In this document: positions 1-64,000 of the stretch, in pieces
Numbering within the stretch: the stretch's first letter is position 1
Layout of the letters: each line of letters begins with the position of its first letter
Assembly (NCBI GenBank): GCA_035480855.1
Contig: DATIHJ010000019.1
Coordinates: 16,096 to 80,095 of the forward strand
Length of the DNA: 64,000 nucleotides
DNA from: Patescibacteria group bacterium
Lineage (GTDB): Bacteria > Patescibacteriota > Saccharimonadia > Saccharimonadales > JANWIN01
Reading direction: 5' to 3'
The notes under the pieces: generated by a model
Seen by the model: only the letters and a program-made list of their open reading frames with translations
Databases searched by the model: none
What the model was told of the DNA's origin: nothing
Position numbers and translations under genes: made by a program

Positions 1-35
1 TCAAAATGACCCAAAAAACACAACATATAGTAGGA

Positions 36-65
36 TTGACACAAGCATAAACACTAGGATAAACT
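36..65 (+). promoter_or_regulatory. Putative sigma70-type promoter of the glutaredoxin-like gene (TTGACA-18 nt-TAAACT)
   Basis: TTGACA at 36-41 and TAAACT at 60-65. A GAGGG Shine-Dalgarno lies about 8 nt before the ATG at 128. Confidence 0.4.
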
Positions 66-127
66 GTATGGAGATACGGAATATCGACAAAACAAATAAA
101 AATTTAACAGCCAACGAGGGTATATAA

Positions 128-376
128 ATGACCAAAAAGATTACTATTTTCACCACTAACACCTGTGCCTACTGCGGTATGGTCAAGAAATTTCTTGACG
201 CCAAAGGCCACAAATACGAGGTAGTAAATCTAGACGAAAACCCTGAGCGCCAGGAAGAAGCTATGCGTGTTAGCGGTGCCCTGACGGTGCCAGTAACTGT
301 AGTTACCAAGCAGGACGACAGTCAAGAAGTGATCGTAGGCTTCAACTTGTCTAGACTAGCGCCAGCTGTCGCTTAA
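128..376 (+). CDS. Glutaredoxin-like / NrdH-like small redoxin
   Basis: 82 aa. It has an N-terminal CAYC (CxxC) redox motif after a beta-strand (ITIFTTNTCAYC) and a TVP cis-Pro motif. It sits directly upstream of trxB. Confidence 0.75.
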   Translation: MTKKITIFTTNTCAYCGMVKKFLDAKGHKYEVVNLDENPERQEEAMRVSGALTVPVTVVTKQDDSQEVIVGFNLSRLAPAVA

Positions 377-420
377 TTAGCGCCCAACATGTATGCTCGT
401 TTGCTTTTGATCGGGCATCT

Positions 421-463
421 ATCGCAATTGATATTTTGCGATTAGTTATTGCAGAGATAGAAT
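421..463 (+). promoter_or_regulatory. Inverted repeat overlapping a putative trxB promoter
   Basis: ATCGCAA (421-427) and TTGCGAT (436-442) form a 7-bp inverted repeat. TTGCGA (436-441) plus a 16-nt spacer plus TAGAAT (458-463) follows, with the ATG at 476. Confidence 0.35.
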
Positions 464-475
464 AGAGAGACATTT

Positions 476-1456
476 ATGAGTGATATACAAACAAGAGAAG
501 CAAAGTTATGGGATACCGTGACTATTGGTGCCGGGCCAGCGGCGCTTAGCGCTGCCATTTATACTACACGCGAAGACATCAGCACGCTTTTGCTAGATAA
601 AGGTCCTGTTGGCGGACTAGCAGCTGTTACCGATTGGATAGATAACTATCCAGGTTTTCCTAAAGGCATTGCTGGGCTTGAGCTTTCAGATCTTTTACAA
701 AAACAGGCTGAGCGGTTTGGTGCCGAGTTTGACTTTGGTGAGGTAAAGCAGATTGTTGATGAGGGCGATCATAAGAGGCTCAAGACAGATGGCGATGACG
801 TTATTGCCAAGACAGTACTGATAGCCACAGGTAGTGATTATAAAAAAATTGGCGTGCCTGGCGAAAAAGAATATTACGCCCGTGGAGTGCATTATTGTGC
901 TACCTGCGACGGTGCCTTTTATCGTGATAAAAAGCTGGTGGTAGTAGGTGGAGGTAACTCTGCTGTGCAGGAAGCTCTCTTCCTGACCCGCTATGCCAGC
1001 CATATAGACATGCTGGTACGCAGTAAAGTTAAGGCCAGTGACGTATTGCAGCGCGAACTCACCAAAAACCCGAAGATTACAGTGCATTTGGGCGTCACAA
1101 CAGATGAAATAGTGGGCGATAAACCAGTCCCAGAGGGTGGTAAGGTGCTAAAAGTAGTGGGTACAGATGCTGCCACCGGCAAGAAAGTGGAATTTCCAAC
1201 TGACGGTGTGTTTGTATTTGTTGGACTGGCTCCAAATACAGGGTTTGTTAAAGACTCCTTGATTGAACTAGACGAAATCGGATTTATAAAAACGGATAGT
1301 GGACTGCAAACCCCTATACCAGGTGTGTTTGCCGCCGGCGATGTGCGCAGCGGCGCAACTATGCAAATTGCCACTGCAGCTGGCGAAGGAGCCACAGCTG
1401 CCCTAATGATCCGTTATTACCTAGAAAATATGGAACGCAGCAAAATCGGCGCATAA
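476..1456 (+). CDS. trxB: Thioredoxin-disulfide reductase
   Basis: 326 aa. It has the redox-active CATCDG motif, the GxGxxA FAD motif (GAGPAALSAA) and the second dinucleotide motif GGGNSA. Confidence 0.92.
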   Translation: MSDIQTREAKLWDTVTIGAGPAALSAAIYTTREDISTLLLDKGPVGGLAAVTDWIDNYPGFPKGIAGLELSDLLQKQAERFGAEFDFGEVKQIVDEGDHKRLKTDGDDVIAKTVLIATGSDYKKIGVPGEKEYYARGVHYCATCDGAFYRDKKLVVVGGGNSAVQEALFLTRYASHIDMLVRSKVKASDVLQRELTKNPKITVHLGVTTDEIVGDKPVPEGGKVLKVVGTDAATGKKVEFPTDGVFVFVGLAPNTGFVKDSLIELDEIGFIKTDSGLQTPIPGVFAAGDVRSGATMQIATAAGEGATAALMIRYYLENMERSKIGA

Positions 1457-1461
1457 ATGGG

Positions 1462-2175
1462 CTATTTGAGGTCGGAGGTGTAGCCAGGGAAGTAGTCGAA
1501 GATTAGTTGGGATTTTTTAACACCGTGCTTTTGCAGATCTTCCTCTAGTGCTTCTACCATGGGCTCGGGACCTGATACGTATATTCGTTTACTACCTGGT
1601 TCGCCAGTTAGCTCCAAGATTTTTTCTGCACTTAACTTGCCAGTTTCGCCCGTCCAACTACCATCAGGCTCAGCAACGATTTGTATAACCTCTGCGCCGT
1701 AGTCTTTAAACAGATCCACAAATACAAAATCCTCAGGCTTATTTGCTGCCAGAAGTACTTGAATTTGACGCTTTTCACCTGTATCACTGAGCCATTTGAC
1801 CATGCTGTGAAATGGTGTGAGCCCTATGCCGCCGGCTATGAATAAGAGCGGAATTGACTTGTCTTTTGGTAACACAAAATCACCCATGGGCTCCACGATT
1901 TGTAGCTTTTTGCCAGGCCTAAAAGCAAACAAGTGTTTTTTAAAAGTGCTGCTTTTTTGTTCGGCAAATTTGGTGGTAATACTAATAAGTTTATCCGTAG
2001 GGCTGGATGAGAGTGTAAACCAGTGCTTTATACCGCGCTCATCAGGGTGGTCGTGCGGAATATATAGTTCTATAAATTGCCCGGCGGTATAGCTAATATT
2101 CTGTGCAGGTTTGAACCAAAATGTACGTATATGCGAGTTTTCTTGGTGTGTACGCTCCAAGGTAATGTCTATCAT
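1462..2175 (-). CDS. FNR-like FAD/NAD(P)-binding oxidoreductase (ferredoxin-NADP reductase family)
   Basis: 237 aa. It carries an RxYS-like FAD motif (HWFTLSSSP), GGIGLTP, and a C-terminal YVSGPEPM NAD(P)-binding motif. Confidence 0.7.
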   Translation of the reverse strand: MIDITLERTHQENSHIRTFWFKPAQNISYTAGQFIELYIPHDHPDERGIKHWFTLSSSPTDKLISITTKFAEQKSSTFKKHLFAFRPGKKLQIVEPMGDFVLPKDKSIPLLFIAGGIGLTPFHSMVKWLSDTGEKRQIQVLLAANKPEDFVFVDLFKDYGAEVIQIVAEPDGSWTGETGKLSAEKILELTGEPGSKRIYVSGPEPMVEALEEDLQKHGVKKSQLIFDYFPGYTSDLK

Positions 2176-2245
2176 CTACGGCCCTCCTAGTGATAGATAG
2201 TGTACAATATAACAGAGCAAAATATCTATTATCGAAAGGACACAT

Positions 2246-2773
2246 ATGCCAGATTTCAACAAAGTGTTGACACCAGGAGACTACCAAAACGGAAAGGTAA
2301 CCACGGTTGTAGAAATTCCAGAAGGTTCTATGCTCAAGATAGAATGGGACCGTAAAACCGCCTCGTTTATGCTGGACCGTGTAGAACCAGCCATATTTGC
2401 TAAGCCATGCAACTATGGCTTTATTCCTGGCACACTTGATGAGGATGGTGATGAGCTTGATACATTAGTTGTAACGAAAGAACCTATACCAACTGGTGTA
2501 TGGCTTGAAGGCAAGATTGTGGGTGTGCTTAATTTTGAAGATGACGGCGAAATGGACCACAAGATTGTAGTTGTGCCGGCTGATGAGCGTAACACTGGCG
2601 ATAGTGTAAATACTTTGGATGATTTGGGTAATCGCTGGAAACAGAAGATAGAGCATCACTTTAGCCACTACAAAGACCTAAAGAAACCTGGCAGTACAAA
2701 AGTACTAGGTTGGGGTAGTACAGAGGACGCCAAAAAAATCATTGTCGAATGTGTTGAACGATATACCAAGTAG
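2246..2773 (+). CDS. ppa: Inorganic pyrophosphatase (family I)
   Basis: 175 aa. It has the DEDGDELD acidic metal-binding cluster and the typical family I length and motif order. Confidence 0.9.
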   Translation: MPDFNKVLTPGDYQNGKVTTVVEIPEGSMLKIEWDRKTASFMLDRVEPAIFAKPCNYGFIPGTLDEDGDELDTLVVTKEPIPTGVWLEGKIVGVLNFEDDGEMDHKIVVVPADERNTGDSVNTLDDLGNRWKQKIEHHFSHYKDLKKPGSTKVLGWGSTEDAKKIIVECVERYTK

Positions 2774-2776
2774 TAC

Positions 2777-3544
2777 ATGGGCATTACTGAAGATTATCTA
2801 AAGCAGGCAGAAAAATTACTTTTTTCTGTGTTTAAAGATGAGCGGCCGCAGCTTTTAAGTGCATTTGGAAACGCAGAACACGATCTAAAAGAGGACAACA
2901 CAGTTGTGACCAAAATGGACAAAAATATGGAGAAATCCATTAGAACTGTGCTGCGTAAATTTGACCGGGGAGTTGGTATAGAGGGCGAAGAACTAGGTAT
3001 TGAGGGCAGCCGAAAAACTTTCTGGCTGGTTGATCCTATAGACGGCACAGAAGCGTTTATACGTGGTTTGCCAGATCCTAGAAATATGGCAACGTTGATA
3101 GATAATGGTGAGCCGGTTTTTTGCATAGTTTATAAGTTCGTAACAGACGAGTTGTTTATTGCTCGCAAGGGGAAAGGTGCCACCAGAAACGGACAGCCCA
3201 TCCAAGTGAGCGACAGGCCACTTAATAGATCATGGATAGAGTACGGTACAGATTTAATGGACCCCAAGTCTGCTAAGAGATATTTGGCTCTCAGACCCCA
3301 CGTTAATACCTATACGATCATGAAAGACTTTACACCAATTGCTATCGGTGGTTACGAAGGAGGTATATGGGATCAACATAATGGCGGGCCGTGGGACTAT
3401 GCGCCAAGGGCACTACTCATAAAGGAGGCTGGAGGAGTGGTGGCCAATGTTGGTTCAGATAAATACGATTATAAAATCATAAACCTTATCGCTACTAATG
3501 CACGGATATTTGATGAGCTCCATAAATTATATAAAGAAAATTAA
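2777..3544 (+). CDS. Inositol monophosphatase family phosphatase (IMPase/FBPase-like)
   Basis: 255 aa. It contains WLVDPIDGTEAFIRG (the IMPase signature DPIDGT) and WDYAP near the C-terminus. Confidence 0.8.
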   Translation: MGITEDYLKQAEKLLFSVFKDERPQLLSAFGNAEHDLKEDNTVVTKMDKNMEKSIRTVLRKFDRGVGIEGEELGIEGSRKTFWLVDPIDGTEAFIRGLPDPRNMATLIDNGEPVFCIVYKFVTDELFIARKGKGATRNGQPIQVSDRPLNRSWIEYGTDLMDPKSAKRYLALRPHVNTYTIMKDFTPIAIGGYEGGIWDQHNGGPWDYAPRALLIKEAGGVVANVGSDKYDYKIINLIATNARIFDELHKLYKEN

Positions 3545-3556
3545 GGCGTAAATTAA

Positions 3557-4150
3557 GTGAAAAAAGTAATACCAAAAAATGCAATCCTTGTCCCAGATAA
3601 TGCAAAACTGGCATTTAAGGGACAGATTTTTGATGTTTACCAATGGCCGCAGAAACTATTTGATGGTACGAATGCGACATTTGAACTACTAAAGCGCCCA
3701 GATACAGTACAAATAATTGCAATTAAAAATGGCAAACTCATTTTGGTCAACGATGAACAGCCAGGCCGATCTGCTCGATTGCACTTTCCTGGCGGAAGAG
3801 CCGATGAAACGGATGATTCATGGGAAACTGCTGCAAGACGCGAACTGCTAGAAGAAACAGGACTTAGTTTCAAAATCTGGAAGTTAATAAATGTAAGCCA
3901 GCCGATCCCTAAAATGGAATGGTTTGTACCTTGGTATTTGGCAACAGAACTAGAAGCTGAGCAAAAGCAAAATCTGGACGCTGGAGAAAAAATTGAAGTT
4001 AAGGAAGTGGATTTTAATACTGTCCTAAAGATGATAATAGACGGTCACGAACAGACAATGAGCTACGCCATGCCCATATTTTCAAAGTTAAAAAGTATAG
4101 AGGAACTTTTAGGCATGACGGAGTTTACGGGACGTGAGGTAGATAAATAA
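3557..4150 (+). CDS. NUDIX hydrolase
   Basis: 197 aa with a GTG start. The Nudix box is slightly non-canonical in its N-terminal half: GGRADETDDSWETAARRELLEETGL (REUxEExGU is present). Confidence 0.75.
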   Translation: MKKVIPKNAILVPDNAKLAFKGQIFDVYQWPQKLFDGTNATFELLKRPDTVQIIAIKNGKLILVNDEQPGRSARLHFPGGRADETDDSWETAARRELLEETGLSFKIWKLINVSQPIPKMEWFVPWYLATELEAEQKQNLDAGEKIEVKEVDFNTVLKMIIDGHEQTMSYAMPIFSKLKSIEELLGMTEFTGREVDK

Positions 4151-4151
4151 A

Positions 4152-4180
4152 TTGATTTACTACCACAAATATTATATAAT
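4152..4180 (+). promoter_or_regulatory. Near-consensus promoter placed for a leaderless transcript (TTGATT-17 nt-TATAAT-6 nt-ATG)
   Basis: TTGATT at 4152-4157, a 17-nt spacer, and TATAAT at 4175-4180. The ATG at 4187 is 6 nt downstream and there is no Shine-Dalgarno. Confidence 0.55.
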
Positions 4181-4186
4181 CTATTT

Positions 4187-4504
4187 ATGACTCCTGAATT
4201 TGACCAACCAACAAGTGCAGAACTTAGCGTTGTGCGATCTAATAGAGAGGCGCTTTTGACAGTCGGCGCTGAAGTTGCGCAACGTTTACTTGAATTTTTC
4301 CCTATAGATCCTGAGACAGGAAGAGCTGCCCAAATCCCTGTTGATACTTTTGGAAGCTATAATGCCCAAGAAACTTTAGAAGGATTAGATCTTCTAGAGG
4401 CACTGGGAGGGTCCAATGCATTGGCGGGATTGCACATTGATAGAACTCAATTGCATGATGCACGAACTGCTTTGCTTGTACTTGTAAACACAGATAATTC
4501 TTAA
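4187..4504 (+). CDS. Hypothetical protein (acidic, 105 aa)
   Basis: Called from the ORF alone. It has its own strong promoter and I recognised no motif. Confidence 0.45.
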   Translation: MTPEFDQPTSAELSVVRSNREALLTVGAEVAQRLLEFFPIDPETGRAAQIPVDTFGSYNAQETLEGLDLLEALGGSNALAGLHIDRTQLHDARTALLVLVNTDNS

Positions 4505-4587
4505 TAGCTATTTCACCTTGCGGTAAGGGGGGATTAACTATACAATTGACTTGAAATTACTAACGCTTAAAAACGAGGGTAAAATAG

Positions 4588-5628
4588 ATGAAAACACGGG
4601 TGGCCATTAATGGGTTTGGACGGATAGGCCGTAATGCCTTCAAGATTGCGTTTGACCGCTCAGACCTTGAAATAGTAGCAATTAACGATTTAACAGATAC
4701 AAAAACTCTGGCATACCTACTTAAGCATGACAGCAACTACGGGGAGTACGATAAAAAAGTCAGTTTTGATGATCAAAACATCATAGTAGCCGATAAAAAG
4801 GTTAAAGTACTGGCCGAAAAAGACCCTGCTGCGCTCCCGTGGAAAGAGATGAAAGTAGACCTGGTGATAGAATCCACTGGTCGCTTTACAGATAAAGAAG
4901 GTGCAGAACTGCACATAAAGGCTGGTGCTCAGCGTGTAGTGATATCTGGTCCTACCAAAAGTGATGGCGTAGACACCATTGTGCTTGGAGCCAACGATGA
5001 CAAGCTAGAGGGCGCCAGCAAAGTTATAAGTAATGCTAGTTGTACCACCAATTCGCTTGGTGCCGTTATGGCTATCCTAGATGCCGAGTTTGGAGTTGAG
5101 AAATCTTTGCTAACTACAGTACACAGTTATACTGCTAGTCAGGCGCTGCAAGACGCACCAAACAAGGACCTTCGCGAAGGCCGCAATGCTGCCGAAAATA
5201 TTGTACCGACCACCACTGGTGCAGCAATTGCTGTAACACTTACGCTGCCACAACTAAAAGACAAGTTTGATGGCCTTAGTATCAGGGTACCCACCCCAGT
5301 AGTTTCCATTAGCGATGTTACCGCTGTACTAAAGCGTAGTACAACAGTTGAGGAACTAAACGCTGCTTTTAAAAAAGCTTCAAAAGAGACATTCTATCAA
5401 GGTGTTCTAGGTGTTAGTGAGGAGCCTCTTGTTAGCAGCGATTACATAGGTAACAGCCACTCAGGAATTGTTGATCTACTACTAACCAAAGTAGTAGACG
5501 GTAATCTAGTAAAAGTCATGGTCTGGTACGACAATGAATGGGGTTACAGCAACCGCCTGGTAGAAGTTGTGGCCGATACTGGCAGGCTGCTTCATAAAGC
5601 AGAGGACCACAGCCAGGCACACGAGTAG
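4588..5628 (+). CDS. gap: Glyceraldehyde-3-phosphate dehydrogenase
   Basis: 346 aa. It has NGFGRIGR NAD binding, the active-site SNASCTTN motif and WYDNEWGYS. Confidence 0.95.
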   Translation: MKTRVAINGFGRIGRNAFKIAFDRSDLEIVAINDLTDTKTLAYLLKHDSNYGEYDKKVSFDDQNIIVADKKVKVLAEKDPAALPWKEMKVDLVIESTGRFTDKEGAELHIKAGAQRVVISGPTKSDGVDTIVLGANDDKLEGASKVISNASCTTNSLGAVMAILDAEFGVEKSLLTTVHSYTASQALQDAPNKDLREGRNAAENIVPTTTGAAIAVTLTLPQLKDKFDGLSIRVPTPVVSISDVTAVLKRSTTVEELNAAFKKASKETFYQGVLGVSEEPLVSSDYIGNSHSGIVDLLLTKVVDGNLVKVMVWYDNEWGYSNRLVEVVADTGRLLHKAEDHSQAHE

Positions 5629-5631
5629 CCG

Positions 5632-6084
5632 ATGAAGATTTATATTGGAGCAGACCACGGAGGCTTTAACCTGAGGGAGAGGCTCATAACATATCTGAGC
5701 GATCATAAATACGAGGTTGAGGATGAGGGTGACAAAGAGCTTAACCCAGACGACGATTACCCTCAATTTGCAGCTAAAGTAGCCGGCCAAGTACTAGCTA
5801 GCCAGGATCCTGACCCGCGCGGTATATTAATTTGCAAAGGTGCCCAGGGAATGAGCATGGCTGCAAACCGTTTTAAAGGTATTCGTGCCGCTGTTGTCTG
5901 GAATGCACACGAAGCAGAAATGACGCGTAATGATAACGACAGCAATGTACTATGCCTGACAGCCAGGCTGTTTGATAACGACCCAGCCATGGCAGAGACA
6001 ATTGTAGATTTATGGCTAACGACACCTTTTAGCCGAGCTCCTCGCCATGCCCGCCGCATACAAGAAATTGACCAACTGACTTAG
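5632..6084 (+). CDS. rpiB: Ribose-5-phosphate isomerase B
   Basis: 150 aa in the RpiB/LacAB family. The pattern is GADHGG ... ILICKGAQGMSMAANR ... NDSNVLCL. Confidence 0.88.
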   Translation: MKIYIGADHGGFNLRERLITYLSDHKYEVEDEGDKELNPDDDYPQFAAKVAGQVLASQDPDPRGILICKGAQGMSMAANRFKGIRAAVVWNAHEAEMTRNDNDSNVLCLTARLFDNDPAMAETIVDLWLTTPFSRAPRHARRIQEIDQLT

Positions 6085-6100
6085 AAGGGCTTGATAGAAT

Positions 6101-6748
6101 ATGGCAATAATTTGTCCAACAGTTACCGCCACAAACGAAAAGGAATATGCCGAGCAACTGCATAAGGTAGTACCTCTTTCGAGCCGACTTCATCTGGACT
6201 TTACGGATGGCAAATTTGCACCTACGCAGTCTCCTCCACTCGATAAAGCCTGGTGGCCGGCTGGAATTAACGTAGATCTGCATATTATGTATAAGCAGCC
6301 CCAGGAGTACCTCAAAACAATTTTTAAACTCATGCCAAGACTAGTCATTGTGCACGCAGAAGCCGAAGGTAGTTTTTATAACCTAGCCGAGCAATTAAAA
6401 GCTCATGGTATCAAAGTTGGGCTGGCTTTGCTTAAGCAAACAGCTGTAACCCAAATTGAGTCCGTTTTGGCAGATCTAGACCATGTACTGATCTTTAGTG
6501 GTGATTTGGGCCACTTTGGAGGTACAGTGAACTTGGGGCTATTAGATAAAGTACGAGATATTAAGAACGCAAACCCAAAGATAGAAATTGGCTGGGACGG
6601 GGGCATAAATGACCGTAATGCTGCGTCTCTTATCAAGGGTGGCGTGGATGTTTTAAACGTAGGTGGTTACATACACAACGCAGCCAATCCTGTTCACGCT
6701 TATGCTACACTTAAAGAGATAGCACAAAAAAGCAAACAGATGCCATGA
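6101..6748 (+). CDS. Divergent ribulose-phosphate 3-epimerase family protein
   Basis: 215 aa. The Rpe-like motif order is LHLDFTDGKF, VDLHIMY, VIVHAEA, GLALL, SGDLGHFGG, WDGGIN. It is divergent from canonical Rpe. Confidence 0.6.
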   Translation: MAIICPTVTATNEKEYAEQLHKVVPLSSRLHLDFTDGKFAPTQSPPLDKAWWPAGINVDLHIMYKQPQEYLKTIFKLMPRLVIVHAEAEGSFYNLAEQLKAHGIKVGLALLKQTAVTQIESVLADLDHVLIFSGDLGHFGGTVNLGLLDKVRDIKNANPKIEIGWDGGINDRNAASLIKGGVDVLNVGGYIHNAANPVHAYATLKEIAQKSKQMP

Positions 6749-7599
6749 AGAAGCTAGATATAAAAGAACTTGAGCTCAAAGCTAACGAAATCCGGCAGGA
6801 TATTATCAAAATGCTGCTAGAGGCTGGCAGTGGCCACAGCGCCGGGCCGCTAGGACTGGCAGACATCTTTGCTGCCCTTTATTTTGACATTCTAAAACAC
6901 GATCCCAATAAACCCGATTGGGATGAACGGGATATCTTGGTTCTTAGTAACGGGCATTGTGTTCCTGTCCGGTATGCAACAATGGCTAATGCTGGTTACT
7001 TTGACCGAAAAGAGCTTTTGACATTGCGAAAGTTCGGATCACGTTTGCAAGGACATCCAGAACGACAGCGATTGCCTGGTCTAGAAACTACAAGTGGTCC
7101 CCTGGGTTCAGGCCTAAGCCAAGCTGTTGGTATGGCATTGGCACTACGCATGAACAAGCAACAGTTCCGCTGGGTGTATGTAGTAATGAGCGACGGAGAA
7201 CAGGATGAAGGCAACATTTGGGAAGCCGCTATGCTCGCATCTAAGTATCATCTTAATAACATCATTGCAATTACCGATCGTAATAATATTCAGATAGACG
7301 GACCCACCGAGACAGTAATGCCGCTTGAGAACTTAAAAGCTAAATGGGAAGCATTTGGCTGGCATGTGATAGAAATAGATGGCAATAACATAGAGGCCAT
7401 TATTGACGCCTGTGCTATGGGTAGGGCAATTGTGGAGAAACCGATTATGATAATTGCCCATACAGTTCCGGGTAAGGGTGTGGACTTTATGGAATACGAC
7501 TTCCATTGGCACGGGGCTCCACCCAATGCTGAGCAAGCCAAAAAAGCTCTACATGAACTTCGCACTTTGCAGGGAAGAATCAGGAGTGAACATGAGTGA
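6745..7599 (+). CDS. Transketolase, N-terminal (TPP-binding) subunit
   Basis: 284 aa with GSGHSAGPLG, GHP, and GPLGSG ... DGEQDEGN. Its 4-nt overlap with the upstream gene indicates coupling. Confidence 0.92.
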   Translation: MKKLDIKELELKANEIRQDIIKMLLEAGSGHSAGPLGLADIFAALYFDILKHDPNKPDWDERDILVLSNGHCVPVRYATMANAGYFDRKELLTLRKFGSRLQGHPERQRLPGLETTSGPLGSGLSQAVGMALALRMNKQQFRWVYVVMSDGEQDEGNIWEAAMLASKYHLNNIIAITDRNNIQIDGPTETVMPLENLKAKWEAFGWHVIEIDGNNIEAIIDACAMGRAIVEKPIMIIAHTVPGKGVDFMEYDFHWHGAPPNAEQAKKALHELRTLQGRIRSEHE

Positions 7600-8593
7600 C
7601 ACACACCTAGTAAATGATGTTCTAGCTAAGGATCTAATCCAAGAGGCCATTCGCAAGGGCTTTGGCAGAGGGCTTTTAAAAGCTGGACAGATTGATGATT
7701 CTGTTGTTGCAGCCTGTGCAGATTTGACAGAGTCTACCCAAATGCAGTCATTCAAAGACGAATTCCCAGAGAGATTTATTGAGATTGGCGTGGCAGAACA
7801 AAATCTAGTGACCGTAGGTTCCGGACTAGCTGCAATGGGTAAAATTCCTTTTGTCAGTAGCTATGCCGCGTTCAATCCCGGACGTAACTGGGAGCAAATC
7901 AGAACCACAATTTGCTTAAATAACCAGCCAGTTAAAATTATAGGTTCGCATGCAGGAGTCTCCGTGGGTCCAGATGGCGCTACCCATCAAATGCTAGAAG
8001 ATATAGCCCTTATGAGGGTAATGCCTAATATGATTGTTCTTGCACCAGGAGATAGCCTAGAAGCAGAGAGAGCCACGCTGGCACTTGCTGCAGACAAAGA
8101 ACACCCGTCCTATATGAGATTAGCGCGTGAGGCCACACCTATCTTTACTACACCCAAAACTCCTTTCGCAATTGGCAAAGCTTACGTTTACGCCCCCGGC
8201 GGAGATATAACTATTATTAGCACTGGAGCTATGACTTACCAGGCGCTTGTTGCAGCGGAGAAGCTTTACAAAGACGGTATTGACCTGGAGGTTATTCATT
8301 GTCCAACAATTAAACCATTAGACGCAGTTACCATTTTGCATAGTGTTAAGAAAACTGGAGCTGTCATCACAATTGAAGAAGGCCAGATAAACGGAGGATT
8401 GGGAGGCGCTGTGGCAGAGCTACTTGGCGAGGAGCATCCATCTCCGCTTAAACGTATGGGTATGCATGACCATTTTGGAGAATCTGGTAAGCCGGAAGAG
8501 CTTTTTGAACACTTTGGACTAACCGCCAAACACATAATAATGGCTGCACATGAAATGATGGAACATCATAAATCAGGCGAGAAGAAAGACTAA
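7592..8593 (+). CDS. Transketolase, C-terminal (pyrimidine-binding) subunit
   Basis: I chose the start at 7592 (MSDTHL...), giving an ATGAGTGA overlap with the N-subunit stop. Motifs are IEIGVAEQN and GPDGATHQ. The longer ORF from 7454 overlaps the N subunit. Confidence 0.9.
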   Translation: MSDTHLVNDVLAKDLIQEAIRKGFGRGLLKAGQIDDSVVAACADLTESTQMQSFKDEFPERFIEIGVAEQNLVTVGSGLAAMGKIPFVSSYAAFNPGRNWEQIRTTICLNNQPVKIIGSHAGVSVGPDGATHQMLEDIALMRVMPNMIVLAPGDSLEAERATLALAADKEHPSYMRLAREATPIFTTPKTPFAIGKAYVYAPGGDITIISTGAMTYQALVAAEKLYKDGIDLEVIHCPTIKPLDAVTILHSVKKTGAVITIEEGQINGGLGGAVAELLGEEHPSPLKRMGMHDHFGESGKPEELFEHFGLTAKHIIMAAHEMMEHHKSGEKKD

Positions 8594-8595
8594 TT

Positions 8596-9507
8596 ATGCC
8601 ACTTACTCTTAGGCAAATACGAGAGAACTGTACCAAAGCCCGAGCTACTATGGCCAGAGCTAGGGCAGAACATTTTGCACTAGGGGCCTTTAACCTAGAT
8701 AACCAAGAGACACTGGTAGCTGTAGCTAAGGCGGCCAAGGCTAAAAACGCACCAGTGTTAGTAGAGGTCAGTAAGGGTGAGGTAGATGCCATGGGCCTGG
8801 ATAATGTCCGTGACATGGTAGACAACTATAAGGCGGATTATGGCCTGGAAATGTACATTAATCTAGACCACTCGCCTAGTGTTAAGGATGCCATTGCCGG
8901 CATCGAAGCGGGGTTTGAGTTTATCCACATTGACGTTTCACAGGCCAGCCACGACGCGACGTTAGAGGTTATCATGGCAGAAACAGTCAAGGTAGTGGAG
9001 GCTGCCAAGCTAACCGGAGCGCTAGTAGAAAGTGAGCCACACTATTTTGGTGGCGGATCCAATGTATTTACTCAAAACATAGATTATGAAGAGATCAAAA
9101 AAACGTTTAGTACACCAGAGAGTGCCAAGGCCTTTGTAGAGTCCACCGGTATAGATACTTATGCTGCTGCCATTGGTAATCTGCACGGCAAATATCCAGT
9201 TCCTAAAGTGCTGGATTTAGAGCTTTTACAGCGGGTCAGGGATGCTATAGATTGCAACATTTCGCTTCACGGTGGCAGTGATACACCAGGCCATTATTTT
9301 GTGGATGCGGTGCGGATTGGTGTGAGTAAAATCAATATAAACTCCGACATGCGCTACGCCTACCGTAAAACCCTAGAGCATGTCCTAGCAGAAAACCCTA
9401 CGGAATACGCCGTAGTTAAACTTATGGATAAGGTTATTGAAGCCGTACAAGCAGTAGTGGACAGCAAGATAGACATGTTTAATTCGGCAGGTAAGGCACA
9501 ACCATAA
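8596..9507 (+). CDS. fba: Fructose-bisphosphate aldolase, class II
   Basis: 303 aa with NLDHS, HIDVS, GNLHG and LHGGSDTP, the class II aldolase metal-binding pattern. Confidence 0.85.
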   Translation: MPLTLRQIRENCTKARATMARARAEHFALGAFNLDNQETLVAVAKAAKAKNAPVLVEVSKGEVDAMGLDNVRDMVDNYKADYGLEMYINLDHSPSVKDAIAGIEAGFEFIHIDVSQASHDATLEVIMAETVKVVEAAKLTGALVESEPHYFGGGSNVFTQNIDYEEIKKTFSTPESAKAFVESTGIDTYAAAIGNLHGKYPVPKVLDLELLQRVRDAIDCNISLHGGSDTPGHYFVDAVRIGVSKININSDMRYAYRKTLEHVLAENPTEYAVVKLMDKVIEAVQAVVDSKIDMFNSAGKAQP

Positions 9508-9523
9508 GAGGTTTGCCTTTTTT
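9493..9523 (+). terminator. Rho-independent terminator ending the gap-fba operon
   Basis: The arms AAGGCACAACC and GGTTTGCCTT form a 10-bp stem with one bulged C and a 6-nt loop, followed by a T-run. The stem overlaps the fba stop codon. Confidence 0.7.
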
Positions 9524-9583
9524 GGTAGTCGTATGGGACAATAGCAGAGAATAACGACATAAATTAGACAGGAAAAAGGTGGG

Positions 9584-10582
9584 ATGAAACAGCTGGATGT
9601 AATCTCTATAGGCGACATTGTAACAGATGCATTTATACGTCTTATTGATGACGAGGCCCACACTTATAGCAACGAAGAAGGTCAATGGCTAGCGATGCCT
9701 TTTGCCACTAAGGTGCCCTTTGACCATGCTGAAATCATAGAGGGGGTAGGCAATGCAGCCAACGCAGCTGTTAGTTTTGCTAGACTCGGTTTGTCGACCG
9801 CATTTGTAACTAATGTAGGCGAAGATAAATATGGACGTGATATGATCCATGCCTTGCATAAAAACAAGGTGGATAGCCGGTTTGTACGTGTTAATCCAGA
9901 TAAGCTTAGTAATTATCACTATGTACTTTGGTATAAGGAAGAACGTACCATACTGATCAAGCACGAGCAGTATGACTACTACTGGCCTCATTTACGCACA
10001 AGTGAAATACCTCGTTGGCTGTACTTTAGTTCACTTTCCAAAGGAGCCTTAGATTTTCATGATGATTTGGCAGACTGGCTTGAAAAGCACATGGACGTAA
10101 AGCTTGCTTTCCAGCCTGGAACTTTCCAAATGGAAGCCGGTGCTGAACGACTAAAGCGTATTTATGCTCGTACCGAAGTACTCATAGTCAATCGAGAAGA
10201 GGCGGCACTAGTTGGGGGTGGTGATCACGATAACATCCCTGATTTATTCAAACATTTGCACGCACTCGGGCCTAAGACGGTCGTAATTACAGACGGGCCA
10301 AAGGGCGCCTATGCCAGCAGTGGCGAACAAGCATTCAAAATGCCTCCATATCCTGACCCAAAGCCTCCATATGAGCGCACAGGTGCTGGCGATGCCTTTG
10401 CCTCAACTCTCGTAGCGGCACTTATTAAAGGAAACACTATAGAAGGTGCTCTGCAGTGGGCACCAATTAACTCTATGAGCGTAGTGCAAAAAGTTGGAGC
10501 ACAAGCAGGACTTCTCAGCGAAGAAGATTTGGGTGAGTTACTCAAAAAAGCCCCTGCCTGGTACAAAGCTGAACCGCTGTAA
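9584..10582 (+). CDS. PfkB-family carbohydrate/nucleoside kinase
   Basis: 332 aa. It has the N-terminal GVGNAANAA motif and the C-terminal PfkB signature TGAGDAF. The substrate is not assignable from sequence. Confidence 0.8.
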   Translation: MKQLDVISIGDIVTDAFIRLIDDEAHTYSNEEGQWLAMPFATKVPFDHAEIIEGVGNAANAAVSFARLGLSTAFVTNVGEDKYGRDMIHALHKNKVDSRFVRVNPDKLSNYHYVLWYKEERTILIKHEQYDYYWPHLRTSEIPRWLYFSSLSKGALDFHDDLADWLEKHMDVKLAFQPGTFQMEAGAERLKRIYARTEVLIVNREEAALVGGGDHDNIPDLFKHLHALGPKTVVITDGPKGAYASSGEQAFKMPPYPDPKPPYERTGAGDAFASTLVAALIKGNTIEGALQWAPINSMSVVQKVGAQAGLLSEEDLGELLKKAPAWYKAEPL

Positions 10583-10596
10583 TTATATTCTGCTTA

Positions 10597-10605
10597 TGCT
10601 AAACT
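10597..10605 (+). promoter_or_regulatory. Extended -10 box (TGCTAAACT) 10 nt upstream of the ATG at 10616
   Basis: TGn plus TAAACT. There is no Shine-Dalgarno between the box and the start codon. Confidence 0.4.
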
Positions 10606-10615
10606 TATAGGGACT

Positions 10616-11866
10616 ATGAGCAGACTCTTATCGGAGCTTTTGGGTGCGGCTGAGCCTATGTTTACAGGGACAATTCAGCAGCTGGAGCGCATTAGTGGCG
10701 ATCCAAATATTGATGTACGTTTAACAGCAGAAATTGCCACAAAGGTGCGCCAAAAAACACGCGAACTGGGTCTTGACCCAGCTGATACAACCACAAAAGA
10801 GCTGTACCATGCCCTGCAAGGGCTAGTACAAATCCAAGATAATTTTTTAGTGAAGGCGCTTGGAGGCAGTGATCCAACAGACGTATCAGATCTGTTACCA
10901 CGCATTATAAAAAAAGTAGAGTCCTTGCCACAAAGTAAGCGCTGCTGGGTACTAAAACACAGTGTAGCTAAGCGCTTACTCAAAGATATGCCGCCCAAAC
11001 AAGTCATGAAACAACTTGGACATCGTTCAATAGATTCTATGCTAAAGCGAGAGAATATAGATGAGCTTTTTGTAGCACTTCAATTAGCCCAGTCACAGGC
11101 CTGGCTTGAACGCTTCACAGCAAGCTATAAAAAATTGCAGCCCAGTGATTTTGAAATCCGGCCAATTAGTATCGTTCAGTTTTCGCCCAAACGCTGGAAA
11201 GTATTAAGTAAAGATTTTGCAATACAAAATCGCCACGCCATAACCTACGTTAAAGAGCTAGGTATTATTGCAGTACTACCAATACCAGTTGAACATTTGC
11301 GCGGCATTTGTATCACACTGTTGCCCCTTTTATTGCATGCAATGAACGAAATACGGCTATATAGTGCCTTTTTTAAACTTCAGCAAGTTAAACCAGATTT
11401 TGCAAAAATTGTTATTACGACTTTGACTTCCGAGCCAGTAGGAATGGTAAGCCTAGCAGGCCAACCGTTACATTGGCGGACCATCCAACGGTTTTATGGC
11501 AGGCAATCACCTAGTCGCCATCCAGAGGTGTTTGAACCGCATGTGCAACCAGAGGATTTGCAGTGGCAGCACGCCGAAGAGTTAATTTACCGAATTGAAC
11601 CTGCTCTAAAATTTTGGGAGGGACTAGACTATGTAGGAGCCCCAAACAGTGGACAACCAGTTTCACTAAACTTGCTTGATAATGCCATAAGTTATTGCAA
11701 TGACTTGCCTTACGGCCAACAGATGGTGACGCATTTCCAGGATAGTTTGTGGAATGAAGTTTTTATGCGCTATATGGATAACGAACCAGTTGAACAGCAA
11801 GTATTACAGCAACTAGATGCAGCTATTAACGTGCCAGAAGTAAGTACAGTGTTTGGAGAATTTTGA
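10616..11866 (+). CDS. Hypothetical protein, 416 aa, no recognisable domain
   Basis: A long uninterrupted ORF with its own promoter-like box. Its stop overlaps the start of the downstream LOG-family gene by 4 nt. Confidence 0.6.
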   Translation: MSRLLSELLGAAEPMFTGTIQQLERISGDPNIDVRLTAEIATKVRQKTRELGLDPADTTTKELYHALQGLVQIQDNFLVKALGGSDPTDVSDLLPRIIKKVESLPQSKRCWVLKHSVAKRLLKDMPPKQVMKQLGHRSIDSMLKRENIDELFVALQLAQSQAWLERFTASYKKLQPSDFEIRPISIVQFSPKRWKVLSKDFAIQNRHAITYVKELGIIAVLPIPVEHLRGICITLLPLLLHAMNEIRLYSAFFKLQQVKPDFAKIVITTLTSEPVGMVSLAGQPLHWRTIQRFYGRQSPSRHPEVFEPHVQPEDLQWQHAEELIYRIEPALKFWEGLDYVGAPNSGQPVSLNLLDNAISYCNDLPYGQQMVTHFQDSLWNEVFMRYMDNEPVEQQVLQQLDAAINVPEVSTVFGEF

Positions 11867-12432
11867 TCATGTATCAAATATGTATTTCCGGAGCTGCAAA
11901 AGGCCATAGCGTAGATATGGGCCATGAATTAGCACGTACTACTGGTGAACTTATAGCCAAGGGCGGGCATGCTCTATTAACTGGCGCAACAATGGGGCTC
12001 ACTAATGCCGCTGCCCAAGCCTATAAGCAAGCTGGTGGCTTAATGAGCATTGGAATTAGCCCGGCTTCCAGCAAAGTAGAACATGTTATGAAATATCGGC
12101 TACCCACCAAGCCATACGACGTAATTCTATACACCGCTATGCACTATATCGGGCGAGACGTTTTGCTGATTAATTCCAGCGACGCTGTAATAAGTATTGG
12201 TGGCCGGTTGGGTACCCTCAACGAGGCGATCATCGCACTAGAAACTCACACTCCAATTGCGTTTTTGGAAGGAGGTGGCGGTACGGGAGCCGACATAAGA
12301 GAAATTCTGAGATCTGCTGGGCGGGAGGAAAGCGACGATATACTGTTTGGCGCCGACCCTCAGATACTTATAGACCAGCTAACCAAGATTCTAGACACGG
12401 ATCACAAACGCTATATTGATTTGTATGAGTAG
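11863..12432 (+). CDS. LOG / TIGR00725-like (SLOG superfamily) Rossmann protein
   Basis: 189 aa. It has an N-terminal ICISGAAKG strand-loop and a GGRLGTLNEAI motif matching the LOG-family PGGxGTxxE signature. Confidence 0.65.
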   Translation: MIMYQICISGAAKGHSVDMGHELARTTGELIAKGGHALLTGATMGLTNAAAQAYKQAGGLMSIGISPASSKVEHVMKYRLPTKPYDVILYTAMHYIGRDVLLINSSDAVISIGGRLGTLNEAIIALETHTPIAFLEGGGGTGADIREILRSAGREESDDILFGADPQILIDQLTKILDTDHKRYIDLYE

Positions 12433-12471
12433 TGTCGTTCTAAAAGTCCAGGTATTTCAATAGTTACTTCT

Positions 12472-12480
12472 TGCTACAAT
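12472..12480 (+). promoter_or_regulatory. Extended -10 box (TGCTACAAT) 6 nt upstream of the uvrB ATG
   Basis: TACAAT lies at 12475-12480 and the ATG at 12487. There is no Shine-Dalgarno. Confidence 0.5.
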
Positions 12481-12486
12481 TAGTAG

Positions 12487-14451
12487 ATGACTAAGTTTAA
12501 ACTTCAGGCGGAGTATAAACCTACTGGCGATCAGCCGTCGGCTATTGCCGAATTGACTCAGGGCTTAGACGCAAAAACTAAAGAGCAGGTGCTTTTAGGC
12601 GTAACGGGTAGTGGTAAGACCTTTACCATGGCTAATCTTATCCAAAATACTGGTAAGCCCACGCTAGTATTAAGCCACAACAAAACCTTAGCTGCCCAGC
12701 TATATAGTGAGTTCAAGCATTTCTTTCCAGATAACGCCGTACATTACTTTGTTAGCTATTTTGATTACTACCAGCCAGAGGCATATATGCCCCGTACTGA
12801 TACCTATATAGAAAAAGATAGCCAAATAAACGAAGAAATTGACCGATTGCGGCACGCTGCGACAGACGCATTACTGACCAGGCGTGATGTAATAATTGTT
12901 GCCAGTGTTAGCTGTATATACGGCATTGGCTCTGTTGAGGATTACAACGATCTAGCAATTACTGTTAAGCGCGGTGAGCGACGTGTACGAGATAAGCTAT
13001 TACGTCAGCTTACAGACATACAGTACCAGCGTAACGACATAGACTTTCATCGTTCAACATTTCGTGTTCGCGGTGATGTAGTGGATGTTTACCCGGCGGG
13101 CGAGGAACTTGCATATAGGCTTGAACTCTTTGGCGAAGAAGTAGAGCGCATTACCAAAATCGATCCTTTGACCGGAGAAATCTTGGCAAAAATAGAAGAG
13201 CTTAAGATTTTCCCTAGCTCCCACTACGTAACACCACAGGACAAGCTTAAACTGGCCCTCGGCCAGATTCAGTCAGAGCTTGGGGAGAGGTTGGCTTATT
13301 TCAAAAAGAACGGGCAGCTTCTGGAAGCACAGAGACTGGAGCAGCGCACAAAGTTTGACCTGGAAATGCTAGAGGAAACGGGCTTTGTAAAAGGCATAGA
13401 AAATTATAGTCGTTACCTGACCAACCGTGAACCTGGTGAACAACCAGCCACACTTCTAGATTATTTCCCAGACGATTACCTTATGTTTGTAGATGAAAGT
13501 CACATGACAATTCCCCAAGTCCGTGGCATGTACAACGGTGATCGAGCCCGCAAGGAGGTACTGGTGGACTATGGCTTCCGTTTGCCAAGCGCCCTGGACA
13601 ATCGCCCACTAACCTTTATTGAGTTCGAAAAGCATATGAATCAAGTTGTCTATGTCAGCGCCACACCAGCAGAGTTTGAGCTATCTCGTAGCCCCAAACC
13701 TGCCCAACAAGTCATTCGTCCCACAGGACTTCTGGATCCAGTTATCGAAGTCCGACCTATTGATGGCCAAATAGACGATCTGATTGCCGAAATCCGAGAA
13801 ACCATAGCAAAGCGCCGTCGAGTACTGGTAACAACGCTTACCAAGCGTATGGCAGAAGATCTAACTGACTATCTCAAGGAAATTAACATCAAAGTTACCT
13901 ATCTTCATAGTGATGTTGAAACGCTGGAACGAACAGACATATTGAGAGACTTACGCCTGGGGGTATACGACGTTGTAGTGGGTATTAACTTACTGCGTGA
14001 AGGCTTAGATTTACCAGAAGTAAGCTTAGTAACCATTTTAGATGCAGACAAAGAAGGATTTTTGCGAAGTGAGCAGGCACTTATCCAGACAATTGGACGG
14101 GCTGCAAGGCACATTGAGGGTCGTGTGATCATGTATGCAGACTCAATCACAAAAAGCATGAAACGTGCAATTGACGAGACAAACCGCCGCCGAAAAATAC
14201 AGGAAGACTACAACAAAAAGCACGGCATAACACCGCAAGGTATTAGCAAAACTATAGAAAAGGGTATGCGCCCTGACTTACCTGAGGAAGCCAAGCGCGC
14301 CAAACTGGACCTAAAGAAAATCCCCAAGGATGAATACGGTAACCTAATAAAAGCCTTAACGAGTCAGATGGATCTGGCAGCTGCAAACCTTCAGTTTGAA
14401 ACCGCTGCAGAGCTGCGCGATATAATTGCCGATATAAAAGCGAAGCTATAA
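12487..14451 (+). CDS. uvrB: Excinuclease ABC subunit B
   Basis: 654 aa with GVTGSGKT Walker A, DESH, helicase motifs and a C-terminal UVR motif (FETAAELRD). Confidence 0.96.
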
Positions 14452-14844
14452 CTTAACTACGCTTTGATATTTTGGCTGGGGTTCGCTAGTTTGTTGATAC
14501 GGAGGATCTACAACGCGTGTAGTTATTAAATCTGTCAAACCTTCAATATTAAGCAGGCGACCAATTCTGCGTATTCTATTGTCGTTAGGTTCAGTTATTA
14601 CTTTTGTAACTTCTTGCCCAGCATAAAGTACAGCATAAGCGGCCCCAACAGCAGTTTGCCCGGCTTCATATATTGCTTGCCTAGTTTTACTATTTGCTTC
14701 ACTAACCGCTTGTTCACCTATAATTTTTGCAGTTAAAAAGATGCTGGTTACTTCTAAGGTACTGGTAGTTTCTTCTACTAATGCAGTAAGAGGGAATAAT
14801 TCCTCTAATTGACGATCTGGTATATCGAGTACGGCTGATGCCAT
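14446..14844 (-). CDS. Hypothetical protein (132 aa)
   Basis: Called from the ORF alone. It is convergent with uvrB, overlapping its 3' end by 6 nt, and appears AT-richer than its neighbours by eye. Confidence 0.4.
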
Positions 14845-14945
14845 GTTTATTACCTAATAAATCTTCATCTATATGGTCCTCTTAAATAATTAGCTTGTAA
14901 AGGGGCTTATGCACAGTTTTTTGACGAGACGAGCGTTTCAACGCC

Positions 14946-14954
14946 TGCTATACT
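14946..14954 (+). promoter_or_regulatory. Extended -10 box (TGCTATACT) 6 nt upstream of the gatC ATG
   Basis: TATACT lies at 14949-14954 and the ATG at 14961. There is no Shine-Dalgarno. Confidence 0.5.
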
Positions 14955-14960
14955 TATAGA

Positions 14961-15251
14961 ATGGCAACATTACCTAGGGATGATGTATTAAAATTGGCTC
15001 AACTCGCCCGTCTGGACCTTTCTGCGGCAGAGATTGTGCAGTTCCAGCAGGAACTAGGAGACATTCTTGAATATGTGCAACAACTTCAAAAAGTTGATAC
15101 TAAGAATCTAGAACCTACATACCAGGTGACAGGGCTAAAAAGTGTTATGCGCGAAGACAAAATAATTGATTATGGTGCTAGCCCCAAGGATTTACTTAAA
15201 AACGTACCAACCACAGAAGACGGTCAAATAAAAGTAAAGAGAGTTTTATAA
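14961..15251 (+). CDS. gatC: Asp/Glu-tRNA amidotransferase subunit C
   Basis: 96 aa. The typical GatC N-terminus is present (VLKLAQLARLDLSAAE), and it lies immediately upstream of gatA. Confidence 0.9.
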   Translation: MATLPRDDVLKLAQLARLDLSAAEIVQFQQELGDILEYVQQLQKVDTKNLEPTYQVTGLKSVMREDKIIDYGASPKDLLKNVPTTEDGQIKVKRVL

Positions 15252-16673
15252 ATGGGTGCGTGGCCGGCTATTGAAGATATTGCATGTCAGGTACAGGCTG
15301 GTAAGTTAAGTGCTGTAGAACTTGTAGAGAGTTCATTAAAACTAGTCAAAGAGAAAGCGGAATATAAAGCAATTATTGCCACTATAGATGAAAGAGCACA
15401 CACGCGAGCGAAAGAGATTGATGCAACTGTCAAAAGTGGGAAAAATGCTGGTCGTTTAGCAGGAGTACCATTTATCGCTAAAGATAATTTTTTGGTTTTT
15501 GGAGCAGATACGACTGCCGCGAGTAATATATTAAAAGGTTTTGATGCGCCCTACCAAGCAACTGCAATTGAGCGATTGGAAGCAGAGGGCGCCATATGTG
15601 TAGCCAAAGCCAATCTGGATGCATTTGCACACGGTTCGAGCACCGAGAATAGTGATTTCTTTACTACCCATAACCCGCATGACAAACAAAGGGTGCCTGG
15701 TGGGTCATCTGGTGGCTCAGCAGCTGCCGTTGCCTTAGAAATGGCACCATTTGCACTTGGTACAGATACCGGTGGATCCATACGCTTGCCGGCTTCTTTT
15801 TGTGGAGTTGTTGGTTATAAACCAACCTACGGATTAGTATCGCGGTCTGGTGTAATTGCCATGGCAAGCAGTACTGATGTAATAGGGCCACTGGCGCGTA
15901 CCGTTGAAGATGCAGCTTTAGTTTTGGATGTTATGTCTGGCCAAGATCCACTAGATAGCACTACCATTAAAAGAGATGAAACTGGTTACGGGGTATTATC
16001 TGGAAATCTGAAGGGCAAAAAAATTGGCGTTGTCAAAGAGTATATGGATGGTGGAGTGGAGGCTGGAGTAGAAAAATGCATAAAGGCAGTTCTTACATCT
16101 CTAGAAAAAGCTGGTGCTGAGCTTGTAGAAATAAGCTTGCCTTCGGCTCCGTTAGCCCTACCCGCCTACTATGTTATTTGCCCTGCAGAGGTTAGCAGTA
16201 ATCTTAGTCGCTATGACGGACAACGGTTTGGCTATAGCGATAAGGACGCCAAGGATTTGGTTCAAAGTTATAGCAAATCGCGTTCAAAGGGATTCAATAA
16301 CGAAAACAAGAGAAGGATTATGATAGGTACTTATGTGCTTAGCAGCGGCTACTACGATGCATATTATAAACAGGCCCAAATGGTCAGGACTAAGCTGATA
16401 GATGAATTTGACGATGCATTTAAAAAGGTAGATTTTTTGGCTGGGCCAGTTTCTCCAACAACCGCCTTCAAAATTGGTCAAAACAGCACACCGCTACACA
16501 TGTATTTAACGGATATCATGACGGTTGCAGCTAATCTAACCGGGATACCTGCAATTAGCGTACCGGTTGGTGAAAGCGGTGGATTGCCAGTGGGGCTACA
16601 GCTGATGGCATCACAGAAAAAAGACCGGGAGTTGCTTTGGCTTGCTAAAGAAACCCAAGAGGCACTGCTATGA
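15252..16673 (+). CDS. gatA: Asp/Glu-tRNA amidotransferase subunit A
   Basis: 473 aa with the amidase signature GGSSGGSAAAVA and the GTDTGGSIR motif. Confidence 0.95.
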   Translation: MGAWPAIEDIACQVQAGKLSAVELVESSLKLVKEKAEYKAIIATIDERAHTRAKEIDATVKSGKNAGRLAGVPFIAKDNFLVFGADTTAASNILKGFDAPYQATAIERLEAEGAICVAKANLDAFAHGSSTENSDFFTTHNPHDKQRVPGGSSGGSAAAVALEMAPFALGTDTGGSIRLPASFCGVVGYKPTYGLVSRSGVIAMASSTDVIGPLARTVEDAALVLDVMSGQDPLDSTTIKRDETGYGVLSGNLKGKKIGVVKEYMDGGVEAGVEKCIKAVLTSLEKAGAELVEISLPSAPLALPAYYVICPAEVSSNLSRYDGQRFGYSDKDAKDLVQSYSKSRSKGFNNENKRRIMIGTYVLSSGYYDAYYKQAQMVRTKLIDEFDDAFKKVDFLAGPVSPTTAFKIGQNSTPLHMYLTDIMTVAANLTGIPAISVPVGESGGLPVGLQLMASQKKDRELLWLAKETQEALL

Positions 16674-17026
16674 GGCTAAGAGTATTTCGCCGTCGTATTA
16701 AGCCGCATAAATTTAAGCAGCAGTGGTTAGAACTACAGCGCCTTTGTGCTAACCGTGAAACTTGGCAGCTAGCTGTTTTAACTGCAGATAAGTTACTAGA
16801 CGAGGCACTCAAAAAGAGACGGTTTAAAGGTAAGAGTATGGGTGAGCGAATAGTATCTGCCCAGCATCAACTAACAGATAATGATGGTGTCTGGTTTGCG
16901 CATAACCTAGCTAAAAAAGTTAAAGACAAATCTAGCATAAAACTTCGCGAAAGCGATGTTAAGAAGTCGCTAGTTGGTGTGCGGCAAGCACTACGTGACC
17001 TTGGAGCGCTACATGGCAAAAACTAG
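16670..17026 (+). CDS. Hypothetical basic protein (118 aa) inserted between gatA and gatB
   Basis: The ORF overlaps the gatA stop by 4 nt (ATGA) and the gatB start by 14 nt. I recognised no family. Confidence 0.5.
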   Translation: MRLRVFRRRIKPHKFKQQWLELQRLCANRETWQLAVLTADKLLDEALKKRRFKGKSMGERIVSAQHQLTDNDGVWFAHNLAKKVKDKSSIKLRESDVKKSLVGVRQALRDLGALHGKN

Positions 17027-18485
17027 CACCGAGTATTTGCCAACTATTGGTATTGAGTGCCATGTGCAGCTGGCTACAAAAACCAAGCTTTTTGCGGCAG
17101 TGGGCAATGATGCCCGCGGTGCAGCACCAAACACTCTTATTAGCCATATTTGTTTGGGTATGCCAGGCGCGCTGCCAGTACTGAATGAAAAGGTAGTGGA
17201 GCTGGCATCGCGAATGGCTTTTGCCCTGGGTACGAAGCCTCAGCACTACAGTATGTTTGAGCGCAAACATTACTTTTATCCAGATCTGCCCAAGGGCTAT
17301 CAAATTAGTCAATTACACCAGCCGATCGTTGTCGGCGGCAGTGTTCAAATAGAAGTAGATGGTAAAACTAGTTCAGTTAGCATTAACCGCGTCCAGATAG
17401 AAGAAGATGCCGGAAAAAACACTCATCCTAGCGGCAAAGATTACAGTTTAGTTGATCTTAACCGTGCCGGCACGCCACTTTTAGAAATTGTGTCAGAGGC
17501 AGATATGCACTCGCCAGCCGAAGCTAAGGCATATGTGCGTGAGCTTTACCTACTAGTGAAATATGCTGGGGTGTCTGATGCAGACCTTTATCATGGCAAT
17601 ATGCGTTTTGATGTAAACGTTAGTGTTAGCAAAGATCCGAACAAGCTAGGAATACGTAGTGAAACAAAAAACCTAAACTCATTTAAAAGTGTAGAAAAGG
17701 CCGCCGAATACGAGATAAAACGCCAAATAGAAATTCTCGAAAAAGGTCAAAAAGTTGTGCAAGAAACTCGGGGATGGGACGATGCTAAGCAAAAGACGCT
17801 TAGCCAGCGCGGCAAAGAAGAGGCGCATGATTATCGCTATATGCCAGAACCGGACATTCCACCAATTGAGCTCACGAAAACTTACATAGATAAAATTGCT
17901 GCAGAAATGCCGGCTCTCCCAGACGACTGGCGAAAACGCCTAAATTCGCTAGGGCTCAACACAAGCTACATTGATACATTGCTCCAAGCTGAGGTTGAGG
18001 ATGAGCGGTTTAGTTACTTAGCCTTAATAGAAGATAATCTATCTCATCCGGAAATTGCTAAACATCTAGCAAATTGGTTTGTGAATGTGGAGATTCCTTT
18101 ACGCCAGGAACACAAAGCTAGTGATGACATGAAAGACTCGCAAAGGCCAGACATGTATATTCAGATATATGAGCTTGCAAAGGCCAATAAGCTTAGCTCT
18201 ACAAACGCCAAGACACTTCTTAGTAACTTGCTCATAGAAGGAATAAAACCAGAAAATATAGAGGAGTATGCCCAGGAACAAGGCTATATCCAAGTATCCA
18301 ACGAGTCAGAAATTGCCAAAATTGTAGAAGAGGTTATTAAAGAAAACACCCAAGCTGCTGAGGATGTTAAAAAAGGTGAGATAAAAGCAATTGGCTTTTT
18401 GGTTGGCCAGGTAATGCAAAAATCAAAAGGCCAGGCCAATCCACAACTTGCCCAAGAACTTCTCAAAAAACAGCTTAAGGGCTAG
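17013..18485 (+). CDS. gatB: Asp/Glu-tRNA amidotransferase subunit B
   Basis: I chose the start at 17013 (MAKTSTEYLPTIGIECHVQL, the canonical GatB N-terminus). Motifs include YFYPDLPKGYQISQ and a C-terminal YqeY-like tail. Confidence 0.93.
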   Translation: MAKTSTEYLPTIGIECHVQLATKTKLFAAVGNDARGAAPNTLISHICLGMPGALPVLNEKVVELASRMAFALGTKPQHYSMFERKHYFYPDLPKGYQISQLHQPIVVGGSVQIEVDGKTSSVSINRVQIEEDAGKNTHPSGKDYSLVDLNRAGTPLLEIVSEADMHSPAEAKAYVRELYLLVKYAGVSDADLYHGNMRFDVNVSVSKDPNKLGIRSETKNLNSFKSVEKAAEYEIKRQIEILEKGQKVVQETRGWDDAKQKTLSQRGKEEAHDYRYMPEPDIPPIELTKTYIDKIAAEMPALPDDWRKRLNSLGLNTSYIDTLLQAEVEDERFSYLALIEDNLSHPEIAKHLANWFVNVEIPLRQEHKASDDMKDSQRPDMYIQIYELAKANKLSSTNAKTLLSNLLIEGIKPENIEEYAQEQGYIQVSNESEIAKIVEEVIKENTQAAEDVKKGEIKAIGFLVGQVMQKSKGQANPQLAQELLKKQLKG

Positions 18486-18512
18486 CATTACAGCACGCCA
18501 CGGGCTTCGTGG

Positions 18513-18521
18513 TGGTACAAT
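18513..18521 (+). promoter_or_regulatory. Extended -10 box (TGGTACAAT) 6 nt upstream of the galU ATG
   Basis: TACAAT lies at 18516-18521 and the ATG at 18528. The 12-mer AATCTATTTATG is identical to the one at 4178-4189. Confidence 0.5.
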
Positions 18522-18527
18522 CTATTT

Positions 18528-19421
18528 ATGCAACCAAAACGAGTACGAAAAGCAGTAATAGCAGCCGCTGGCTTTGGTACTCGCATGCTTCCGCAGACCA
18601 AAGCTATGCCCAAGGAAATGTTGCCCCTTGTAGATAAACCTATTATTCAATATATCGTAGAAGATCTGGTGGCAGCCGGCATAGAAGACATCATAATTGT
18701 CACCGGTTATCACAAACGCTCAATTGAAGATCATTTTGACGCCATCAGTGCAGATTTGCGCGCAAACTTGGAGCAGGGTCACAAAGAAAAATTGCTTGAG
18801 GAAACCAACAAAATTTCAGAGCTAGCTAATTTTGCATATATCCGCCAAAAGGGACCATACGGTAGTGCCACGCCAATCATGAATGTAGCACCGCTAATTG
18901 GTGACGAACCATTTATATATACTTATGCCGACGATTTAATAACAGCCAACCCAAATAGATTCAAACAGATGATTGATCTTTACAATGAGCTTGGGGGCCC
19001 AATTGTGCCTTGTATAAAGGCTACACAAGACGAAGATTATGAACGTTATGGTATTTTGGACGGTGAAAGTATTCGTGATGGAGTCATAAAAATGAGCCAT
19101 TTGGTAGAGAAGCCCGGGCGTGCGAACGCTCCATCGGATTTGGCTAGTGTTAGCGGCTATCTCCTCACTCCAGATGTTTTTGACTACATTGAGCAAGGTA
19201 TAACCACATTAAAACCTGGTCAAGAATTTTACTTAACAACATATGTACTGGAGCCTATGATTGCTGCTGGCAAGTCTTTGTATGGCTGCACGCTAAAAGA
19301 CAGTGATTATTACGATACAGGCACAAAGCTAGGCTATCTCAAAACTGTCGTAGCCTATGCTTTGAAGCACCCAGATGTACAGGAGCAATTCAAAGACTAT
19401 CTTCATAAGCTAAACGGCTAA
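18528..19421 (+). CDS. galU: UTP-glucose-1-phosphate uridylyltransferase
   Basis: 297 aa with AAGFGTRMLPQTKAMPKEMLPLVDKP, the GalU signature. Confidence 0.9.
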   Translation: MQPKRVRKAVIAAAGFGTRMLPQTKAMPKEMLPLVDKPIIQYIVEDLVAAGIEDIIIVTGYHKRSIEDHFDAISADLRANLEQGHKEKLLEETNKISELANFAYIRQKGPYGSATPIMNVAPLIGDEPFIYTYADDLITANPNRFKQMIDLYNELGGPIVPCIKATQDEDYERYGILDGESIRDGVIKMSHLVEKPGRANAPSDLASVSGYLLTPDVFDYIEQGITTLKPGQEFYLTTYVLEPMIAAGKSLYGCTLKDSDYYDTGTKLGYLKTVVAYALKHPDVQEQFKDYLHKLNG

Positions 19422-19458
19422 GCTTGCCGCTACTAGGCACGTCGTATACACTGGAAGT

Positions 19459-19731
19459 ATGGATACAGCAGCAGCGGCACTTCTTATCGTTGTTTCTACT
19501 ACGCTTAGTGTCTTTCTAGTAGTCTGCATAATAGCAGTTATAAAAATTAACAAAATTTTAAGTGACGTGCACCACATTACCGAAAAGGCTTCACAAATTA
19601 CAGATAAAGCTGGGGCAGTCAGTGAATTCTTTCAGAAAAATAGCGTTCCTACTGCCATAATAAAAATAATATCTAACGTAGCAAATTCTTTCAAAGAGGG
19701 TAAGAAATCCAATAAGGAGGAAGAACTATGA
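19459..19731 (+). CDS. Small membrane-anchored protein (DUF948-like)
   Basis: 90 aa with an N-terminal TM helix and then a helical region. It overlaps the downstream YtxH gene by 4 nt. A DUF948/YtxH pairing is common in Gram-positive stress loci. Confidence 0.5.
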   Translation: MDTAAAALLIVVSTTLSVFLVVCIIAVIKINKILSDVHHITEKASQITDKAGAVSEFFQKNSVPTAIIKIISNVANSFKEGKKSNKEEEL

Positions 19732-20141
19732 AAAACGGCGCCAGAAGAATAGCTATTGGTGCAGTAATTGCTGCGGGAGCAGGATATTTGGCAGGTATAT
19801 TAACAGCGCCAAAAAGCGGCAAAGAAACACGTAAAGATATAGAAAAGACAGCTTTAAAGGCCAAGACAGATGCTGAGCGCAAACTAAAGGAAGTGTATAG
19901 TGAGTTATCAATTTTGTTAGATACTGCAGTTGTTGCGGCCAAAAAAGCCAAGACGGGAGCCCAAAAAGAATGGGTAAGCGGCGTTGCCTCAGCCCAACTT
20001 GCTAAAGAAAAAGCCCGGCAAATGCTTTCTGCTGTACACGAGGGTGGAGCTGACGACAAAGATTTACAAAAAGCCATAGATGATGTCAAAAAGGCTATCA
20101 AGCATCTCAAGACATTTGCTGAAAAAGACCCCGCTGCGTAG
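19728..20141 (+). CDS. YtxH domain protein
   Basis: 137 aa. The N-terminal GAVIAAGAGYLAGILTAPKSGKETRKD is the typical YtxH motif, followed by a helical region. Confidence 0.7.
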   Translation: MKNGARRIAIGAVIAAGAGYLAGILTAPKSGKETRKDIEKTALKAKTDAERKLKEVYSELSILLDTAVVAAKKAKTGAQKEWVSGVASAQLAKEKARQMLSAVHEGGADDKDLQKAIDDVKKAIKHLKTFAEKDPAA

Positions 20142-20243
20142 ATAGTATTGAATTAACCAGTAACTTCTCGTTGTAATTAACGATTCGACTGTTAGGGGGA
20201 GCTTATATTTATTACAATATAGCTAGTAGATAAGAGGGTATTT

Positions 20244-23200
20244 ATGGGAACAAAACAGCTGCAGCCTAGTGATTTTGTGCACCTGCACAATCATACTCAG
20301 TACAGTCTATTAGATGGCCTGTCAAAGGTACCCGATCTTATTGATACTGTTAAACAGCTGGAAATGAATGCTGTGGCTATGACAGATCACGGAACTCTCT
20401 CTGGGGTAATAGAATTTTATAAGACAGCTAAGGACCAAGACGTTCGGCCAGTTATTGGTATAGAAACCTATGTAGCTGCTCGAAAGCATACTGACAAGGA
20501 TCCCACAAAAGACAAAACACCCTTTCATCTCATTCTACTGGCCATGAATAGCAAGGGGTATCAAAATTTAATGCGGCTGAGCACCATAGCTCATCTAGAT
20601 GGTTTTTACTACAGACCTAGAATAGACCATGATTTGCTTGCAAAATATAACGAAGGCTTAATAGTGCTAAGCGCTTGTATTGGTGGTGAGGTTGGCGACG
20701 CACTGCGCCAGGGTCAATATGATCAGGCAAAGCAAATCGCAGAGTGGTATAAGTCAGTATTTGGCGATAGATATTATCTAGAAGTCCAGGACCATGGCCA
20801 TCCGGATCACCCTAGTGTCTGGCCAGAGCAGACAAATGTTAATAGTCAAATACTTAGGTTAGGCAAAGAACTCGGTATCCCCTGCGTAGTAACCTGCGAC
20901 GCTCACTATCTAAAGCAAGCAGATCAAGAAGCCCACGAAATATTGCTTTGCGTTCAAACTGGCTCTTTCCTCACAGACGAAAAGCGTATGAGCCTTAAAC
21001 AGTTCGAGCTACACCTAACCGACCCAAATGAGGTTATAAAGCGCTGGGGAAGTGACCACCCAGAGGTTATTTCAAACAGTTCAGACATTGCAGAGCGTTG
21101 TAAGGTAGAAATGGAACTGGGGAAAATTCTTATACCGAAATTCCAGGTACCTAAAGGTGAAACAGAACAAACCTATCTTGAAAAACTTGTGTATAGAGGT
21201 CTTGCCTGGCGATATGGAAAAAAATCAGAGCAAGCAGCTGCAAAACTAACTGAAGCCGAAGCTAAAAAAACTATATCAAAAGAGGTAGCTGGGCGGGCAA
21301 GGTATGAGCTAGATGTCATCAAAGAGATGGGCTTTAACGGATACTTTTTAATAATTGCAGATTTTGTAAATTGGGGTAAGAACGAGGGCATTGTATTTGG
21401 TCCGGGTAGAGGCAGTGCGGCGGGGTCTATCATTTCTTATGCACTTAAAATCACGGAACTTGATCCACTTCATTACGATCTTCTGTTTGAACGTTTCCTA
21501 AACCCAGATCGAATTAGTATGCCAGATATAGATATAGACATCCAAGATTCACGGCGCGATGAAGTTATCCAGTACTGTGTTAATAAATATGGCAAAGACA
21601 GAGTGGCCAATATTGTGACTTTTGGCCGAATGGCAGCACGTAATGCTGTACGTGACGTTGCACGCGTATTACAGGTACCTTATGCAGATGCAGATCGTAT
21701 GGCCAAAATGATACCCCAACCAGTTCAAGGCAGGCACATCCCGTTGGCTGATTCCATCAAAGACTCGCCAGAAGTACGTGACGAATACCAAACCAATGAC
21801 CAGTCTAAGCGTGTATTTGATTTAGCTGTTCAGCTGGAGGGCACTATTCGTTCTCATGGTGTTCACGCAGCTGGGGTGGTCATTGCGCCAGATGACATTG
21901 TAAAGTTTGTACCCCTTGAACTTGCCCAAAAGGGTGTTGTGGCTACGCAGTACTCGATGGGCCCAATTGAAGACCTTGGACTTCTAAAGATTGATTTTCT
22001 GGGTTTGTCTAACCTGACCATTATCAAAAATGCTCTTAGAATTATCAAAAGAGTTTATGGCAAAGATATAGATACCGGGCATTTGCCGCTTGATGATGCC
22101 AAAACCTTTGAGCTTCTTCAGAGGGGAGACACTACAGGAGTCTTCCAGTTCGAATCCGCTGGCATGAAGCGCTACCTAAAGGGCCTCGAGCCGACAGTGT
22201 TTGAAGACATCGTTGCTATGGGCGCTTTGTATAGACCAGGGCCAATGCAGTGGATAGATACATTTATTGCCCGCAAACACGGTAAGGGCGAAACCACCTA
22301 TATACATAAGGCAATGGAGCCGGCACTGAGAAACACTTATGGCGTGATCGTCTACCAAGAGCAGGTCATGCAGATCTCTAAAGATTTGTCTGGTTTTAGC
22401 GGAGGACAGGCGGATACTTTGCGAAAGGCCATTGGCAAAAAAATTCCAGCTGTTTTGGCTAAGCTAAAAGATGAATTCATTGACGGTGCAATTAAGACAG
22501 TTGGCGCTGACAGAAAATCTATGGAAAAGTTCTGGAAACAGCTCGAGGCCTTTGCAGCCTACGCCTTTCCAAAAGCCCATGCTGCATGTTATGCCCTAAT
22601 CTCCTACCAAACTGCATATCTAAAGGCTAATTATCCTTCTGCTTACATGGCTGCGCTAATGACCAGTGACTTTGACAATACAGATAGGTTAACAATAGAA
22701 ATAAATGAATGCGTGCATATGGGTATAGAAGTCCTACCCCCAGATGTGAACGAATCGTTTGTGGAGTTTGCAGTTGTGCCAGATACTGGTCAGATCCGGT
22801 TTGGGCTTAGCGCCGTGAAAAACGTGGGCACGGGTGCTGTCGAAGAAATTTTGCGAGCTCGTAGTGACGGCCTCTTTGCCAATTTAGAAGATTTTCTGAG
22901 CCGGGTAAGTGTGAGGCTGGTAAATCGAAAGACAATAGAGAGCTTGGTAAAGTCAGGAGCGCTAGACAATTTTGGTGATCGCAGCCTGCTGATGCACAAC
23001 CTTGATAACCTTCAAGCCTACTCAGCCCATGTGCAAAAACAACGCCAGAGCGGCCAAACAGATCTTTTTGGAGAACTATCACTAACGGATGGCAGTATGT
23101 CACACAAGTTATCCTTAGATAATTCAGGCGAACCCTACCCCAAGCGCGAACAACTGCAGTGGGAAAGGGAACTACTTGGGGTATATTTGTCTGAGCACCC

Positions 23201-23858
23201 ATTAGAGCAATACCAGAGCGCTTTGCGTGCTCAAGCCGCGCCGCTTGAAAGTCTCACTAAGTCTATGGAAGGTAAGAAAGTAAAGATAGGTGGCCTTGTA
23301 ACAACCATTCGGGAGATTACTACCAAAAACGGACAACGAATGGCGTTTGTGCAGCTTAGTGACGGCAATACACAAATTGAATTAGTTCTATTTCCGGGAG
23401 TCTACGAAAAAGCAGGTAATTTATGGAAGGCCGATAATGTTCTATTAGTGAGCGGCAAGGTAAGTACCCGAGGCAAGGATGGAACTAATGGCGATGAATT
23501 AAAGATTATTGTGGACGACGCCAAAGAGCTTTCGTCTGAAGACGCAGCCCTGCCACACTCAAACGCACCTAATAAAGTAAAAGATAAGAGAAAATCAAAA
23601 GCGCAAGAACCAGTTAAGCAAGAAGAACAGGCTAACGAGAGAGTTTATATTCGTCTACCAAACGGTGAAGATCAAGACACACTGATGTCTCTAAAGCAAA
23701 CAATAGACAGTCATCAAGGAGAGACTGAAGTAGTATTAGTACTCGGAGATGAAGACACCAAGCAGATTATCAAGCTCCCCATGAGGATCCACAACAACAA
23801 AAAAAGCCTTAAGCAGTTACATTCTCTCGTGGGATCAAAAAACGTAAAAGTCCAGTAG
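20244..23858 (+). CDS. dnaE: DNA polymerase III alpha subunit
   Basis: 1204 aa with an N-terminal PHP domain (FVHLHNHTQYSLLDG), the palm motif PDIDIDI, an HhH, an OB fold and a C-terminal domain. Confidence 0.96.
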   Translation: MGTKQLQPSDFVHLHNHTQYSLLDGLSKVPDLIDTVKQLEMNAVAMTDHGTLSGVIEFYKTAKDQDVRPVIGIETYVAARKHTDKDPTKDKTPFHLILLAMNSKGYQNLMRLSTIAHLDGFYYRPRIDHDLLAKYNEGLIVLSACIGGEVGDALRQGQYDQAKQIAEWYKSVFGDRYYLEVQDHGHPDHPSVWPEQTNVNSQILRLGKELGIPCVVTCDAHYLKQADQEAHEILLCVQTGSFLTDEKRMSLKQFELHLTDPNEVIKRWGSDHPEVISNSSDIAERCKVEMELGKILIPKFQVPKGETEQTYLEKLVYRGLAWRYGKKSEQAAAKLTEAEAKKTISKEVAGRARYELDVIKEMGFNGYFLIIADFVNWGKNEGIVFGPGRGSAAGSIISYALKITELDPLHYDLLFERFLNPDRISMPDIDIDIQDSRRDEVIQYCVNKYGKDRVANIVTFGRMAARNAVRDVARVLQVPYADADRMAKMIPQPVQGRHIPLADSIKDSPEVRDEYQTNDQSKRVFDLAVQLEGTIRSHGVHAAGVVIAPDDIVKFVPLELAQKGVVATQYSMGPIEDLGLLKIDFLGLSNLTIIKNALRIIKRVYGKDIDTGHLPLDDAKTFELLQRGDTTGVFQFESAGMKRYLKGLEPTVFEDIVAMGALYRPGPMQWIDTFIARKHGKGETTYIHKAMEPALRNTYGVIVYQEQVMQISKDLSGFSGGQADTLRKAIGKKIPAVLAKLKDEFIDGAIKTVGADRKSMEKFWKQLEAFAAYAFPKAHAACYALISYQTAYLKANYPSAYMAALMTSDFDNTDRLTIEINECVHMGIEVLPPDVNESFVEFAVVPDTGQIRFGLSAVKNVGTGAVEEILRARSDGLFANLEDFLSRVSVRLVNRKTIESLVKSGALDNFGDRSLLMHNLDNLQAYSAHVQKQRQSGQTDLFGELSLTDGSMSHKLSLDNSGEPYPKREQLQWERELLGVYLSEHPLEQYQSALRAQAAPLESLTKSMEGKKVKIGGLVTTIREITTKNGQRMAFVQLSDGNTQIELVLFPGVYEKAGNLWKADNVLLVSGKVSTRGKDGTNGDELKIIVDDAKELSSEDAALPHSNAPNKVKDKRKSKAQEPVKQEEQANERVYIRLPNGEDQDTLMSLKQTIDSHQGETEVVLVLGDEDTKQIIKLPMRIHNNKKSLKQLHSLVGSKNVKVQ

Positions 23859-24866
23859 TTAACGAATAAAACCAGCAGTATGAGATATTACTAAGCTTAG
23901 CCAAATTAGGCTGACAATCGTTACGTCAAAGACCATGTGGTGAAGTACATAACGTTCGCCTTTGAGTAAGGTTTTACGTAGAGCTAATCCATGTCTGAGA
24001 ATAAGAGCTGCTACACCAGCAATAGTGATTATAGAAACAAATGATGCTACCCAAGGGGCGCTACCTTTTGTTAGTGTTGCCAACCGGGATACACGCTGCG
24101 TAGAAGGCTCTTTGACTGCTGACTGGGCCACGGTCGAAGGTTTGCTGGTGGCTACTGCGGGCTTTGGTGGTGCCGCCTGGGGTGTAGGTGCATCCTCTGG
24201 AGCAAGTGTTGGAGCTGGTGCAGGAGCAGCGGCTTTTGGCGCCGGTGGTGCTGCGGTTGCGGCTGGAGCGGGCACTACAAGCGGCGAAGCATATTCAGCT
24301 ACAACTACTGTCTCCGGGCCACTTCCATTAAAGTCTGGCGAGTTTGCAAAACCAAAGCCCACATCGCTGTACCCCGTGCCTAGTAAGTTAGCCTTATGCT
24401 CAGGGCTGTTCATCCAGCCAGCAATAGTATCCGCGCTAGTAGAAAATCCATAGGCCAGGTTTTCTCCGGCAGATTTGTATTGGTATCCAGCATTTGTAAT
24501 AAATACCCAAGGGGGGCTGCCATCAGGCGTATTATGCGACCAATAGTTGCGAGCAACCATGTCGTTTGCTTTGGCTTGAGCAGCGCTGTCTAGCTGGCTA
24601 TTTAGGTTCAAATTTGCGACTCCATTAGCTGCACGTTGTTGGTTGGTTCCAGATAGTAAGTCACTAACGCTCATACTACTGGCATAAGCTAATACACCAT
24701 TATGGGAGGTTCGCGGTTGCCAATAGCTACTAAACGCTAAACCAAAGCCAACTATCATTAACAAAGGAATATACGGAGAATAGACACGCAGGAAAGGCCT
24801 GGTGCGTTTTTGGTGGTAACCGTGTCTTTTATGTTGGTGTTTGGCGGGTCGCGCCCGGGAAACCAT
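23859..24866 (-). CDS. Membrane-anchored CAP/SCP (YkwD-like) domain protein
   Basis: 335 aa. The layout is a basic N-terminus plus TM, a CAP domain (NYWSHNTPDG ... GENLAYGF ... WMNSPEHKANLL), a Pro/Ala-rich linker and C-terminal hydrophobic segments. Confidence 0.7.
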   Translation of the reverse strand: MVSRARPAKHQHKRHGYHQKRTRPFLRVYSPYIPLLMIVGFGLAFSSYWQPRTSHNGVLAYASSMSVSDLLSGTNQQRAANGVANLNLNSQLDSAAQAKANDMVARNYWSHNTPDGSPPWVFITNAGYQYKSAGENLAYGFSTSADTIAGWMNSPEHKANLLGTGYSDVGFGFANSPDFNGSGPETVVVAEYASPLVVPAPAATAAPPAPKAAAPAPAPTLAPEDAPTPQAAPPKPAVATSKPSTVAQSAVKEPSTQRVSRLATLTKGSAPWVASFVSIITIAGVAALILRHGLALRKTLLKGERYVLHHMVFDVTIVSLIWLSLVISHTAGFIR

Positions 24867-24883
24867 AACCTCTATACTCTAAC

Positions 24884-25399
24884 CTATTTCACAGAATCGT
24901 GCAATGCAAGATATCTAAAATGGTATAGCGCCATGGCCGCAGCCTGTACGACGTTAAAAGATTCCTTGTCTCCTAACATAGGAATCTCTACTACAGAGTC
25001 CACTGACCCTAGAACTTCTACTTCAAGACCTTCAACCTCTCGCCCGATTACCAGAGCAATATTGTTTGCGGTATTAAATCTGGGTAGAGGATGGGACTCA
25101 TTAGACTGTTCAAGTGCATAAATTGTATATTTCTGGGAGCGAAGATCATTAAAAACTTTTTGGATATCATCACTGTGCACAATACTCAATGACTTTTCTG
25201 CGCCCAGAGCAGTTTTATGTATCTGTGCATCTAGCTTTTTGGCCAAGTGTGGAAGGCGCGTATCATCCGCTAATATAGGGTAGGGCGTGTAGCCAGTTAG
25301 ATATACGTGCTCTGCACCTAAACCATCGGCAGTACGAAGTAGTGAACCAACATTATGGGCACTGCGTAGATTATGCGCAACGAGTACAATCCTTCTCAC
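24884..25399 (-). CDS. SpoU/TrmH-family RNA 2'-O-methyltransferase
   Basis: 171 aa with a GTG start. It has NLRSAHNVGSLLRTADG, LVIGREVEG and SFNVVQAAAMALY, the SPOUT motifs. Confidence 0.85.
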   Translation of the reverse strand: MRRIVLVAHNLRSAHNVGSLLRTADGLGAEHVYLTGYTPYPILADDTRLPHLAKKLDAQIHKTALGAEKSLSIVHSDDIQKVFNDLRSQKYTIYALEQSNESHPLPRFNTANNIALVIGREVEGLEVEVLGSVDSVVEIPMLGDKESFNVVQAAAMALYHFRYLALHDSVK

Positions 25400-25405
25400 A
25401 AAGCA

Positions 25406-25414
25406 AGTCTATCA
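25406..25414 (-). promoter_or_regulatory. Extended -10 box (TGATAGACT on the minus strand) 6 nt upstream of the trmH-family GTG start
   Basis: The reverse complement of 25406-25414 reads TGATAGACT, and the GTG start codon ends at 25399. Confidence 0.4.
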
Positions 25415-25450
25415 CAGCATCTAATAGACTAGGCGCTCGGCGCTTGCTTA

Positions 25451-25459
25451 TGCTTAAAT
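25451..25459 (+). promoter_or_regulatory. Extended -10 box (TGCTTAAAT) 6 nt upstream of the pilB/gspE ATG
   Basis: TTAAAT lies at 25454-25459 and the ATG at 25466. There is no Shine-Dalgarno. Confidence 0.4.
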
Positions 25460-25465
25460 ATAGGC

Positions 25466-27064
25466 ATGAGTCAAGACGCTCGCCTCGATGAAGAGCAGGC
25501 AACTGCCAGGCGTGCCCGTATTTTGGGCATGAACTTTATTGATACCTCACAGCTAGTAGATAAAACCTTGCACAAAGAAATATTAGCGGTTCCAGAATTA
25601 TACCGGTTGAGGGTAATACCAATTCAGGCCGATCCGCATAATATTACTTTTGGGATTACTACCACTACATCTCAGCAAACTATGACTAATTTGCGTCAGC
25701 GTTTTCAAGACCAACAGATTAACTACGCATTAATTTCTGACAATGGCTTCCGTGATTATATGCGACTATATGATCCCCCTAAAAAGGTGGTTTACAGTGA
25801 CATTCAGATTAGCGGGGGTTCTGATGACATAGTCAAGCAAGTATCAGCTATATTAGATCAAGTCCGGGCAGACGATATGCTGGCATATCTAGTTCAGCAA
25901 GCCCATAAACTCAATGCATCTGATATACACGTAGAAAATCAGAAAGAGAATGTACGAATTCGCTTTCGTATAGATGGTGTGTTGCACATGGTGGCCCGTC
26001 TCACGCATGAGAAAACTCGAATGCTAATAGCCGCCATTGCTAGTGCAGGCAATATTTCTACTTCTTCTACAGAGGCCCAGCAGGGGCATATCGCCCAAAA
26101 AGTTCGTATGGTAGAAGGTACGGAAGTGGATATTAATTTGCGTGTAGAAGCTGTTCCCGCAATAAACGGTATGGACATCGTCATGCGCTTATTTAACCTG
26201 GACCCTAGCATGTTTACGCTTGACAGGCTGGGTCTTTCTGCAGACGAGCGAAAGGTAGTGGACGCAATTATAAGTAAGCCCAGTGGGCTCCTGCTAGCAG
26301 TTGGACCGACCGGCTCTGGCAAGACCACTACCCTTTATTCAGTTCTTAACTCGCTAAAAAGCGAGGAGCGAAAAATCATCACAATTGAAGACCCTGTGGA
26401 ATATCAGTTTGATGGTATTACACAAATTTCCGTCGCAACGCAGGATGGTGGGCAGGCTAACTTTGCAGAGAAACTCCGGGCTGTGCTGCGGCTAGACCCA
26501 GACATTGTTATGGTAGGTGAGATACGCGACATGGACACTGCGAAGACAGCTCTACAGGCTTCGCTAACTGGACACTTAGTATTGTCTACTTTCCATGCGG
26601 CGACGGCGTCTGCGGCTTTGACACGTCTTATGGACATCATTAACGAAAACCCGCTATTTGTTTCTGCAATCCGGTTGATTATGGCCCAGCGGCTTGTGCG
26701 GCGTTTAGACGACAAACTAAAACAAGCCTATAAGCCAGATGAAGTTACGCTTGCTACTGTTCGCAAAGTTATAGATTCCCTACCACCTGGAGTCCAAAAA
26801 CCTGATCTTACAAACGCACAATTGTATAAACCTGGCACTTCACCCGAGAATCCATTTGGCTATAGTGGCCAGTTAGCTCTGCGTGAGCAGTTTACTGTTA
26901 CAGGCGAAATTGAGCTCCTACTACGTAGTGGTAAGAAGTTTACTACTGATGATATCGAGGCAGCGGCTGTAAAAGGTGGTATGACTACCATGTTGCAAGA
27001 CGGTATACTCAAAGCCCTTGCTGGCCAAACAACTCTAGAAGAAATCTACCGGGTAGTCGGCTAG
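25466..27064 (+). CDS. Type IV pilus / type II secretion assembly ATPase (PilB/GspE family)
   Basis: 532 aa with an N-terminal T2SSE_N-like domain, Walker A GPTGSGKTTT, the Asp box, Walker B (IVMVGEIRD) and the His box (TGHLVLSTFH). Confidence 0.88.
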   Translation: MSQDARLDEEQATARRARILGMNFIDTSQLVDKTLHKEILAVPELYRLRVIPIQADPHNITFGITTTTSQQTMTNLRQRFQDQQINYALISDNGFRDYMRLYDPPKKVVYSDIQISGGSDDIVKQVSAILDQVRADDMLAYLVQQAHKLNASDIHVENQKENVRIRFRIDGVLHMVARLTHEKTRMLIAAIASAGNISTSSTEAQQGHIAQKVRMVEGTEVDINLRVEAVPAINGMDIVMRLFNLDPSMFTLDRLGLSADERKVVDAIISKPSGLLLAVGPTGSGKTTTLYSVLNSLKSEERKIITIEDPVEYQFDGITQISVATQDGGQANFAEKLRAVLRLDPDIVMVGEIRDMDTAKTALQASLTGHLVLSTFHAATASAALTRLMDIINENPLFVSAIRLIMAQRLVRRLDDKLKQAYKPDEVTLATVRKVIDSLPPGVQKPDLTNAQLYKPGTSPENPFGYSGQLALREQFTVTGEIELLLRSGKKFTTDDIEAAAVKGGMTTMLQDGILKALAGQTTLEEIYRVVG

Positions 27065-27072
27065 TACGGGTG

Positions 27073-27101
27073 TTGACCCCAGAGGTAAATCAGTGTAGTA
27101 T
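27073..27101 (+). promoter_or_regulatory. rplS promoter (TTGACC-17 nt-TAGTAT), start codon 9 nt downstream
   Basis: TTGACC at 27073-27078, TAGTAT at 27096-27101 and the ATG at 27111. There is no Shine-Dalgarno. Confidence 0.5.
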
Positions 27102-27110
27102 TAACAGATT

Positions 27111-27662
27111 ATGCCATCTGTTATTCAAGAAATTGAGGCCAAGTATAAAAAGCGCCAAGTTGTAGACGTCATGCCTGGTGATACCGTGCGTGTTCACCAA
27201 AAGATCCGCGAAGGCAGCAAAGAACGTGTGCAGATTTTTGAGGGTCTTGTCATCCGTGCTAGCCGCAAAAACAGCCATACTTCATCTATTACCGTGCGCA
27301 GGATTGCCAGTGGCGTGGGAGTAGAAAAGGTGTACCTGCTACATTCACCTCTTGTCCTCAAGGTAGAAGTCACAAAAAGAAGCAAAGTCCGTCGCAATTA
27401 TCTTACCTACATGCGTGCCCGTACTGGCAAGTCTGCTCGACTAAGTGGTGTTACATTTGACCGCGACGCCGTAAACGAAATTCATGACGAACAGGCAGAG
27501 GCCGAAGAGGAAAAGCTTAAGGAAGAGACAGCAAAACTAGCAGAGGCTGATGCCGCTAAAAAGGCAGAGGAAGACGCAAAGCTAGAGGCCAAAGCCGAAG
27601 CAGCCCTAGCCCAACATGAAGACTCAAAAGCGCCAGAAGAAGCAAAACCCGCCAAAGAGTAG
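27111..27662 (+). CDS. rplS: 50S ribosomal protein L19 with a C-terminal charged extension
   Basis: 183 aa. The L19 core (VMPGDTVRVH ... ERVQIFEGLVI ... TVRR) is followed by about 65 aa of A/E/K-rich tail. Confidence 0.92.
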   Translation: MPSVIQEIEAKYKKRQVVDVMPGDTVRVHQKIREGSKERVQIFEGLVIRASRKNSHTSSITVRRIASGVGVEKVYLLHSPLVLKVEVTKRSKVRRNYLTYMRARTGKSARLSGVTFDRDAVNEIHDEQAEAEEEKLKEETAKLAEADAAKKAEEDAKLEAKAEAALAQHEDSKAPEEAKPAKE

Positions 27663-27681
27663 ATCAATAATTTGAATAATT

Positions 27682-27709
27682 AAACCGTCTAATATCTAGG
27701 CGGTTTTTT
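27682..27709 (+). terminator. Rho-independent terminator after rplS
   Basis: The 10-bp stem AAACCGTCTA/TAGGCGGTTT (one G-U pair) has a 5-nt loop and is followed by TTTTTT. Confidence 0.8.
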
Positions 27710-27717
27710 GATATCAT
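27709..27717 (+). promoter_or_regulatory. Extended -10 box (TGATATCAT) 6 nt upstream of the rnhB GTG start
   Basis: TATCAT lies at 27712-27717 and the GTG at 27724. Confidence 0.4.
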
Positions 27718-27723
27718 ACAAGT

Positions 27724-28290
27724 GTGTCTTACGTGATTGGCATTGATGAAGTGGGCAGAGGTAGCTGGGCTGGGCCCTTACTCGTGGTAGCTGCTAGACA
27801 GGTGCGCAATTTGCCGGAGGGCTTAAACGACTCTAAGTTACTTTCTAAAAAGCAGCGGGAAGCGCTGATTGATGATATAGCTATTAGCTGCCAGACAGGT
27901 GAAGGCTGGGTACAGCCAGAAGAGATTGATGAACATGGCCTGACCCAAGCTATGCGTCTTGGTGTTAGCCGGGCACTGATTATGCTAGGTGCCAAGGAAA
28001 CAGATGCGATTATTATGGACGGCAAAATCAATTATTGTCCACCTGAGTATATTAATGTGAAATGTGTTGTAAGTGCAGACACACTGCACCCTATAGTCAG
28101 TGCGGCCAGCATACATGCCAAGGTTTTACGTGATAAACATATGGAACGCCTAGCCCCACTATATCCAGAATATGGATTTGAAAAACATGTGGGTTACGGC
28201 ACTCATCTGCATAGGCTTATGTTACGCGTATACGGTCCCTGCCAAATTCATCGCCGCTCTTATAAACCTGTTGCCCAGGGTTTGAAATAA
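27724..28290 (+). CDS. rnhB: Ribonuclease HII
   Basis: 188 aa with a GTG start. It has the GIDEVGRGSWAGPL catalytic motif and DSKLLS. Confidence 0.9.
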   Translation: MSYVIGIDEVGRGSWAGPLLVVAARQVRNLPEGLNDSKLLSKKQREALIDDIAISCQTGEGWVQPEEIDEHGLTQAMRLGVSRALIMLGAKETDAIIMDGKINYCPPEYINVKCVVSADTLHPIVSAASIHAKVLRDKHMERLAPLYPEYGFEKHVGYGTHLHRLMLRVYGPCQIHRRSYKPVAQGLK

Positions 28291-28291
28291 T

Positions 28292-30880
28292 TCACTTCTT
28301 GCCGGATGTTTTGGCGTAAGACTCAAGCCAGCTGGTAATTTTAGACTGGTCGCGTTTTCTCCAATCAACCCTTGCTTGTATCTCAGAAAAGGAAATTAAT
28401 ATATTACGCTTCATGGAAATGCTACTGGTTTTTGGCTCAAAAAACTCTTTGTAGCGTTTTTGCCACACGGGCGAGCTTATCGGGCGCGAGGCATACCATA
28501 TAAAGTACTCCATCTTTTTGCCGTCTCCATACAGCTTCATAAGGTGTGGCCATCTGTCTACCAGCCATTCCCAAGCAACTTCTCTGGTGTGGGGGTTGCG
28601 CATAAGGTAGACAAACCAGTGGTCAATATCTTGTGGCCGGATGATATCGTCGTTATACATGCCCCATTTAACAATTAGCTTAGCTACTTTTGGATCACGC
28701 GTAGAGCATAGTGCGGAAATAATGGCTTGCTGTATGTCTGGGTTTGGAGAGGACACGTATTCGTCCATAAACTTTTTAATATACTTTGCATCACCAAACC
28801 GAATGGCTGCACCTGCAATGATAGCTCGCTGCTCGGCTGGCAGCGCCTCCACAGTTTTTGCTTTATACATTTTAGCTAATGCCGTGTCTATAGCCTCTTT
28901 GCTCTCGCCACCCACACTCAGTGCAATTGCCGTAGTACGAAGCTGCTTGGTGTTTGGGTCATCGCCAACTTTGTCGCTCCAGCCAAGTTTTTTGAACCAG
29001 TGCTCGGAAAGATCCCGCCTGAACTTGGCCAAAAGTTTTTCAGATTGCTTGTCGTCATCTGTTAGCAGCTGGGCAAAGCCAATAGTTCGCCCAAAAACCG
29101 ACCATACAGCTTCGCGGTCTTCCCTTGGGCACTGAGCTACCAATTCTAGGGCGTCAGTTAATGAGTAACTACCTTTCTGGATCCCAAGTAGCATATCGTT
29201 GATTGCTATAATACGACCCTCAGAGCTCAGGGTGCGGTCAACTATTTTGTTTCGTACTTGCTCACGCATTCCTGAGTCTTGGTAGTTCACAATATAGTGC
29301 CCGCTGCCACTTGGATTTAGGGTAGGCTGTTCACTGCCGCTATATTTCACGGTACCGTTAGAATTTTTTAGAATCCGTGGATCTATCTTTTGGTTAGACA
29401 GCAGCGGTATGTTCCATTTAGTTTGCTTGTCTTCGCCATCAAGCAAAAAACGCTTCTGGGTAAGCTCCAAACTGTTCTTAGACTTTTTGACCATGAGTTC
29501 AGGTGTACCTGATTGTTCTATCCAAGGTGTCATTAATGAACCTATATCTAAATTGCTGGCATTACTTAGCTCTTGCCATAATTCTCCGCGACTAGTGTTT
29601 TTGAATGCAAACTTTTTGAAATAACTAGTTAGACCTTTACGGAAAGCCTCCTCGCCAATGAAATCAAACATCATTTTTAGTATCCGTGCACCTTTGGCAT
29701 AGACAATGGCTGGGTCAAACAGGCTAAGTATTTCATCTGGATGTTTTATAGTAACCCCAATGGATTGGACGTCTTTGTAAACATCTCTGTTGGCAGCTCC
29801 AATTACTCGGCTAGATGTAAAATCTTCCCACACATGCCAATCTGGATGTAGTCTATCTGGTGCTAGCGATTCCATAATTGATGCAAAACTTTCGTTTAGC
29901 CATAAATCATCCCACCATTTCATGGTTACAAGGTTGCCAAACCACTGGTGCGAAAGTTCATGGGCTATGACCATGGTTATGAGTTGCTCACCACTAATAG
30001 AACGGTTTTTTGGATCTGCCAATAGGCCCACCTCACGGTAGGTTATGAGTCCCCAGTTTTCCATAGCAAGACTGTCAAAGTCAGGTAGCGCTACCTGGTC
30101 TAACTTTTTTAGTGGAAATGCGACTTCAAAATAGTCCTCAAAAAACTCTAGAAGTTTTACTGCCTCGGAGTTGGCATAGTTAAGATGGGTTTTTGGCTGG
30201 GCTACTGTCGCCCAAGATTTTACTTCCACACCACTTTTGGTTTTACCGGCTACAGCGTGCATTTCTCCGTACACAAATGCTAGTAAGTAAGTTGACATAA
30301 TAGGAGCAGTTTCAAACGTAGTAATAGTGTTTGTTTTTAATTTCTTTTGGCCTTTAATCGGAGTATTGGCAATAACGATTTCTCCAGATGGTATTGTGAG
30401 TTGTAAATCAAAAGTAGCCTTAGCCTCTGGCTCGTCTATGCATGGGAAGGCCTCCCTAGCGTGATGGCTTTCAAATTGAGTAGCAATAAGCATTTTGTCT
30501 TGACCTTTGTGCTTAAAAAAGCATGGATATATACCCTGCATTGGCCTTGTAATGGTTCCCTTAAATGCCAGTTCAATCTTGTAGGGTCCAGGGTATAGCA
30601 GCTCATCACTATGCAGACGGACTTCATGAAGGCTTTTGTGATGATTGATGCGGCTAACCTCGATACTTTGGCTGCCTTTTTTACCAAGATTAGTAATTTT
30701 AGCACTGGTTATGGTCAGCCCGTTTTGGTGAAAAGTGATGCGTTTGCTAGGGCGGCCTGTTTTTTTGCCATCAATAATTACCTTGCCAGCAAATTTCATC
30801 TGTTTGGCATCTGGCATAAGTTCTAGCTGGTAATGTGACGGCTGGAATTCCCTAAACAGCCGTTTAACACCTTTACTCAT
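28292..30880 (-). CDS. pepN: M1-family aminopeptidase N
   Basis: 862 aa with the exopeptidase motif AMEN (LAMENWG), zinc motif HELSHQWFGN...(18)...E (WLNESFA), and a C-terminal ERAP1-like helical domain. Confidence 0.9.
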   Translation of the reverse strand: MSKGVKRLFREFQPSHYQLELMPDAKQMKFAGKVIIDGKKTGRPSKRITFHQNGLTITSAKITNLGKKGSQSIEVSRINHHKSLHEVRLHSDELLYPGPYKIELAFKGTITRPMQGIYPCFFKHKGQDKMLIATQFESHHAREAFPCIDEPEAKATFDLQLTIPSGEIVIANTPIKGQKKLKTNTITTFETAPIMSTYLLAFVYGEMHAVAGKTKSGVEVKSWATVAQPKTHLNYANSEAVKLLEFFEDYFEVAFPLKKLDQVALPDFDSLAMENWGLITYREVGLLADPKNRSISGEQLITMVIAHELSHQWFGNLVTMKWWDDLWLNESFASIMESLAPDRLHPDWHVWEDFTSSRVIGAANRDVYKDVQSIGVTIKHPDEILSLFDPAIVYAKGARILKMMFDFIGEEAFRKGLTSYFKKFAFKNTSRGELWQELSNASNLDIGSLMTPWIEQSGTPELMVKKSKNSLELTQKRFLLDGEDKQTKWNIPLLSNQKIDPRILKNSNGTVKYSGSEQPTLNPSGSGHYIVNYQDSGMREQVRNKIVDRTLSSEGRIIAINDMLLGIQKGSYSLTDALELVAQCPREDREAVWSVFGRTIGFAQLLTDDDKQSEKLLAKFRRDLSEHWFKKLGWSDKVGDDPNTKQLRTTAIALSVGGESKEAIDTALAKMYKAKTVEALPAEQRAIIAGAAIRFGDAKYIKKFMDEYVSSPNPDIQQAIISALCSTRDPKVAKLIVKWGMYNDDIIRPQDIDHWFVYLMRNPHTREVAWEWLVDRWPHLMKLYGDGKKMEYFIWYASRPISSPVWQKRYKEFFEPKTSSISMKRNILISFSEIQARVDWRKRDQSKITSWLESYAKTSGKK

Positions 30881-30887
30881 TCCATTT

Positions 30888-30896
30888 ATTCTAGCA
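30888..30896 (-). promoter_or_regulatory. Extended -10 box (TGCTAGAAT on the minus strand) 7 nt upstream of the pepN ATG
   Basis: The reverse complement of 30888-30896 reads TGCTAGAAT, and the ATG ends at 30880. Confidence 0.45.
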
Positions 30897-30913
30897 TGAA
30901 CAGGGGCGTTGAA

Positions 30914-30942
30914 TTGACAATATAGGTTTGCAGGCGTAGAAT
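30914..30942 (+). promoter_or_regulatory. nusA promoter (TTGACA-17 nt-TAGAAT)
   Basis: A consensus -35 at 30914-30919, a 17-nt spacer and TAGAAT at 30937-30942. Confidence 0.6.
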
Positions 30943-30955
30943 TATAACTATTGTA

Positions 30956-30978
30956 TCCGGCCGGCAGGTCGGATTTTT
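30956..30978 (+). terminator. Terminator-like hairpin plus T5 run inside the nusA 5' leader (possible attenuator)
   Basis: TCCGGCC / GGTCGGA forms a 7-bp GC-rich stem (one G-U) with loop GGCA, followed by TTTTT. It lies between the promoter and the AAAGGAG Shine-Dalgarno at 30994-31000. Confidence 0.5.
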
Positions 30979-31006
30979 CAATTCTAAAACCACAAAGGAG
31001 ATCGTA

Positions 31007-32173
31007 ATGGAACTAGATATGAAGCAACTCGCTGTAGCCGTAAGAGCTATTGCCGAGGAAAAGAACCTACCAGAAGAAACTGTGCAGGAAGTTGTAGAAC
31101 AAGCCTTAGCTGCCGCTTACCGACGTGACTACGGAGACCGCGAACAAGAAGTTCGTGTATCTATGAACCTCAACACTGGAGCCGTGGATGCATTTGTGAG
31201 CAAAGAAGTTGTCAAAGAAGTCACTGATGATCACTTCGAGATTGGTCTTGCTGCCGCCCAGTTAATCCGCAAAAACGCTAAACTAGGTGAAACAGTTGAG
31301 ATTCATGAAAAAGTTACAGACTTTGGTCGTGTAGCTGCCCAAACTGCTAAGCAGGTTATCTTACAGCGTCTGCGAGAAGCTGAGCGTGAGATTGTTATGG
31401 CCGAGTATGAAGATAAAATTGGTACCGTTATAAATGGAATTGTTAGCCGAGTGGAGGGCAACATTGTACGTGTAGAACTGGGCAAGGCCCAGGGAATTAT
31501 GCCCAAAAGTGAGCAAATCCAAAATGAGCGTTACTATCCTGGCCAGCGTATCAAGGTCTACCTTAAAGACGTAGAACGTGGTTTTCGAGGCCCGCAGCTA
31601 GTGGTTAGCCGCGGCAGTATTCAGTTTATTGAATGGCTTTTCCGCGCTGAGGTACCAGAGATGGAAAACGGTGCAGTAGAAATTAAGGGTATTGCCCGCG
31701 AGGCCGGTGTGCGCAGTAAGATAGCTGTGAGCAGCACAGTTCCAGGAGTAGACCCTGTTGGAACATTTGTGGGCGGGCATGGTACACGCGTAAACGCCGT
31801 TATGAGTGAGGTTGGCGAGCAAGAAAAGATAGACATTGTAGTCTGGAATGAAGAACCCGTTACCTATATAACTAATGCCTTGAGCCCAACCAAAGTCACC
31901 AAAGTAAACCTTGACGAAAAGAATAAAAAGGCTGCTGTAATGGTGCCAGAAGACCAACTAAGCATCGCCATCGGTAAAAGTGGCCAGAATGTACGCCTTG
32001 CCAGTAAGCTAACTGGTTACGAACTAGATATTGTGTCTGAAGATGAAGCTAAAAAGGCACCAGAGCCAACAGCCAAGGAAGAAAGCAAGCCAGCTCCTAA
32101 GCTCAAGAAAAAAGAACAGCTTGAGAGCTCACTCCTAGAAGCCATTGAAGAGCACGGCATAGAAGGCAAATAA
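31007..32173 (+). CDS. nusA: Transcription termination/antitermination factor NusA
   Basis: 388 aa with the N-terminal domain, S1 (GTVINGIVSRVEGNIVRVELG), KH1/KH2 (GSRI-like and IGKSGQNVRLA) and a K/E-rich tail. Confidence 0.93.
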   Translation: MELDMKQLAVAVRAIAEEKNLPEETVQEVVEQALAAAYRRDYGDREQEVRVSMNLNTGAVDAFVSKEVVKEVTDDHFEIGLAAAQLIRKNAKLGETVEIHEKVTDFGRVAAQTAKQVILQRLREAEREIVMAEYEDKIGTVINGIVSRVEGNIVRVELGKAQGIMPKSEQIQNERYYPGQRIKVYLKDVERGFRGPQLVVSRGSIQFIEWLFRAEVPEMENGAVEIKGIAREAGVRSKIAVSSTVPGVDPVGTFVGGHGTRVNAVMSEVGEQEKIDIVVWNEEPVTYITNALSPTKVTKVNLDEKNKKAAVMVPEDQLSIAIGKSGQNVRLASKLTGYELDIVSEDEAKKAPEPTAKEESKPAPKLKKKEQLESSLLEAIEEHGIEGK

Positions 32174-32234
32174 CCCGTATAAACTGGGTCTATGTACTTG
32201 CTAAGTAATCAGTAAGATTGTATAATTAGGTATA

Positions 32235-33020
32235 ATGAAGTTAGTCGAACATTTACCTTTATTGGATCAAATAAAGGGTGAACCTCCAGTCAAATTAGAC
32301 CTCTCACAAACAGTCATGCCTGAAGATGTTGATTTTACCTTTATAGGTACCGAACATCATGATGAAGCAGGAGAGCCCGACTATTTGAAAGAAGTACTAA
32401 CTGATACAGACATATATATGCCAGAATTTGCAGGCTGGGATGCCGAACTAAAAAAGCGTTTAAATCGTGTAGCTCGTGGTGACTATAAGGCGCTTGTAAA
32501 AGTTAGGCAGGAGCACCAACGGCAAGGCACTGAAAAACATACCAATATGGCTAGATACAAGTCTGCTGCCGATGAAGCACTATACAACACAGGAGTTAGG
32601 GTAGAGCTAGTAGATTATCCACATAAACATGATGATTTAGTTGAATGGGATAGGTGGCATAGGGGTAGGAGAGCTCACAACGAAGAAGCTTATCCTATGT
32701 ATCTAGGTAGAGACCAGCATATTCTGGACAGTTTGGTTTCTGCTATCCAGCGTTTGCGTACAGATGATAGTAAAATAGCAGCGAGAGTTCCGTTAAGAAT
32801 TGTTATGGCATTTGGGCTGGCTCACCTGTCTTTGCAGGATGCTTTAGCCCATGCAGCGGCGGAACAAGGCATTACTACTTTTCAATCGCGTAAATTATTT
32901 GAAGAAACACCGACTCTCAGAAGTAATAGTTTAACCCTTAATGGATCAGAGGCAGCTGAACTAAATGACAGATTCAGCCATATTGTCGGATACCAAAACT
33001 GGCTGAGAGAAGAAGTCTAG
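32235..33020 (+). CDS. Hypothetical protein (261 aa) with paired GTEHH / GLAHL motifs
   Basis: Called from the ORF. The motifs IGTEHH (32346-32360) with a downstream MPEF, and GLAHL (32814-32828), resemble the duplicated GxxH...E pattern of the TraB/TIKI/ChaN/EreA-like superfamily. This assignment is tentative. Confidence 0.45.
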   Translation: MKLVEHLPLLDQIKGEPPVKLDLSQTVMPEDVDFTFIGTEHHDEAGEPDYLKEVLTDTDIYMPEFAGWDAELKKRLNRVARGDYKALVKVRQEHQRQGTEKHTNMARYKSAADEALYNTGVRVELVDYPHKHDDLVEWDRWHRGRRAHNEEAYPMYLGRDQHILDSLVSAIQRLRTDDSKIAARVPLRIVMAFGLAHLSLQDALAHAAAEQGITTFQSRKLFEETPTLRSNSLTLNGSEAAELNDRFSHIVGYQNWLREEV

Positions 33021-33043
33021 CACTCTTGACATGCGAGTGCCAG
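33017..33043 (+). promoter_or_regulatory. CIRCE-like inverted repeat (HrcA operator-like) overlapping the clpC promoter
   Basis: CTAGCACTC-N9-GAGTGCCAG matches the consensus TTAGCACTC-N9-GAGTGCTAA at 15/18 positions. The N9 contains the -35 TTGACA (33026-33031), and TATTAT lies at 33050-33055. Confidence 0.55.
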
Positions 33044-33087
33044 TTTGTGTATTATTGAGTAGTTAAGTATAAAAATATTATTAGAAG

Positions 33088-33096
33088 TGGGATAAT
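33088..33096 (+). promoter_or_regulatory. Possible second, leaderless-type -10 box (TGGGATAAT) 6 nt upstream of the clpC ATG
   Basis: GATAAT lies at 33091-33096 and the ATG at 33103. Confidence 0.3.
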
Positions 33097-33102
33097 AACT
33101 AT

Positions 33103-35610
33103 ATGATGCCAAACAGTCCAGATTTCAATGAGTTCACTAACCATTTAACGGACAACGCTCGTCTGAGCCTGCGTCACGCTGAAGCCATTGCGAGAGGTTT
33201 TGGCAGCGCATATATTGGAACTGAGCATTTGTTACTTGGCGTCTTGGCACAAGACTCATCTATGGGTGCAAAACTACTTGAAGACGTAGGTGTAACCCTG
33301 GACCGCGCTCGGCTAGCCCTTAACCTTACTCCTAAAACACTGGTTATCAATATGGGCGCTAAGGGTCTCAGTGAAACAGCGAAACTCACTCTAAAGATGG
33401 CATATGAAGTTGCCCAGGATTACAATCAGGAATACTGCGGCACAGAGCACATCTTATACAGTATCCTAAACCAAAAGAATGCCCGTGCAACTGTACTTAT
33501 GCGTGATATGAACGTGAATGTAGATCAGCTATTAAACGGCTTAGAACAATTCCTAAACCGCCAGCAATATGAGGATACTAATGAGTCTGAGTCCACTGGC
33601 ACTCGTAGGCGCAGCGGTGGCAGCAAGCGCCAGCGCAAAACTGCACTTGATTACTATGGTACTGACATGACAGCCCAGGCCCGTGACGGTAAGCTTGACC
33701 CAGTAGTTGGCCGCGAGGCACAAATTCGCCGAGTTATTACTATCCTAAACCGCCGTACCAAAAATAACCCGGTACTAATAGGTGAGCCAGGAGTTGGTAA
33801 AACTGCCATAGTCGAGGGTCTTGCCCAGCGTATTGTGGCAGAGGATGTGCCTGATGGCTTGCTAGACAAGCGCATTATTGTACTTGATCTAGCTGGCATG
33901 ATTGCTGGCACTAAATATCGAGGTGAGTTCGAAGAGCGCCTCAAAAAAGTTATGAGCGAGCTTGAGAATGACAAAAAGACTATTATGTTTATTGACGAGC
34001 TACATCTCATAGTTGGCGCTGGCGCAGCCGAGGGCGCTATGGATGCCGGTAATATTCTAAAACCCGCACTTGCCCGCGGCAAAATGCAGGTTATTGGCGC
34101 TACGACAACCGCTGAATACACTAAGCATATTGAAAAAGATGCCGCTCTTGAACGACGCTTTCAACCCATTCAAGTACCAGAGGCTACAGTGCCAGAGACA
34201 TTGTCTATCCTAAAAGGATTACGCAAACACTACGAGGCCTTCCACAACGTGACTATCACGGACCTAGTATTAGAAGACACTGTTACTCTAGCTAAACGCT
34301 ATATTAATGACCGCTACATGCCAGACAAAGCCATAGACTTGCTAGACGAAACAGCAGCCTACTTGCGTGTAGACAAGGGTAAGACCCCACCAGATGTCCG
34401 CCGTTTGCAAAAAGAGCTCAAGCTAGTAAATAGTCAGATTGACGATGCGGTGGATAACGAAGACTACGAAAAAGCCGCTCAGCACAAAACTAGGGCCAGC
34501 CAAATAAGCGAGGAACTCAAACAACTGCAATCAAGTGGCAAGGGCGTAAACAGACTGACGCTTGCAAGTGATGATGTGGCTGAGGTTGTTGCCCGCATGA
34601 CAGGCGTTCCTGTCAAAAAGGTTATCCGTGCAGAGGCTAAGTACCTAATAAATCTAGAAAAAACACTTAGTAAATATGTCATAGGTCAGGATGAGGCTGT
34701 TGAAGCTGTTTCTAAGGCCGTCCGACGCAACCGCTTGGGAATAAGCAGCGGCGCCCGCCCAATTGGTTCGTTTATATTCCTAGGCCCCACCGGTGTTGGT
34801 AAAACTGAGCTAGCTCGTGTTCTGGCCCGTGAATTTTTTGGCAGTAGTGAAGCCCTAGTTAAGATTGATATGAGTGAGTTTGGCGAGCATCACAACGTAG
34901 CGCGTCTTGTCGGTGCACCCGCTGGCTATGTAGGCTACGATGATGGTGGTCAGCTGACAGATAAAATTCGCCGTCAGCCTTATAGCCTAGTATTGTTTGA
35001 TGAAATCGAAAAAGCCCACCCTGAGGTCTTCAACATGCTCTTGCAAATGCTGGAAGACGGCGTCTTAACAGATGCCAAAGGTCGTAAGATTGACTTTACA
35101 AACACTATTGTCATTATGACCAGCAACATTGGTGCCCAGAAGCTTCAAAAAGAGGCAGGACTAGGATTCCAGGCCACCAGCCCAAGTGATCTTAAGGATC
35201 TAGACTCATTGCATAAGAACAACAAGGACAAGGTGCTCGATGAGCTCAAAAAGACTATGCGTCCAGAACTACTTAACCGCATAGACAAAACCATAGTCTT
35301 CCGTGCCCTGACCAAGAAAGACGCGTTAAAAATCCTGGATCTTCAGATAGAAGAACTCCGCCAACGTTTAGTCAAACATGGATTGGGCCTGGATGTTTCA
35401 CTTGCAGCCAAACAGCACTTGCTAGAGGAAGGCTACGACGCACTAAACGGTGTACGACCGCTACGTCGATTGCTACAAGACACCATAGAAGACCAGATTG
35501 CCCTTGAAGTACTGGACAACCACTATCAAAAAGGCGATATCGTAGCAGTTAACGTGAAGAAAAAAGAACTAACTTACTCGGCAGCTTCAGAAGTACCCAC
35601 CAAGCGCTAA
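33103..35610 (+). CDS. clpC: ATP-dependent Clp protease ATP-binding subunit ClpC
   Basis: 835 aa with two Clp_N repeats, two AAA+ modules ([16 protein letters not shown]) and a UVR motif between them. The C-terminal domain follows the second module. Confidence 0.93.
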
Positions 35611-35636
35611 ATAACCAGCTCTAAGTGGTTATTTTG
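35610..35636 (+). terminator. Probable terminator after clpC
   Basis: AATAACCA / TGGTTATT forms an 8-bp stem with an 8-nt loop, followed by a short T-run. Confidence 0.5.
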
Positions 35637-35643
35637 CTATACT
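35635..35643 (+). promoter_or_regulatory. Extended -10 box (TGCTATACT) 7 nt upstream of the ATG at 35651
   Basis: TATACT lies at 35638-35643. There is no Shine-Dalgarno. Confidence 0.45.
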
Positions 35644-35650
35644 GCTTGGT

Positions 35651-36637
35651 ATGCAGTCTAAACCCAAGCGCAAGGGGTTAATCACACTTCTGGTTTTACT
35701 GGCCCTGTTAGTTTTTGTTTGGCTAAAGCATAACGCTATTTACGATTGGTTTCAGCTTCGTAACTACTCCGCTCCCGCCCAAGTTGTTCAACTGGCTACC
35801 GACACAACAATGACCTCGCAGACAACTCATCTGTTTTACGTCAACCATCCTGCAATCGAAAGTAGCAGTGATTTTAACGCGAGCTGCCCTAATAACGGCG
35901 GTGAGCAGACCATTATTTTAGGATGTTACCATAATCCGCAGCGAGGAATATTCCTATTTTCGGTCAGCGACCCTCAGCTTAATGGTGTGATGCAGGTCAC
36001 TGCTGCACATGAGACGCTGCACGCCATTTATGACCGTCTCAGCACTAAAGAACGCAACTACGTCGACGGGCTGCTACAAGACTATTACCAACACGATCTG
36101 CATGATCAACGACTACTTGATACTATTGCTGCCTACAAAAAGAGCGAACCCAAAGATGTTGTCAACGAAATGCACTCGGTTTTTGGCACGGAGGTTTCAA
36201 ATCTGCCGCCGGCTCTTGAGACTTACTATGCTCAGTACTTTACCAATAGGGCCAAGATAGTAAGCTATTCACAGCAATACCAGGCAGCATTTTCTAGCCG
36301 AAAGGCCCAAGCGGATAATCTGTTGCAACAGATTAAGGCGCTCGAGCAGCAACTAAGCACACTTAAAGCTCAGATCGATAGTCAAGAATCAGATCTAAGG
36401 GCTAAACGGCAGGCTATTGATAGCGAGCGAGGCAATATTACTGACGTACAAGCATTCAATGCCCAAGTGGACGATTACAATAGCCAGGTAACCCTATACC
36501 AGGCTAAGGTAGCCACCTATAACCAGTTAGTAAATCAGCACAATCAATTACGCGACCAATATCAAGCCATTGCAGTCGAGGAAACCCAACTCTTTAAAGA
36601 ACTAGACAGCCAAAGCTCCACCGTGTCCTCCCAATAA
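35651..36637 (+). CDS. Membrane-anchored protein with an HExxH motif and a Q-rich coiled-coil tail
   Basis: 328 aa. The layout is an N-terminal TM (LITLLVLLALLVFVWL), a Cys pair (SCPNNGG...GCYH), HETLH at 36008-36022 and a C-terminal ~110 aa Q/A/L-rich heptad-like region. Confidence 0.55.
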   Translation: MQSKPKRKGLITLLVLLALLVFVWLKHNAIYDWFQLRNYSAPAQVVQLATDTTMTSQTTHLFYVNHPAIESSSDFNASCPNNGGEQTIILGCYHNPQRGIFLFSVSDPQLNGVMQVTAAHETLHAIYDRLSTKERNYVDGLLQDYYQHDLHDQRLLDTIAAYKKSEPKDVVNEMHSVFGTEVSNLPPALETYYAQYFTNRAKIVSYSQQYQAAFSSRKAQADNLLQQIKALEQQLSTLKAQIDSQESDLRAKRQAIDSERGNITDVQAFNAQVDDYNSQVTLYQAKVATYNQLVNQHNQLRDQYQAIAVEETQLFKELDSQSSTVSSQ

Positions 36638-36703
36638 TTTAGCAATAATCTGTAGGTAGGGTTTGGGTTGGGGGAATTGTGAGTGTAAAGGTAAAATGAA
36701 GCT

Positions 36704-38050
36704 ATGGCTAAGAAAAACAGTGTGCAGTTTGTGTGTAGTAATTGCGGGGCGCTTAGTAGTACATGGTCCGGGCGCTGCCACGTATGCGGCGAGTGGAATA
36801 CGCTGCAGGAACAGATCAGTATAGACCCAAAGGCAATTAATCAGGGAGCAGTCCTAAAACCTCAGAGCGTTGCCAAACTTGCCAAACACGACCAACTAAC
36901 CCGCCTTAAAACAGGTGTGGATGAGGTAGACAATGTGCTGGGAGGAGGTTTTGTGGCAGGTAGTGTAAGCCTGATCGCAGGTGAGCCCGGCATAGGCAAA
37001 AGTACACTCCTCTTACAGCTGGCCAATGCTGTTGCAGCAAAAGAGACCGTTCTGTACATAAGCGGTGAGGAATCTGCTCATCAGATAGGTTTGCGCGCTC
37101 AACGTCTGGGCGCAAGCCAACCCAAATTACAGCTTGCTACTAGCAACACGGCTGACGATGTAGCAACCACCATCGCTCAGGGACAATACAAGCTAGTTAT
37201 TATTGACTCAATTCAGACGATTACTGTAAGTGGGGTTAGCTCTGCCGCCGGCACAGTTAGCCAGATATCTGGTAGCACTCAACTCCTGACCGCAGCGGCT
37301 AAGCAGACTAATACAGCACTAATCTTGGTTGGGCATGTCACCAAAGAAGGCTCCATTGCCGGGCCAAAAGTGTTGGAACATCTAGTAGATGTTGTATTGC
37401 AGCTAGAGGGTGACCGTTATGGTGGATTCAAACTACTTAGAAGTATAAAAAATCGTTATGGCTCTACCAATGAGGCTGGCATATTTGAAATGGTAGACAA
37501 TGGCTTGCAGCCAGTCACAAACCCGTCTGCATCGTTACTAGCCGAGAGACAGGTAAGTGACGGCTCTGTAGTTCTGGCCACAATGGAAGGATCGAGGCCC
37601 CTGCTTGTAGAAGTCCAAGCGCTAGTCAACAAAACTAGCTATGGCTACCCCAAGCGTGCTGCCAGCGGAATTGACCTGAACCGGGTAAACTTATTAGTGG
37701 CAATGCTTGAGCGGCGCACCAAACTGAATCTGTCAGACAAAGATATCTATCTAAACATCGTCGGCGGCATACGGATCACAGAACCTGCAGCTGACCTAGC
37801 AGTTTGCATGGCTATAGCCTCTGCTGCAAAAGGAATGCAACTACGCAAAAATGCTGTTGTATTTGGAGAGGTTGGACTTTCCGGAGAAGTACGCCACGTG
37901 CCGTTTGTAGATAAGCGAGTAGCTGAGGCAAAAAAACTAGGCTTTGTAGGTGCCATTGGCCCAGTTATAAGGACAGGTAAAAAGCCCGCAAGCCTATTTG
38001 GCGTACGTGATATACGAACAGCTCTTAACGAATTTCTCGAAAAAGATTAA
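36704..38050 (+). CDS. radA: DNA repair protein RadA
   Basis: 448 aa with an N-terminal C4 zinc finger (CSNCG...CHVCGEW), Walker A GEPGIGKST, KNRYG (the KNRFG motif) and a Lon-like C-terminal domain. Confidence 0.94.
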   Translation: MAKKNSVQFVCSNCGALSSTWSGRCHVCGEWNTLQEQISIDPKAINQGAVLKPQSVAKLAKHDQLTRLKTGVDEVDNVLGGGFVAGSVSLIAGEPGIGKSTLLLQLANAVAAKETVLYISGEESAHQIGLRAQRLGASQPKLQLATSNTADDVATTIAQGQYKLVIIDSIQTITVSGVSSAAGTVSQISGSTQLLTAAAKQTNTALILVGHVTKEGSIAGPKVLEHLVDVVLQLEGDRYGGFKLLRSIKNRYGSTNEAGIFEMVDNGLQPVTNPSASLLAERQVSDGSVVLATMEGSRPLLVEVQALVNKTSYGYPKRAASGIDLNRVNLLVAMLERRTKLNLSDKDIYLNIVGGIRITEPAADLAVCMAIASAAKGMQLRKNAVVFGEVGLSGEVRHVPFVDKRVAEAKKLGFVGAIGPVIRTGKKPASLFGVRDIRTALNEFLEKD

Positions 38051-41000
38051 TTGACGTTGGCTGTTGCAGCTGCGCCAGTGCTATCTTTGACTACCACAGG
38101 AGTGTTGTGAGGAGCGACTGCAGATGAAACAGTACATGTTGAACCTGAAACATTTGTACACGATGCGTATGGAGTAGAATTGCCGGTCTTGTACACATTA
38201 AAAGGCCCAGTGCCTCCAGACCAAGTAAACTTCGTATTAATGCCGTTGATGGTTGCTACTAGGTTGCTTAGCGGCTGAGCCGCTCCGGCTAAATTTACAG
38301 TAGCCTGCGCACTAGTGCTGTCATATAACACACTGTCAATTACTTGAATAGCCATCGTTACAGATCCAGAACCGCTATAAGTAAAGCTGACATTGCTAGG
38401 TGAGTCTGAAACCTGTTTGGTCTGTACAACCTGACCGTTGACTATCAGATTGACCGTACCTGGGAACTGGGGATATTGGGGATCACTAAACGGATGGGTA
38501 CCAGCCGTGACAGCTGTAGTTATATTGCACGAATCATTACAGCTGATTGAGTTACCGGCGGTGGCATCCTGGCCATCTACATAAAATGATGCAACGCTTG
38601 GTGGGCTGTCACTGCACTGGTGTACATCATCATTGGCGCTCGTATTTGCTCCTGAGCTCAGGGCTCCACTGCCAAAGAATATGTCTACAGAGAATGAATT
38701 AGCATCCCCGCCTGTTGTCTGTTGCTTAGCTAGATTGGGTGTACAGCTAGTAGCTAACTTGTTTGAGACTTTATCAATGCTAGCATTGGTGACCTTGGAG
38801 GGCGCATTGTACCAGCCAGGAAACAGGTCAGTAGCAGGGCTTGGCTCAATATCGCCATAGTGGATGTGGTTGTGAACTACAAACGCGGGTAGTGTTTTGA
38901 CGGTACTAGGTTGGACCCAATTGACCGGTTTGATGTTAGCGTGGGCAGCTTCCATCCAGCCCCGAGTGAGCGGCTCTGTAAGCGTTTCCATGGTGGTATT
39001 GAGGTTAACGCGACGTGTATGATTGCCTACCCAAGATACTACAGCGTATCTAGTAGACCAGCTTGTCATAAGACCATCAAAGCCGTCGTTAGTAGTACCA
39101 GTCTTGACCGCAAAGTTCCAACCGTTATCGCGCTGGAATTTGTAACCGCCATGGGACAGCGGAGTACAGGTTGTGGCGGTACAGCTACCAGGCAGGTAGC
39201 TGGCGTTAGGGTCACTAGCAATATTGTCCACTATGTAGGCGCTATCTGCCTTAATCACTTGCTTGGCCTTAGGTTGCTGGAACGCATATACGTTTTTGTT
39301 GGCTGAGTCAGTAATCTTTAGAATGTATGTGCGCGGGATAGCTTGCCCCAGTCTGGCTAGAGTAGATAACCCATTTACGTGGTCGTCTAGATGTAAAAAC
39401 GCACCGTCACCTATAGCTGAGGCGCCATAACATTGGGTGGTTTGTGTTAAGGCAGTATTGGCATAGCAATTGTAAGTGCTACCGCTGTTGTACGGGTTAT
39501 CCATCATAGCACTGGCTGTGGATATAACTTTGTTGATAGAGGCTACATGGCCGCTACTAGTGTCATTTGGCACGGAAGAAAGCATGGCCTTAACAGCGGG
39601 AATGTTTCTTGACCCACCCAGGGCGTAGCGAAGTGTAATGGGACCGGGATTCAAGAAGTCGTAATCTTGCAAACAATTGCCACCATTTTTGGGCAAGGCC
39701 TTGTTAGTGCATGGATAACCTGGTATTGGTCCCACTTGGTCATACATGACAGAGCCCGCTCCGACGTTATTATTATTGTCTATCAAAGTAGTGTAATCAT
39801 ATGGTTTAAAACTGGAGCCAGGCGGTACCAAGATGCCGGCTGCATAGTTATTTTGTCCATGATCGGCATTGCTAAAGTCAGTGCCTCCCACCAAAGAGAC
39901 AATTTGGCCGGTTTGTACATCCTCCCCTACAATTGCTTCTTCGTCCGCACCGTATCTACTGACATTATGCAAGTTTGTAGCTACTAGTTGTTCGGCCGTG
40001 CTTTGCAGGCCCATATCAAGAGTAGTAATGACTTTCCAGCCACCTCGGTTGACGGTACTCGAGCCATACTTATTATCTAGTTCACTTTTGGCAGCCAAGA
40101 CAAAGTAAGGAGCCTTAATGCCAGCATATTTGTTTTGTTGCGGTTGAATTTTGGCAACTACATCTACCTTTTTGGCGGCATCTGCTTGGGCTTTCGTTAC
40201 CATATGTTGCTGAACCATAAGGTCTAGGATGTAATGCTGTCTTTCTACTAAGTCCTTGTTTGCCGTTGCAGGGTCTTGTTTATAAATAGAGCCATACGGC
40301 GAGTAGTAAGATGGCGACTTAGGAATGGCTGCCAGAAAGGCAGCTTCGTCTAGCGTTAAATCTTTAGCAGATTTATGGAAGTAATCATTAGATGCCGCCT
40401 CGACACCATACTCTATATTGCCGTAGGGAGCTACGTTGAGATAGCCAGTCAATATCTGATCTTTGGAATATTCCCTTTCAAGCTCTACGGCTAGAATTAG
40501 CTCCTTAACTTTACGGCTAACGGTACGGTTGCCGGTCCAGTTCTGCGTAAGCTTGACTAGCTGTTGAGTAATGGTGGAACCACCTTGAGTGCCTCCATGT
40601 CCAAAACTATCGGCTACACCGGCGCGAATAATTCCACGTACATCAAATCCGCCATGCTTGTAAAAGTCCTTATCTTCTACTGCTACAGTAGCTTGCTTCA
40701 CGTATTTAGATATATTTGGATCACTAACTGGTATGCGCTTAACGGCATCATAGTCCTGCCAAAGCAGATTATTGCCAGTTTTATCGTAATAACTAATGCT
40801 GCCGCCTATATTACTGCCAGAAACATCGGTAATGTTGGGTAGATCCTTACGGAAATAGGCAAATAGACCAACCAATATTACGAACCCAGCAGCGATACCA
40901 ATACCCAATATTTTAAGGGCCATGATGCCGCCGTCACGGCTAATCCAGTACTTGTACATGCGTTTAGGCTGAAAATGATAAAGAAAACGCTTGAGGCGGG

Positions 41001-41172
41001 CTTTTGGTAGTCCAGCTTTACGTTCTGCCTTACGGCGTTCTTTGTCGTCCTTACTGCCAACCCATTTTTGCAACAGATTACGATGTACTTTAATAACGTT
41101 CCCACTCTTAGTAGTAAAATAATTCTTGCCAACTTTGCGCCGGCCACCACCTGAACTTTTTTTGGCACTCAT
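38047..41172 (-). CDS. Class A penicillin-binding protein (PBP1A-type) with long terminal extensions
   Basis: 1041 aa with a basic cytoplasmic tail and TM. Glycosyltransferase motifs are EDKDFYKHGG, GGSTITQQ and RKVKE. Transpeptidase motifs are SSFKP, SRN and KTGT. About 250 aa of S/T/N/G-rich extension follows at the C-terminus. Confidence 0.9.
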   Translation of the reverse strand: MSAKKSSGGGRRKVGKNYFTTKSGNVIKVHRNLLQKWVGSKDDKERRKAERKAGLPKARLKRFLYHFQPKRMYKYWISRDGGIMALKILGIGIAAGFVILVGLFAYFRKDLPNITDVSGSNIGGSISYYDKTGNNLLWQDYDAVKRIPVSDPNISKYVKQATVAVEDKDFYKHGGFDVRGIIRAGVADSFGHGGTQGGSTITQQLVKLTQNWTGNRTVSRKVKELILAVELEREYSKDQILTGYLNVAPYGNIEYGVEAASNDYFHKSAKDLTLDEAAFLAAIPKSPSYYSPYGSIYKQDPATANKDLVERQHYILDLMVQQHMVTKAQADAAKKVDVVAKIQPQQNKYAGIKAPYFVLAAKSELDNKYGSSTVNRGGWKVITTLDMGLQSTAEQLVATNLHNVSRYGADEEAIVGEDVQTGQIVSLVGGTDFSNADHGQNNYAAGILVPPGSSFKPYDYTTLIDNNNNVGAGSVMYDQVGPIPGYPCTNKALPKNGGNCLQDYDFLNPGPITLRYALGGSRNIPAVKAMLSSVPNDTSSGHVASINKVISTASAMMDNPYNSGSTYNCYANTALTQTTQCYGASAIGDGAFLHLDDHVNGLSTLARLGQAIPRTYILKITDSANKNVYAFQQPKAKQVIKADSAYIVDNIASDPNASYLPGSCTATTCTPLSHGGYKFQRDNGWNFAVKTGTTNDGFDGLMTSWSTRYAVVSWVGNHTRRVNLNTTMETLTEPLTRGWMEAAHANIKPVNWVQPSTVKTLPAFVVHNHIHYGDIEPSPATDLFPGWYNAPSKVTNASIDKVSNKLATSCTPNLAKQQTTGGDANSFSVDIFFGSGALSSGANTSANDDVHQCSDSPPSVASFYVDGQDATAGNSISCNDSCNITTAVTAGTHPFSDPQYPQFPGTVNLIVNGQVVQTKQVSDSPSNVSFTYSGSGSVTMAIQVIDSVLYDSTSAQATVNLAGAAQPLSNLVATINGINTKFTWSGGTGPFNVYKTGNSTPYASCTNVSGSTCTVSSAVAPHNTPVVVKDSTGAAATANVN

Positions 41173-41318
41173 GTGTCTATTCGAAAACTCCTTAGAGGTA
41201 CAGATATTATAGCAAATTTACTCATTCGACAACGATTGATATTTGGCATAATCATGGCCGCATATGTAAGTCTAATCCTGTATACTGAGAAAAAGGTAAT
41301 GAATATAGAGAAGCACAA

Positions 41319-42518
41319 ATGACACTATCAGAAGAGCTGGCCTGGCGCGGCTTTATAAATCAATCAACTCTTGCAGATATAAAGACACTTGATAAGAAAA
41401 AGTGGACGTTTTACCACGGTTATGATGCGTCCTCTGATTCACTGACAATTGGTAACCTAGCCGCCCTAATGTTTGATCGTGCATTTGTCCGGCATGGTCA
41501 CAAAGCAATTATGCTAGCTGGCGGAGCTACAAGTCTAATTGGTGATCCGGGAGGTAAGAACGAAGAGCGACCACTACAACCAATCGAACAGGTTGAAGCT
41601 AATGTCGCCAAAGTTAAACAACAGATAGAAAAGCTTTTTGGTCATGACGTGCATATGGCAAACAATCTTACTTGGTTCAAGGATATGCCCGTTCTGACAT
41701 TTCTACGTGATGTTGGCAAACATTTTTCTATGACTCCGCTTGTTCAGAGGGACTACATAGCCAAACGGCTCGGGGAAGGTGGAGCTGGCATTAGTTATAC
41801 TGAAATCAGCTACACGCTTCTTCAGGGCTACGATTTCCTACACTTGCATAAACATCATGAGGCCAATCTGCAACTAGCTGGATCCGACCAGTGGGGAAAC
41901 TGTCTGTCTGGCGTTGAACTTGTCCGCAAAGTCACGGGTGACGAAGTGCACGCCATCACAATGCCACTGATTATCAACAAAACTACAGGAATTAAATTCG
42001 GCAAAAGCGAAGGTGGTGCTGTTTGGCTTGACCCGGATAAAACTAGCCCAATCGATTTCTATCAGTTCTGGATCAACGTAGACGATGATAGTGTTGGCGA
42101 CTACCTAAAGATCTTTACTGAGCTAGACAAAGAGCAGATTGCCAAGGTCATGGAAGAGTTTGAAAATGATAAACCAAACCGCCATGCACAAAAAACGCTC
42201 GCATATGAGGTTACAAAGCTAGTACATGGAGCAAAGGAAGCCGACAATGCTAACGCACAAGCAGTTAAACTGGGACAAGCAACACAGTCTTCGACTGGGC
42301 AGATCAAAATCGGAGATAGTGTGGTTGATGTTCTGGTCAAGTATGGTCTGGGAACATCCAAGACTGAGGCTCGACAGCTTTTGAGTGCCGGAGGCGTATA
42401 TATAAATAACAAGCAGAGTACCAAGACAACTTTTGAAGCATCTGACTTCCAGGACGGGAGGCTGATACTGCGTCGGGGCAAAACTCTCCGCAACACTGTT
42501 GTCCTTAGGCTACGCTAA
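41319..42518 (+). CDS. tyrS: Tyrosyl-tRNA synthetase (non-canonical HIGH motif)
   Basis: 399 aa. GYDASSDSLTIGNLA aligns to GFDPTADSLHIGHLA. KFGKS (KMSKS) and a C-terminal S4 domain are present. Confidence 0.9.
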   Translation: MTLSEELAWRGFINQSTLADIKTLDKKKWTFYHGYDASSDSLTIGNLAALMFDRAFVRHGHKAIMLAGGATSLIGDPGGKNEERPLQPIEQVEANVAKVKQQIEKLFGHDVHMANNLTWFKDMPVLTFLRDVGKHFSMTPLVQRDYIAKRLGEGGAGISYTEISYTLLQGYDFLHLHKHHEANLQLAGSDQWGNCLSGVELVRKVTGDEVHAITMPLIINKTTGIKFGKSEGGAVWLDPDKTSPIDFYQFWINVDDDSVGDYLKIFTELDKEQIAKVMEEFENDKPNRHAQKTLAYEVTKLVHGAKEADNANAQAVKLGQATQSSTGQIKIGDSVVDVLVKYGLGTSKTEARQLLSAGGVYINNKQSTKTTFEASDFQDGRLILRRGKTLRNTVVLRLR

Positions 42519-42519
42519 C

Positions 42520-42528
42520 TGCTACACT
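42520..42528 (+). promoter_or_regulatory. Extended -10 box (TGCTACACT) 8 nt upstream of the ATG at 42537
   Basis: TACACT lies at 42523-42528. There is no Shine-Dalgarno. Confidence 0.35.
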
Positions 42529-42536
42529 AGGCTGCA

Positions 42537-43298
42537 ATGGCAAAAACACATAAAAAAGCCGACCAATATAATGATCCATCACATAACTATCTACATTACT
42601 GGGATGGCCGTGATTACGAGAACGCTGCCGAGCAGATAGCTATAAAGAGACTTCTGAAGGGCAAACACTTTGGACATGCCGTGGATGTGGGTGGTGGTTA
42701 TGGTCGTTTGTGCCTGTTACTAGAAAATTACGCAGACAAAGTCACTTTGGCCGAGCCGTCTCAGCAGCAGCTTGATATTGCCAAAGATTTCCTCAAAGAT
42801 CATCCAGAGATTGACCGCAAACTAACACAAGCAGACGACCTTTCATTCAATGATGGTTCGGTGGACCTTCTTACTATGATAAGAGTTATGCATCACTTGC
42901 CGGATCCAAGCACTGAGTTTAGGGAAATATACCGCGTCTTGGCCCAAGATGGAACATTTATATTAGAGGTCGCTAACTATGCTCATGCCCGTAACCGCCT
43001 CAAGCACATCTTGAAGGCTAAAAAAATGCCAATTGATCCAGTAGATATTCGTTCTGAGCAAAACAAGAAAGAAAGTGACATAGCGTTTGTAAATCACAAT
43101 CCAAAAACAGTTATCAAACAGTTGGCACATGCAGGATTTAAGGTCAAACGTACACTGTCTGTATCTAATCTGCGCTCGCCAGCCCTCAAAAAGATTATCC
43201 CCATGGGTGGCATGCTGGCAGTAGAACGTGTCTTGCAGCCAACTCTTTCCAAAACCTACTTTGGACCCAGCGTCTTCTTACTGATCCAAAAAGCCTAG
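42537..43298 (+). CDS. Class I SAM-dependent methyltransferase
   Basis: 253 aa with motif I VDVGGGYGR plus post-I and motif II spacing typical of Methyltransf_11/25 enzymes. Confidence 0.75.
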   Translation: MAKTHKKADQYNDPSHNYLHYWDGRDYENAAEQIAIKRLLKGKHFGHAVDVGGGYGRLCLLLENYADKVTLAEPSQQQLDIAKDFLKDHPEIDRKLTQADDLSFNDGSVDLLTMIRVMHHLPDPSTEFREIYRVLAQDGTFILEVANYAHARNRLKHILKAKKMPIDPVDIRSEQNKKESDIAFVNHNPKTVIKQLAHAGFKVKRTLSVSNLRSPALKKIIPMGGMLAVERVLQPTLSKTYFGPSVFLLIQKA

Positions 43299-43321
43299 CC
43301 ACATCATCTATACTAGGTGAT

Positions 43322-45361
43322 GTGAAACTAGAGAGTCCGTTGACTGATATTAAGGGGGTTGGGGAGACACTTGCCAAAAAGTATGCAGTGCTTGGCATCC
43401 ATACCGTGGCTGATCTAATTGATTATTACCCGCGCCGTTATGATGATTATTCCCAAGTGCAACAGATTGCAGATATTAAGCCAGGAGTGATTACACTCAG
43501 GGTATCTATCAAGCAAGCAAAAGGCCGTTATGTTCGCCGTGGCATGCACATAACAGAGGCAGTAGCGAGTGATAGTACAGGCAGTGTTCGTTTAATATGG
43601 TTTAACCAACCTTACAGAGCTGCTGCCATTAAGCCTGACGCACTGTACTACGTTTCCGGGCAATTTGAGCTAAGCCACCAGAAGTTTTCTGTTATGAACC
43701 CTTCTATGGAACTAGTTAGTGAGTTTCCTGTTAATACTGCACGGATTGTTCCTATTTACAGGGAAATTAAAGGTAGCAAGTCATTAGAAATCCGTCGTAT
43801 GCTGCGTGAGGTCGCACCACTTATTCGCTCCCTATCAGAAACTCTCCCTACCTGGCTTATAGCCCAGCAAAAACTAATGAGCCGTAGCGAAGCTCTTATG
43901 GCCATGCATTTTCCAGAAAGTTCAAAACAACTGGAACAGGCACAAAGAAGGCTGGGTTTTGAAGAAGTCTTCGGGCTGAGCCTTGCTAGTCTTCTGAACA
44001 AAAACGAACTTGCCCAGGAAGTAGCACTAGCTATTCCGTTTAAGCAACAGCTAGCGCGTGACTTTGTGGATCATTTGCCGTTTAAACTTACTGACGCCCA
44101 AAGGAAAGTAACCTGGCGTATTTATCAGGACCTAGAGAAGTCTCGTCCCATGAACAGGCTAATCGAGGGTGATGTTGGCTCAGGTAAGACGGTAGTAGCC
44201 ACTATGGCGGCGCTTATGGCCATGGAGCAAGGCTTTCAGGTGGCATTTATGGCACCAACCGAGCTTTTAGCGCGCCAACACGCGGATACTGTTCACAAGC
44301 TTTTGGAGCCACTAGGCTACGCTGGGCAAGTAGGTATGCTTATTGGCAGCCTAAAGCCAGCCCAAAAGGCTGAAGCTCACAAACGTGTCAAGAAGGGGGA
44401 TATACGCTTAATCATTGGCACGCACGCGCTTATTGCAGAAAAAGTGGATATGCACAAACTAGGACTGGTAATCATAGACGAGCAGCACCGTTTTGGTGTG
44501 GAGCAGCGCAAAAAACTCCAAGCCAAGGCCGGCCATGCATTGCATGTAATCAGCATGACCGCTACACCTATTCCTCGTAGTTTGGCATTGACTCTTTATG
44601 GAGAGCTAGACATTTCTGTAATAGATACTAAGCCTCTTGGCCGTAAGCCCATTATTACTAAAATTGTCTCACCCAACTCGCGCGCACAGTTATACGCAAA
44701 GATTGATAAGGAGTTAAATGCCGGTCGCCAACTATTTGTCGTTACACCACTAATAACCGAATCTGAAGTTAGCAAAGCCAGCAAGTCTGCAGAAAAAGTC
44801 TATGAAGAGCTCAGCAAAGGTCCGTTTAAGCATAGAAAAGTAGGACTATTGCATGGCAAGATGAAATCAGAAGATAAAGCAAAGGTAATGGGCGATTTTG
44901 TAGCCCATAAACTAGATGTTTTGGTAGCGACCACGGTTATAGAAGTGGGTGTAGACGTACCAAACGCTACAGTCATGTTAATTGAGGATGCCGAACGGTT
45001 TGGGCTAGCACAAATACACCAGCTACGAGGACGGGTGGGCAGGAGCGAACACCAAGGCTATTGCTATCTTATGCTTAGCGATTCCAAGGCTCCCAGTCGA
45101 CGTTTGCGGGCGGTGGAAGGTTCATCCGACGGTTTTGAGCTAGCTGAGCTAGACCTTGACATTCGCGGACCTGGAGCCATTTATGGCACCATGCAGCACG
45201 GCCAGCTTGACTTGAGAGTAGCTAAATTAACAGATGTAAAATTAATTTCCGCAGCTCGACAGGCAGCCCAAGAGTTTATAGACACGGGTGCAAATCTGCT
45301 ACAATACAAAGAGCTACAAGCGCGCGTTAAAAATCTTCGCGCTGTTACAAACCTAAACTAA
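43322..45361 (+). CDS. recG: ATP-dependent DNA helicase RecG
   Basis: 679 aa with a GTG start. It has a wedge/OB N-terminal domain, GDVGSGKT, DEQHRFG, and QLRGRVGR. Confidence 0.93.
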   Translation: MKLESPLTDIKGVGETLAKKYAVLGIHTVADLIDYYPRRYDDYSQVQQIADIKPGVITLRVSIKQAKGRYVRRGMHITEAVASDSTGSVRLIWFNQPYRAAAIKPDALYYVSGQFELSHQKFSVMNPSMELVSEFPVNTARIVPIYREIKGSKSLEIRRMLREVAPLIRSLSETLPTWLIAQQKLMSRSEALMAMHFPESSKQLEQAQRRLGFEEVFGLSLASLLNKNELAQEVALAIPFKQQLARDFVDHLPFKLTDAQRKVTWRIYQDLEKSRPMNRLIEGDVGSGKTVVATMAALMAMEQGFQVAFMAPTELLARQHADTVHKLLEPLGYAGQVGMLIGSLKPAQKAEAHKRVKKGDIRLIIGTHALIAEKVDMHKLGLVIIDEQHRFGVEQRKKLQAKAGHALHVISMTATPIPRSLALTLYGELDISVIDTKPLGRKPIITKIVSPNSRAQLYAKIDKELNAGRQLFVVTPLITESEVSKASKSAEKVYEELSKGPFKHRKVGLLHGKMKSEDKAKVMGDFVAHKLDVLVATTVIEVGVDVPNATVMLIEDAERFGLAQIHQLRGRVGRSEHQGYCYLMLSDSKAPSRRLRAVEGSSDGFELAELDLDIRGPGAIYGTMQHGQLDLRVAKLTDVKLISAARQAAQEFIDTGANLLQYKELQARVKNLRAVTNLN

Positions 45362-45364
45362 CAT

Positions 45365-46183
45365 ATGTATTCAGGAACAACACTTACTAAGATATCGGGC
45401 CGTGTCATGGGTGCACACCAAAAGATTGATAGAGTAGCCCGGCGGCACTTAGCATTAATAGTTGGAAGCAGTAATATATTTCCTAGTATTGGTAAGATAT
45501 TGCAATTTGAGGGCAAAAATGGACCCGATGGTATAAAACGTAAAAGCCCGGCTAAGGATGAACCTTGGCACTATTACAGTCCATTCAACAATGACGATTC
45601 CCAACTGATTGAGTTAATCCAGGATCATTACAGATTATTAGTCCAACAGCTAAAACTTAATAACAAAGAAAGAGTTGCCTTTGAAGCTGCCTGGCTTGCT
45701 CATGCTATTGTTGACGGGCTTACACCTGCACATCACTATCCATACGAAAAAGAATTAGAAGAACTGAGAGGCGAAGGTTTGGAAACAAGGACGACATTAA
45801 AGGGTAAATTACTTATACCAGGCGACACTAAGCGCAAACAAGTAAAAAATAATTGGAAAATGTGGGGACCAAAAGGGTTAATCACGACACATGGATTATT
45901 TGAGTTTGGAATTGCCTCTATTATAAAACCGCTTGGATTCAGTGATGCTACGCCCACCAAGGAAGAGCTGCAGAAAATTAAGGAAATTGGAATCGTAGAA
46001 TGGTTTAAACGCTCTGCCCGTGAAATTGCCGTGCTTGATATGTATAACAGATACCATCATCGTGGCTGGTCTACCCGGCTTACACTAGATGTAAGACAAA
46101 AATTAGCACCGAATATAATCAAAACGGTTACACTGGCCTGGTACTCTGCAATGGCAGAAGCGGGTTTAATCGAGCAGTCATGA
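45365..46183 (+). CDS. Hypothetical protein (272 aa), possibly a zinc-dependent PLC / P1-nuclease-like fold
   Basis: The ORF is tightly packed between recG (3-nt gap) and rsmD (4-nt overlap). The His/Asp-rich motif AWLAHAIVDGLTPAHH (45692-45736) resembles the xHxxxDxxxPxH motif of Zn-dependent phospholipase C-like proteins. This assignment is tentative. Confidence 0.5.
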   Translation: MYSGTTLTKISGRVMGAHQKIDRVARRHLALIVGSSNIFPSIGKILQFEGKNGPDGIKRKSPAKDEPWHYYSPFNNDDSQLIELIQDHYRLLVQQLKLNNKERVAFEAAWLAHAIVDGLTPAHHYPYEKELEELRGEGLETRTTLKGKLLIPGDTKRKQVKNNWKMWGPKGLITTHGLFEFGIASIIKPLGFSDATPTKEELQKIKEIGIVEWFKRSAREIAVLDMYNRYHHRGWSTRLTLDVRQKLAPNIIKTVTLAWYSAMAEAGLIEQS

Positions 46184-46713
46184 GAGTTATAGCTGGAACT
46201 TTGGGTGGCAGACAGTTTGACGCACCCAAAGGCCAACGGACTCATCCAATGAGCGACAAGGTACGTGGCGGCTTATTTAATACCTTGGGCGATATATCAG
46301 GATTAAATGTGCTAGATGCTTTTGCTGGCAGTGGGGCACTTAGCTTAGAGGCCATTAGCCGTGGTGCCGCACACGCCACAGCCATAGATATAGATAAAAA
46401 TGCCCACCAAACACTTATGGAGAATGTCAGGCAGTTAGATGTTGATGATGCAGTAAAGTCAATCCGTGCCAATGCTAGCGGCTGGTCAGACAATAACCTT
46501 AACTCTGTGTTTGATTTGGTGTTTGCTGCGCCACCATACGACGATCTACGACTGCCTTTACTGCAGAAGCTAACTAAGCACGTCAAAGACAATGGTTTAT
46601 ACGTATTGGACTGGCCCGGCAAGTCTAATACGCCAGAATTTGAGGGACTAGAAGTTATCAAAGAGCAAGATTACGGAGATGCCAAACTAGTGTTTTACCG
46701 TAAAATTTCGTAA
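46180..46713 (+). CDS. rsmD: 16S rRNA (guanine966-N2)-methyltransferase RsmD
   Basis: 177 aa with RVIAGTLGGR, LDAFAGSGALSLEAISRGA and an AAPPY (DPPY-type) motif. Confidence 0.88.
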   Translation: MRVIAGTLGGRQFDAPKGQRTHPMSDKVRGGLFNTLGDISGLNVLDAFAGSGALSLEAISRGAAHATAIDIDKNAHQTLMENVRQLDVDDAVKSIRANASGWSDNNLNSVFDLVFAAPPYDDLRLPLLQKLTKHVKDNGLYVLDWPGKSNTPEFEGLEVIKEQDYGDAKLVFYRKIS

Positions 46714-46729
46714 AATACAGTCTGTTTAT

Positions 46730-46814
46730 GCGGATGTGGTGGAATTGGTAGACACGCTAGCCTTAGGAGCTAGTGCCGCAAGGCGTGAAGGTTCAAGTCC
46801 TTTCATCCGCACCA
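46730..46814 (+). tRNA. tRNA-Leu (anticodon UAG), class II with a long variable arm and encoded CCA
   Basis: Manual cloverleaf. The acceptor is GCGGATG/CATCCGC, the anticodon stem is CTAGC/GCTAG with loop CTTAGGA, the T-arm is GAAGG-TTCAAGT-CCTTT, the discriminator is A, and CCA follows. Confidence 0.9.
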
Positions 46815-46821
46815 AAACAAT

Positions 46822-46844
46822 GCGACTCCTTTTGGGGTCGTTTA
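46822..46844. terminator. Hairpin between tRNA-Leu and the convergent membrane-protein gene (probable terminator)
   Basis: CGACTCC / GGGGTCG forms a 7-bp stem (one G-U) with loop TTTT, followed by TTTA. Confidence 0.5.
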
Positions 46845-46846
46845 TA

Positions 46847-47551
46847 TTATGCTGATAGTTTCTTCAACTCTTCGTAACGTAGGGCTGGCGCTGCGGAATA
46901 CAGCACACTCAGAGCTAGGCTAATAAATGCTCCCAAGAACGGGATTATACTTGGCAGACTCAGCAGAAACGATACGCCAATAATTCCCCATATTGCTCCT
47001 GGATATGGTTTAGTCAGCGCTGCACTTCTTCGCATAGACTCCATAATGCCAGTATTGTGCTCCACCATAATGTAAGGAGCTAAAAAGTACCGGCGAATCA
47101 TGATAAGGCCCGGTATTATAAATAGTATTAGACCTACAACTATTGTTAGACCAACCACAATGCTAAGTCCAAATAGCCGTAGCCAATATTTTTTACCAAC
47201 TTCCCAAAGATTGGACATGTCAGGGGTCTTACCTTGCGCACCTTGCAGCTTCAAGCTATATAACATTGCCTGGATTAGTGCACTGACAATTATGACTACA
47301 ACGAATAGGGCTATGCCAACTCCAGCTAGACTTGCAATTGCGTAGGTCGGTACTCCTGCAATTCCTACATTGCTAAAGCTTGTTGTACGATCTCTAGAGT
47401 GGCTCTTAGCTATCATGCTCCCTAGAAGCGTAGCGGCAGGTAGTAAGTTTAATATTACAAAGCTAGACAGGTTACGCATGACTATTTCCTGGCTTTTGCT
47501 AAATAGTTCAAAAGCACTTACGGTTTGTGATTGCTTTTTCTCTTTGGCCAT
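46847..47551 (-). CDS. Polytopic membrane protein, unknown function
   Basis: 234 aa with about 5-6 hydrophobic segments. An AAGGAG Shine-Dalgarno lies upstream on the minus strand. Confidence 0.6.
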   Translation of the reverse strand: MAKEKKQSQTVSAFELFSKSQEIVMRNLSSFVILNLLPAATLLGSMIAKSHSRDRTTSFSNVGIAGVPTYAIASLAGVGIALFVVVIIVSALIQAMLYSLKLQGAQGKTPDMSNLWEVGKKYWLRLFGLSIVVGLTIVVGLILFIIPGLIMIRRYFLAPYIMVEHNTGIMESMRRSAALTKPYPGAIWGIIGVSFLLSLPSIIPFLGAFISLALSVLYSAAPALRYEELKKLSA

Positions 47552-47662
47552 TCTGAGAATCTCCTTATGTTGACCATATTATGCGCCAGTAGCGTTTCGC
47601 TGACAACAACAAGATTGGCGTTAGCGTCTCTAGTTAGTTTTAGCTATAATAAGGCCCAAGTT

Positions 47663-48970
47663 ATGGCACTAAGTACCCAACCCTACAAAGGCGCGCGAGA
47701 TTTTTATCCTGACGATAAACGTTTGCAGAAGTATCTGTTTGGTGTTTGGCGCACAGTAGCAGAAAAGTTTGGATATGAGGAGTATGACGCACCTATCCTA
47801 GAGCCGCTAGAACTATATCTTGCTAAAACTGGCGAAGAGATAGTAAATGAGCAGACCTATACATTTGAGGACCGAGGTGGAAGGCATGTTGTCATGCGAC
47901 CAGAGATGACACCCACAGTTAGCCGCATGGTGGCAGCTAAAAGGCAAGAATTAACCTACCCACTGCGCTTGTACAGCATTCCAAACCTGTGGCGCTATGA
48001 ACGCCCTCAGCGTGGACGGCTGCGGGAGCATTGGCAGCTGAATGTTGATCTGTTTGGTATTGCGGGGCTTGAAGCAGAGCACGAAATTATACAAGTGGCA
48101 GATAGCGTAATGCAGGCGTTTGGCTCCCGTCGCAACCAGTACAGCATACGACTCAATAGCCGCAAATTGGTTGATGCTTTTATGCACGAGCATTTAGGGC
48201 TGCATGAGGTACAAACTTATACCCTAGGCAAACTCATTGACCGCAAAAGCAAGATTCCACACGCTGAGTTTGTAGCCCAAGCAGATGCGATATTTACACC
48301 AAGCCAACGTGAGCAAGGGCTAACCGAACAACTGCTCGAAGGACTCAAAGCAGAAGATTTGTCTGAGCTACCGCCAAAGCTCGCAGACCACGAGTCAGTA
48401 AAGGAACTCAAGCAACTCATGGATTGGCTAAAGGCTAGCGGTATCAGCAACTGCGTGTTTGACCTAACACTTATGCGCGGCTTTGATTACTACACAGATA
48501 TAGTATTTGAAATATTTGACCGTGATCCAGAAAATAACCGTTCTATGTTTGGTGGCGGTCGATATGACGGTCTCATAGGTCTTTTCGGCGTAGAAAACCT
48601 ACCAACAGTAGGATTTGGCATGGGTGATGTTACTCTAGCTAACTTCTTGGAAACTCACCAGCTATTGCCCAAGCTTAAACCTGAAACTGATATATATGTA
48701 GTGCTTGTAGGCGATGACATGTATGAAAAGGCACAAACAGTTTTGGCAGATCTGCGACAGATGGGCCTGAGTGTTGCCGTAGACAGCAGCGGACGTAAGG
48801 CCGGCTCGCAAATAAAAACAGCTGCCAGCAAAGGCGTCCACTATGCATTATTTATTGGCGAGAAAGAGCTTGAGAGCGGACAGTTCAATCTAAAAGATTT
48901 GGCTACTGGTACAGAGGAACAACACAGTCTTCAACGCATAGTCAGCATGGTGAAAGATTTTCGAAAGTAG
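47663..48970 (+). CDS. hisS: Histidyl-tRNA synthetase
   Basis: I chose the start at 47663 (MALSTQPYKGARDFYP, the canonical HisRS N-terminus). Class II motifs are present (RYERPQRGRLREHWQ, GGGRYD). The ORF extension from 47531 overlaps the opposing gene. Confidence 0.92.
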   Translation: MALSTQPYKGARDFYPDDKRLQKYLFGVWRTVAEKFGYEEYDAPILEPLELYLAKTGEEIVNEQTYTFEDRGGRHVVMRPEMTPTVSRMVAAKRQELTYPLRLYSIPNLWRYERPQRGRLREHWQLNVDLFGIAGLEAEHEIIQVADSVMQAFGSRRNQYSIRLNSRKLVDAFMHEHLGLHEVQTYTLGKLIDRKSKIPHAEFVAQADAIFTPSQREQGLTEQLLEGLKAEDLSELPPKLADHESVKELKQLMDWLKASGISNCVFDLTLMRGFDYYTDIVFEIFDRDPENNRSMFGGGRYDGLIGLFGVENLPTVGFGMGDVTLANFLETHQLLPKLKPETDIYVVLVGDDMYEKAQTVLADLRQMGLSVAVDSSGRKAGSQIKTAASKGVHYALFIGEKELESGQFNLKDLATGTEEQHSLQRIVSMVKDFRK

Positions 48971-49423
48971 ATGACAGCGACCAACCACGTTCTAACTGGG
49001 GCATTGATAGCTGTGGTAGTCCATAACCCAGTAGTGGCTCTACCAGCTGCATTTTTGTCCCATTTTGCACTAGACGTGTTACCTCATTTTGAAATTGCAA
49101 AGCCGAAATTTAACAGTAATCTGTATAAGTTTAGGCTCCTTGGTGATATTGCCGGTGCATCTCTAGTTCTTCTCGTATTACTTATTATGCAGCCCGCCAA
49201 TGTTTGGCTTATCTTAACTTGCTCTGTGCTATCAGCAAGCCCTGATCTGATGTGGATTCCCGACTTTGTTGCAGCAAATGCTCACAAGCCTAAGCCTAAG
49301 TACGGTCCAATTCGTCGTTTTCATCACGGCATACAGTGGTATCAACGGCCATCAGGCGTGGTCGTAGAAATTGCATGGTGTGTATCAATGGTAGCTCTAC
49401 TAAATTCACTACTAGTACGCTAG
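48971..49423 (+). CDS. Small membrane protein, unknown function
   Basis: 150 aa with 3-4 hydrophobic helices and His/Asp motifs (SHFALDVLPH, SPDLMWIPDF). It starts directly after the hisS stop. Confidence 0.5.
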   Translation: MTATNHVLTGALIAVVVHNPVVALPAAFLSHFALDVLPHFEIAKPKFNSNLYKFRLLGDIAGASLVLLVLLIMQPANVWLILTCSVLSASPDLMWIPDFVAANAHKPKPKYGPIRRFHHGIQWYQRPSGVVVEIAWCVSMVALLNSLLVR

Positions 49424-49440
49424 AATATTCAGCGCCTATC

Positions 49441-49449
49441 TGTTATAGT
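49441..49449 (+). promoter_or_regulatory. Extended -10 box (TGTTATAGT) 8 nt upstream of the tig ATG
   Basis: TATAGT lies at 49444-49449 and the ATG at 49458. There is no Shine-Dalgarno. Confidence 0.4.
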
Positions 49450-49457
49450 TACTTTTT

Positions 49458-50750
49458 ATGCAACTCATAAAGACATATCTTAGTGATACTCGCATCAAGC
49501 TGGACATTTCTGCCGACCAGAAACTCATAGATGGCATAAAAACTGTTGTACTGCGCCATTTGGCAAAAGACCACGTTAAACTACCCGGCTTCCGCAGTGG
49601 TAAAGCTCCGCTTTCAATGGTTGAAAAGAGCGTAGATCAGGAGCTACTACATAGTGAATTCTTAGACGAAGCCGTAAATCGCCTATATGTGCAGGCAATG
49701 CAGGCTGAAAAGCTACGACCTGTCGAGCAGCCCAAAATTACCCTCAAAAAGTTCGTGCCTTTTACACAGCTAGAGTTTGAAGCCGAGGTAGAGGTTATAG
49801 GTGAAATAAAGCTGCCGAATTATAAGACCATGAAGCAGCAACCAGCTGCCGTAAAGGTAGAAGCCAAAGATGTCACAGAAGTACTATCAAGCCTGCAACA
49901 GCGTATGGCAGAACGAAGCGGCGTACAAAGGGCATCTAAAAAGGGTGATGAGGTACTAATTGACTTTAGTGGTAAGGATAGCAAGGGTCAGCGAGTAAAA
50001 GGTGCTGACGGCAAGGACTATCCTCTCATTTTAGGTAGCAACACATTTATACCAGGCTTTGAAGAGCATTTGTTTGGCTTAAAACACGGTGATGATACTA
50101 AATTTGATGTAACATTTCCTAAAGATTATGGCGTTGCGGCATTGCAGAGTAAAAAAGTAACTTTCAGCGTTAGTGTTAAACAAGTCCAAGAGGTTGTGGC
50201 ACCAAAACTAGATGACTCATTTGCAGCCAAGTCCGGTCCATTTAAGACACTAACAGAACTAAAAACAGACATAAAAAAGCAGCTTACAATTGAGCGCCAA
50301 CAGCAAGCTGACCGTGACTTTGAAAACCAGCTGGTCAGAAATATTGCAGCTAAATCTAGCGTAGCAATACCGGAAGTATTGATCGACGAGGAAGTAAAGC
50401 GGGCAGAAGAAGGTGAGCGTCAAAACTTGGCCTATCGTGGCCAAACCTGGCAGGAGCACCTAGACGAAGAAGGAATAACAGAAGAAGAACACCGCAGACG
50501 AAACCGTGACAGTGCCCAGGAAAGCGTTAAGGCTGGGCTGGTACTGAGTGAAATATCTGAACAGGAAGGCATAAAAGTTACTCCAGAGGAGTTCGAGATT
50601 CGCCTCCAGCTTCTAAAGGGGCAATATACTGATAATGCTATGCAAGCAGAACTTGACACTCCCAATGGTCGTCGTGATATTGAAAATAGTCTATTAACAG
50701 AAAAAACATTAGCCAAGCTTACAGTATATGCCAAGAAGCATACTACTTGA
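49458..50750 (+). CDS. tig: Trigger factor
   Basis: 430 aa with an N-terminal ribosome-binding signature region (GFRSGKAP), a central FKBP-type PPIase segment and a C-terminal arm domain. Confidence 0.88.
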   Translation: MQLIKTYLSDTRIKLDISADQKLIDGIKTVVLRHLAKDHVKLPGFRSGKAPLSMVEKSVDQELLHSEFLDEAVNRLYVQAMQAEKLRPVEQPKITLKKFVPFTQLEFEAEVEVIGEIKLPNYKTMKQQPAAVKVEAKDVTEVLSSLQQRMAERSGVQRASKKGDEVLIDFSGKDSKGQRVKGADGKDYPLILGSNTFIPGFEEHLFGLKHGDDTKFDVTFPKDYGVAALQSKKVTFSVSVKQVQEVVAPKLDDSFAAKSGPFKTLTELKTDIKKQLTIERQQQADRDFENQLVRNIAAKSSVAIPEVLIDEEVKRAEEGERQNLAYRGQTWQEHLDEEGITEEEHRRRNRDSAQESVKAGLVLSEISEQEGIKVTPEEFEIRLQLLKGQYTDNAMQAELDTPNGRRDIENSLLTEKTLAKLTVYAKKHTT

Positions 50751-50783
50751 CCAAAGTTGATATTAGTGTTAATATAATTTTAT

Positions 50784-51170
50784 ATGAGCAAGACAGGTAA
50801 ACTATTAAAGCATATTTACTACGGCCAGTTTAAAAATGGCGCGGAAGATCTTCATGTTGATAATGCCAACGAATTATCAGATCGTGAAGGGACTAAACGC
50901 CTTGTTGGAAGTACAGCACTGTATTTAACGCTTATAACTGCAGAATTGGTTAGGAATAAGCCAATAGGGTTGGCAATCGTTACCGGAATAGGCGGTATAC
51001 TTTTACGCCGACAGTATCAAAATACACAAACACAGCACATAGATTTAATGGAATCTGAAACCACAATAAAAACTGAAAGTGATGATTATAGAGACGTTCA
51101 GTCTATACCCATTACAGATACTTCAGCACAGGCGGATGCAGTTAGCGCAAATTACCTAAGTAATCTTTAA
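50784..51170 (+). CDS. Hypothetical protein (128 aa) with a central hydrophobic segment
   Basis: Called from the ORF. TATAAT at 50773-50778 lies 5 nt upstream of the ATG. It looks AT-rich relative to its neighbours by eye. Confidence 0.4.
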   Translation: MSKTGKLLKHIYYGQFKNGAEDLHVDNANELSDREGTKRLVGSTALYLTLITAELVRNKPIGLAIVTGIGGILLRRQYQNTQTQHIDLMESETTIKTESDDYRDVQSIPITDTSAQADAVSANYLSNL

Positions 51171-51188
51171 ATAAACGAAGCTGACTAA

Positions 51189-51215
51189 TTAGCACTCTTG
51201 ACAGTAGAGTGCTAA
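51189..51215 (+). promoter_or_regulatory. Perfect CIRCE element (HrcA operator) overlapping the clpP promoter
   Basis: TTAGCACTC-TTGACAGTA-GAGTGCTAA is an exact 18/18 match to the CIRCE consensus TTAGCACTC-N9-GAGTGCTAA. The N9 carries the -35 TTGACA (51198-51203). Confidence 0.8.
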
Positions 51216-51226
51216 TTTCATATTAT
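51198..51226 (+). promoter_or_regulatory. clpP promoter (TTGACA-17 nt-TATTAT)
   Basis: A consensus -35, a 17-nt spacer and TATTAT at 51221-51226. The AGGAG Shine-Dalgarno lies 7 nt before the ATG at 51250. Confidence 0.65.
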
Positions 51227-51249
51227 GGATATACAAATAGGAGAAAACA

Positions 51250-51882
51250 ATGTTTGCACAAGATGATTCTAACGTTAAGAAAAAGAGCCAGGTACTTGTA
51301 CCGACAGTAATTGAAAACGAGGGACGCTACGAGCGAGCCTATGACATTTATAGCCGGCTGCTACGTGAGCGTATTATCTTTTTGGGTTCAGACGTTAACG
51401 AAGTTACCGCAAACCTTATAATTGCCCAGATGTTGTTCCTCCAGGCAGATGATGCCAAAAAGGACATATTTTTATACATCAACAGCCCAGGCGGCAGTGT
51501 ATACGATGCGCTAGCTATTTATGACACTATGCAATACGTAGGCAACGATGTGCAGACAGTTGGCATTGGTGTGCAGGCTTCTGCGGCTGCTTTCCTGCTC
51601 AGTAGCGGTGCCAAGGGAAAAAGATTCTTGCTACCAAACGCTACCGTCATGATTCACCAACCTTCTAGCGGCAGCAAGGGCAAAGTCACAGACCAAGAGA
51701 TTGACCTTAAGGAAGCCTTGCGTGTAAAGAGACTCATGGAACAGATTATGTCTAAAAACACTGGTCAGAAGGCTGACAAGATCCACACGGATATGGAACG
51801 CGACTTTTGGATGACTGCCCCGGAAGCCAAAAAGTACGGTGTAGTAGACGCTATAATTAGCACACCTCCAAAACTCAAGTAG
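51250..51882 (+). CDS. clpP: ATP-dependent Clp protease proteolytic subunit
   Basis: 210 aa. The context of the catalytic Ser (VQASAAAF), His (MIHQP) and Asp (ERDFWM) is conserved. Confidence 0.94.
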   Translation: MFAQDDSNVKKKSQVLVPTVIENEGRYERAYDIYSRLLRERIIFLGSDVNEVTANLIIAQMLFLQADDAKKDIFLYINSPGGSVYDALAIYDTMQYVGNDVQTVGIGVQASAAAFLLSSGAKGKRFLLPNATVMIHQPSSGSKGKVTDQEIDLKEALRVKRLMEQIMSKNTGQKADKIHTDMERDFWMTAPEAKKYGVVDAIISTPPKLK

Positions 51883-52035
51883 AGTGATCCTTTAATTGAA
51901 GAGAAGCTAATTAGACTTACTATACCTGTCAGAGAAACTCAGATTCCTTTTAATTTGACTATAATGTGATTAAATTGCTCTCACCTATTGCATGTAATGG
52001 TATAATATATTGTAGTAATTGAGGTAGAGCAGACC

Positions 52036-52848
52036 ATGTCCAACGTTTCGCCACAGAATTTCGAATATAAGTTAGTTAATCCAACTAAACTTTCAGACAC
52101 TGAACACGATGAGTTTAACGGCTTATATAGGGCTTCGGTTGAAGTAGATTTCCCTGGTCGCTCACAAGCTGAGTATGACTACTTTATTAATAACCTTGAA
52201 AAACAGCGACGTAAAGTTAATGCAGGAGTTGGGGGCCCTTTTCAAAGAAAAAACCAGCGATATGGATCTCCACTTGCTGCAGTAATATTAGATCGTTCTC
52301 ATAATCTGCATGGTGTTATATCTGGAACAGTCAATGTATCTACCAGCGCAGAAGAAAAATTAACGGATAGAGTCGGAGCAAAGCTTGGTAAAAAAGCCGG
52401 TAAGGTAGTAGGACTAGTAGTTGGCAAACCATTAGGTAAGTTAGAGATGGCTGCTAAAATGCATTCCGACACACTGCATATTAATAGATTAGTGCCAAAA
52501 AAATGGGCTTCATTAGGTTCACGAGCGTTTAGTCTATCTTTACTTGAAGGTATTCAAGATACTGGTGATGTCAGTGCCGCTGATGTTGGAGTGCATCACA
52601 TACTAGAAAAGCGCGATCCTAGAGAGCAGGTTTCTTCGTGGCCATATGTAGGCGAGAGACTTTGGAGTCCTTATCTTACGAGCATAGGTGTTACATATAC
52701 TGGTGAACCGTTTGAGTGGCGATGGGTATTTGGAGAAGATGCAACGCCAGTTGTACAATTTCGCCACACAAACTCCGGAGTACACGAAGTATTGGATATA
52801 ATCTCTCAAAAACCAGGCGCACCGGAGGCCATAGATCAATCCAAATGA
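52036..52848 (+). CDS. Hypothetical protein (270 aa)
   Basis: Called from the ORF. An upstream extended -10 (TGGTATAAT) and a GAGG Shine-Dalgarno are present. It has a K/G-rich internal segment and no recognised domain. Confidence 0.45.
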   Translation: MSNVSPQNFEYKLVNPTKLSDTEHDEFNGLYRASVEVDFPGRSQAEYDYFINNLEKQRRKVNAGVGGPFQRKNQRYGSPLAAVILDRSHNLHGVISGTVNVSTSAEEKLTDRVGAKLGKKAGKVVGLVVGKPLGKLEMAAKMHSDTLHINRLVPKKWASLGSRAFSLSLLEGIQDTGDVSAADVGVHHILEKRDPREQVSSWPYVGERLWSPYLTSIGVTYTGEPFEWRWVFGEDATPVVQFRHTNSGVHEVLDIISQKPGAPEAIDQSK

Positions 52849-52888
52849 TAATATAGGATTTTGTAGTCTTTGGTCGTAAACTTTATAC

Positions 52889-52917
52889 TTGACTCGTTAG
52901 TTTTTTGTCTCTATACT
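52889..52917 (+). promoter_or_regulatory. rpoBC promoter (TTGACT-17 nt-TATACT) with a leader of about 145 nt
   Basis: TTGACT at 52889-52894, an exact 17-nt spacer and TATACT at 52912-52917. The GGGAG Shine-Dalgarno precedes the ATG at 53068. Confidence 0.6.
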
Positions 52918-53067
52918 AGTGTTCAAGAAGTAGTGTAAGGGCTGTGCTGGATTTTATCAAAAATTATATTGTCACCACCCCTTAGTGACCTTCGCGCGCG
53001 AACCATCTAACAGATAAAACAAAAGTCTCTAACTTTATATCTACATAAGTGGGAGTAGTAATTATAT

Positions 53068-56000
53068 ATGGCCAAAAGCACTACGAAGATCAAGCCGGGC
53101 GAACGAGTTTATTACACTAAGCCAGACGATACTATCGATCTGCCTAACTTGGTGGACCACCAAAACAAGTCATTCCAATGGTTTGTAGACGAAGGTCTAG
53201 GTGAGTTGCTGCAAGAGATTAGTCCGATAGACGACTATACTGGCACCAAACTGACCCTAGATTTTAAAGGCTATCGTTTCGAAAAGCCTAAATTAACAGA
53301 AGCAGAAGCCCGTGAAAATAATGTAAGTTTCGAGGCTCCACTTAAAGCGACTGTAGTCCTTACTAACAAGGTTACTGGCGAGGTAAAAGAACAAGAAATC
53401 TACCTGGGCGATTACCCATGGATGACTACCCGCGGAACGTTTGTGATTAACGGCGCAGAACGCGTGGTAGTAAGCCAGCTTATTCGTTCTGCTGGTGTAT
53501 TCTTTACCGCAGATAAGAAAGGCACAAACAACCTATACGGCGCCAAAGTAATACCAGGCCGTGGTGCTTGGCTGGAGTTTGAGACAGCCGCCAATGGCGC
53601 ATTGTATGTAAAGATAGACCGTAAACGAAAAATCCCTGTTACTACACTACTGCGCGCATTAGGTATGACAGAAGCCCACATGCTGACAGCCTTTAAGCAT
53701 GTAGACAGTGGCACAGTAAGTCACCTGGCCGTAACACTAGAAAAAGACCCTGCTCACGGCAACAACGATGCTTTGATTGAAGTCTACCGCCGTTTGCGTC
53801 CTGGTGACCTTGCAACAGTAGAAAACGCCCGAAGCTTGCTTGAGAACATGTTCTACAACTTCAAACGCTTTGATTTTAGCCGCGTTGGACGCTACAAAAT
53901 CAACAAGCGGTTGGATCTAAAGACTCCAAATAACATAGAAAACCGTGTAATGCGTCTTGAAGACCTAGTGGCGATCGTAGCAGAGATTATCCGCCTAAAT
54001 AACACACAGGAACCGGCCGATGATATTGACAGCCTAGCAAATCGCCGTGTCAAACTGGTTGGCGAACTTGTGCAACGTCAATTCCGTATTGGTTTACTTC
54101 GGATGGAGCGTAACACCAAAGACCGTATGAGTATGAGTGAAATTGAAACCGTTACACCGGCCCAGCTTATAAATGCCCGCCCAGTAGTAGCAGCCGTACG
54201 TGAATTCTTTGCCAGCAGCCAGTTGTCACAGTTTATGGATCAGATTAACCCACTCAGCGAACTTGCGCACAAACGCCGCCTAAGCTCTATGGGCCCCGGT
54301 GGGCTAAGCCGAGAGCGTGCAGGCTTTGAAGTCCGTGATGCCCACGCCACTCACTATGGACGCATTTGCCCGGTAGAAACGCCAGAAGGTGCCAACATTG
54401 GCCTAGTACTAAACCTTGCCAGCTATGCCCGTATTAATGACTATGGCTTTATTGAAACCCCTTACCGCAAGGTACTCAGTGCAGTTACCGCCAAACAGTC
54501 AATAGGCCACATAGCAGCTGTAGATTTTGAAGATGAAAAAGGCAAGACGATAGTAAAATCTGGCCAAAAGGTTACTGCCGCATCTGCAACTCGACTAGCA
54601 AAGGTTAAAAACCAGACGACCTGGCCAATTAAAGCTGAAGTAACTGACCAAATCATATATATGGACGCATCAGAAGAAGAGCAAGCTGTTATTGCAAGCG
54701 CTAGTGAAGCATATAACGACAAGGGCTACTTTATAAATGAGCGTGTAAGTGCCCGTAACCGTTTGGTGTCTGGTGAAGTTGACGCTAACGATGTAACGCA
54801 TATGGACGCATCTCGCCGCCAGATAATCGGTAGTAGCGCAGCACTAATTCCATTTATTGAGAAGAACTATGTTTACCGAAGTCTAATGGGTAGTAACCAA
54901 CAGCGCCAAGCTGTACCACTAATTAGCCCATCTGCCCCAATTGTTGGTACCGGTATAGAGACCGTTGCCGCCCAAAACACTGGGCAGATTACCTATGCCG
55001 AGGCTGATGGGACGGTTGAGAGTGCAAGTGCAGATGAAGTCAGAGTGAAATACAAAGGACACACAGCTACGTATCACCCCCAGCATTTTGTCCGTAGTAA
55101 TGAAGGCACATGTATAAATCAAAAAGTTGTAGTAAGTACAGGCGATAAGGTCAAAAAGGGCCATGTGCTTATAGAAGGTATGTCCATAGCTGATGGCGAA
55201 TTAGCCCTTGGCAAAGACTTGCTAGTAGCATTTATGCCTTGGTCTGGCTATAACTTTGAGGACGCCATTATAATTTCCCGCAAGCTCGTTGAAGATGACA
55301 CGCTAACCTCAATACATATTGTCGATTACATGACTGAAGTTCGTGAAACTAAACTAGGACCTGAAATTGTAACCCGCGATATACCTAATGTCAGCGAAGA
55401 AGCCCTACGACACTTGGATGAAGATGGCATCGTACGTATTGGTGCAGATGTTCATCCAGGAGATATCTTAGTAGGTAAGATTACACCTAAAGGTGAGCAA
55501 GAATTAAGCAGCGAAGAGCGACTGTTACGTGCTATCTTTGGAGAAAAAGCCAAAGAGGTTCGCGATACTTCACAGCGCATGAGCAATGGTAAGCACGGCA
55601 AGGTTGTGGGCGTAAAAGTCTTCAGCCGCGCCAACGGACATGAGCTTAAAGCTGGCGTAATTATGCAAATCCAGATTTTTGTAGCCCAAATGCGCAAAAT
55701 TGCCGTTGGTGATAAACTTGGAGGCCGCCATGGTAACAAGGGTGTGATTGCCCGTGTACTACCAGTTGAGGACATGCCATTTACAAGTGATGGAACACCT
55801 GTTGACATCATCTTGAACCCCCTTGGCGTACCATCTCGTATGAACGTAGGTCAGCTGTTTGAAACTCACCTCGGTATGGCTGCACGAATGCTTGGTTTTA
55901 AAGTCGGTAGCCCGCCATTTAACGGTGTTTCCACCACCCAGATCCAAACACTGCTAAAACAGGCTGGATTACCTGACGATGGCAAACAGCAGCTTTACGA

Positions 56001-56655
56001 CGGCCGTACAGGAGAATCGTTTAAGGAGCGCACAACTGTAGGCAGTATGTACATGATTAAGCTCAATCACATGATTGCAGACAAGATCCACGCTCGTTCA
56101 ACTGGTCCGTACACCATGGTTACCCAACAGCCACTTGGTGGTAAGGCACAAAACGGTGGTCAGCGCTTTGGTGAGATGGAAGTTTGGGCACTTGAGGCTT
56201 ACGGTGCATCACACACCCTACAAGAAATGCTGACTATTAAATCAGATGATGTCTACGGTCGCAGCAAAGCTTACGAATCTATAATTAAGGGTACAGAAAT
56301 TGTTGGTCCTAAGGTACCTGAAAGCTTCAACGTGCTTGTGAAGGAACTGCAAGGATTAGGCCTTAAAGTAGACCTAGTTACCTCAAATGCAGTTGTGGAT
56401 GCAGAAGCCATATTGGCCGAAAACATTAAGGACGAGGCTGCTCATGCGCCAGAGGTAGACGTTCCCCAGCCAGTGGTGTCTGATGTAGACGTCACAGAAG
56501 ACGCCTTACAAGACGAATTTGCTGTAATGGAACTTGATGATGAGCTTAGTGGAGGCATTGCTACTGCTTCGCCCGTCGATGACCAAACAGTTGCAGCCGA
56601 CAACACAGCTCTAATAGCAACTGACGATGATGAAACACCTGAGGAGGCAAAATAA
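53068..56655 (+). CDS. rpoB: DNA-directed RNA polymerase subunit beta
   Basis: 1195 aa with conserved blocks throughout (for example GGRHGNKGV and NPLGVPSRMN), plus a ~90-aa acidic C-terminal tail. Confidence 0.97.
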   Translation: MAKSTTKIKPGERVYYTKPDDTIDLPNLVDHQNKSFQWFVDEGLGELLQEISPIDDYTGTKLTLDFKGYRFEKPKLTEAEARENNVSFEAPLKATVVLTNKVTGEVKEQEIYLGDYPWMTTRGTFVINGAERVVVSQLIRSAGVFFTADKKGTNNLYGAKVIPGRGAWLEFETAANGALYVKIDRKRKIPVTTLLRALGMTEAHMLTAFKHVDSGTVSHLAVTLEKDPAHGNNDALIEVYRRLRPGDLATVENARSLLENMFYNFKRFDFSRVGRYKINKRLDLKTPNNIENRVMRLEDLVAIVAEIIRLNNTQEPADDIDSLANRRVKLVGELVQRQFRIGLLRMERNTKDRMSMSEIETVTPAQLINARPVVAAVREFFASSQLSQFMDQINPLSELAHKRRLSSMGPGGLSRERAGFEVRDAHATHYGRICPVETPEGANIGLVLNLASYARINDYGFIETPYRKVLSAVTAKQSIGHIAAVDFEDEKGKTIVKSGQKVTAASATRLAKVKNQTTWPIKAEVTDQIIYMDASEEEQAVIASASEAYNDKGYFINERVSARNRLVSGEVDANDVTHMDASRRQIIGSSAALIPFIEKNYVYRSLMGSNQQRQAVPLISPSAPIVGTGIETVAAQNTGQITYAEADGTVESASADEVRVKYKGHTATYHPQHFVRSNEGTCINQKVVVSTGDKVKKGHVLIEGMSIADGELALGKDLLVAFMPWSGYNFEDAIIISRKLVEDDTLTSIHIVDYMTEVRETKLGPEIVTRDIPNVSEEALRHLDEDGIVRIGADVHPGDILVGKITPKGEQELSSEERLLRAIFGEKAKEVRDTSQRMSNGKHGKVVGVKVFSRANGHELKAGVIMQIQIFVAQMRKIAVGDKLGGRHGNKGVIARVLPVEDMPFTSDGTPVDIILNPLGVPSRMNVGQLFETHLGMAARMLGFKVGSPPFNGVSTTQIQTLLKQAGLPDDGKQQLYDGRTGESFKERTTVGSMYMIKLNHMIADKIHARSTGPYTMVTQQPLGGKAQNGGQRFGEMEVWALEAYGASHTLQEMLTIKSDDVYGRSKAYESIIKGTEIVGPKVPESFNVLVKELQGLGLKVDLVTSNAVVDAEAILAENIKDEAAHAPEVDVPQPVVSDVDVTEDALQDEFAVMELDDELSGGIATASPVDDQTVAADNTALIATDDDETPEEAK

Positions 56656-59600
56656 TGATGCGGAAATATTCTACAGGCACAAACATTGCCGACTTTGATG
56701 CTGTACGCCTTGCGGTGGCCAGCCCAGAAGACATTTTGGAATGGAGCCACGGCGAAGTAACCAAACCAGAAACTATTAACTACCGCACCCAAAAGCCTGA
56801 ACGCGATGGCTTGTTTTGTGAGCGCATCTTTGGTCCAGTCAAAGATATAAACCCGCATGACGCTAAGTTTAAGGGTGTACGTAGCCGCGAAGCAGCTGTT
56901 GATAAAAACGGCGAGATTGTTACCAAATCTATTGTAAGGCGCGAACGCATGGGCCACATTAGCCTGGCATCACCCGTTGCCCACATTTGGTTTTTGCGCG
57001 GCACACCTTCTGCTATTGGCCTCGTGCTAGGCATGACTGTTAAGAACCTGGAGCGTATTGCTTACTTTGCAAGCTACATTATTAAGAGTGCTGATACAGA
57101 CAAGCGTGACAAAATCCTAGAAGACAAAGCTGCAGAATTTAACGCCGCTAAAGAAGCTATTCGCATCCGCAACGAGGGTGCAGCCAAGATTGAGGGTGCA
57201 GACGTAAAAGCCTTAACAGAGCTTCAAGCTAAAGAGTTAGAAGAATTAACAATTGAATACGAACAAACCAAAGAACAGCTAGAGGGTCTGGAGCGTCTAC
57301 GACTAATTAGTGAAACTGACTACCGTAACCTTCCAGACGATTTGCAGTCAATTATTGAAGTTGGTATGGGTGGTGGTGCCCTAAAAGAGCTACTAGACAC
57401 CGTTGATCTAGGTGATCTAATTACAGAGCTTAGTAAAGAAGTTGAAGAGACCAAGGGCCAGCGCAAAAAGAAGCTTATGAAGCGCCTCCGTTTACTAGAA
57501 AGTATGCACCGGGCTGGCATTAAACCTAGCAGCCTATGTGTTGCAGTACTTCCAGTAATTCCTCCAGATCTACGTCCCATGGTTCAGCTAACTGGTGGAC
57601 GTTTTGCCACAAGTGACTTGAATGATCTCTACCGACGTGTAATTAACCGTAATAACCGTCTTAAGAAGCTGATTGACCTTAACGCTCCAGAAGTTATCCG
57701 ACGCAACGAGCAGCGTATGCTTCAAGAAGCTGTTGACGCACTTATAGATAACAATAATGCACGTAGTGGCCGCGCAGTGGCTGCAACTGGCCAACGTCGT
57801 CGACTAAAGAGCCTTAGTGACATGTTAAAGGGCAAACAAGGCCGCTTCCGCCAAAACTTGCTAGGTAAGCGCGTAGATTATTCTGGTCGCTCAGTAATTG
57901 TAGCCGGCCCAGAGCTTAAGATTTACCAGTGTGGACTGCCTAAAATGATGGCTCTTGAGCTATTTAAACCGTTTGTAATTGGCTATCTTATTACCAACGA
58001 ACATGCTCATAACATCCGCAGTGCAACCCGAATGATTGAATCTGGTGAAGTAGCTGTGTGGGATGCCCTTGACGAAGTCATTAAAGGTAAGTACGTGCTG
58101 CTTAACCGTGCGCCTAGTCTGCACCGACTCAGTATCCAGGCCTTTCAACCAGTACTTATTGAAGGTAAGGCCATTCAGCTTCACCCACTAGTATGTAAGG
58201 GCTTTAATGCGGATTTTGATGGTGACCAAATGGCGGTTCACCTTCCACTGTCAGACAATGCCCAGGCTGAAGCTATAGAGATTATGGCTGCAAATAAAAA
58301 CTTGCTAAAACCAGCTGACGGCTCCCCTATATTGCATATTGAGCAAGATATAGTTCTGGGCTGCTACTACCTAACATATGAACGTCCTAAGACAGCCAAA
58401 ACGGCCAAGCTAAAGGCATTTTCTAGCCTAAGCGAAGCCCTAATGGCTATGGATGCAGGTATCATAGAACTTCAGAGCAGTATCCGCATACCTTTCCGTG
58501 GTGCTCTTCGTGAGACTACATTAGGACGGGCTCTGTTTAATGAAATCTTTCCAGAAGATTTCCCATTCCAAGATCAAGCTATGACCAAGAAAAAACTGGG
58601 CAATGTTATGGCGCTTGTTTACCAGCGTTATGGACAGGCTAAAACTGCAGAAATTGCCGATGATCTAAAAGATATGGGCTTTACCTACGCCACAATGTCC
58701 GGACTATCTATGGGTATGAGTGACTTTAGCGATATCGAAGGTCTAGATGGCATTATGGACGAGGGTGAAATACGAGCCACCAAGATCAGTAACCAGTACG
58801 ACGAAGGTTTCATCACCGACGAAGAGCGTTACCGCCTAACGGTAGACAACTGGCAAGACACAGTGGGTATGGTTCAAGATCGTTTGTCAGAGCAGTTTGC
58901 CAAAGAGGACAGCTCTATGTCGATTGCTGTAACCTCTGGTGCCCGTGGTAACATTGGCCAGGTCATGACCGCCGTTGGTATGCTTGGTGTAACAACAGAT
59001 GCTACTGGACGAGCCATTGAACTTCCCATTCGTTCCAACTACAAGTCTGGATTATCGTCCCTAGAGTACTTTACCGCCACCCGTGGTGCGCGTAAGGGTA
59101 TGATTGACACTGCTCTTAAAACTGCAGACTCAGGCTACCTAACCCGCCGATTGGTGGACGTCAGCCAAGATGTATTTACTATTGATGAACCTACAGATGA
59201 TCCTGGCTTTGCCATCTTCCGTTCTGATGCCGAAGAAATTGGTGTGAGCTACGCCTCACGTCTAGTTGGACGCTTTAGTGCCGAGAAAATTGGCGATTAC
59301 ATTAAGAAGGGCCATCTCATTAGCCCAGAAGTTGCCGCTCAAATTGAAGCAGATGCGTCACTTGACGGCGTCAAAATCATGAGCGTGCTTAGCTGCACTA
59401 GTGTTCGCGGTATTAGCCGCAAATCATATGGTGTAGATCCCGCTACTGGCGAGCTTGTAGCTGCGCATCATCCTGTAGGTGTAATTGCTGCTCAGAGTAT
59501 CGGAGAGCCAGGTACACAGCTAACACTAAAGACTTTCCACTCCGGTGGAGTTGCTGGAGAAGACATTACCACTGGTCTGCCACGTGTCGAGGAATTGTTT

Positions 59601-60482
59601 GAAGTCCGTGCACCCAAGGGTCAGGCGTATCTATCAGAAATTGCTGGTACAGCCAAAACTTGGGAAGATGGCGATCACTATGTAGTGCAGATTACCGGCA
59701 AAGAAAGTAGCAAAGTTGAGCTTAAATTTGGCGTCCGCAAAGTACAAATTAAATCTGGTGCAAATGTTGCCATTGGAGATGTTGTAGCGGCAGAAGAAGA
59801 CGGCTCACAGCCGCTAATTACCCCAATTGCTGGCAAGGCAGAAGTTGGTAAAAAGGCAATAACCATTGTGCCTGCAGACGAGCAAGCAGTCCGTTACGAA
59901 ATACCTGGCTTCAAACAGCTACTCATTAAAGATGGAGACGCTATAGTTGCTGGACAGCGTCTAACTAACGGATCTATAAACCTGCACGAGCTAATTGTGC
60001 TCCAGGGTATTGAATCTACCCAGCGCTACATCATGAACGAAATCTTGCGTATCTTTGCCAGCCAGGGCCAAAACATTGCCGATAAGCACCTTGAAATCAT
60101 TGTGCGTCAGATGTTTAGCCGCGTACAGATTGAAGAAGCCGGCGACAGTGAGTTTGTAACCGGAGACATTGTTAGTAAGCTAGCCGTAGTAGAGGCAAAT
60201 GACAAACTATCTAAAGACAAGAAGCACCCAGCCAAATACAACCAATTGCTGCTTGGGATCACCAAAGCATCCCTATCTACTGATTCATTCCTAAGCGCAG
60301 CTAGCTTCCAGGACACCACTCGCGTTCTAATAGCAGCTGCTACAAGCGGTAAAGTGGACCACTTGTTTGGGCTAAAAGAAAACGTCATATTGGGCCGCCG
60401 CATACCTGTAGGAACCGGCTACCAAACAGAGGATGAAATCCGGGAGGCCAAAGAAGCAGTTGCAACAGAGGTGGAAAGATGA
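56655..60482 (+). CDS. rpoC: DNA-directed RNA polymerase subunit beta'
   Basis: 1275 aa with the NADFDGDQM catalytic motif. The start overlaps the rpoB stop by 1 nt (TAATG). Confidence 0.97.
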   Translation: MMRKYSTGTNIADFDAVRLAVASPEDILEWSHGEVTKPETINYRTQKPERDGLFCERIFGPVKDINPHDAKFKGVRSREAAVDKNGEIVTKSIVRRERMGHISLASPVAHIWFLRGTPSAIGLVLGMTVKNLERIAYFASYIIKSADTDKRDKILEDKAAEFNAAKEAIRIRNEGAAKIEGADVKALTELQAKELEELTIEYEQTKEQLEGLERLRLISETDYRNLPDDLQSIIEVGMGGGALKELLDTVDLGDLITELSKEVEETKGQRKKKLMKRLRLLESMHRAGIKPSSLCVAVLPVIPPDLRPMVQLTGGRFATSDLNDLYRRVINRNNRLKKLIDLNAPEVIRRNEQRMLQEAVDALIDNNNARSGRAVAATGQRRRLKSLSDMLKGKQGRFRQNLLGKRVDYSGRSVIVAGPELKIYQCGLPKMMALELFKPFVIGYLITNEHAHNIRSATRMIESGEVAVWDALDEVIKGKYVLLNRAPSLHRLSIQAFQPVLIEGKAIQLHPLVCKGFNADFDGDQMAVHLPLSDNAQAEAIEIMAANKNLLKPADGSPILHIEQDIVLGCYYLTYERPKTAKTAKLKAFSSLSEALMAMDAGIIELQSSIRIPFRGALRETTLGRALFNEIFPEDFPFQDQAMTKKKLGNVMALVYQRYGQAKTAEIADDLKDMGFTYATMSGLSMGMSDFSDIEGLDGIMDEGEIRATKISNQYDEGFITDEERYRLTVDNWQDTVGMVQDRLSEQFAKEDSSMSIAVTSGARGNIGQVMTAVGMLGVTTDATGRAIELPIRSNYKSGLSSLEYFTATRGARKGMIDTALKTADSGYLTRRLVDVSQDVFTIDEPTDDPGFAIFRSDAEEIGVSYASRLVGRFSAEKIGDYIKKGHLISPEVAAQIEADASLDGVKIMSVLSCTSVRGISRKSYGVDPATGELVAAHHPVGVIAAQSIGEPGTQLTLKTFHSGGVAGEDITTGLPRVEELFEVRAPKGQAYLSEIAGTAKTWEDGDHYVVQITGKESSKVELKFGVRKVQIKSGANVAIGDVVAAEEDGSQPLITPIAGKAEVGKKAITIVPADEQAVRYEIPGFKQLLIKDGDAIVAGQRLTNGSINLHELIVLQGIESTQRYIMNEILRIFASQGQNIADKHLEIIVRQMFSRVQIEEAGDSEFVTGDIVSKLAVVEANDKLSKDKKHPAKYNQLLLGITKASLSTDSFLSAASFQDTTRVLIAAATSGKVDHLFGLKENVILGRRIPVGTGYQTEDEIREAKEAVATEVER

Positions 60483-60517
60483 TAAAATCCAAAGCTAAAT
60501 TTCAAGGAATTTTGTAG

Positions 60518-60928
60518 ATGCCAACAATTAACCAGTTAGTACGCAAGCCTCGTAGCCGGACGACCAGCAAATCCAAGTCGCCTGCGTTGCTTCGTGTTGC
60601 CAATAACCTTAAGACCCGCAACTATGAAAAGCCTGCTCCATTTAAGCGTGGTGTGTGTGTAAAGGTAACTACTAAAACCCCCAAAAAGCCTAACTCTGCT
60701 CTACGTAAAGTTGCCCGTGTACGTCTAACAAATGGACAGGAAGTCTGGGCTTACATTGGTGGTGAGGGTCACAATTTGCAGGAGCACGCAGTAGTACTTA
60801 TCCGAGGTGGTCGTGTTAAAGATCTTCCTGGAGTTCGTTACCACATTGTCCGCGGCACACTTGATCTTCAGGGTGTATCTGACCGCAAAAATGGCCGCAG
60901 CAAATACGGAGCTAAAAAAGGTAAGTAA
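60518..60928 (+). CDS. rpsL: 30S ribosomal protein S12
   Basis: 136 aa with PTINQLVRK ... [10 protein letters not shown] ... GVRYHIVRG. Confidence 0.97.
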
Positions 60929-61407
60929 TGCCTCGCCATAAAACTAAATCACTAGTTAGAGACATTCAACCAGACCGCCTATATAACAGCGTGCCGGTTC
61001 AGCGGTTGATTAACCGTGTAATGCTTGATGGCAAAAAGCAACTAGCAGAACGCCTGGTTTACGGTGGCATGCAAAAGGCTGCAGACAAGCTAAAAGTAAA
61101 AAACCCACTTGAAGTATTTGAGCAAGCTATGAAAAACATTCAGCCACACATGGAAACTCGCAGTCGCCGTGTAGGTGGTGCCAACTACCAGATTCCGTTT
61201 GAGGTCAAAGGCCAGCGCCAAAACCACCTAACAACTATGTGGTTTGTGGCTGCTGCCCGTGCCCGCAAAGGTATGAGCATGGAAGACCGCATTGCCCAAG
61301 AGCTCATGGACGCCTACAACAACACCGGTACATCAGTTAAGAAGCGCGAAGATGTACACAAAATGGCAGATGCAAACCGTGCCTTCGCTCACTTCGCGAG
61401 ATTCTAA
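60928..61407 (+). CDS. rpsG: 30S ribosomal protein S7
   Basis: 159 aa. The start overlaps the rpsL stop (TAATG). Conserved motifs include VGGANYQIP and ANRAFAHFR. Confidence 0.96.
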   Translation: MPRHKTKSLVRDIQPDRLYNSVPVQRLINRVMLDGKKQLAERLVYGGMQKAADKLKVKNPLEVFEQAMKNIQPHMETRSRRVGGANYQIPFEVKGQRQNHLTTMWFVAAARARKGMSMEDRIAQELMDAYNNTGTSVKKREDVHKMADANRAFAHFARF

Positions 61408-61408
61408 A

Positions 61409-61738
61409 ATGTTAGAAATTCAGCCTTGCGGTGTTGGTGAACGTCGAAGAATATGTCCAGCTCTGAGTGTTTTAGATATACAAATCAACTTATACGAATC
61501 TGCAGCAGAAAATGGGAATGCATTAGCCAAGAAAATTGCTAGAGATTTTATTGAGCAACGTGAAGAATTTTTGGCAAGAGTTGATTCTGGAGAATGTATA
61601 GGGATTGTTAGAGAAGAGAGGCGACTTGGTGAGCATGCGCCCTACTTTTCTGCGCCTGCTTGCGGTCTTCAGTTTATAGACTCGCAAACTAGAAATGTCG
61701 ATAACGAGTTAACTACACTATTAAGTACTGAGGAATAA
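61409..61738 (+). CDS. Hypothetical protein (109 aa) inserted between rpsG and fusA
   Basis: The ATG lies 1 nt after the rpsG stop. Its 3' end contains the GAGGA Shine-Dalgarno of fusA. It has four Cys, AGA-rich Arg usage, and looks AT-richer than the flanking genes by eye. I recognised no family. Confidence 0.45.
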
Positions 61739-61743
61739 CACAT

Positions 61744-63831
61744 ATGGCAGATAAAAAATACGCACTAGATAAGTTTAGAAATATTGGCATTATTGCTCAT
61801 ATTGATGCCGGTAAGACTACCACTACTGAGGGAATACTGTACCGTACAGGGCTTAAGCACAAGATAGGTGCTGTGCATGAGGGTGAGACTACTACAGACT
61901 GGATGGCACAAGAGAAAGAGCGCGGCATAACAATTACCAGTGCCGCTGTAACGTGTTTTTGGAAAGATCACAAGATCAACATTATAGATACACCTGGGCA
62001 CATTGACTTTACGGTTGAAGTAGAAAGAAGCTTGCGCGTACTGGATGGTGCTGTAACCGTTTTTGACGGCAAAATGGGTGTAGAAAGTCAGTCTGAAACA
62101 GTATGGCGCCAGGCAGACAAATACAAAGTCCCCCGTATCTGCTTTATCAATAAGATTAACCAAACCGGTGGTGATTTTTATAAATCCCTTGAGAGCATTC
62201 ATAACCGTCTAAACAAGCGTGCTTTCCCAATCCACCTTCCCATTGGTTTTGAACAAGGCGTTAGCGGTGTTGTAGACCTCATCACTATGAAGGCCTACAC
62301 CTACAAAGAGTTCACAGACCATGAACTTACCGAGGGTGAAGTGCCAGCAGATATGATGGACCAGGCTAACAAATATCGTAGCCTATTGATCGAAAACGCA
62401 GTTGCTGAAGACGAACAAATGCTAGAGAAGTACTTTGAGGTTGGCGAAGAAGGTTTAAGTGAGGATGACATCCGCCAAGCAATCCGTACGGCCGTACTCA
62501 CTGGTAAGTTCTTTGCAGTCAGCGGCGGTGATGGTCGCGGTGTAATTGTCGAGAAGCTACTTGATGCTGTTGTAGACTTTTTGCCAAGCCCAATCGACCG
62601 TGGCTCTACCTGGGGCACACATCCCAAAACTGGCGACGAGATTGAGCGCAAACCAGAAGAAAGCCAACCTTTTGCAGGACTAGCCTTCAAGATTGCTACA
62701 GACCCATTTGTAGGTAAGCTGGCCTTTATCCGCGTATATTCTGGAAAAGTTACAGCCGGTAGCTATATACTCAACAGCTCAAGTGGTGAAAAAGAGCGAG
62801 TTGGACGCATCGTACGTATGCATGCAGACAAACGTGAGGACGTCAGTGAAGTTACAGCCGGGGATATTGCAGCTATTGTGGGTCTCAAGGCCACTACTAC
62901 CGGCCATACCTTGTGTGACCCAAATAACCCAATTGTTCTCGAAAGTATAACGTTCCCAGAGCCTCCAGTATCTATCGCTATTGAGCCTAAGACTAAGGCT
63001 GACCAAGAAAAGATGAGCATTGCACTACAGCGACTAGCAGAAGAAGATCCTACATTCCGTATCCGCGTGGACGAGGAAACCGGCCAGACTATTATCAGTG
63101 GAATGGGTGAGTTACACCTAGAAATCATTGTTGATCGCATGAAGCGCGAGTTTACGGTGGAAGCTAATATTGGCCAGCCCCAAGTTGCTTACCGTGAGAC
63201 TATCCGTAAGGATGGTGTTGAAGCAGAAGGCAAATATATCCGACAGACAGGTGGACGAGGACAATACGGACATGTCTGGCTGCGACTTGAGCAAAACGAG
63301 CAAGGCAAGGGCTTTGAATTTGTGAATGCCATTAAGGGTGGTGTGGTTCCAGCTGAGTACATTAACCCTATCAAAGCTGGTATCGAGGAAGCACTGAATA
63401 ACGGTGTGATTGCTGGCTATCCTGTAGTAGATGTTAAAACCACCCTATATGATGGTAGTTACCACGATGTTGACTCATCTGAAATGGCCTTTAAGATTGC
63501 TGGTTCAATGGCTGTACAAGAAGGCGTTAAGAAGTCCAACCCTGCACTACTAGAACCTATCATGAAGATAGTAGTAGTAACTCCTGAGAGCTTCATGGGC
63601 GACGTTATTGGTGATTTAAACAGCAAACGTGGGCGCGTTGAAGCAATGGAAGACCTGCAAGCTGGAATAAAAGAGATTACCGCCTTTGTGCCTCTTGGTG
63701 AAATGTTTGGTTACACTACTAATCTACGCAGTATGACCCAAGGCCGCGCTAGCAGTAGCATGGAACTAGACCACTATCAGGACGTGCCTAACAACGTAGC
63801 TGAAGCTATCATTGCTAAAAACGCCAAGTAA
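61744..63831 (+). CDS. fusA: Elongation factor G
   Basis: 695 aa with the G1 motif [17 protein letters not shown] and NKID-type (NKIN) motifs. Domains II-V are conserved. Confidence 0.97.
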
Positions 63832-63874
63832 ATAAGCTTGACCATCTTTCTAAGAAACCGCTACACTCACAGAC

Positions 63875-64000
63875 ATGAAGAGTCCCCTGAGACATTTGCC
63901 GCTTATACCCCAGCCCACGACATTACAACCTAATTTGGCGCTCCGCAAAGTAACCTCGAAATCTGGCAAAGGAGTTTATGCATCGTCTGACACTCTATTT
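63875..64000 (+). CDS. Partial ORF running off the window end (unknown; not tuf)
   Basis: An ATG at 63875 is open for 42 codons to the window edge. The N-terminus MKSPLRHLPL... does not resemble EF-Tu. Confidence 0.25.
   Translation, partial: MKSPLRHLPLIPQPTTLQPNLALRKVTSKSGKGVYASSDTLF

Follow-up and report, generated by a model that had tools for sequence, protein, structure and literature searches.

The window, that is, the whole stretch of 64,000 nt that was analysed, is DNA from an ultrasmall genome of Candidatus Saccharibacteria (TM7; Saccharimonadales). The candidate modules, in which a -10-like box closely precedes a start codon, are listed below together with the upstream region of clpC and the leadered contrasts, and the number of nt given after a box is the gap to the start codon.

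4152..4189, plus strand: 105-aa hypothetical protein; -35 TTGATT (4152-4157), 17-bp spacer, TATAAT (4175-4180), 6 nt, ATG 4187
10597..10618, plus strand: 416-aa hypothetical protein; TGCTAAACT, 10 nt, ATG 10616
12472..12489, plus strand: uvrB; TGCTACAAT, 6 nt, ATG 12487
14946..14963, plus strand: gatC; TGCTATACT, 6 nt, ATG 14961
18513..18530, plus strand: galU; TGGTACAAT, 6 nt, ATG 18528
19424..19461, plus strand: 90-aa hypothetical, membrane-like protein; -35 TTGCCG, 17 bp, TACACT (19447-19452), 6 nt, ATG 19459
25397..25414, minus strand: TrmH/RlmB-family methyltransferase; TGATAGACT (25414-25406), 6 nt, GTG 25399
25451..25468, plus strand: PilB/GspE-type ATPase; TGCTTAAAT, 6 nt, ATG 25466
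27073..27113, plus strand: rplS (L19); -35 TTGACC, 17 bp, TAGTAT (27096-27101), 9 nt, ATG 27111
27682..27726, plus strand: rnhB; rplS terminator hairpin, then TGATATCAT (27709-27717), 6 nt, GTG 27724
30878..30896, minus strand: pepN-like aminopeptidase; TGCTAGAAT (30896-30888), 7 nt, ATG 30880
32198..32237, plus strand: 261-aa hypothetical protein; TTGCTA, 17 bp, TATAAT, 8 nt, ATG 32235
35635..35653, plus strand: 328-aa hypothetical protein; TGCTATACT, 7 nt, ATG 35651
36668..36706, plus strand: radA; TTGGGG, 18 bp, TAAAAT (36692-36697), 6 nt, ATG 36704
42520..42539, plus strand: class I methyltransferase; TGCTACACT 2 nt after the tyrS stop, 8 nt, ATG 42537
43309..43324, plus strand: recG; TATACT, 7 nt, GTG 43322; preceding intergenic DNA only 23 nt
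49441..49460, plus strand: tig (trigger factor); TGTTATAGT, 8 nt, ATG 49458
50747..50786, plus strand: 128-aa hypothetical protein; TTGACC, 17 bp, TGT-TAATAT (50767-50775), 8 nt, ATG 50784
33018..33105, plus strand: clpC upstream region; CIRCE-like repeat, TTGACA-18-TATTAT, SD-like GAAGTGGG, ATG 33103
30914..31009, plus strand: nusA, leadered contrast; TTGACA-17-TAGAAT, AAGGAG, ATG 31007
41170..41214, minus strand: PBP1A, leadered contrast; TGCTATAAT (41214-41206), 33 nt with AAGGAG, ATG 41172
51198..51252, plus strand: clpP, leadered contrast; TTGACA-17-TATTAT (ends 51226), leader of ~17 nt with AGGAG, ATG 51250

Fifteen plus-strand and two minus-strand boxes had been proposed in an earlier note as signs of widespread leaderless mRNAs, and all these motifs and start codons were found exactly where it had placed them. 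The gap was 6 nt in 10 of the 17 and between 5 and 9 nt in 17/17, and 11 of the 17 were written with the TG extension, in agreement with what it had said. Its TAnnnT-type hexamer was present in 15 of the 17 cases but not in TTAAAT (25454, pilB) and GATAAT (33091, clpC), and its statement that a Shine-Dalgarno (SD) sequence is missing held for all the listed genes except clpC. The observation itself was real, but two candidates (ATG 32235 and ATG 10616) had been missed. The label 'operon-first' is at most putative, as many of the candidates follow a same-strand gene at 14-35 nt with no terminator in between. The 12-mer AATCTATTTATG shared by two genes was judged a coincidence, being conserved in no relative; apart from this pair, the 6-nt spacers vary widely. 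The TATAAT (50773) that it had listed for the 128-aa hypothetical protein, with a gap of 5 nt, overlaps the TGT-TAATAT (50767-50775).

The TAnnnT box occurred with a gap of 5-9 nt at 18 of the 48 gene starts of the window, against 6.45 ± 2.29 (maximum 16 in 5000 shuffles) in shuffled upstream regions, and TGnTAnnnT occurred 5-9 nt upstream of 10 of the 48, against a shuffle null of 0.40 ± 0.62 (maximum 4). The two strands of the window hold 151 TGnTAnnnT sites in all, and 10 of these sit 6-8 nt before a start where 0.17 were expected, a placement with a Poisson P of 5e-15, or of 2e-10 with the intergenic rate tripled. Scanning the window with a generic -35/-10 consensus gave no enrichment relative to shuffles. 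The window was then combined with 80 related Saccharimonadales loci (about 1050-1130 ORF-called genes in all). The last base of TAnnnT fell at -7 in 148-166 of these genes versus ~28 per neighbouring position (~5-fold) and that of TGnTAnnnT in 70-73 versus ~4 (~17-fold), the peak ending at -7 with a tail to -10. The same peak was obtained at 6-7 nt in a test independent of start calls, in which control motifs gave no peak. As a negative control, 712 genes of 75 contigs from outside Saccharibacteria, with similar G+C, were run through the same pipeline; they gave a strong peak for the SD but none for the -10. In the alignment proposed in the earlier note, the -10 signal thus rises sharply at -12 to -7 here, with no such peak in other bacteria. 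The box frequency exceeded the local background in 54 of 61 loci, and the proportion of genes with a box varied from 0 to 0.8 per locus, being near background in the related loci L081, L083 and L084. A chance origin from A/T-rich intergenic DNA is suggested by the frequency of TAnnnT (1.8% of window positions), and individual boxes (45365 or 24866, for instance) may have arisen in this way; the shuffles and positional controls, the peak-free control motifs and genomes and the cross-species conservation nevertheless leave it with next to no probability, and for the box set as a whole chance is already refuted.

The composition of the boxes was that of a promoter, with T-15 in 60% and G-14 in 62% of the position weight matrix and the consensus TA(t)A(a/c)T. 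A TTGnnn -35 at 17-18 bp accompanied 5/6 window boxes without TG versus 2/12 with TG (Fisher P 0.013); usually either the TG extension or the TTG -35 at 17-18 bp was present and rarely both together, and in the related loci a TTG peak at the 17-bp spacer was seen only for boxes without TG. The same extended -10 motif was found 29-38 nt upstream of SD-led genes, and in clpC of seven relatives the CIRCE operator wraps the -35 while the -10 ends 6-9 nt before the ATG. These features bear on the proposal that TAnnnT acts in the RNA, as a non-SD signal for the translation of leadered mRNAs, such as a site for the short bS1 of these bacteria, much like the Bacteroidota non-SD motifs (GeneMarkS-2 'group B'). 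The box does occupy the SD position and exclude SD, and CPR have exceptionally short bS1 proteins, with the anti-SD sequence missing from some CPR members (PMC9297842). However, a TG one base upstream, a TTG exactly 17-18 bp away preferentially where TG is missing, identical motifs far ahead of SD-led genes and a CIRCE operator around the -35 belong to DNA-promoter anatomy and would be meaningless at the RNA level, and the motif is rare upstream of tightly coupled internal genes; the RNA signal is therefore considered improbable.

A proximal box and an SD sequence occurred together in 25 genes where ~100 were expected (Fisher odds ratio 0.12, P 2e-31). The two peaks are separate and mutually exclusive, and initiation is bimodal, as had been proposed. 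The genes named as leadered in the earlier note (nusA, clpP, PBP1A, rpoB, ppa and gap) were correctly named, with SD-like cores present; nusA orthologues were SD-led in 65/66 and had a proximal -10 in 0/66, and the nusA leader of the window contains a hairpin and T run (30955-30979). The listing of clpC as leaderless could not be upheld. Its CIRCE-like inverted repeat, TAGCACTC-N9-GAGTGCCA (33018-33042), contains in its loop the -35 of TTGACA-18-TATTAT (33026-55), a promoter 47 nt upstream of ATG 33103 that gives a leader of ~40 nt with the SD-like GAAGTGGG, where most orthologues have AAGGTGG/GTGGG; 48 of 79 clpC orthologues were SD-led. The window clpC is thus most likely leadered from the CIRCE-embedded promoter. 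The sequence TGGGATAAT (33088) was rejected as its -10 box, since it equals the SD plus spacer; its hexamer is GATAAT (33091).

The start codons of the box-proximal class were 330 ATG, 8 GTG and 1 TTG (97% ATG), and those of SD-led genes 188 ATG, 13 GTG and 8 TTG. Within radA, 39 orthologues were leaderless-type, and the 33 SD-led ones followed a TGCTACACT box of the same kind; the starts were ATG in 34/34 for the leaderless type and 18 ATG, 7 TTG and 3 GTG for the SD-led one (P 1e-4). Leaderless initiation is known to need a 5'-terminal AUG/GUG, and the ATG preference of box-proximal starts fits this need. Three window candidates have GTG starts, which counts against the explanation. A pyrimidine at -1 was not specific to the box-proximal class.

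The box was conserved gene by gene over tens of species and moved with the ATG when the N-terminus shifted; the orthologue statistics represent about 16 gene families sampled across many species and not independent genes. For uvrB, the orthologues had TGCTACAAT + 6 nt (L081), TGTTATAAT + 6 nt (L082), TAAACT + 8 nt (L083) and an SD-like sequence (L084), and for galU, TGCTACAAT + 8 nt (L081) and TATAAT + 6 nt (L082). TATAAT, TAAAAT or TATACT preceded the ATG by 7-10 nt in gatC orthologues, and a -10 at 5-9 nt, mostly TATAGT, was present in 24/28 trmH orthologues. The pilB hexamer of the window (TTAAAT, 25454) is non-canonical, with T replacing the key A at -11, so that its leaderless call is less certain; 21/30 orthologues had a canonical TATACT/TATAAT at 6-9 nt and five retained TGCTTAAATA. 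In rplS, where transcription beginning 7 nt beyond the box would leave ~2-3 nt of leader, the -10 was kept in 38/53 orthologues (9-nt gap in 35) and the TTGnnn -35 at 17 bp was also kept, the -35, 17-bp spacer and -10 occurring together over ~35 species. The box was further found in 55/65 pepN orthologues (TG extension in 44), in 19/34 of the class I methyltransferase (with TG in 15), where it tracks the ATG across N-terminus shifts of up to 10 codons, in 40/54 of recG, mostly TATACT at 6-7 nt with SD in only 1, and in 30/42 of the 328-aa hypothetical protein with SD in none; an A/T-rich hairpin and T run lie just upstream of the 35635 module. The 10-nt gap behind the extended -10 of ATG 10616, whose leader would be about 3-4 nt, was also found in L081, L082 and L083; where the gap is 8-10 nt, the leader would be 1-4 nt long and not zero. 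The 105-aa hypothetical protein (ATG 4187) had no SD, no orthologue among the related loci and no family match, and the 90-aa one (ATG 19459) had no orthologue among the related loci and no family evidence.

A further possibility is that of mis-assigned starts, that is, ordinary promoters with the annotated ATG in the 5' UTR and the true start further downstream. The starts came from ORFs, four candidates (4187, 19459, 35651 and 50784) have no family support, and the Tig profile begins only at residue 19, which makes the tig start less certain. Against this, seven family profiles (UvrB, GatC, GalU, L19, RNase HII, RadA and RecG) align from residues 1-6, that of UvrB from residue 3, and the start codons of these seven are correctly assigned; orthologue alignments and protein-level conservation begin at the same ATG, UTR-internal ATGs would not yield a sharp in-frame 6-nt spacing, and the control genomes have no such peak. 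Mis-assignment is accordingly very improbable as a general account.

The boxes could also be real but secondary promoters, with the main expression from read-through polycistronic transcripts, the leaderless transcripts minor and the SD-less starts served by ribosomes that have just terminated, through re-initiation or 70S scanning. In the box-proximal class the same-strand intergenic gap had a median of 35 nt and was below 14 nt in a tenth of the cases, a terminator-like hairpin lay upstream of only ~10% of box-proximal genes following a same-strand gene, and modules such as those at 42520-42539 and 43309-43324 start just 2-11 nt past the stop codon of the preceding gene; with so few terminators and such gaps, read-through transcripts with internal ATGs likely exist too. 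Their predominance is nevertheless unlikely. The box-ATG distance is fixed over tens of species and the box tracks the ATG, for which selection would otherwise not be expected, so the contribution of the boxes should not be small. The arrangement is also present next to divergent neighbours (135 cases with a median gap of 101 nt), from which no read-through can come, and the scarcity of TTG starts speaks for initiation at the 5' terminus. The rnhB box directly adjoins the strong rplS terminator hairpin (27682-27706, 10-bp stem and T run), with about 17 nt left to the rnhB start; a hairpin-TTTT-TGnTAnnnT layout was repeated in several rnhB orthologues, 41/56 of which had the -10 at 5-9 nt, 32 of these with TG.

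Where the boxes lie, what they consist of, that they are conserved and that they exclude SD are matters of observation. With a probability of about 0.8, these boxes are genuine sigma-70-type promoters that fire at the start codons and give leaderless, SD-less mRNAs, where the transcription start position and the mode of translation are what we infer from the DNA. Most of the promoters would belong to the extended -10 type (TGnTAnnnT) and have a weak -35 or none, and RNA polymerase would start ~7 nt past the hexamer, at the A of the start codon or no more than ~3 nt from it. As the -10 box lies just 6-9 nt ahead of the start codon, the mRNAs are expected to begin at the AUG without a leader or ribosome-binding site, and the 5'-terminal AUG would be recognised by the ribosome with initiator tRNA. 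Roughly one third of the genes of this Saccharibacterium carry the box at this distance and would use this mode, and most remaining genes would have a short leader of ~17-30 nt with an SD or be coupled inside operons.

Leaderless initiation is well known in other phyla, and recognition of the 5'-terminal AUG is the established way of translating leaderless mRNAs in E. coli (lambda cI), mycobacteria and Deinococcus. No literature report of a leaderless architecture in Saccharibacteria was found, and in the cultivated relative TM7x transcription starts were only inferred, imprecisely, from RNA-seq coverage (PMC12641261). The spacing of the Saccharibacteria boxes matches that of GeneMarkS-2 'group C', defined by a Pribnow box 6-8 nt from the starts (PMC6028130), and the pattern is this known leaderless architecture, here in a new phylum.

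A -10 hexamer of the sigma-70 type (TAnnnT), mostly in the TG-extended form (TGnTAnnnT), is held 6-9 nt upstream of the ATG in about a third of the genes, excludes the Shine-Dalgarno (SD) sequence and is conserved among relatives. The earlier note had described about 17 such genes in the window and proposed leaderless mRNAs for them; the observation was confirmed, and the leaderless interpretation is supported, with corrections concerning clpC, pilB, operon status and a shared 12-mer. The coordinates and start codons of its 15 plus-strand and both minus-strand motifs were all correct, with a gap between hexamer and start codon of 6 nt in 10 of 17 and of 5-9 nt in 17 of 17 and the TG extension written for 11 of 17, and its gene names were right wherever they could be checked, in the box-proximal and leadered sets. 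The box-proximal products were identified as UvrB, GatC, GalU, a PilB/GspE-type ATPase, L19, RNase HII, a ClpC/ClpB-type ATPase, RadA, RecG, trigger factor, a TrmH/RlmB-family methyltransferase and a PepN-like aminopeptidase, and the leadered (SD-led) ones as NusA, ClpP, PBP1A, RpoB, inorganic pyrophosphatase and GAPDH. G+C makes up 45% of the window, whose genes are densely packed and mostly on the plus strand.

TAnnnT was present at 5-9 nt before 18 of the 48 gene starts of the window and TGnTAnnnT before 10 of the 48; when these upstream regions were shuffled 5000 times, the numbers were 6.45 ± 2.29 and 0.40 ± 0.62 (shuffle maximum for TGnTAnnnT, 4), respectively. In the other upstream windows of five positions, TAnnnT and TGnTAnnnT occurred in 5-10 and 0-4 genes, respectively. 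On both strands of the window 151 TGnTAnnnT sites were found, 10 of which lay 6-8 nt before a gene start (0.17 expected). A scan of the window with a generic -35 plus -10 consensus gave no enrichment (28, 35 and 30 sites, as compared with 37.9, 30.5 and 33.4 in shuffled sequences, respectively); the information is in the position of the box and the TG extension rather than in the generic -35/-10 consensus. The only Rfam hit in the window was a tRNA-Leu, so that none of the candidates is accounted for by a known leader or riboswitch. This tRNA-Leu (46730-46814) is the only RNA gene in the 64 kb by Rfam or ARAGORN and is followed by a terminator-like hairpin (46822-46841).

Two further candidates had been missed:

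ATG 32235: TTGCTA, 17-bp spacer, TATAAT, with an 8-nt gap
ATG 10616: TGCTAAACT, with a 10-nt gap that is identical in three relatives

The pilB hexamer is TTAAAT, in which the key A at -11 is absent; it is kept as such in five relatives and replaced by TATACT in most others, and the box-proximal call for pilB is weaker though plausible. The 12-mer AATCTATTTATG, to which attention had been drawn as common to two genes, is a coincidence, because its spacer CTATTT was found in only these two window genes among 150 modules with a 6-nt gap, the spacers of such modules are almost all unique otherwise, and the galU orthologues differ.

For the comparison with relatives, 80 genome loci, complete genomes of 0.9-1.45 Mb included, were found with the ClpC protein (77-84% identity), and nearly all of them are titled Candidatus Saccharibacteria or Saccharimonadales. 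Nine of these related loci (L005, L008, L019, L020, L021, L036, L071, L073 and L076) carry GenBank titles of Limnocylindria, Burkholderiaceae, Chlamydiae, Nevskiaceae, Bacillota, Parcubacteria or Verrucomicrobiia; their ClpC proteins are 79-82% identical to that of the window, and these are in all likelihood contigs of Saccharimonadales that were mis-binned or mislabelled. Gene calling in the 1.46 Mb of loci was purposely naive (longest ORF or first ATG). The positional test that the earlier note had proposed was run on these loci and gave a sharp -10 peak together with an SD peak. Of about 1050 genes, 148-166 had a TAnnnT whose last base was at -7, as compared with about 28 at adjacent positions (shoulders at -8 to -10), and 70-73 had such a TGnTAnnnT, as compared with about 4; the SD (GGAG/GAGG/AGGA/GGTG) peaked at -6 to -8. 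When the distance from TGnTAnnnT to any ATG or GTG opening a 100-codon ORF was recorded, which is free of gene calls, the peak was at 6-7 nt, and the control motifs gave no peak.

A proximal box was present in about 35% and an SD in 25% of the genes of the related loci, counts which, as the loci are orthologous regions, come from non-independent genes and reflect conservation more than genome-wide frequency; independent genes are supplied by the window itself. Box and SD occurred together in 25 genes, as compared with about 100 expected (odds ratio 0.12, P = 2e-31). The frequency of the proximal box exceeded the local background in 54 of the 61 loci with at least 10 genes each (median 38%), and the extent of the trait per 20-kb locus ranged among relatives from none to most genes. 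A metagenome scan with UvrB yielded five close relatives, four of which were long enough, and the other 75 loci, contigs of other bacteria with 712 genes and 47% G+C, were run through the identical pipeline as a negative control; high-G+C loci in the scan set were too few for a positive control. No -10 peak and a strong SD peak were obtained from the 712 control genes. Among orthologues, the proximal -10 was distributed as follows:

rnhB: 41 of 56, 32 with TG
pepN: 55 of 65, 44 with TG
recG: 40 of 54, SD in 1
rplS: 38 of 53
TrmH-family gene: 24 of 28
pilB: 21 of 30
gene at 35651: 30 of 42
methyltransferase gene at 42537: 19 of 34
nusA: 0 of 66, SD-led in 65 of 66

The arrangements of uvrB, gatC and galU were seen again in the few relatives recovered for that region. 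Where the N-terminus shifts between species by up to 10 codons (rnhB and the genes at 42537 and 35651), the box moves along with it.

Alignment of the class with a 6-nt gap gave T in 60% at -15, G in 62% at -14, the hexamer TA(t)A(a/c)T and only a faint -35, with TGC, TGT and TGA as the commonest extension triplets, and this motif is the extended -10 consensus. In the window, TTGnnn at 17-18 bp accompanied 5 of the 6 modules (box, spacer and start codon) without TG and 2 of the 12 with TG (P = 0.013); in the related loci, a TTG peak at the 17-bp spacer was confined to the subset without TG, a signal that comes largely from rplS and one other family. In about 35 species, the rplS ATG is separated by 9 nt from a TAnnnT hexamer (TAGAAT, TAAGGT and variants), with TTGnnn 17 bp further upstream. 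The L19 protein itself (27111-27662) has 183 aa, of which residues 4-111 are covered by the bacterial profile (114 positions); the remaining C-terminal extension, of about 70 aa, fits the enlarged bL19 that has been reported in the CPR (PMC9297842). The rnhB box begins two bases past a terminator hairpin (27682-27706; stem of 10 bp, T run), so that there is no room for another promoter or a leader; this layout is repeated in several orthologues. TGnTAnnnT was also present 29-38 nt before SD-bearing starts at six more window sites, and thus the element serves leadered genes too, at the normal distance:

flavoprotein gene at 2175
PBP1A gene
clpP
gene at 52036
rpsL
thioredoxin reductase gene

None of the window proteins that were scanned was recognised as a sigma factor. 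The TrmH-family gene and pilB are divergent, and the 66 nt between them (25400-25465) hold two back-to-back proximal -10 boxes, and a conserved GCTTATGC just 5' of the pilB box, present in the window and in the orthologous spacers of about 20 loci, may be a regulator site.

The clpC gene (33103), which had been listed as leaderless, has GATAAT as its hexamer, and an SD-like element and a better upstream promoter are present. The elements upstream of its ATG are as follows:

33018-33042: CIRCE-like repeat TAGCACTC-TTGACATGC-GAGTGCCA, which includes the stop codon of the preceding gene and whose 9-nt loop contains the -35 of the clpC promoter
33026-33055, ending 47 nt before the ATG: near-consensus promoter TTGACA, 18-bp spacer, TATTAT
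33088-33105: the module of the first reading, whose TGGGATAAT overlaps GAAGTGGG

The counterpart of GAAGTGGG in most orthologues (48 of 79) is the SD-like AAGGTGG/GTGGG. From the upstream promoter and this alignment, the window clpC is almost certainly leadered; among the 79 species, 48 are SD-led and 14 box-proximal. The SD-like cores of the clpC orthologues are often GGTGG or GTGGG, not GGAGG. Seven relatives (loci L037, L045, L052, L060, L065, L071 and L073, upstream of position 10001) carry the canonical CIRCE TTAGCACTC-N9-GAGTGCTAA upstream of clpC. Its loop holds a TTGAC -35, and between the -10 that pairs with this -35 and the clpC ATG there are 6-9 nt. That the CIRCE-type repeat was found upstream of clpC rather than of groEL/dnaK, in the window and these seven relatives, suggests HrcA-type heat-shock control of clpC in Saccharimonadales. 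In many leadered clpC genes (loci L002, L005, L006, L017, L018, L020, L030, L033, L040, L046, L054 and others), the region 20-45 nt before the gene, between promoter and SD, holds the inverted repeat TAGCGA-N11-13-TCGCTA. This repeat is conserved, is distinct from CIRCE and may be an operator or a leader hairpin.

A box at a fixed distance from the start codon could also act on the RNA, as a signal to the ribosome. The alternation of -35 and TG, the rplS spacing, the -35 wrapped by CIRCE and the hairpin abutting the rnhB box together argue that the boxes are DNA elements for RNA polymerase and not such a signal.

In bacterial promoters, transcription begins about 7 nt past the -10 hexamer, and the 6-9-nt spacing matches this usual distance. 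The predicted transcription start would thus be the A of the ATG for 6-nt gaps, 1-3 nt upstream of it for 7-9-nt gaps and 4 nt upstream for the 10-nt gap at 10616. In rplS the base 7 nt past the box is a conserved purine, which points to a leader of 3 nt. A pyrimidine at -1 was considered as a mark of the transcription start and was rejected as uninformative, because T at -1 is similarly frequent in the box-proximal class (55%) and in the others (48% and 45%). The family profiles of UvrB, GatC, GalU, L19, RNase HII, RadA and RecG align from residues 1-6, so the starts of these seven genes are not mis-called.

From established work on leaderless mRNAs, a 5'-terminal start codon is expected to be AUG (or GUG) almost without exception, weak codons such as UUG not being tolerated. 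Counted with orthologue-anchored starts, the box-proximal class has 330 ATG, 8 GTG and 1 TTG, and the SD-led class 188 ATG, 13 GTG and 8 TTG; for radA alone, ATG is used in 34 of 34 box-proximal orthologues, and the 28 SD-led ones have 18 ATG, 7 TTG and 3 GTG. By analogy with E. coli, mycobacteria and Deinococcus, the 5'-terminal AUG of such mRNAs would be recognised directly in translation, with no SD pairing. For the box-proximal set as a whole, this leaderless mechanism is given a probability of about 0.8.

Among species of 70-85% protein identity, radA, clpC and dnaE alternate between the leaderless type and the SD-led type. In radA, a TGCTACACT-type box is followed either by 6-9 nt and the ATG or by about 14 nt, GAGGAG and the start codon, and the two forms seem to differ by an insertion of about 17-20 nt, with GAGGAG in it, that separates the start codon from a TGCTACACT box which is itself unchanged. 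The leader region of the SD-led nusA (30914-31009) consists of a near-consensus promoter (TTGACA, 17-bp spacer, TAGAAT), then a G+C-rich hairpin with a T5 run in the 5' UTR (30955-30979) and then AAGGAG, and this hairpin looks like a transcription attenuator. Among genes with divergent neighbours, a terminator-like hairpin with a T run was found in 19% of the SD-led ones of the loci, about 37 nt before the start and inside the short leader, and in 2% of the box-proximal ones, a hint that many leadered genes may have a hairpin or attenuator in the leader.

The box-proximal genes had been called operon-first. Their first position in the unit is clear where the neighbours are divergent and for rnhB behind its terminator. 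The same-strand intergenic gaps of the class are 14-63 nt (median 35 nt), and upstream terminators do not serve as proof of operon-first status, as a terminator-like hairpin was present in only about 10% of the same-strand cases and about 90% are without a recognisable terminator. Read-through transcripts therefore probably coexist with the predicted leaderless ones. A wider reading, in which minimal cassettes, mode flips within the same gene and a dual DNA/RNA box are joined, is considered unlikely. According to it, in a third or more of the genes, the TGnTAnnnT-N6-ATG cassette of about 15 nt may stand in for the -35, the 5' UTR and the ribosome-binding site together; nearly every gene may have its own promoter, even in 15-35-nt spacers and perhaps in other CPR lineages too; radA, clpC and dnaE may flip modes by gain or loss of an SD-carrying segment of about 17-20 nt; and, because most cassettes are without an upstream terminator, the A/T-rich box might also be an initiation cue on read-through transcripts.

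With the leaderless mechanism as the preferred reading, a leaderless-aware start model is needed for gene calling in metagenome-assembled genomes of Saccharibacteria and other CPR, as SD-only models would misplace the starts of about a third of the genes. Saccharibacteria have recently become genetically tractable (PMC10633639), and the 15-nt TGnTAnnnT-N6-ATG cassette would be a compact native expression signal for them; SD-based cassettes may not suit every context there. A deep-branching, genome-reduced phylum is added to the leaderless-rich lineages (Actinobacteria, Deinococcus-Thermus), and the natural switches of single genes within the clade make gain and loss of a leader directly comparable. 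Since the mechanism is already well known, the advance is in scope and not in principle: it is useful for CPR genome annotation and engineering, and the principles are unchanged.

As in the Bacteroidota (group B of the GeneMarkS-2 gene-start classes) and the Parcubacteria without anti-SD, many genes here are without an SD. The non-SD motif of group B is also found before operon-internal genes and cannot be a promoter (PMC6028130), whereas the motif here is a promoter element and SD sequences are still in use. It is a subgroup of Parcubacteria, and not Saccharibacteria, for which the anti-SD is reported as lost, and short bS1 proteins are reported for the CPR (PMC9297842). The archaeal leaderless class (group D) shares a promoter element at a fixed distance from the start and no SD, but its polymerase machinery is different, and its element is a TATA box/BRE some 26 nt upstream (PMC6028130); the element here is a bacterial -10 at about -10.

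Extended -10 promoters (TGnTATAAT) of sigma-70/sigma-A, such as E. coli galP1, are common in Gram-positives and mycobacteria. The boxes here resemble them in the TG one base upstream of the hexamer and in a -35 that is weak or absent with TG, with TTG at 17-18 bp without TG, and differ in that the element is set relative to the start codon and the transcript is predicted to begin at the AUG. The lambda cI mRNA from P_RM and other leaderless mRNAs of E. coli are initiated at the 5'-terminal AUG in a 70S/initiator-tRNA-dependent way; the predicted 5' end at the start codon, the strong preference for ATG and the avoidance of TTG are the same here, but the arrangement, a rare exception in E. coli, is a major class here.

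Mycobacterium tuberculosis, M. smegmatis, Corynebacterium glutamicum, Streptomyces and D. deserti are examples of group C, the bacterial leaderless type. In this group, a Pribnow box lies 6-8 nt from the starts of 25-50% of the transcription units, the rest have an SD, and the pattern is detectable from sequence; the group is described as common among Actinobacteria (90%) and Deinococcus-Thermus (97%), with few cases in Proteobacteria and Firmicutes (PMC6028130). The fixed short -10 distance and the SD on the remaining genes are common to both (here about 35% box and 25% SD). Unlike the members of group C, the phylum here is Saccharibacteria/CPR, which is absent from the clades in the text of PMC6028130, and the starts proven by dRNA-seq in the model species are here predicted. 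A 2025 promoter survey includes Nanosynbacter lyticus, for which 188 starts were deduced from the coverage of RNA-seq reads and the distance between -10 and start was noted as unusually variable (PMC12641261). Leaderless initiation is not mentioned in the CPR ribosome study (PMC9297842), nor are promoters or start sites in the TM7x transcriptome preprint, and a full-text literature search gave no paper tying leaderless transcription or translation to Saccharibacteria, TM7, Patescibacteria or CPR beyond citations in reference lists; the GeneMarkS-2 supplementary genome lists lay outside this search, and a group C listing there is possible. From the group C match and this literature result, the mechanism is an established one, apparently undescribed for this phylum. 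Compared with group C, the G+C content is low (45%), the genome very compact and the TGn extension very frequent, and the low G+C and compactness let whole promoter-start modules fit into spacers of 15-35 nt.

Follow-up and report, generated by a model that had tools for sequence, protein, structure and literature searches.

X416, a protein of 416 residues encoded in a 64,000-nucleotide stretch of Saccharibacteria (TM7) DNA (the window), has a genuine partner in a LOG-family protein, since related lineages fuse X416 to a LOG. In the window the protein is encoded immediately ahead of a protein of SLOG cluster4, and we propose that X416 and SLOG together act as a two-component NMP phosphoribohydrolase that would feed ribose-5-phosphate to the adjacent pathway, a reading to which we give an even chance of being correct. 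A lineage-wide hypothetical protein is tied in this way, through fusion, displacement and tight coupling, to a LOG-type nucleotide N-glycosidase, giving a SLOG cluster4/TIGR00725 subfamily its first functional clue from a partner and providing a working context for the ~400 unannotated residues of proteins labelled "TIGR00730 family Rossman fold protein". Saccharibacteria are ultrasmall epibionts, and how acquired nucleotides are routed into their carbon and energy metabolism is not well defined; the locus provides a testable handle on it. In T. rhizospherense, one Saccharibacteria genome, no de novo nucleotide or PRPP synthesis was found (PMC6031116), and its nucleotides must therefore come from other cells.

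The gene pair and its surroundings

Both open reading frames exist as the earlier note on this DNA described them (Table 1), and the motifs that it quoted are found in the downstream protein, ICISGAAKG (residues 4-12) and GGRLGTLNEAI (residues 111-121), numbered from the ATG start. The 4-nt stop/start overlap that it reported requires a TTG start at 11863, but homologues favour the ATG at 11869. Because an identical database protein (P0390) has 187 aa, and because SLOG homologues are 186-191 aa long with N-termini of the form MYQ... or MK..., we place the start at ATG 11869, 2 nt past the TGA stop of X416 (11864-11866). Whichever of the two starts applies, the X416 and SLOG genes are tightly coupled.

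Table 1. Features in and upstream of the X416/SLOG pair, in positions of the window.
Feature	Position	Strand	Remarks
GAPDH, RpiB, Rpe, split transketolase, class II FBP aldolase	4588..9507	+	co-directional, upstream of PfkB
PfkB-family sugar or nucleoside kinase	9584..10582	+	PF00294, E 3.5e-38; conserved neighbour 5' of X416
Gap between PfkB and X416, 33 nt	10583..10615	+	holds TGCTAAACT (10597-10605) and GGGA 5' of the ATG
X416	10616..11866	+	416-aa ORF; uncharacterised family, seen only in Saccharibacteria
SLOG cluster4 (TIGR00725-like) protein, 187 aa	11869..12432	+	PF18306 match; identical database protein has 187 aa

The pair had also been credited with a -10 box of its own. The element, TGCTAAACT, is present and ends 10 nt ahead of the X416 ATG, within the gap that follows the PfkB stop, but it lacks a -35 partner; a promoter scan returned no site 5' of X416 and no two-hexamer promoter in 10583-10615. 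No terminator was predicted in the gap between the PfkB stop and X416, and an Rfam scan of 9000-13000 gave no match and no riboswitch. That the pair is co-transcribed with the genes before it is no less likely than that it has a promoter of its own.

X416 and SLOG form the end of a row of pentose-phosphate and glycolysis genes, right after PfkB. GAPDH, RpiB and Rpe were identified by Pfam, while transketolase and aldolase were named on the strength of ORF translations, related loci matched by tblastn, and the Pfam labels of orthologues; the same row is also present in two related loci (L081 and L083). A PfkB gene lies upstream of X416 in 76 of 80 loci and represents two different PfkB subfamilies, the protein of the window reaching the cut-off of no NCBIfam model. 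The conserved block as a whole reads Tkt-FBA-PfkB-X416-SLOG-UvrB-GatCAB and includes clearly unrelated genes such as UvrB. Across 80 species the X416 locus occupies the same chromosomal slot, a constancy consistent with vertical inheritance, and no signal of horizontal transfer was seen in GC content, which is uniform, or in the IMG/VR viral contigs, which hold no relatives.

Linkage, displacement and fusion

X416 belongs to a large family, with 2780 homologues at E<=1e-3 (922 representatives at 50% identity), whose taxonomic range, as seen here, is Saccharibacteria only. The SLOG gene lies directly 3' of X416 on the same strand in 70 of the 80 species loci, and in one further locus it lies 3' of X416 beyond a 2.6-kb insertion. 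Given the number of X416 homologues and a gene order shared by so many species, the pairing is far above chance. The SLOG start falls between -4 and +3 nt from the X416 stop in 56 of 71 pairs, and the order is kept beside X416 relatives of just 28-29% identity. The conserved linkage on which the earlier note had let its pairing stand or fall is thus decisively present, at X416 identities of 27-85%. A mirror-tree comparison on 32 loci gave a partial r of 0.35 for X416 and SLOG, no higher than the 0.37 obtained for SLOG and FBA. In Southlakia epibionticum the cluster4 gene follows PfkB immediately, without an intervening X416, and is non-essential by Tn-seq (supplement to PMC10633639); the locus thus does not in every case require X416.

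Five loci without the cluster4 gene instead carry a canonical type-II LOG, head-to-head with X416 and ~110-130 bp upstream of it. Elsewhere X416 and a PF03641 LOG are fused into a single protein of 643-684 aa, in at least 120 90%-identity clusters, with the X416 part N-terminal to the LOG domain, and at locus L081 the fusion fills the same chromosomal slot, with FBA on one side and UvrB on the other. An NJ tree of X416 keeps the fused and the head-to-head sequences in distinct clades and has the cluster4 state at its deepest branches. In both of these clades the replacing type-II LOG retains every catalytic motif (GGGxGxMEA, RK and PGGFGTxDE). The fused LOG domain matches 1wek at 4e-53 and shares 44-46% identity, with a TM of ~0.9, with type-II LOGs including the phosphoribohydrolases 5wq3 and 5zi9, for which the identity is 45%; that of the fusion P0123 passes the cut-off for LOG proper, with 113 bits. 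It belongs, then, to the class of 1wek (TT1465), 5wq3 (C. glutamicum), 5zi9 (S. coelicolor) and 9us2 (N. meningitidis), although the LOG chains returned from the PDB are ~170-280 residues long and none has an X416-like domain. Either the pair or the fusion occurs in Saccharibacteria of many different sources, including the cultivated strain TM7i. That the two genes are a functional unit, as had been claimed, is borne out by a linkage that survives the swap of the cluster4 SLOG for a canonical LOG and ends in fusion.

The AF2 model of the natural fusion has a disordered linker of ~55 residues and a pTM of 0.58, and because of this it yields no confident interdomain interface. A protein of 535 aa, P0243, was considered as a second fusion type and rejected, its C-terminus having no Pfam match; by inspection, that C-terminus reads as a low-complexity, out-of-frame translation.

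The two proteins

Searches of Pfam, NCBIfam, PADLOC and PDB sequences returned no match to X416, which agrees with the earlier reading of the protein as one without a known family. The sole match of a profile search and phmmer against the PDB was a de novo designed protein (E 0.029), and Pfam searches with 35 X416 homologues gave only sub-threshold chance matches, such as INTS5_N in 9 of the 35 (best E 0.003). The fold is equally without precedent in the libraries compared: the AF2 model is confident (pLDDT 83.8, pTM 0.79), and Foldseek found nothing at E<=0.001 in either the PDB (best E 0.64) or BFVD (best E 0.25), so that the structural comparison suggested beforehand leads to the same answer as the sequence searches. 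Among 109 sequences, with identities down to 27%, 25 polar or aromatic residues are invariant, 13 of them acidic, which suggests that X416 may itself have an active site or a binding site. Conservation in X416 is highest in two blocks, residues 241-260 and 301-320.

The assignment of the downstream protein to LOG/SLOG is upheld by PF18306 (LDcluster4), its best Pfam family, at 101 bits (cut-off 26.3; E 6e-29), with SLOG residues 2-146 aligned on positions 2-129 of the 151 in the model; PF18306 is carried by all 120 SLOG homologues among the matches listed. Its membership of TIGR00725, also put forward in the earlier note, fails in the strict sense, at 71 bits against a cut-off of 106.9, even so JGI labels the homologues as TIGR00725 family. 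Nor is it LOG proper, scoring 19 bits against 27 for PF03641 and 39.1 against 96.35 for TIGR00730. The Saccharibacteria subfamily is further set apart from TIGR00725/cluster4 by an invariant block of its own, E71-H72-x2-K75-Y76-R77-L78-P79. The closest solved relatives are TM1055 (1rcu), 6y01 and 2iz5, the matches to 6y01 (E 1.1e-7) and 2iz5 (E 1.1e-3) covering ~110-130 residues and indicating family-level homology only. None of the proteins of these families is described with an X416-like partner, and no molybdenum-cofactor gene was seen among the annotated genes of the window segment. Neither the family libraries nor the solved structures searched assign a biochemical function to SLOG cluster4/TIGR00725, and a literature search on TIGR00725, or on TIGR00730/LOG together with Saccharibacteria, found one cytokinin interpretation and nothing beyond it.

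As a homologue of type-II LOG, the SLOG of the window keeps the equivalents of an Arg and a Glu of the catalytic motifs. R96 and E119, at least 95% conserved in 72 orthologues, align with the Arg of FFGRK and the Glu of PGGFGTxDE (hhalign probability 97.2%); the leading Pro and the Lys of the LOG motifs (PGGxGTxxE, RK) are absent. The LOG loop GGGxGxM is represented by TGATxGxP, invariant as T38-G39-A40-T41-x-G43-x-P45. Two observations on this protein count against a catalytic reading: this alteration of the LOG phosphate loop, and the presence among its nearest solved relatives of molybdenum-cofactor carriers, which are ligand-binding and non-hydrolysing.

A proposed route from nucleotides to ribose-5-phosphate, and its alternatives

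In the model that we favour, the SLOG cluster4 protein would be the catalytic subunit, a putative nucleotide N-glycosidase that splits nucleoside or deoxynucleoside 5'-monophosphates at their N-glycosidic bond into free base and ribose-5-phosphate, as in the LOG/PpnN reaction. We propose X416 as the accessory partner of this LOG-type protein, either regulatory or a second catalytic component: it would gate or regulate SLOG activity, or perform an adjacent step, and the two proteins would be made in fixed proportion from their tightly coupled genes, presumably to act as a physical complex. As the RpiB-Rpe-transketolase-aldolase-PfkB row ends with these coupled genes, ribose-5-phosphate set free from scavenged nucleotides would be expected to flow into glycolysis and the non-oxidative pentose-phosphate pathway, and the freed bases could be salvaged. 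Ribose-5-phosphate is the product of the LOG and PpnN reaction (PMC6717881). The earlier note had left two readings side by side; we favour nucleotide salvage that feeds the pentose-phosphate genes, given the constant place of the pair as last in the row, the swap for a bona fide type-II LOG and the retained Arg/Glu equivalents, and find no support for a sensor of a conflict system.

A known system with the same domain logic is E. coli PpnN (YgdH), a nucleotide 5'-monophosphate nucleosidase with the gating domains PAG1 (DUF4478) and PAG2 (DUF3412). As in X416-LOG, a LOG-fold catalytic core is joined to large accessory parts. However, the Pfam searches matched only the LOG domain, and neither X416, its 35 homologues nor the fusions gave a DUF4478 or DUF3412 match; the PpnN-type structures 6gfl, 6gfm and 9hs1 are aligned by Foldseek to the fusion over its LOG domain alone and are not returned for X416 by itself, and the accessory part is encoded as a polypeptide of its own in the window. 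X416 was on these grounds rejected as a PAG-domain homologue.

A bolder version of the model, which we hold only tentatively and think rather doubtful as a whole, takes X416 as a new fold through which a LOG-type nucleosidase would become a gated entry, made of two components, for burning the ribose of scavenged nucleotides. PfkB would make the NMP, X416-SLOG would free its ribose-5-phosphate and the neighbouring enzymes would harvest it. In this version X416 might sense alarmones or the energy charge, in the manner of the PpnN PAG domains. Archaea and other CPR bacteria use an AMP-phosphorylase/RuBisCO pathway for nucleotide ribose, and the locus would be the Saccharibacteria counterpart of that pathway.

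The same two proteins could instead be a housekeeping pair of sensor and effector, in which a non-catalytic SLOG binds a nucleotide-derived ligand, much as molybdenum-cofactor carriers and SLOG domains of the ThsA type are binders, and controls X416, an effector or enzyme that tunes carbon flux or some other process. We consider this unlikely, though the ligand carriers 6y01 and 2iz5 among the nearest solved relatives, the altered phosphate loop and the invariant X416 residues, with the site of its own that they suggest, all speak for it, and SLOG proteins such as YpsA are regulators (PMC6459960). The association of a SLOG-superfamily protein with a specific partner protein or domain is likewise seen in YpsA-GpsB of Firmicutes and in Thoeris ThsA. 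A purely sensory SLOG is, however, hard to reconcile with the exchange of cluster4, in two clades, for a type-II LOG with all of its catalytic motifs, and with the conservation of the Arg/Glu equivalents in the cluster4 orthologues themselves.

LOG enzymes are by definition cytokinin-activating, and the LOG of a soil Saccharibacterium has been interpreted in this sense (PMC6031116), from which it could be argued that a LOG-type activity frees a cytokinin-like or otherwise modified purine toward a host or plant, with X416 providing substrate specificity. This appears improbable, as Saccharibacteria of such varied origin, strain TM7i included, carry the pair or the fusion, and neither an isopentenyl-transferase gene nor one for base modification is linked to it, the neighbours being central-carbon genes.

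A conflict or defence module, in which a nucleotide-sensing SLOG would act with an uncharacterised effector, is very improbable and was rejected. Thoeris ThsA and related systems do use SLOG domains as sensors (PMC6459960), but PADLOC returned nothing for X416 and one spurious 13-bit match for SLOG, no SIR2, TIR, SMODS or 2TM partner and no defence island is found at the locus, and the neighbours are PfkB and UvrB. The locus sits in a fixed housekeeping slot, the same in 80 species, of uniform GC and without relatives in IMG/VR, and the SLOG is exchangeable for a metabolic type-II LOG.

In our preferred model, of a phosphoribohydrolase feeding its neighbours, the synteny with the pentose-phosphate genes could itself be historical rather than functional. 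To extend this to X416 and SLOG, as mere neighbours in a frozen block of a reduced genome, is scarcely credible, and the idea was rejected: the conservation of the entire block, unrelated UvrB included, agrees with such freezing, and the mirror-tree values show no closer tie between X416 and SLOG than between SLOG and FBA, but it is contradicted by the X416-LOG fusions, by the re-acquisition of a LOG beside X416, in a different orientation, after cluster4 was lost, and by stop and start codons that overlap or abut in most X416-SLOG pairs.

Association of X416 with SLOG-superfamily partners

We propose that the 416-aa protein encoded in the window (X416) very probably works together with a LOG-type protein, and the sequence comparisons point to a nucleotide enzyme of the LOG type whose partner protein or domain had not been recognised before. 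Among 80 loci from different GTDB species, a SLOG cluster4 gene lies immediately 3′ of X416 on the same strand in 70, and in L062 it is also found downstream, past a 2.6-kb insertion. The SLOG start falls -4 to +3 nt from the X416 stop in 56 of 71 pairs, and the order is kept beside X416 relatives of only 28-29% identity. The coupling of the two genes put forward in the earlier note is upheld by these 70 loci and by two further arrangements, replacement by LOG and fusion. As the whole block TktN-TktC-FBA-PfkB-X416-SLOG-UvrB-GatCAB is conserved, synteny alone is weak evidence for a functional link, and we judge the link to be functional because these exceptions decide the matter.

In five loci (L049, L058, L066, L068 and L080) the cluster4 gene is absent and a canonical LOG, encoded on the other strand, faces X416 head-to-head from ~110-130 bp upstream; L051, whose contig stops just before X416, is a sixth member by grouping. 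Members of a separate clade encode X416 and a canonical LOG of this kind as a single in-frame fusion. A search with one such fusion (P0123, 658 aa) gave at least 120 clusters at 90% identity, of 643-684 aa and covering 95-100% of the query, with PF03641 present in all those listed and taxa including Saccharibacteria strain TM7i, Saccharimonadaceae and Microsaccharimonas. NCBI labels these fusions "TIGR00730 family Rossman fold protein", and on an 808-kb contig the fusion occupies the identical slot, FBA to UvrB. The AF2 model of the fused protein (pTM 0.58) has a disordered linker at residues 388-443. In a mirror-tree comparison over 32 loci the X416-SLOG signal (partial r 0.35) did not exceed that of SLOG with FBA (0.37). 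An NJ tree of X416 recovers the fused and the head-to-head clades each as monophyletic and not as sisters, and its deepest branches are in the cluster4-linked state, so X416 has kept a neighbour from the SLOG superfamily despite one partner replacement at least, probably two, and a fusion. L065 and L078 are the only loci in which neither a SLOG nor a LOG gene was found within the available sequence; that of L045 ends directly after X416. The L062 insertion (6234-8795) is foreign-looking DNA of ~2.6 kb in which overlapping ORFs crowd both strands, and in the X416 tree this locus stands closer to the fused clade than any other of cluster4 type.

The SLOG protein and its likely activity

Profile comparison places the downstream protein in Pfam SLOG cluster4 (PF18306, E 6e-29, 101 bits), which bears out its earlier assignment to the SLOG/LOG superfamily, and both motifs reported for it, ICISGAAKG and GGRLGTLNEAI, are present. 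The claimed TIGR00725 membership does not hold, the score being 71 bits against an NCBIfam cut-off of 106.9; its TIGR00730 score is 39 bits (NCBIfam) and its PF03641 (LOG) match in Pfam is weak at 19 bits, and both LOG proper and a TIGR00725 equivalog are rejected by the curated cut-offs. The closest solved structures are TM1055 (1rcu, 5e-8) and the molybdenum-cofactor binding/carrier proteins 6y01 and 2iz5.

In the X416 fusions the LOG domain is of the typical type-II kind (1wek match, E 4e-53), with 44-46% identity to 5wq3, 5zi9 and 9us2 (TM ~0.9 to the model), and its motifs GGGxGxMEA, RK and PGGFGTxDE are invariant. The type-II LOG group and PpnN of E. coli convert nucleoside 5′-monophosphates to base and ribose-5-phosphate (PMC6717881). 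The window cluster4 protein is homologous to this fused domain (hhalign probability 97.2%, E 2.8e-11), and its invariant R96 and E119 align to the catalytic Arg and Glu of LOG. The cluster4 phosphate loop differs from that of LOG (TGATxGxP), and a subfamily-specific invariant block is present (E71-H72-x2-K75-Y76-R77-L78-P79). As a real LOG replaces the cluster4 gene at the same locus, this suggests that the two proteins do the same job.

The SLOG start is most likely the ATG 2 nt past the X416 stop, because P0390, a database entry of identical sequence, has 187 aa and homologues of 186-191 aa begin MYQ.../MK...; the 4-nt stop/start overlap described earlier requires a TTG start at 11863 and is disfavoured. 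The -10 box assigned to the pair, TGCTAAACT, is indeed present, 10 nt upstream of the X416 ATG, but the promoter/terminator scan found neither a two-hexamer promoter nor a terminator in the 33-nt gap after PfkB, and transcription running on from the genes before it is no less probable than initiation at a separate promoter. Rfam gave no element around the pair.

Features of the window around the X416-SLOG pair
Feature	Position	Strand	Remark
Inorganic pyrophosphatase, IMPase-family phosphatase, NUDIX hydrolase	2246-4150	+	just upstream of GAPDH/RpiB/Rpe
GAPDH, RpiB, Rpe		+	upstream of X416
Split transketolase, class II FBP aldolase		+	upstream of X416
PfkB kinase	9584-10582	+	directly upstream of X416
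TGCTAAACT	10597-10605		in PfkB-X416 gap
X416	10616-11866	+	ORF, 416 aa
SLOG cluster4 gene	11869-12432	+	likely start ATG 11869; ORF end 12432
ORF in uvrB-gatC interval	14446-14844	-	132 aa, no Pfam match
gatA	15252-16673
ORF between gatA and gatB	16670-17026	+	118 aa, no Pfam match
gatB	16974-18485

X416, an undescribed family

X416 is undescribed in the family libraries searched, in agreement with the earlier failure to place it: searches of Pfam, NCBIfam, PADLOC and PDB sequences gave no match, a profile built from 35 homologues retrieved no PDB entry, and not one of these 35 exceeds a Pfam threshold. A word-indexed search returned 2780 homologues at E<=1e-3, and an exhaustive search 922 family representatives at 50% identity, 502 of them at E<=1e-30; IMG/VR held no relatives. 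The relatives derive from assemblies of Saccharibacteria or Saccharimonadales, two entries with other labels aside. L074 (DATHJH010000004.1, labelled Candidatus Limnocylindria) and the fusion P0299 (labelled Pedobacter sp.) are of Saccharibacteria type with full Saccharibacteria synteny, and probably stem from mis-binned or contaminant contigs.

Mean column identity in the 35-sequence alignment is 66%. Across 109 sequences of every gene arrangement, with identity down to 27%, conservation reaches at least 96% at 47 positions, among them 13 acidic residues, R182, K254, R288 and H309, with peaks at residues 241-260 and 301-320. The AlphaFold2 model is confident (pLDDT 83.8, pTM 0.79) and predicts a helical bundle at the N-terminus with mixed alpha/beta parts after it. 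Neither the PDB (best E 0.64) nor BFVD (best E 0.25) yielded a Foldseek relative at E<=0.001, so this structural comparison, like the sequence searches, leaves X416 without a family, and the model would represent a new fold relative to solved and viral structures only. One homologue (P0122, L086 2378-4126) carries a 167-aa N-terminal extension, the first ~75 residues of which repeat the N-terminal helical domain, and this duplication suggests a module that can stand by itself; the order FBA-PfkB-X416-cluster4 is kept at that locus.

Proposed model and metabolic setting

In our model, an NMP or dNMP phosphoribohydrolase would have the SLOG protein as its catalytic subunit, with X416 as the lineage-specific partner of that protein, and the ribose-5-phosphate released would enter the adjacent RpiB/Rpe/transketolase/aldolase/GAPDH route. 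We regard this reaction and pathway as an evenly balanced proposition. More tentatively, X416 might be a gating/regulatory module, like the PAG domains of PpnN in logic, or a second enzyme acting on substrate or product. PpnN, with its LOG core and accessory gating domains, is the closest known system in working logic; by sequence and fold comparison X416 is no PAG domain. That the SLOG protein is a ligand sensor controlling an X416 effector is unlikely, and production of a signalling base by the LOG-type activity more so, as it fits poorly with conservation across Saccharibacteria from many sources and with the central-carbon neighbours. A defence module, contradicted by our data, is barely credible, and pure synteny without shared function, contradicted by LOG replacement and fusion, even less.

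The source genome of the window belongs to the Saccharibacteria (TM7, Patescibacteria). A genome-resolved study of a single Saccharibacterium, T. rhizospherense, detected no route for making nucleotides or PRPP de novo and inferred dependence on scavenged nucleic acids (PMC6031116). In the window all listed genes upstream of X416 share its strand, GC content is uniform over the region, and the pyrophosphatase, IMPase-family and NUDIX genes, which encode further nucleotide/sugar-phosphate enzymes, may be part of the same metabolic row. In 76 of the 80 loci the gene ahead of X416 encodes a PfkB-family kinase. This kinase comprises two subfamilies in different clades (L003, L009, L011, L012, L016 and others), with mean identities to the window PfkB of 68% and 32%, and X416 identity is ~53% in both groups; the pattern points either to an exchange of the kinase or to a pair of paralogues of which different clades kept different members. 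The cultivated Saccharibacterium Southlakia epibionticum ML1 has two cluster4 SLOG genes (at SEML1_0423/0424 and SEML1_0546/0547), of which SEML1_0546 directly follows PfkB with no X416 between and is non-essential by Tn-seq, and the second adjoins a gene for a protein with a phosphoribosyltransferase domain (PMC10633639 supplement). The link between SLOG, PfkB and the pentose-phosphate genes thus persists where X416 is missing from the locus, and X416 looks like an accessory component.

In 14 related loci the slot of the ORF between gatA and gatB is occupied by a homologous gene of ~138 aa (36-68% identity). It is a conserved, uncharacterised gene lying inside the saccharibacterial gatCAB operon. 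In L081 and L083 the encoded protein has a hydrophobic start resembling a transmembrane helix, and the window ORF may start upstream of its listed ATG.

Follow-up and report, generated by a model that had tools for sequence, protein, structure and literature searches.

In the 64-kb window, meaning the whole stretch of DNA that was analysed, the gene for the protease subunit ClpP lies on the forward strand behind an inverted repeat that matches the CIRCE operator of the heat-shock repressor HrcA. The repeat encloses part of the predicted clpP promoter, and the gene follows it closely. Coordinates are those of the window, and the features of the locus are as follows.

51189..51215, no strand assigned: CIRCE operator 1, exact, with left arm 51189-51197, spacer 51198-51206 and right arm 51207-51215
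51198..51203, plus strand: -35 hexamer TTGACA of the clpP promoter, from the promoter scan, within the CIRCE spacer
51221..51226, plus strand: -10 hexamer TATTAT of the clpP promoter, from the promoter scan, 17 nt after the -35
51239..51243, plus strand: Shine-Dalgarno-like AGGAG, read from the sequence, with 6 nt between it and the ATG at 51250
51250..51882, plus strand: clpP, 210 aa, by ClpP family score and with the catalytic Ser/His/Asp retained

The ORF at 51250-51882 scores 286 bits against the NF001368 model, with a cut-off of 249, and its alignment to 6mx2 keeps the serine in 'AS' as well as the MIHQP and ERD motifs. It is flanked by ORFs of 128 aa (50784-51170) and 270 aa (52036-52848), neither of which has a family match. 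Both flanking ORFs are also called in an independent contig (L001), and the 270-aa ORF is called in another (L002), while no homologues of either were found among the fetched Saccharibacteria loci.

Positions 51189-51215 read TTAGCACTC TTGACAGTA GAGTGCTAA, with 0 mismatches against the CIRCE consensus TTAGCACTC-N9-GAGTGCTAA, as a first, sequence-only reading of this DNA had claimed. Only two CIRCE matches with up to 3 mismatches occur in the window (51189-51215 and 33017-33043), a number reached in 0 of 100 dinucleotide shuffles, which gave 0.06 such matches on average. From base composition (45% G+C), an exact CIRCE is expected about 1e-6 times per 64 kb, and a chance origin of the clpP site is ruled out by the shuffles together with this expectation. 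The probability that TTGACA would fall anywhere within the 9-nt spacer is about 0.001. The same 27-mer is present in L001 and L002, two assemblies of the organism that were made independently from other sequencing runs. The L002 contig, from SRR9179559, starts at the first base of the palindrome (L002:1-27), perhaps because the assembly broke at the inverted repeat.

The promoter described by the same reading, TTGACA-17-TATTAT with its -35 hexamer inside the operator spacer, was recovered by the promoter scan, with 11 of 12 positions matching the sigma-70-type consensus. The operator ends 34 nt and the -10 hexamer 23 nt ahead of the ATG, and the transcription start is predicted at about 51233, giving a predicted leader of about 17 nt that contains the AGGAG. 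The terminator scan called no terminator between the end of the upstream ORF at 51170 and the operator, so read-through transcription may also reach clpP.

The clpC operator and the lineage of the window

The second CIRCE match had escaped the sequence-only reading, and it lies 18 kb upstream of the first, in the promoter of a gene for a ClpC-type unfoldase.

33017..33043, no strand assigned: CIRCE operator 2, CTAGCACTC-TTGACATGC-GAGTGCCAG, with 3 outer mismatches and an exact 6+6 core
33026..33055, plus strand: clpC promoter, with TTGACA at 33026-33031, an 18-nt spacer and TATTAT at 33050-33055
33103..35610, plus strand: ClpC-type AAA+ unfoldase, 835 aa, by alignment to solved ClpC/ClpC1 and with an LGF ClpP-docking loop

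The core GCACTC-N9-GAGTGC is exact, the operator ends 59 nt ahead of the clpC start, and TTGACA begins at the first spacer position, as it does at clpP. The 835-aa ORF aligns end to end with the ClpC proteins of S. aureus and B. subtilis and with ClpC1 of M. tuberculosis (E = 1e-226 to 1e-233), whereas its alignment to ClpB is only piecemeal. The features expected of ClpC are present, namely a Clp_N domain, two AAA+ modules, a short middle domain and the [LIV]GF loop, here 'GLGF' at the ClpP-docking-loop position. Since clpP and clpC both carry the operator, both halves of the ClpCP protease have the element.

On its 3' side, clpC is followed by a coiled-coil ORF and then radA. On its upstream side, no ctsR-mcsA-mcsB genes were found in the window, and nusA and a 261-aa ORF (32235-33020) stand there instead. 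The 261-aa ORF has no Pfam or NCBIfam match, and its TAG stop (33018-33020) falls within the left arm of the clpC operator. The CtsR-type repeat RGTCAAA-N-A-N-RGTCAAA, with up to 3 mismatches allowed, occurs 12 times in the window and never within 1 kb of 33017 or 51189, in agreement with the earlier remark that no CtsR operator is visible.

That remark had been made against a Firmicutes background, a frame that does not fit this DNA, as the window proteins share 78-84% identity with their counterparts in Candidatus Saccharibacteria MAGs (ClpP with L049, RpoB with L062, NusA and ClpC with L096). The window derives from a metagenome assembly, and its genome belongs to Saccharibacteria (Patescibacteria/CPR). 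The window and Saccharibacteria MAGs also have gene order in common, both in nusA-x-clpC and in tig-clpP-x-rpoB. Neither hrcA nor dnaK nor groEL was found within the 64 kb. A 532-aa ORF (25466-27064) considered as GroEL was rejected, being a type IV pilus ATPase of the PilB/GspE type, and ORFs of 234 and 237 aa were likewise rejected as HrcA. No hrcA locus sharing genes with the window was found among the fetched loci. A tRNA gene at 46730-46811 is unrelated to the operators.

Operators and HrcA in related genomes

A scan for GCACTC-TTGACA-NNN-GAGTGC, the operator with its embedded -35 hexamer, was carried out with one genome per species and returned at least 120 loci. About 100 of the matches listed are labelled Saccharibacteria or other Patescibacteria, and the remainder belong to a few Chloroflexota, mitis-group streptococci and singletons. 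Each site was oriented and the first gene downstream identified. Among the matches listed, the first genes in Saccharibacteria encode DnaK (40), a short HrcA (14), Hsp20 (12), a ClpC-type ATPase (9) and ClpP (4), with 1 further ClpP in another MAG, and those in other Patescibacteria are mainly HrcA (9), ClpB-sized ATPases (2) and DnaK (2). A -10 hexamer lies 16-18 nt after the embedded TTGACA at 108 of 122 sites among the matches listed.

The sequence-only reading had suggested checking whether groES and dnaK carry CIRCE as well. At the level of the lineage, dnaK does, with the 40 sites just given. Among the matches listed, no groES or groEL was found downstream of the 79 Saccharibacteria sites or elsewhere in the fetched Saccharibacteria loci, and groES appears as a target solely in Dehalococcoides (L041). 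With groES absent among the Saccharibacteria targets listed, the classical GroE feedback loop is undocumented for the lineage.

The number of operators differs among promoters. A second CIRCE (up to 4 mismatches) is present in 37 of 47 dnaK promoters among the matches listed (for example L012, L019, L026 and L038) and begins 18-22 nt after the first, just past the -10, so that the two form tandem operators. Single operators are found at the clpP and clpC promoters and at 14 of 15 hsp20 promoters among the matches listed. The two clp genes can also be neighbours: in L029 they are adjacent, each with its own CIRCE, and in L074 they form a clpC-clpP operon, with the genes 4 nt apart and one CIRCE ahead.

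Some further features of the sites concern sequence and taxonomic spread. The outer arm positions of the 122 sites among the matches listed (L003-L122) read YTRGCACTC...GAGTGCYAR. Arm positions 3 and 25 tend to covary across these sites (A/T in 87, G/C in 14, mixed in 21, among the matches listed), which may represent a lineage-specific preference of HrcA or selection for symmetry. CIRCE with TTGACA also precedes genes for FmdB-family zinc-ribbon proteins in three Chloroflexota MAGs (L014, L021, L032) and, in a Waddliaceae MAG (L100), an ORF of 231 aa that has no annotation.

The HrcA proteins of Saccharibacteria, other Patescibacteria and a Dialister genome are 226-242 aa long. They score on the hrcA models and keep the winged helix-turn-helix, covering model positions 1-124 and the C-terminal part, while about 100-120 central residues of the canonical 338-358-aa HrcA are missing. 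Examples are the following.

L069:4245-4946: short HrcA
L036:1616-2317: short HrcA
L064:4727-5410, minus strand: short HrcA
L024:2719-3414: short HrcA
L075:4950-5675: short HrcA

At least 8000 near-identical relatives of the short form are present in the database, under the JGI name 'heat-inducible transcriptional repressor'. An unselected sample of hrcA genes was formed from loci that had been retrieved via a dnaK site and not via the operator of hrcA itself. Among the matches listed, 22 of the 22 evaluable genes in this sample carry a CIRCE (3 mismatches at most) about 50 nt ahead of their start, the classical signature of autoregulation. The gene hrcA is present and abundant in the lineage, where it carries the same operator, and it is predicted for the genome of the window.

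For clpP, loci were also sampled blind to the operator. With the window ClpP as query, 80 metagenome clpP loci were fetched, and the 300 nt upstream of each were scored for CIRCE. At ClpP identities of at least 64% (L123-L131), a CIRCE with up to 3 mismatches was found in 8 of 9 loci, its end 18-34 nt ahead of the aligned start of ClpP, whereas at identities of 60% or less it was found in 0 of 71, the best match having at least 6 mismatches. The gene tig lies upstream in 8 of the 8 CIRCE-positive close loci. The one close locus in which CIRCE was not found upstream of clpP is L130 (ClpP 65% identical); there, clpP is preceded by a GC-rich terminator hairpin and then by an AT-rich promoter of its own (L130:430-600).

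Placed side by side, 14 clpP upstream regions have conserved arms and unrelated flanks. The TTGAC-type -35 begins at offset 9, 10, 11 or 13 from the start of the site, and in 12 of the 14 regions there is a TAnnnT -10 located 16-18 nt further on, the exceptions being L129, with no -10 found, and L062, with the hexamer GATAAT. Such a shift of the -10 in step with the -35 is expected of a real promoter rather than of an extended repressor site, and it bears out the pairing of hexamers proposed for clpP by the sequence-only reading. For clpP of L124, L125, L126, L127, L128, L131, L071 and L062, no more than 6-9 nt separate the end of the -10 from the start codon, a distance that makes sense only if transcription starts there and that suggests leaderless mRNAs in these relatives. 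The -10 ends 6-9 nt before the start codon at hrcA and clpC loci such as L003 and L007 as well.

Proposed regulation and alternative explanations

The CIRCE at clpP is probably a functional HrcA operator set within a near-consensus promoter of the sigma-70 type, and ClpC and ClpP would then belong to the HrcA regulon of the lineage. The two 9-bp arms flank the -35, and the right arm occupies the first half of the spacer between the -35 and the -10. With the arms enclosing the -35 and the upstream half of this spacer, a bound HrcA dimer would cover the promoter from roughly -44 to -18 and would exclude RNA polymerase sterically. Under proteotoxic or heat stress, HrcA would be inactivated and the strong clpP promoter would fire. 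It is established in B. subtilis that GroEL, the keeper of active HrcA, is titrated by unfolded proteins, and a similar step may operate here. An operator of the same design at clpC would bring ClpC and ClpP under common control with dnaK, hsp20 and hrcA of the lineage as one regulon.

Binding, repression and induction by HrcA are inferred from the established behaviour of HrcA and CIRCE in B. subtilis, Chlamydia, Mollicutes and others. The proposal of the sequence-only reading, that Clp proteolysis has been drawn into the HrcA regulon through an operator overlapping the promoter, nonetheless gains support from the clpC site, from the pattern across the lineage, from the difference between close and distant clpP loci (8 of 9 against 0 of 71) and from the joint shift of -35 and -10 among relatives.

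The weight given to promoter occlusion could be misplaced if HrcA acts chiefly as a roadblock, or the palindrome as an RNA element, on transcripts reading through from tig and the 128-aa ORF. The absence of a terminator-like site between the ORF at 50784-51170 and the operator would allow this, and there is a parallel in M. pneumoniae, where transcription of lon comes from the trigger-factor promoter and a CIRCE precedes lon (PMC7737663), a layout of tig followed by a protease gene similar to the one here. Against such a mechanism stand the perfect -35 in the spacer with a -10 at 17 nt, a pairing kept in relatives despite the shift in register, and the many relatives in which the -10 is only 6-9 nt from the start codon. 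As the principal role of the site it is unlikely, with promoter occlusion then secondary. It is also compatible with HrcA acting at the promoter, and because there is no terminator ahead of clpP, a roadblock on read-through may contribute, as for tig-lon in M. pneumoniae.

It is far less probable that the inverted repeat serves as an intrinsic terminator or as an RNA hairpin that ends the transcript of tig and the 128-aa ORF, with the CIRCE match incidental. The RNA at 51175-51240 does form a hairpin of 12 bp (-16.5 kcal/mol, z = -3.1) with a U-rich stretch after it, yet the terminator scan did not call the repeat, which moreover embeds a promoter, and the clpC site shows no stronger folding than its shuffles (z = +0.76). 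Beyond what pairing would demand, the arms are also conserved in primary sequence, in many species and ahead of five unrelated gene families.

Equally improbable is a CIRCE-like site recognised by another regulator in place of HrcA, or left as an unbound relic (for example after loss of hrcA), for while no hrcA was found in the 64-kb window and the HrcA of the lineage is shortened, the perfect consensus argues against decay, a second site is kept at clpC, the hrcA genes of the lineage bear the same operator, and the short HrcA is both abundant and strongly conserved.

With HrcA acting at the clpP and clpC promoters as the preferred explanation, the promoter-embedded CIRCE at clp genes can be described as a conserved habit of the Saccharibacteria lineage, in which the chaperone switch has been extended to the Clp protease. 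The novelty is modest. CIRCE on clpP has precedent, and the finding is a regulon assignment in an under-studied lineage and not a new mechanism; the understanding of HrcA and CIRCE themselves is unchanged by the clpP and clpC operators. The genomes of Saccharibacteria and other CPR bacteria are tiny and encode few regulators, and to our knowledge almost nothing about gene regulation in these bacteria is known experimentally. A full-text literature search found no paper treating HrcA or CIRCE in Saccharibacteria or Patescibacteria, only incidental co-mentions.

The regulon outlined here, comprising a short HrcA, a CIRCE around the -35 and the targets dnaK, hsp20, clpC and clpP, is concrete and directly testable. 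Its promoters are well defined and near consensus, and could be of use in genetic work on cultivable strains such as Nanosynbacter. A bolder and distinctly tentative extension is that the shortened HrcA might be the single master of proteostasis in Saccharibacteria, and beyond them in Patescibacteria at large, governing DnaK, Hsp20, ClpC and ClpP, and apparently not GroES/EL, through promoters with the -35 inside the operator, the operators being doubled at dnaK, and that it may sense stress without GroEL feedback. If this were true, ultra-small, episymbiotic bacteria would possess a minimal heat-shock circuit of a distinct kind.

Comparison with known systems

The closest reference is the class I heat-shock control of B. 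subtilis, in which HrcA and CIRCE act on the dnaK and groESL operons (Zuber and Schumann 1994 and Mogk et al. 1997, as cited in later papers). The operator consensus is the same, the repressor is likewise a winged helix-turn-helix protein of the HrcA family, and the hrcA and dnaK genes of the lineage bear the operator. The targets differ, as those in Saccharibacteria include clpP, clpC and hsp20, with groES not among the targets listed, and so does the protein, which is about 100-120 residues shorter. The position of the operator differs too, as it wraps the -35 here and is located downstream of the promoter in B. subtilis.

Control of clp genes by HrcA is known from other bacteria. L. gasseri clpL is one precedent, and clpP of S. 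salivarius is under both CtsR and HrcA (Chastanet and Msadek 2003, J Bacteriol 185:683, as cited in PMC3842655 and PMC6305308). The likeness, as far as these accounts of the S. salivarius work extend, is a clpP gene under HrcA. On the same accounts, CtsR also takes part in S. salivarius, a Firmicute, whereas in the Saccharibacteria window no CtsR box is detectable near the clp genes, clpC is included and the -35 lies inside the operator.

The CtsR class III regulon of Firmicutes (clpP, clpC, clpE) is analogous in that a heat-sensitive repressor acts on the clpC and clpP promoters, and the order of clpC followed by radA is shared. The window differs in having no heptad direct repeat near either clp gene and no CtsR-, McsA- or McsB-like ORF before clpC, and in having CIRCE as the operator. 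The HrcA regulon would here fill the place that CtsR holds in Firmicutes.

In Mollicutes, the HrcA regulon comprises dnaK, dnaJ, clpB, groESL, lon, pepA and pip (PMC7737663, PMC5138195). The likeness to Saccharibacteria extends to a small genome, to HrcA as the main regulator of proteostasis over an ATP-dependent protease, a Clp/Hsp100 ATPase and chaperones, to tig upstream of a protease gene, and to tandem copies of CIRCE on some promoters. The differences are that HrcA is full-length in Mollicutes, that the protease is Lon there and ClpCP here, and that the phyla are distinct. The operators described here suggest one repressor for the chaperones and the ClpCP protease in the Saccharibacteria lineage, in parallel with the arrangement in Mollicutes with Lon.
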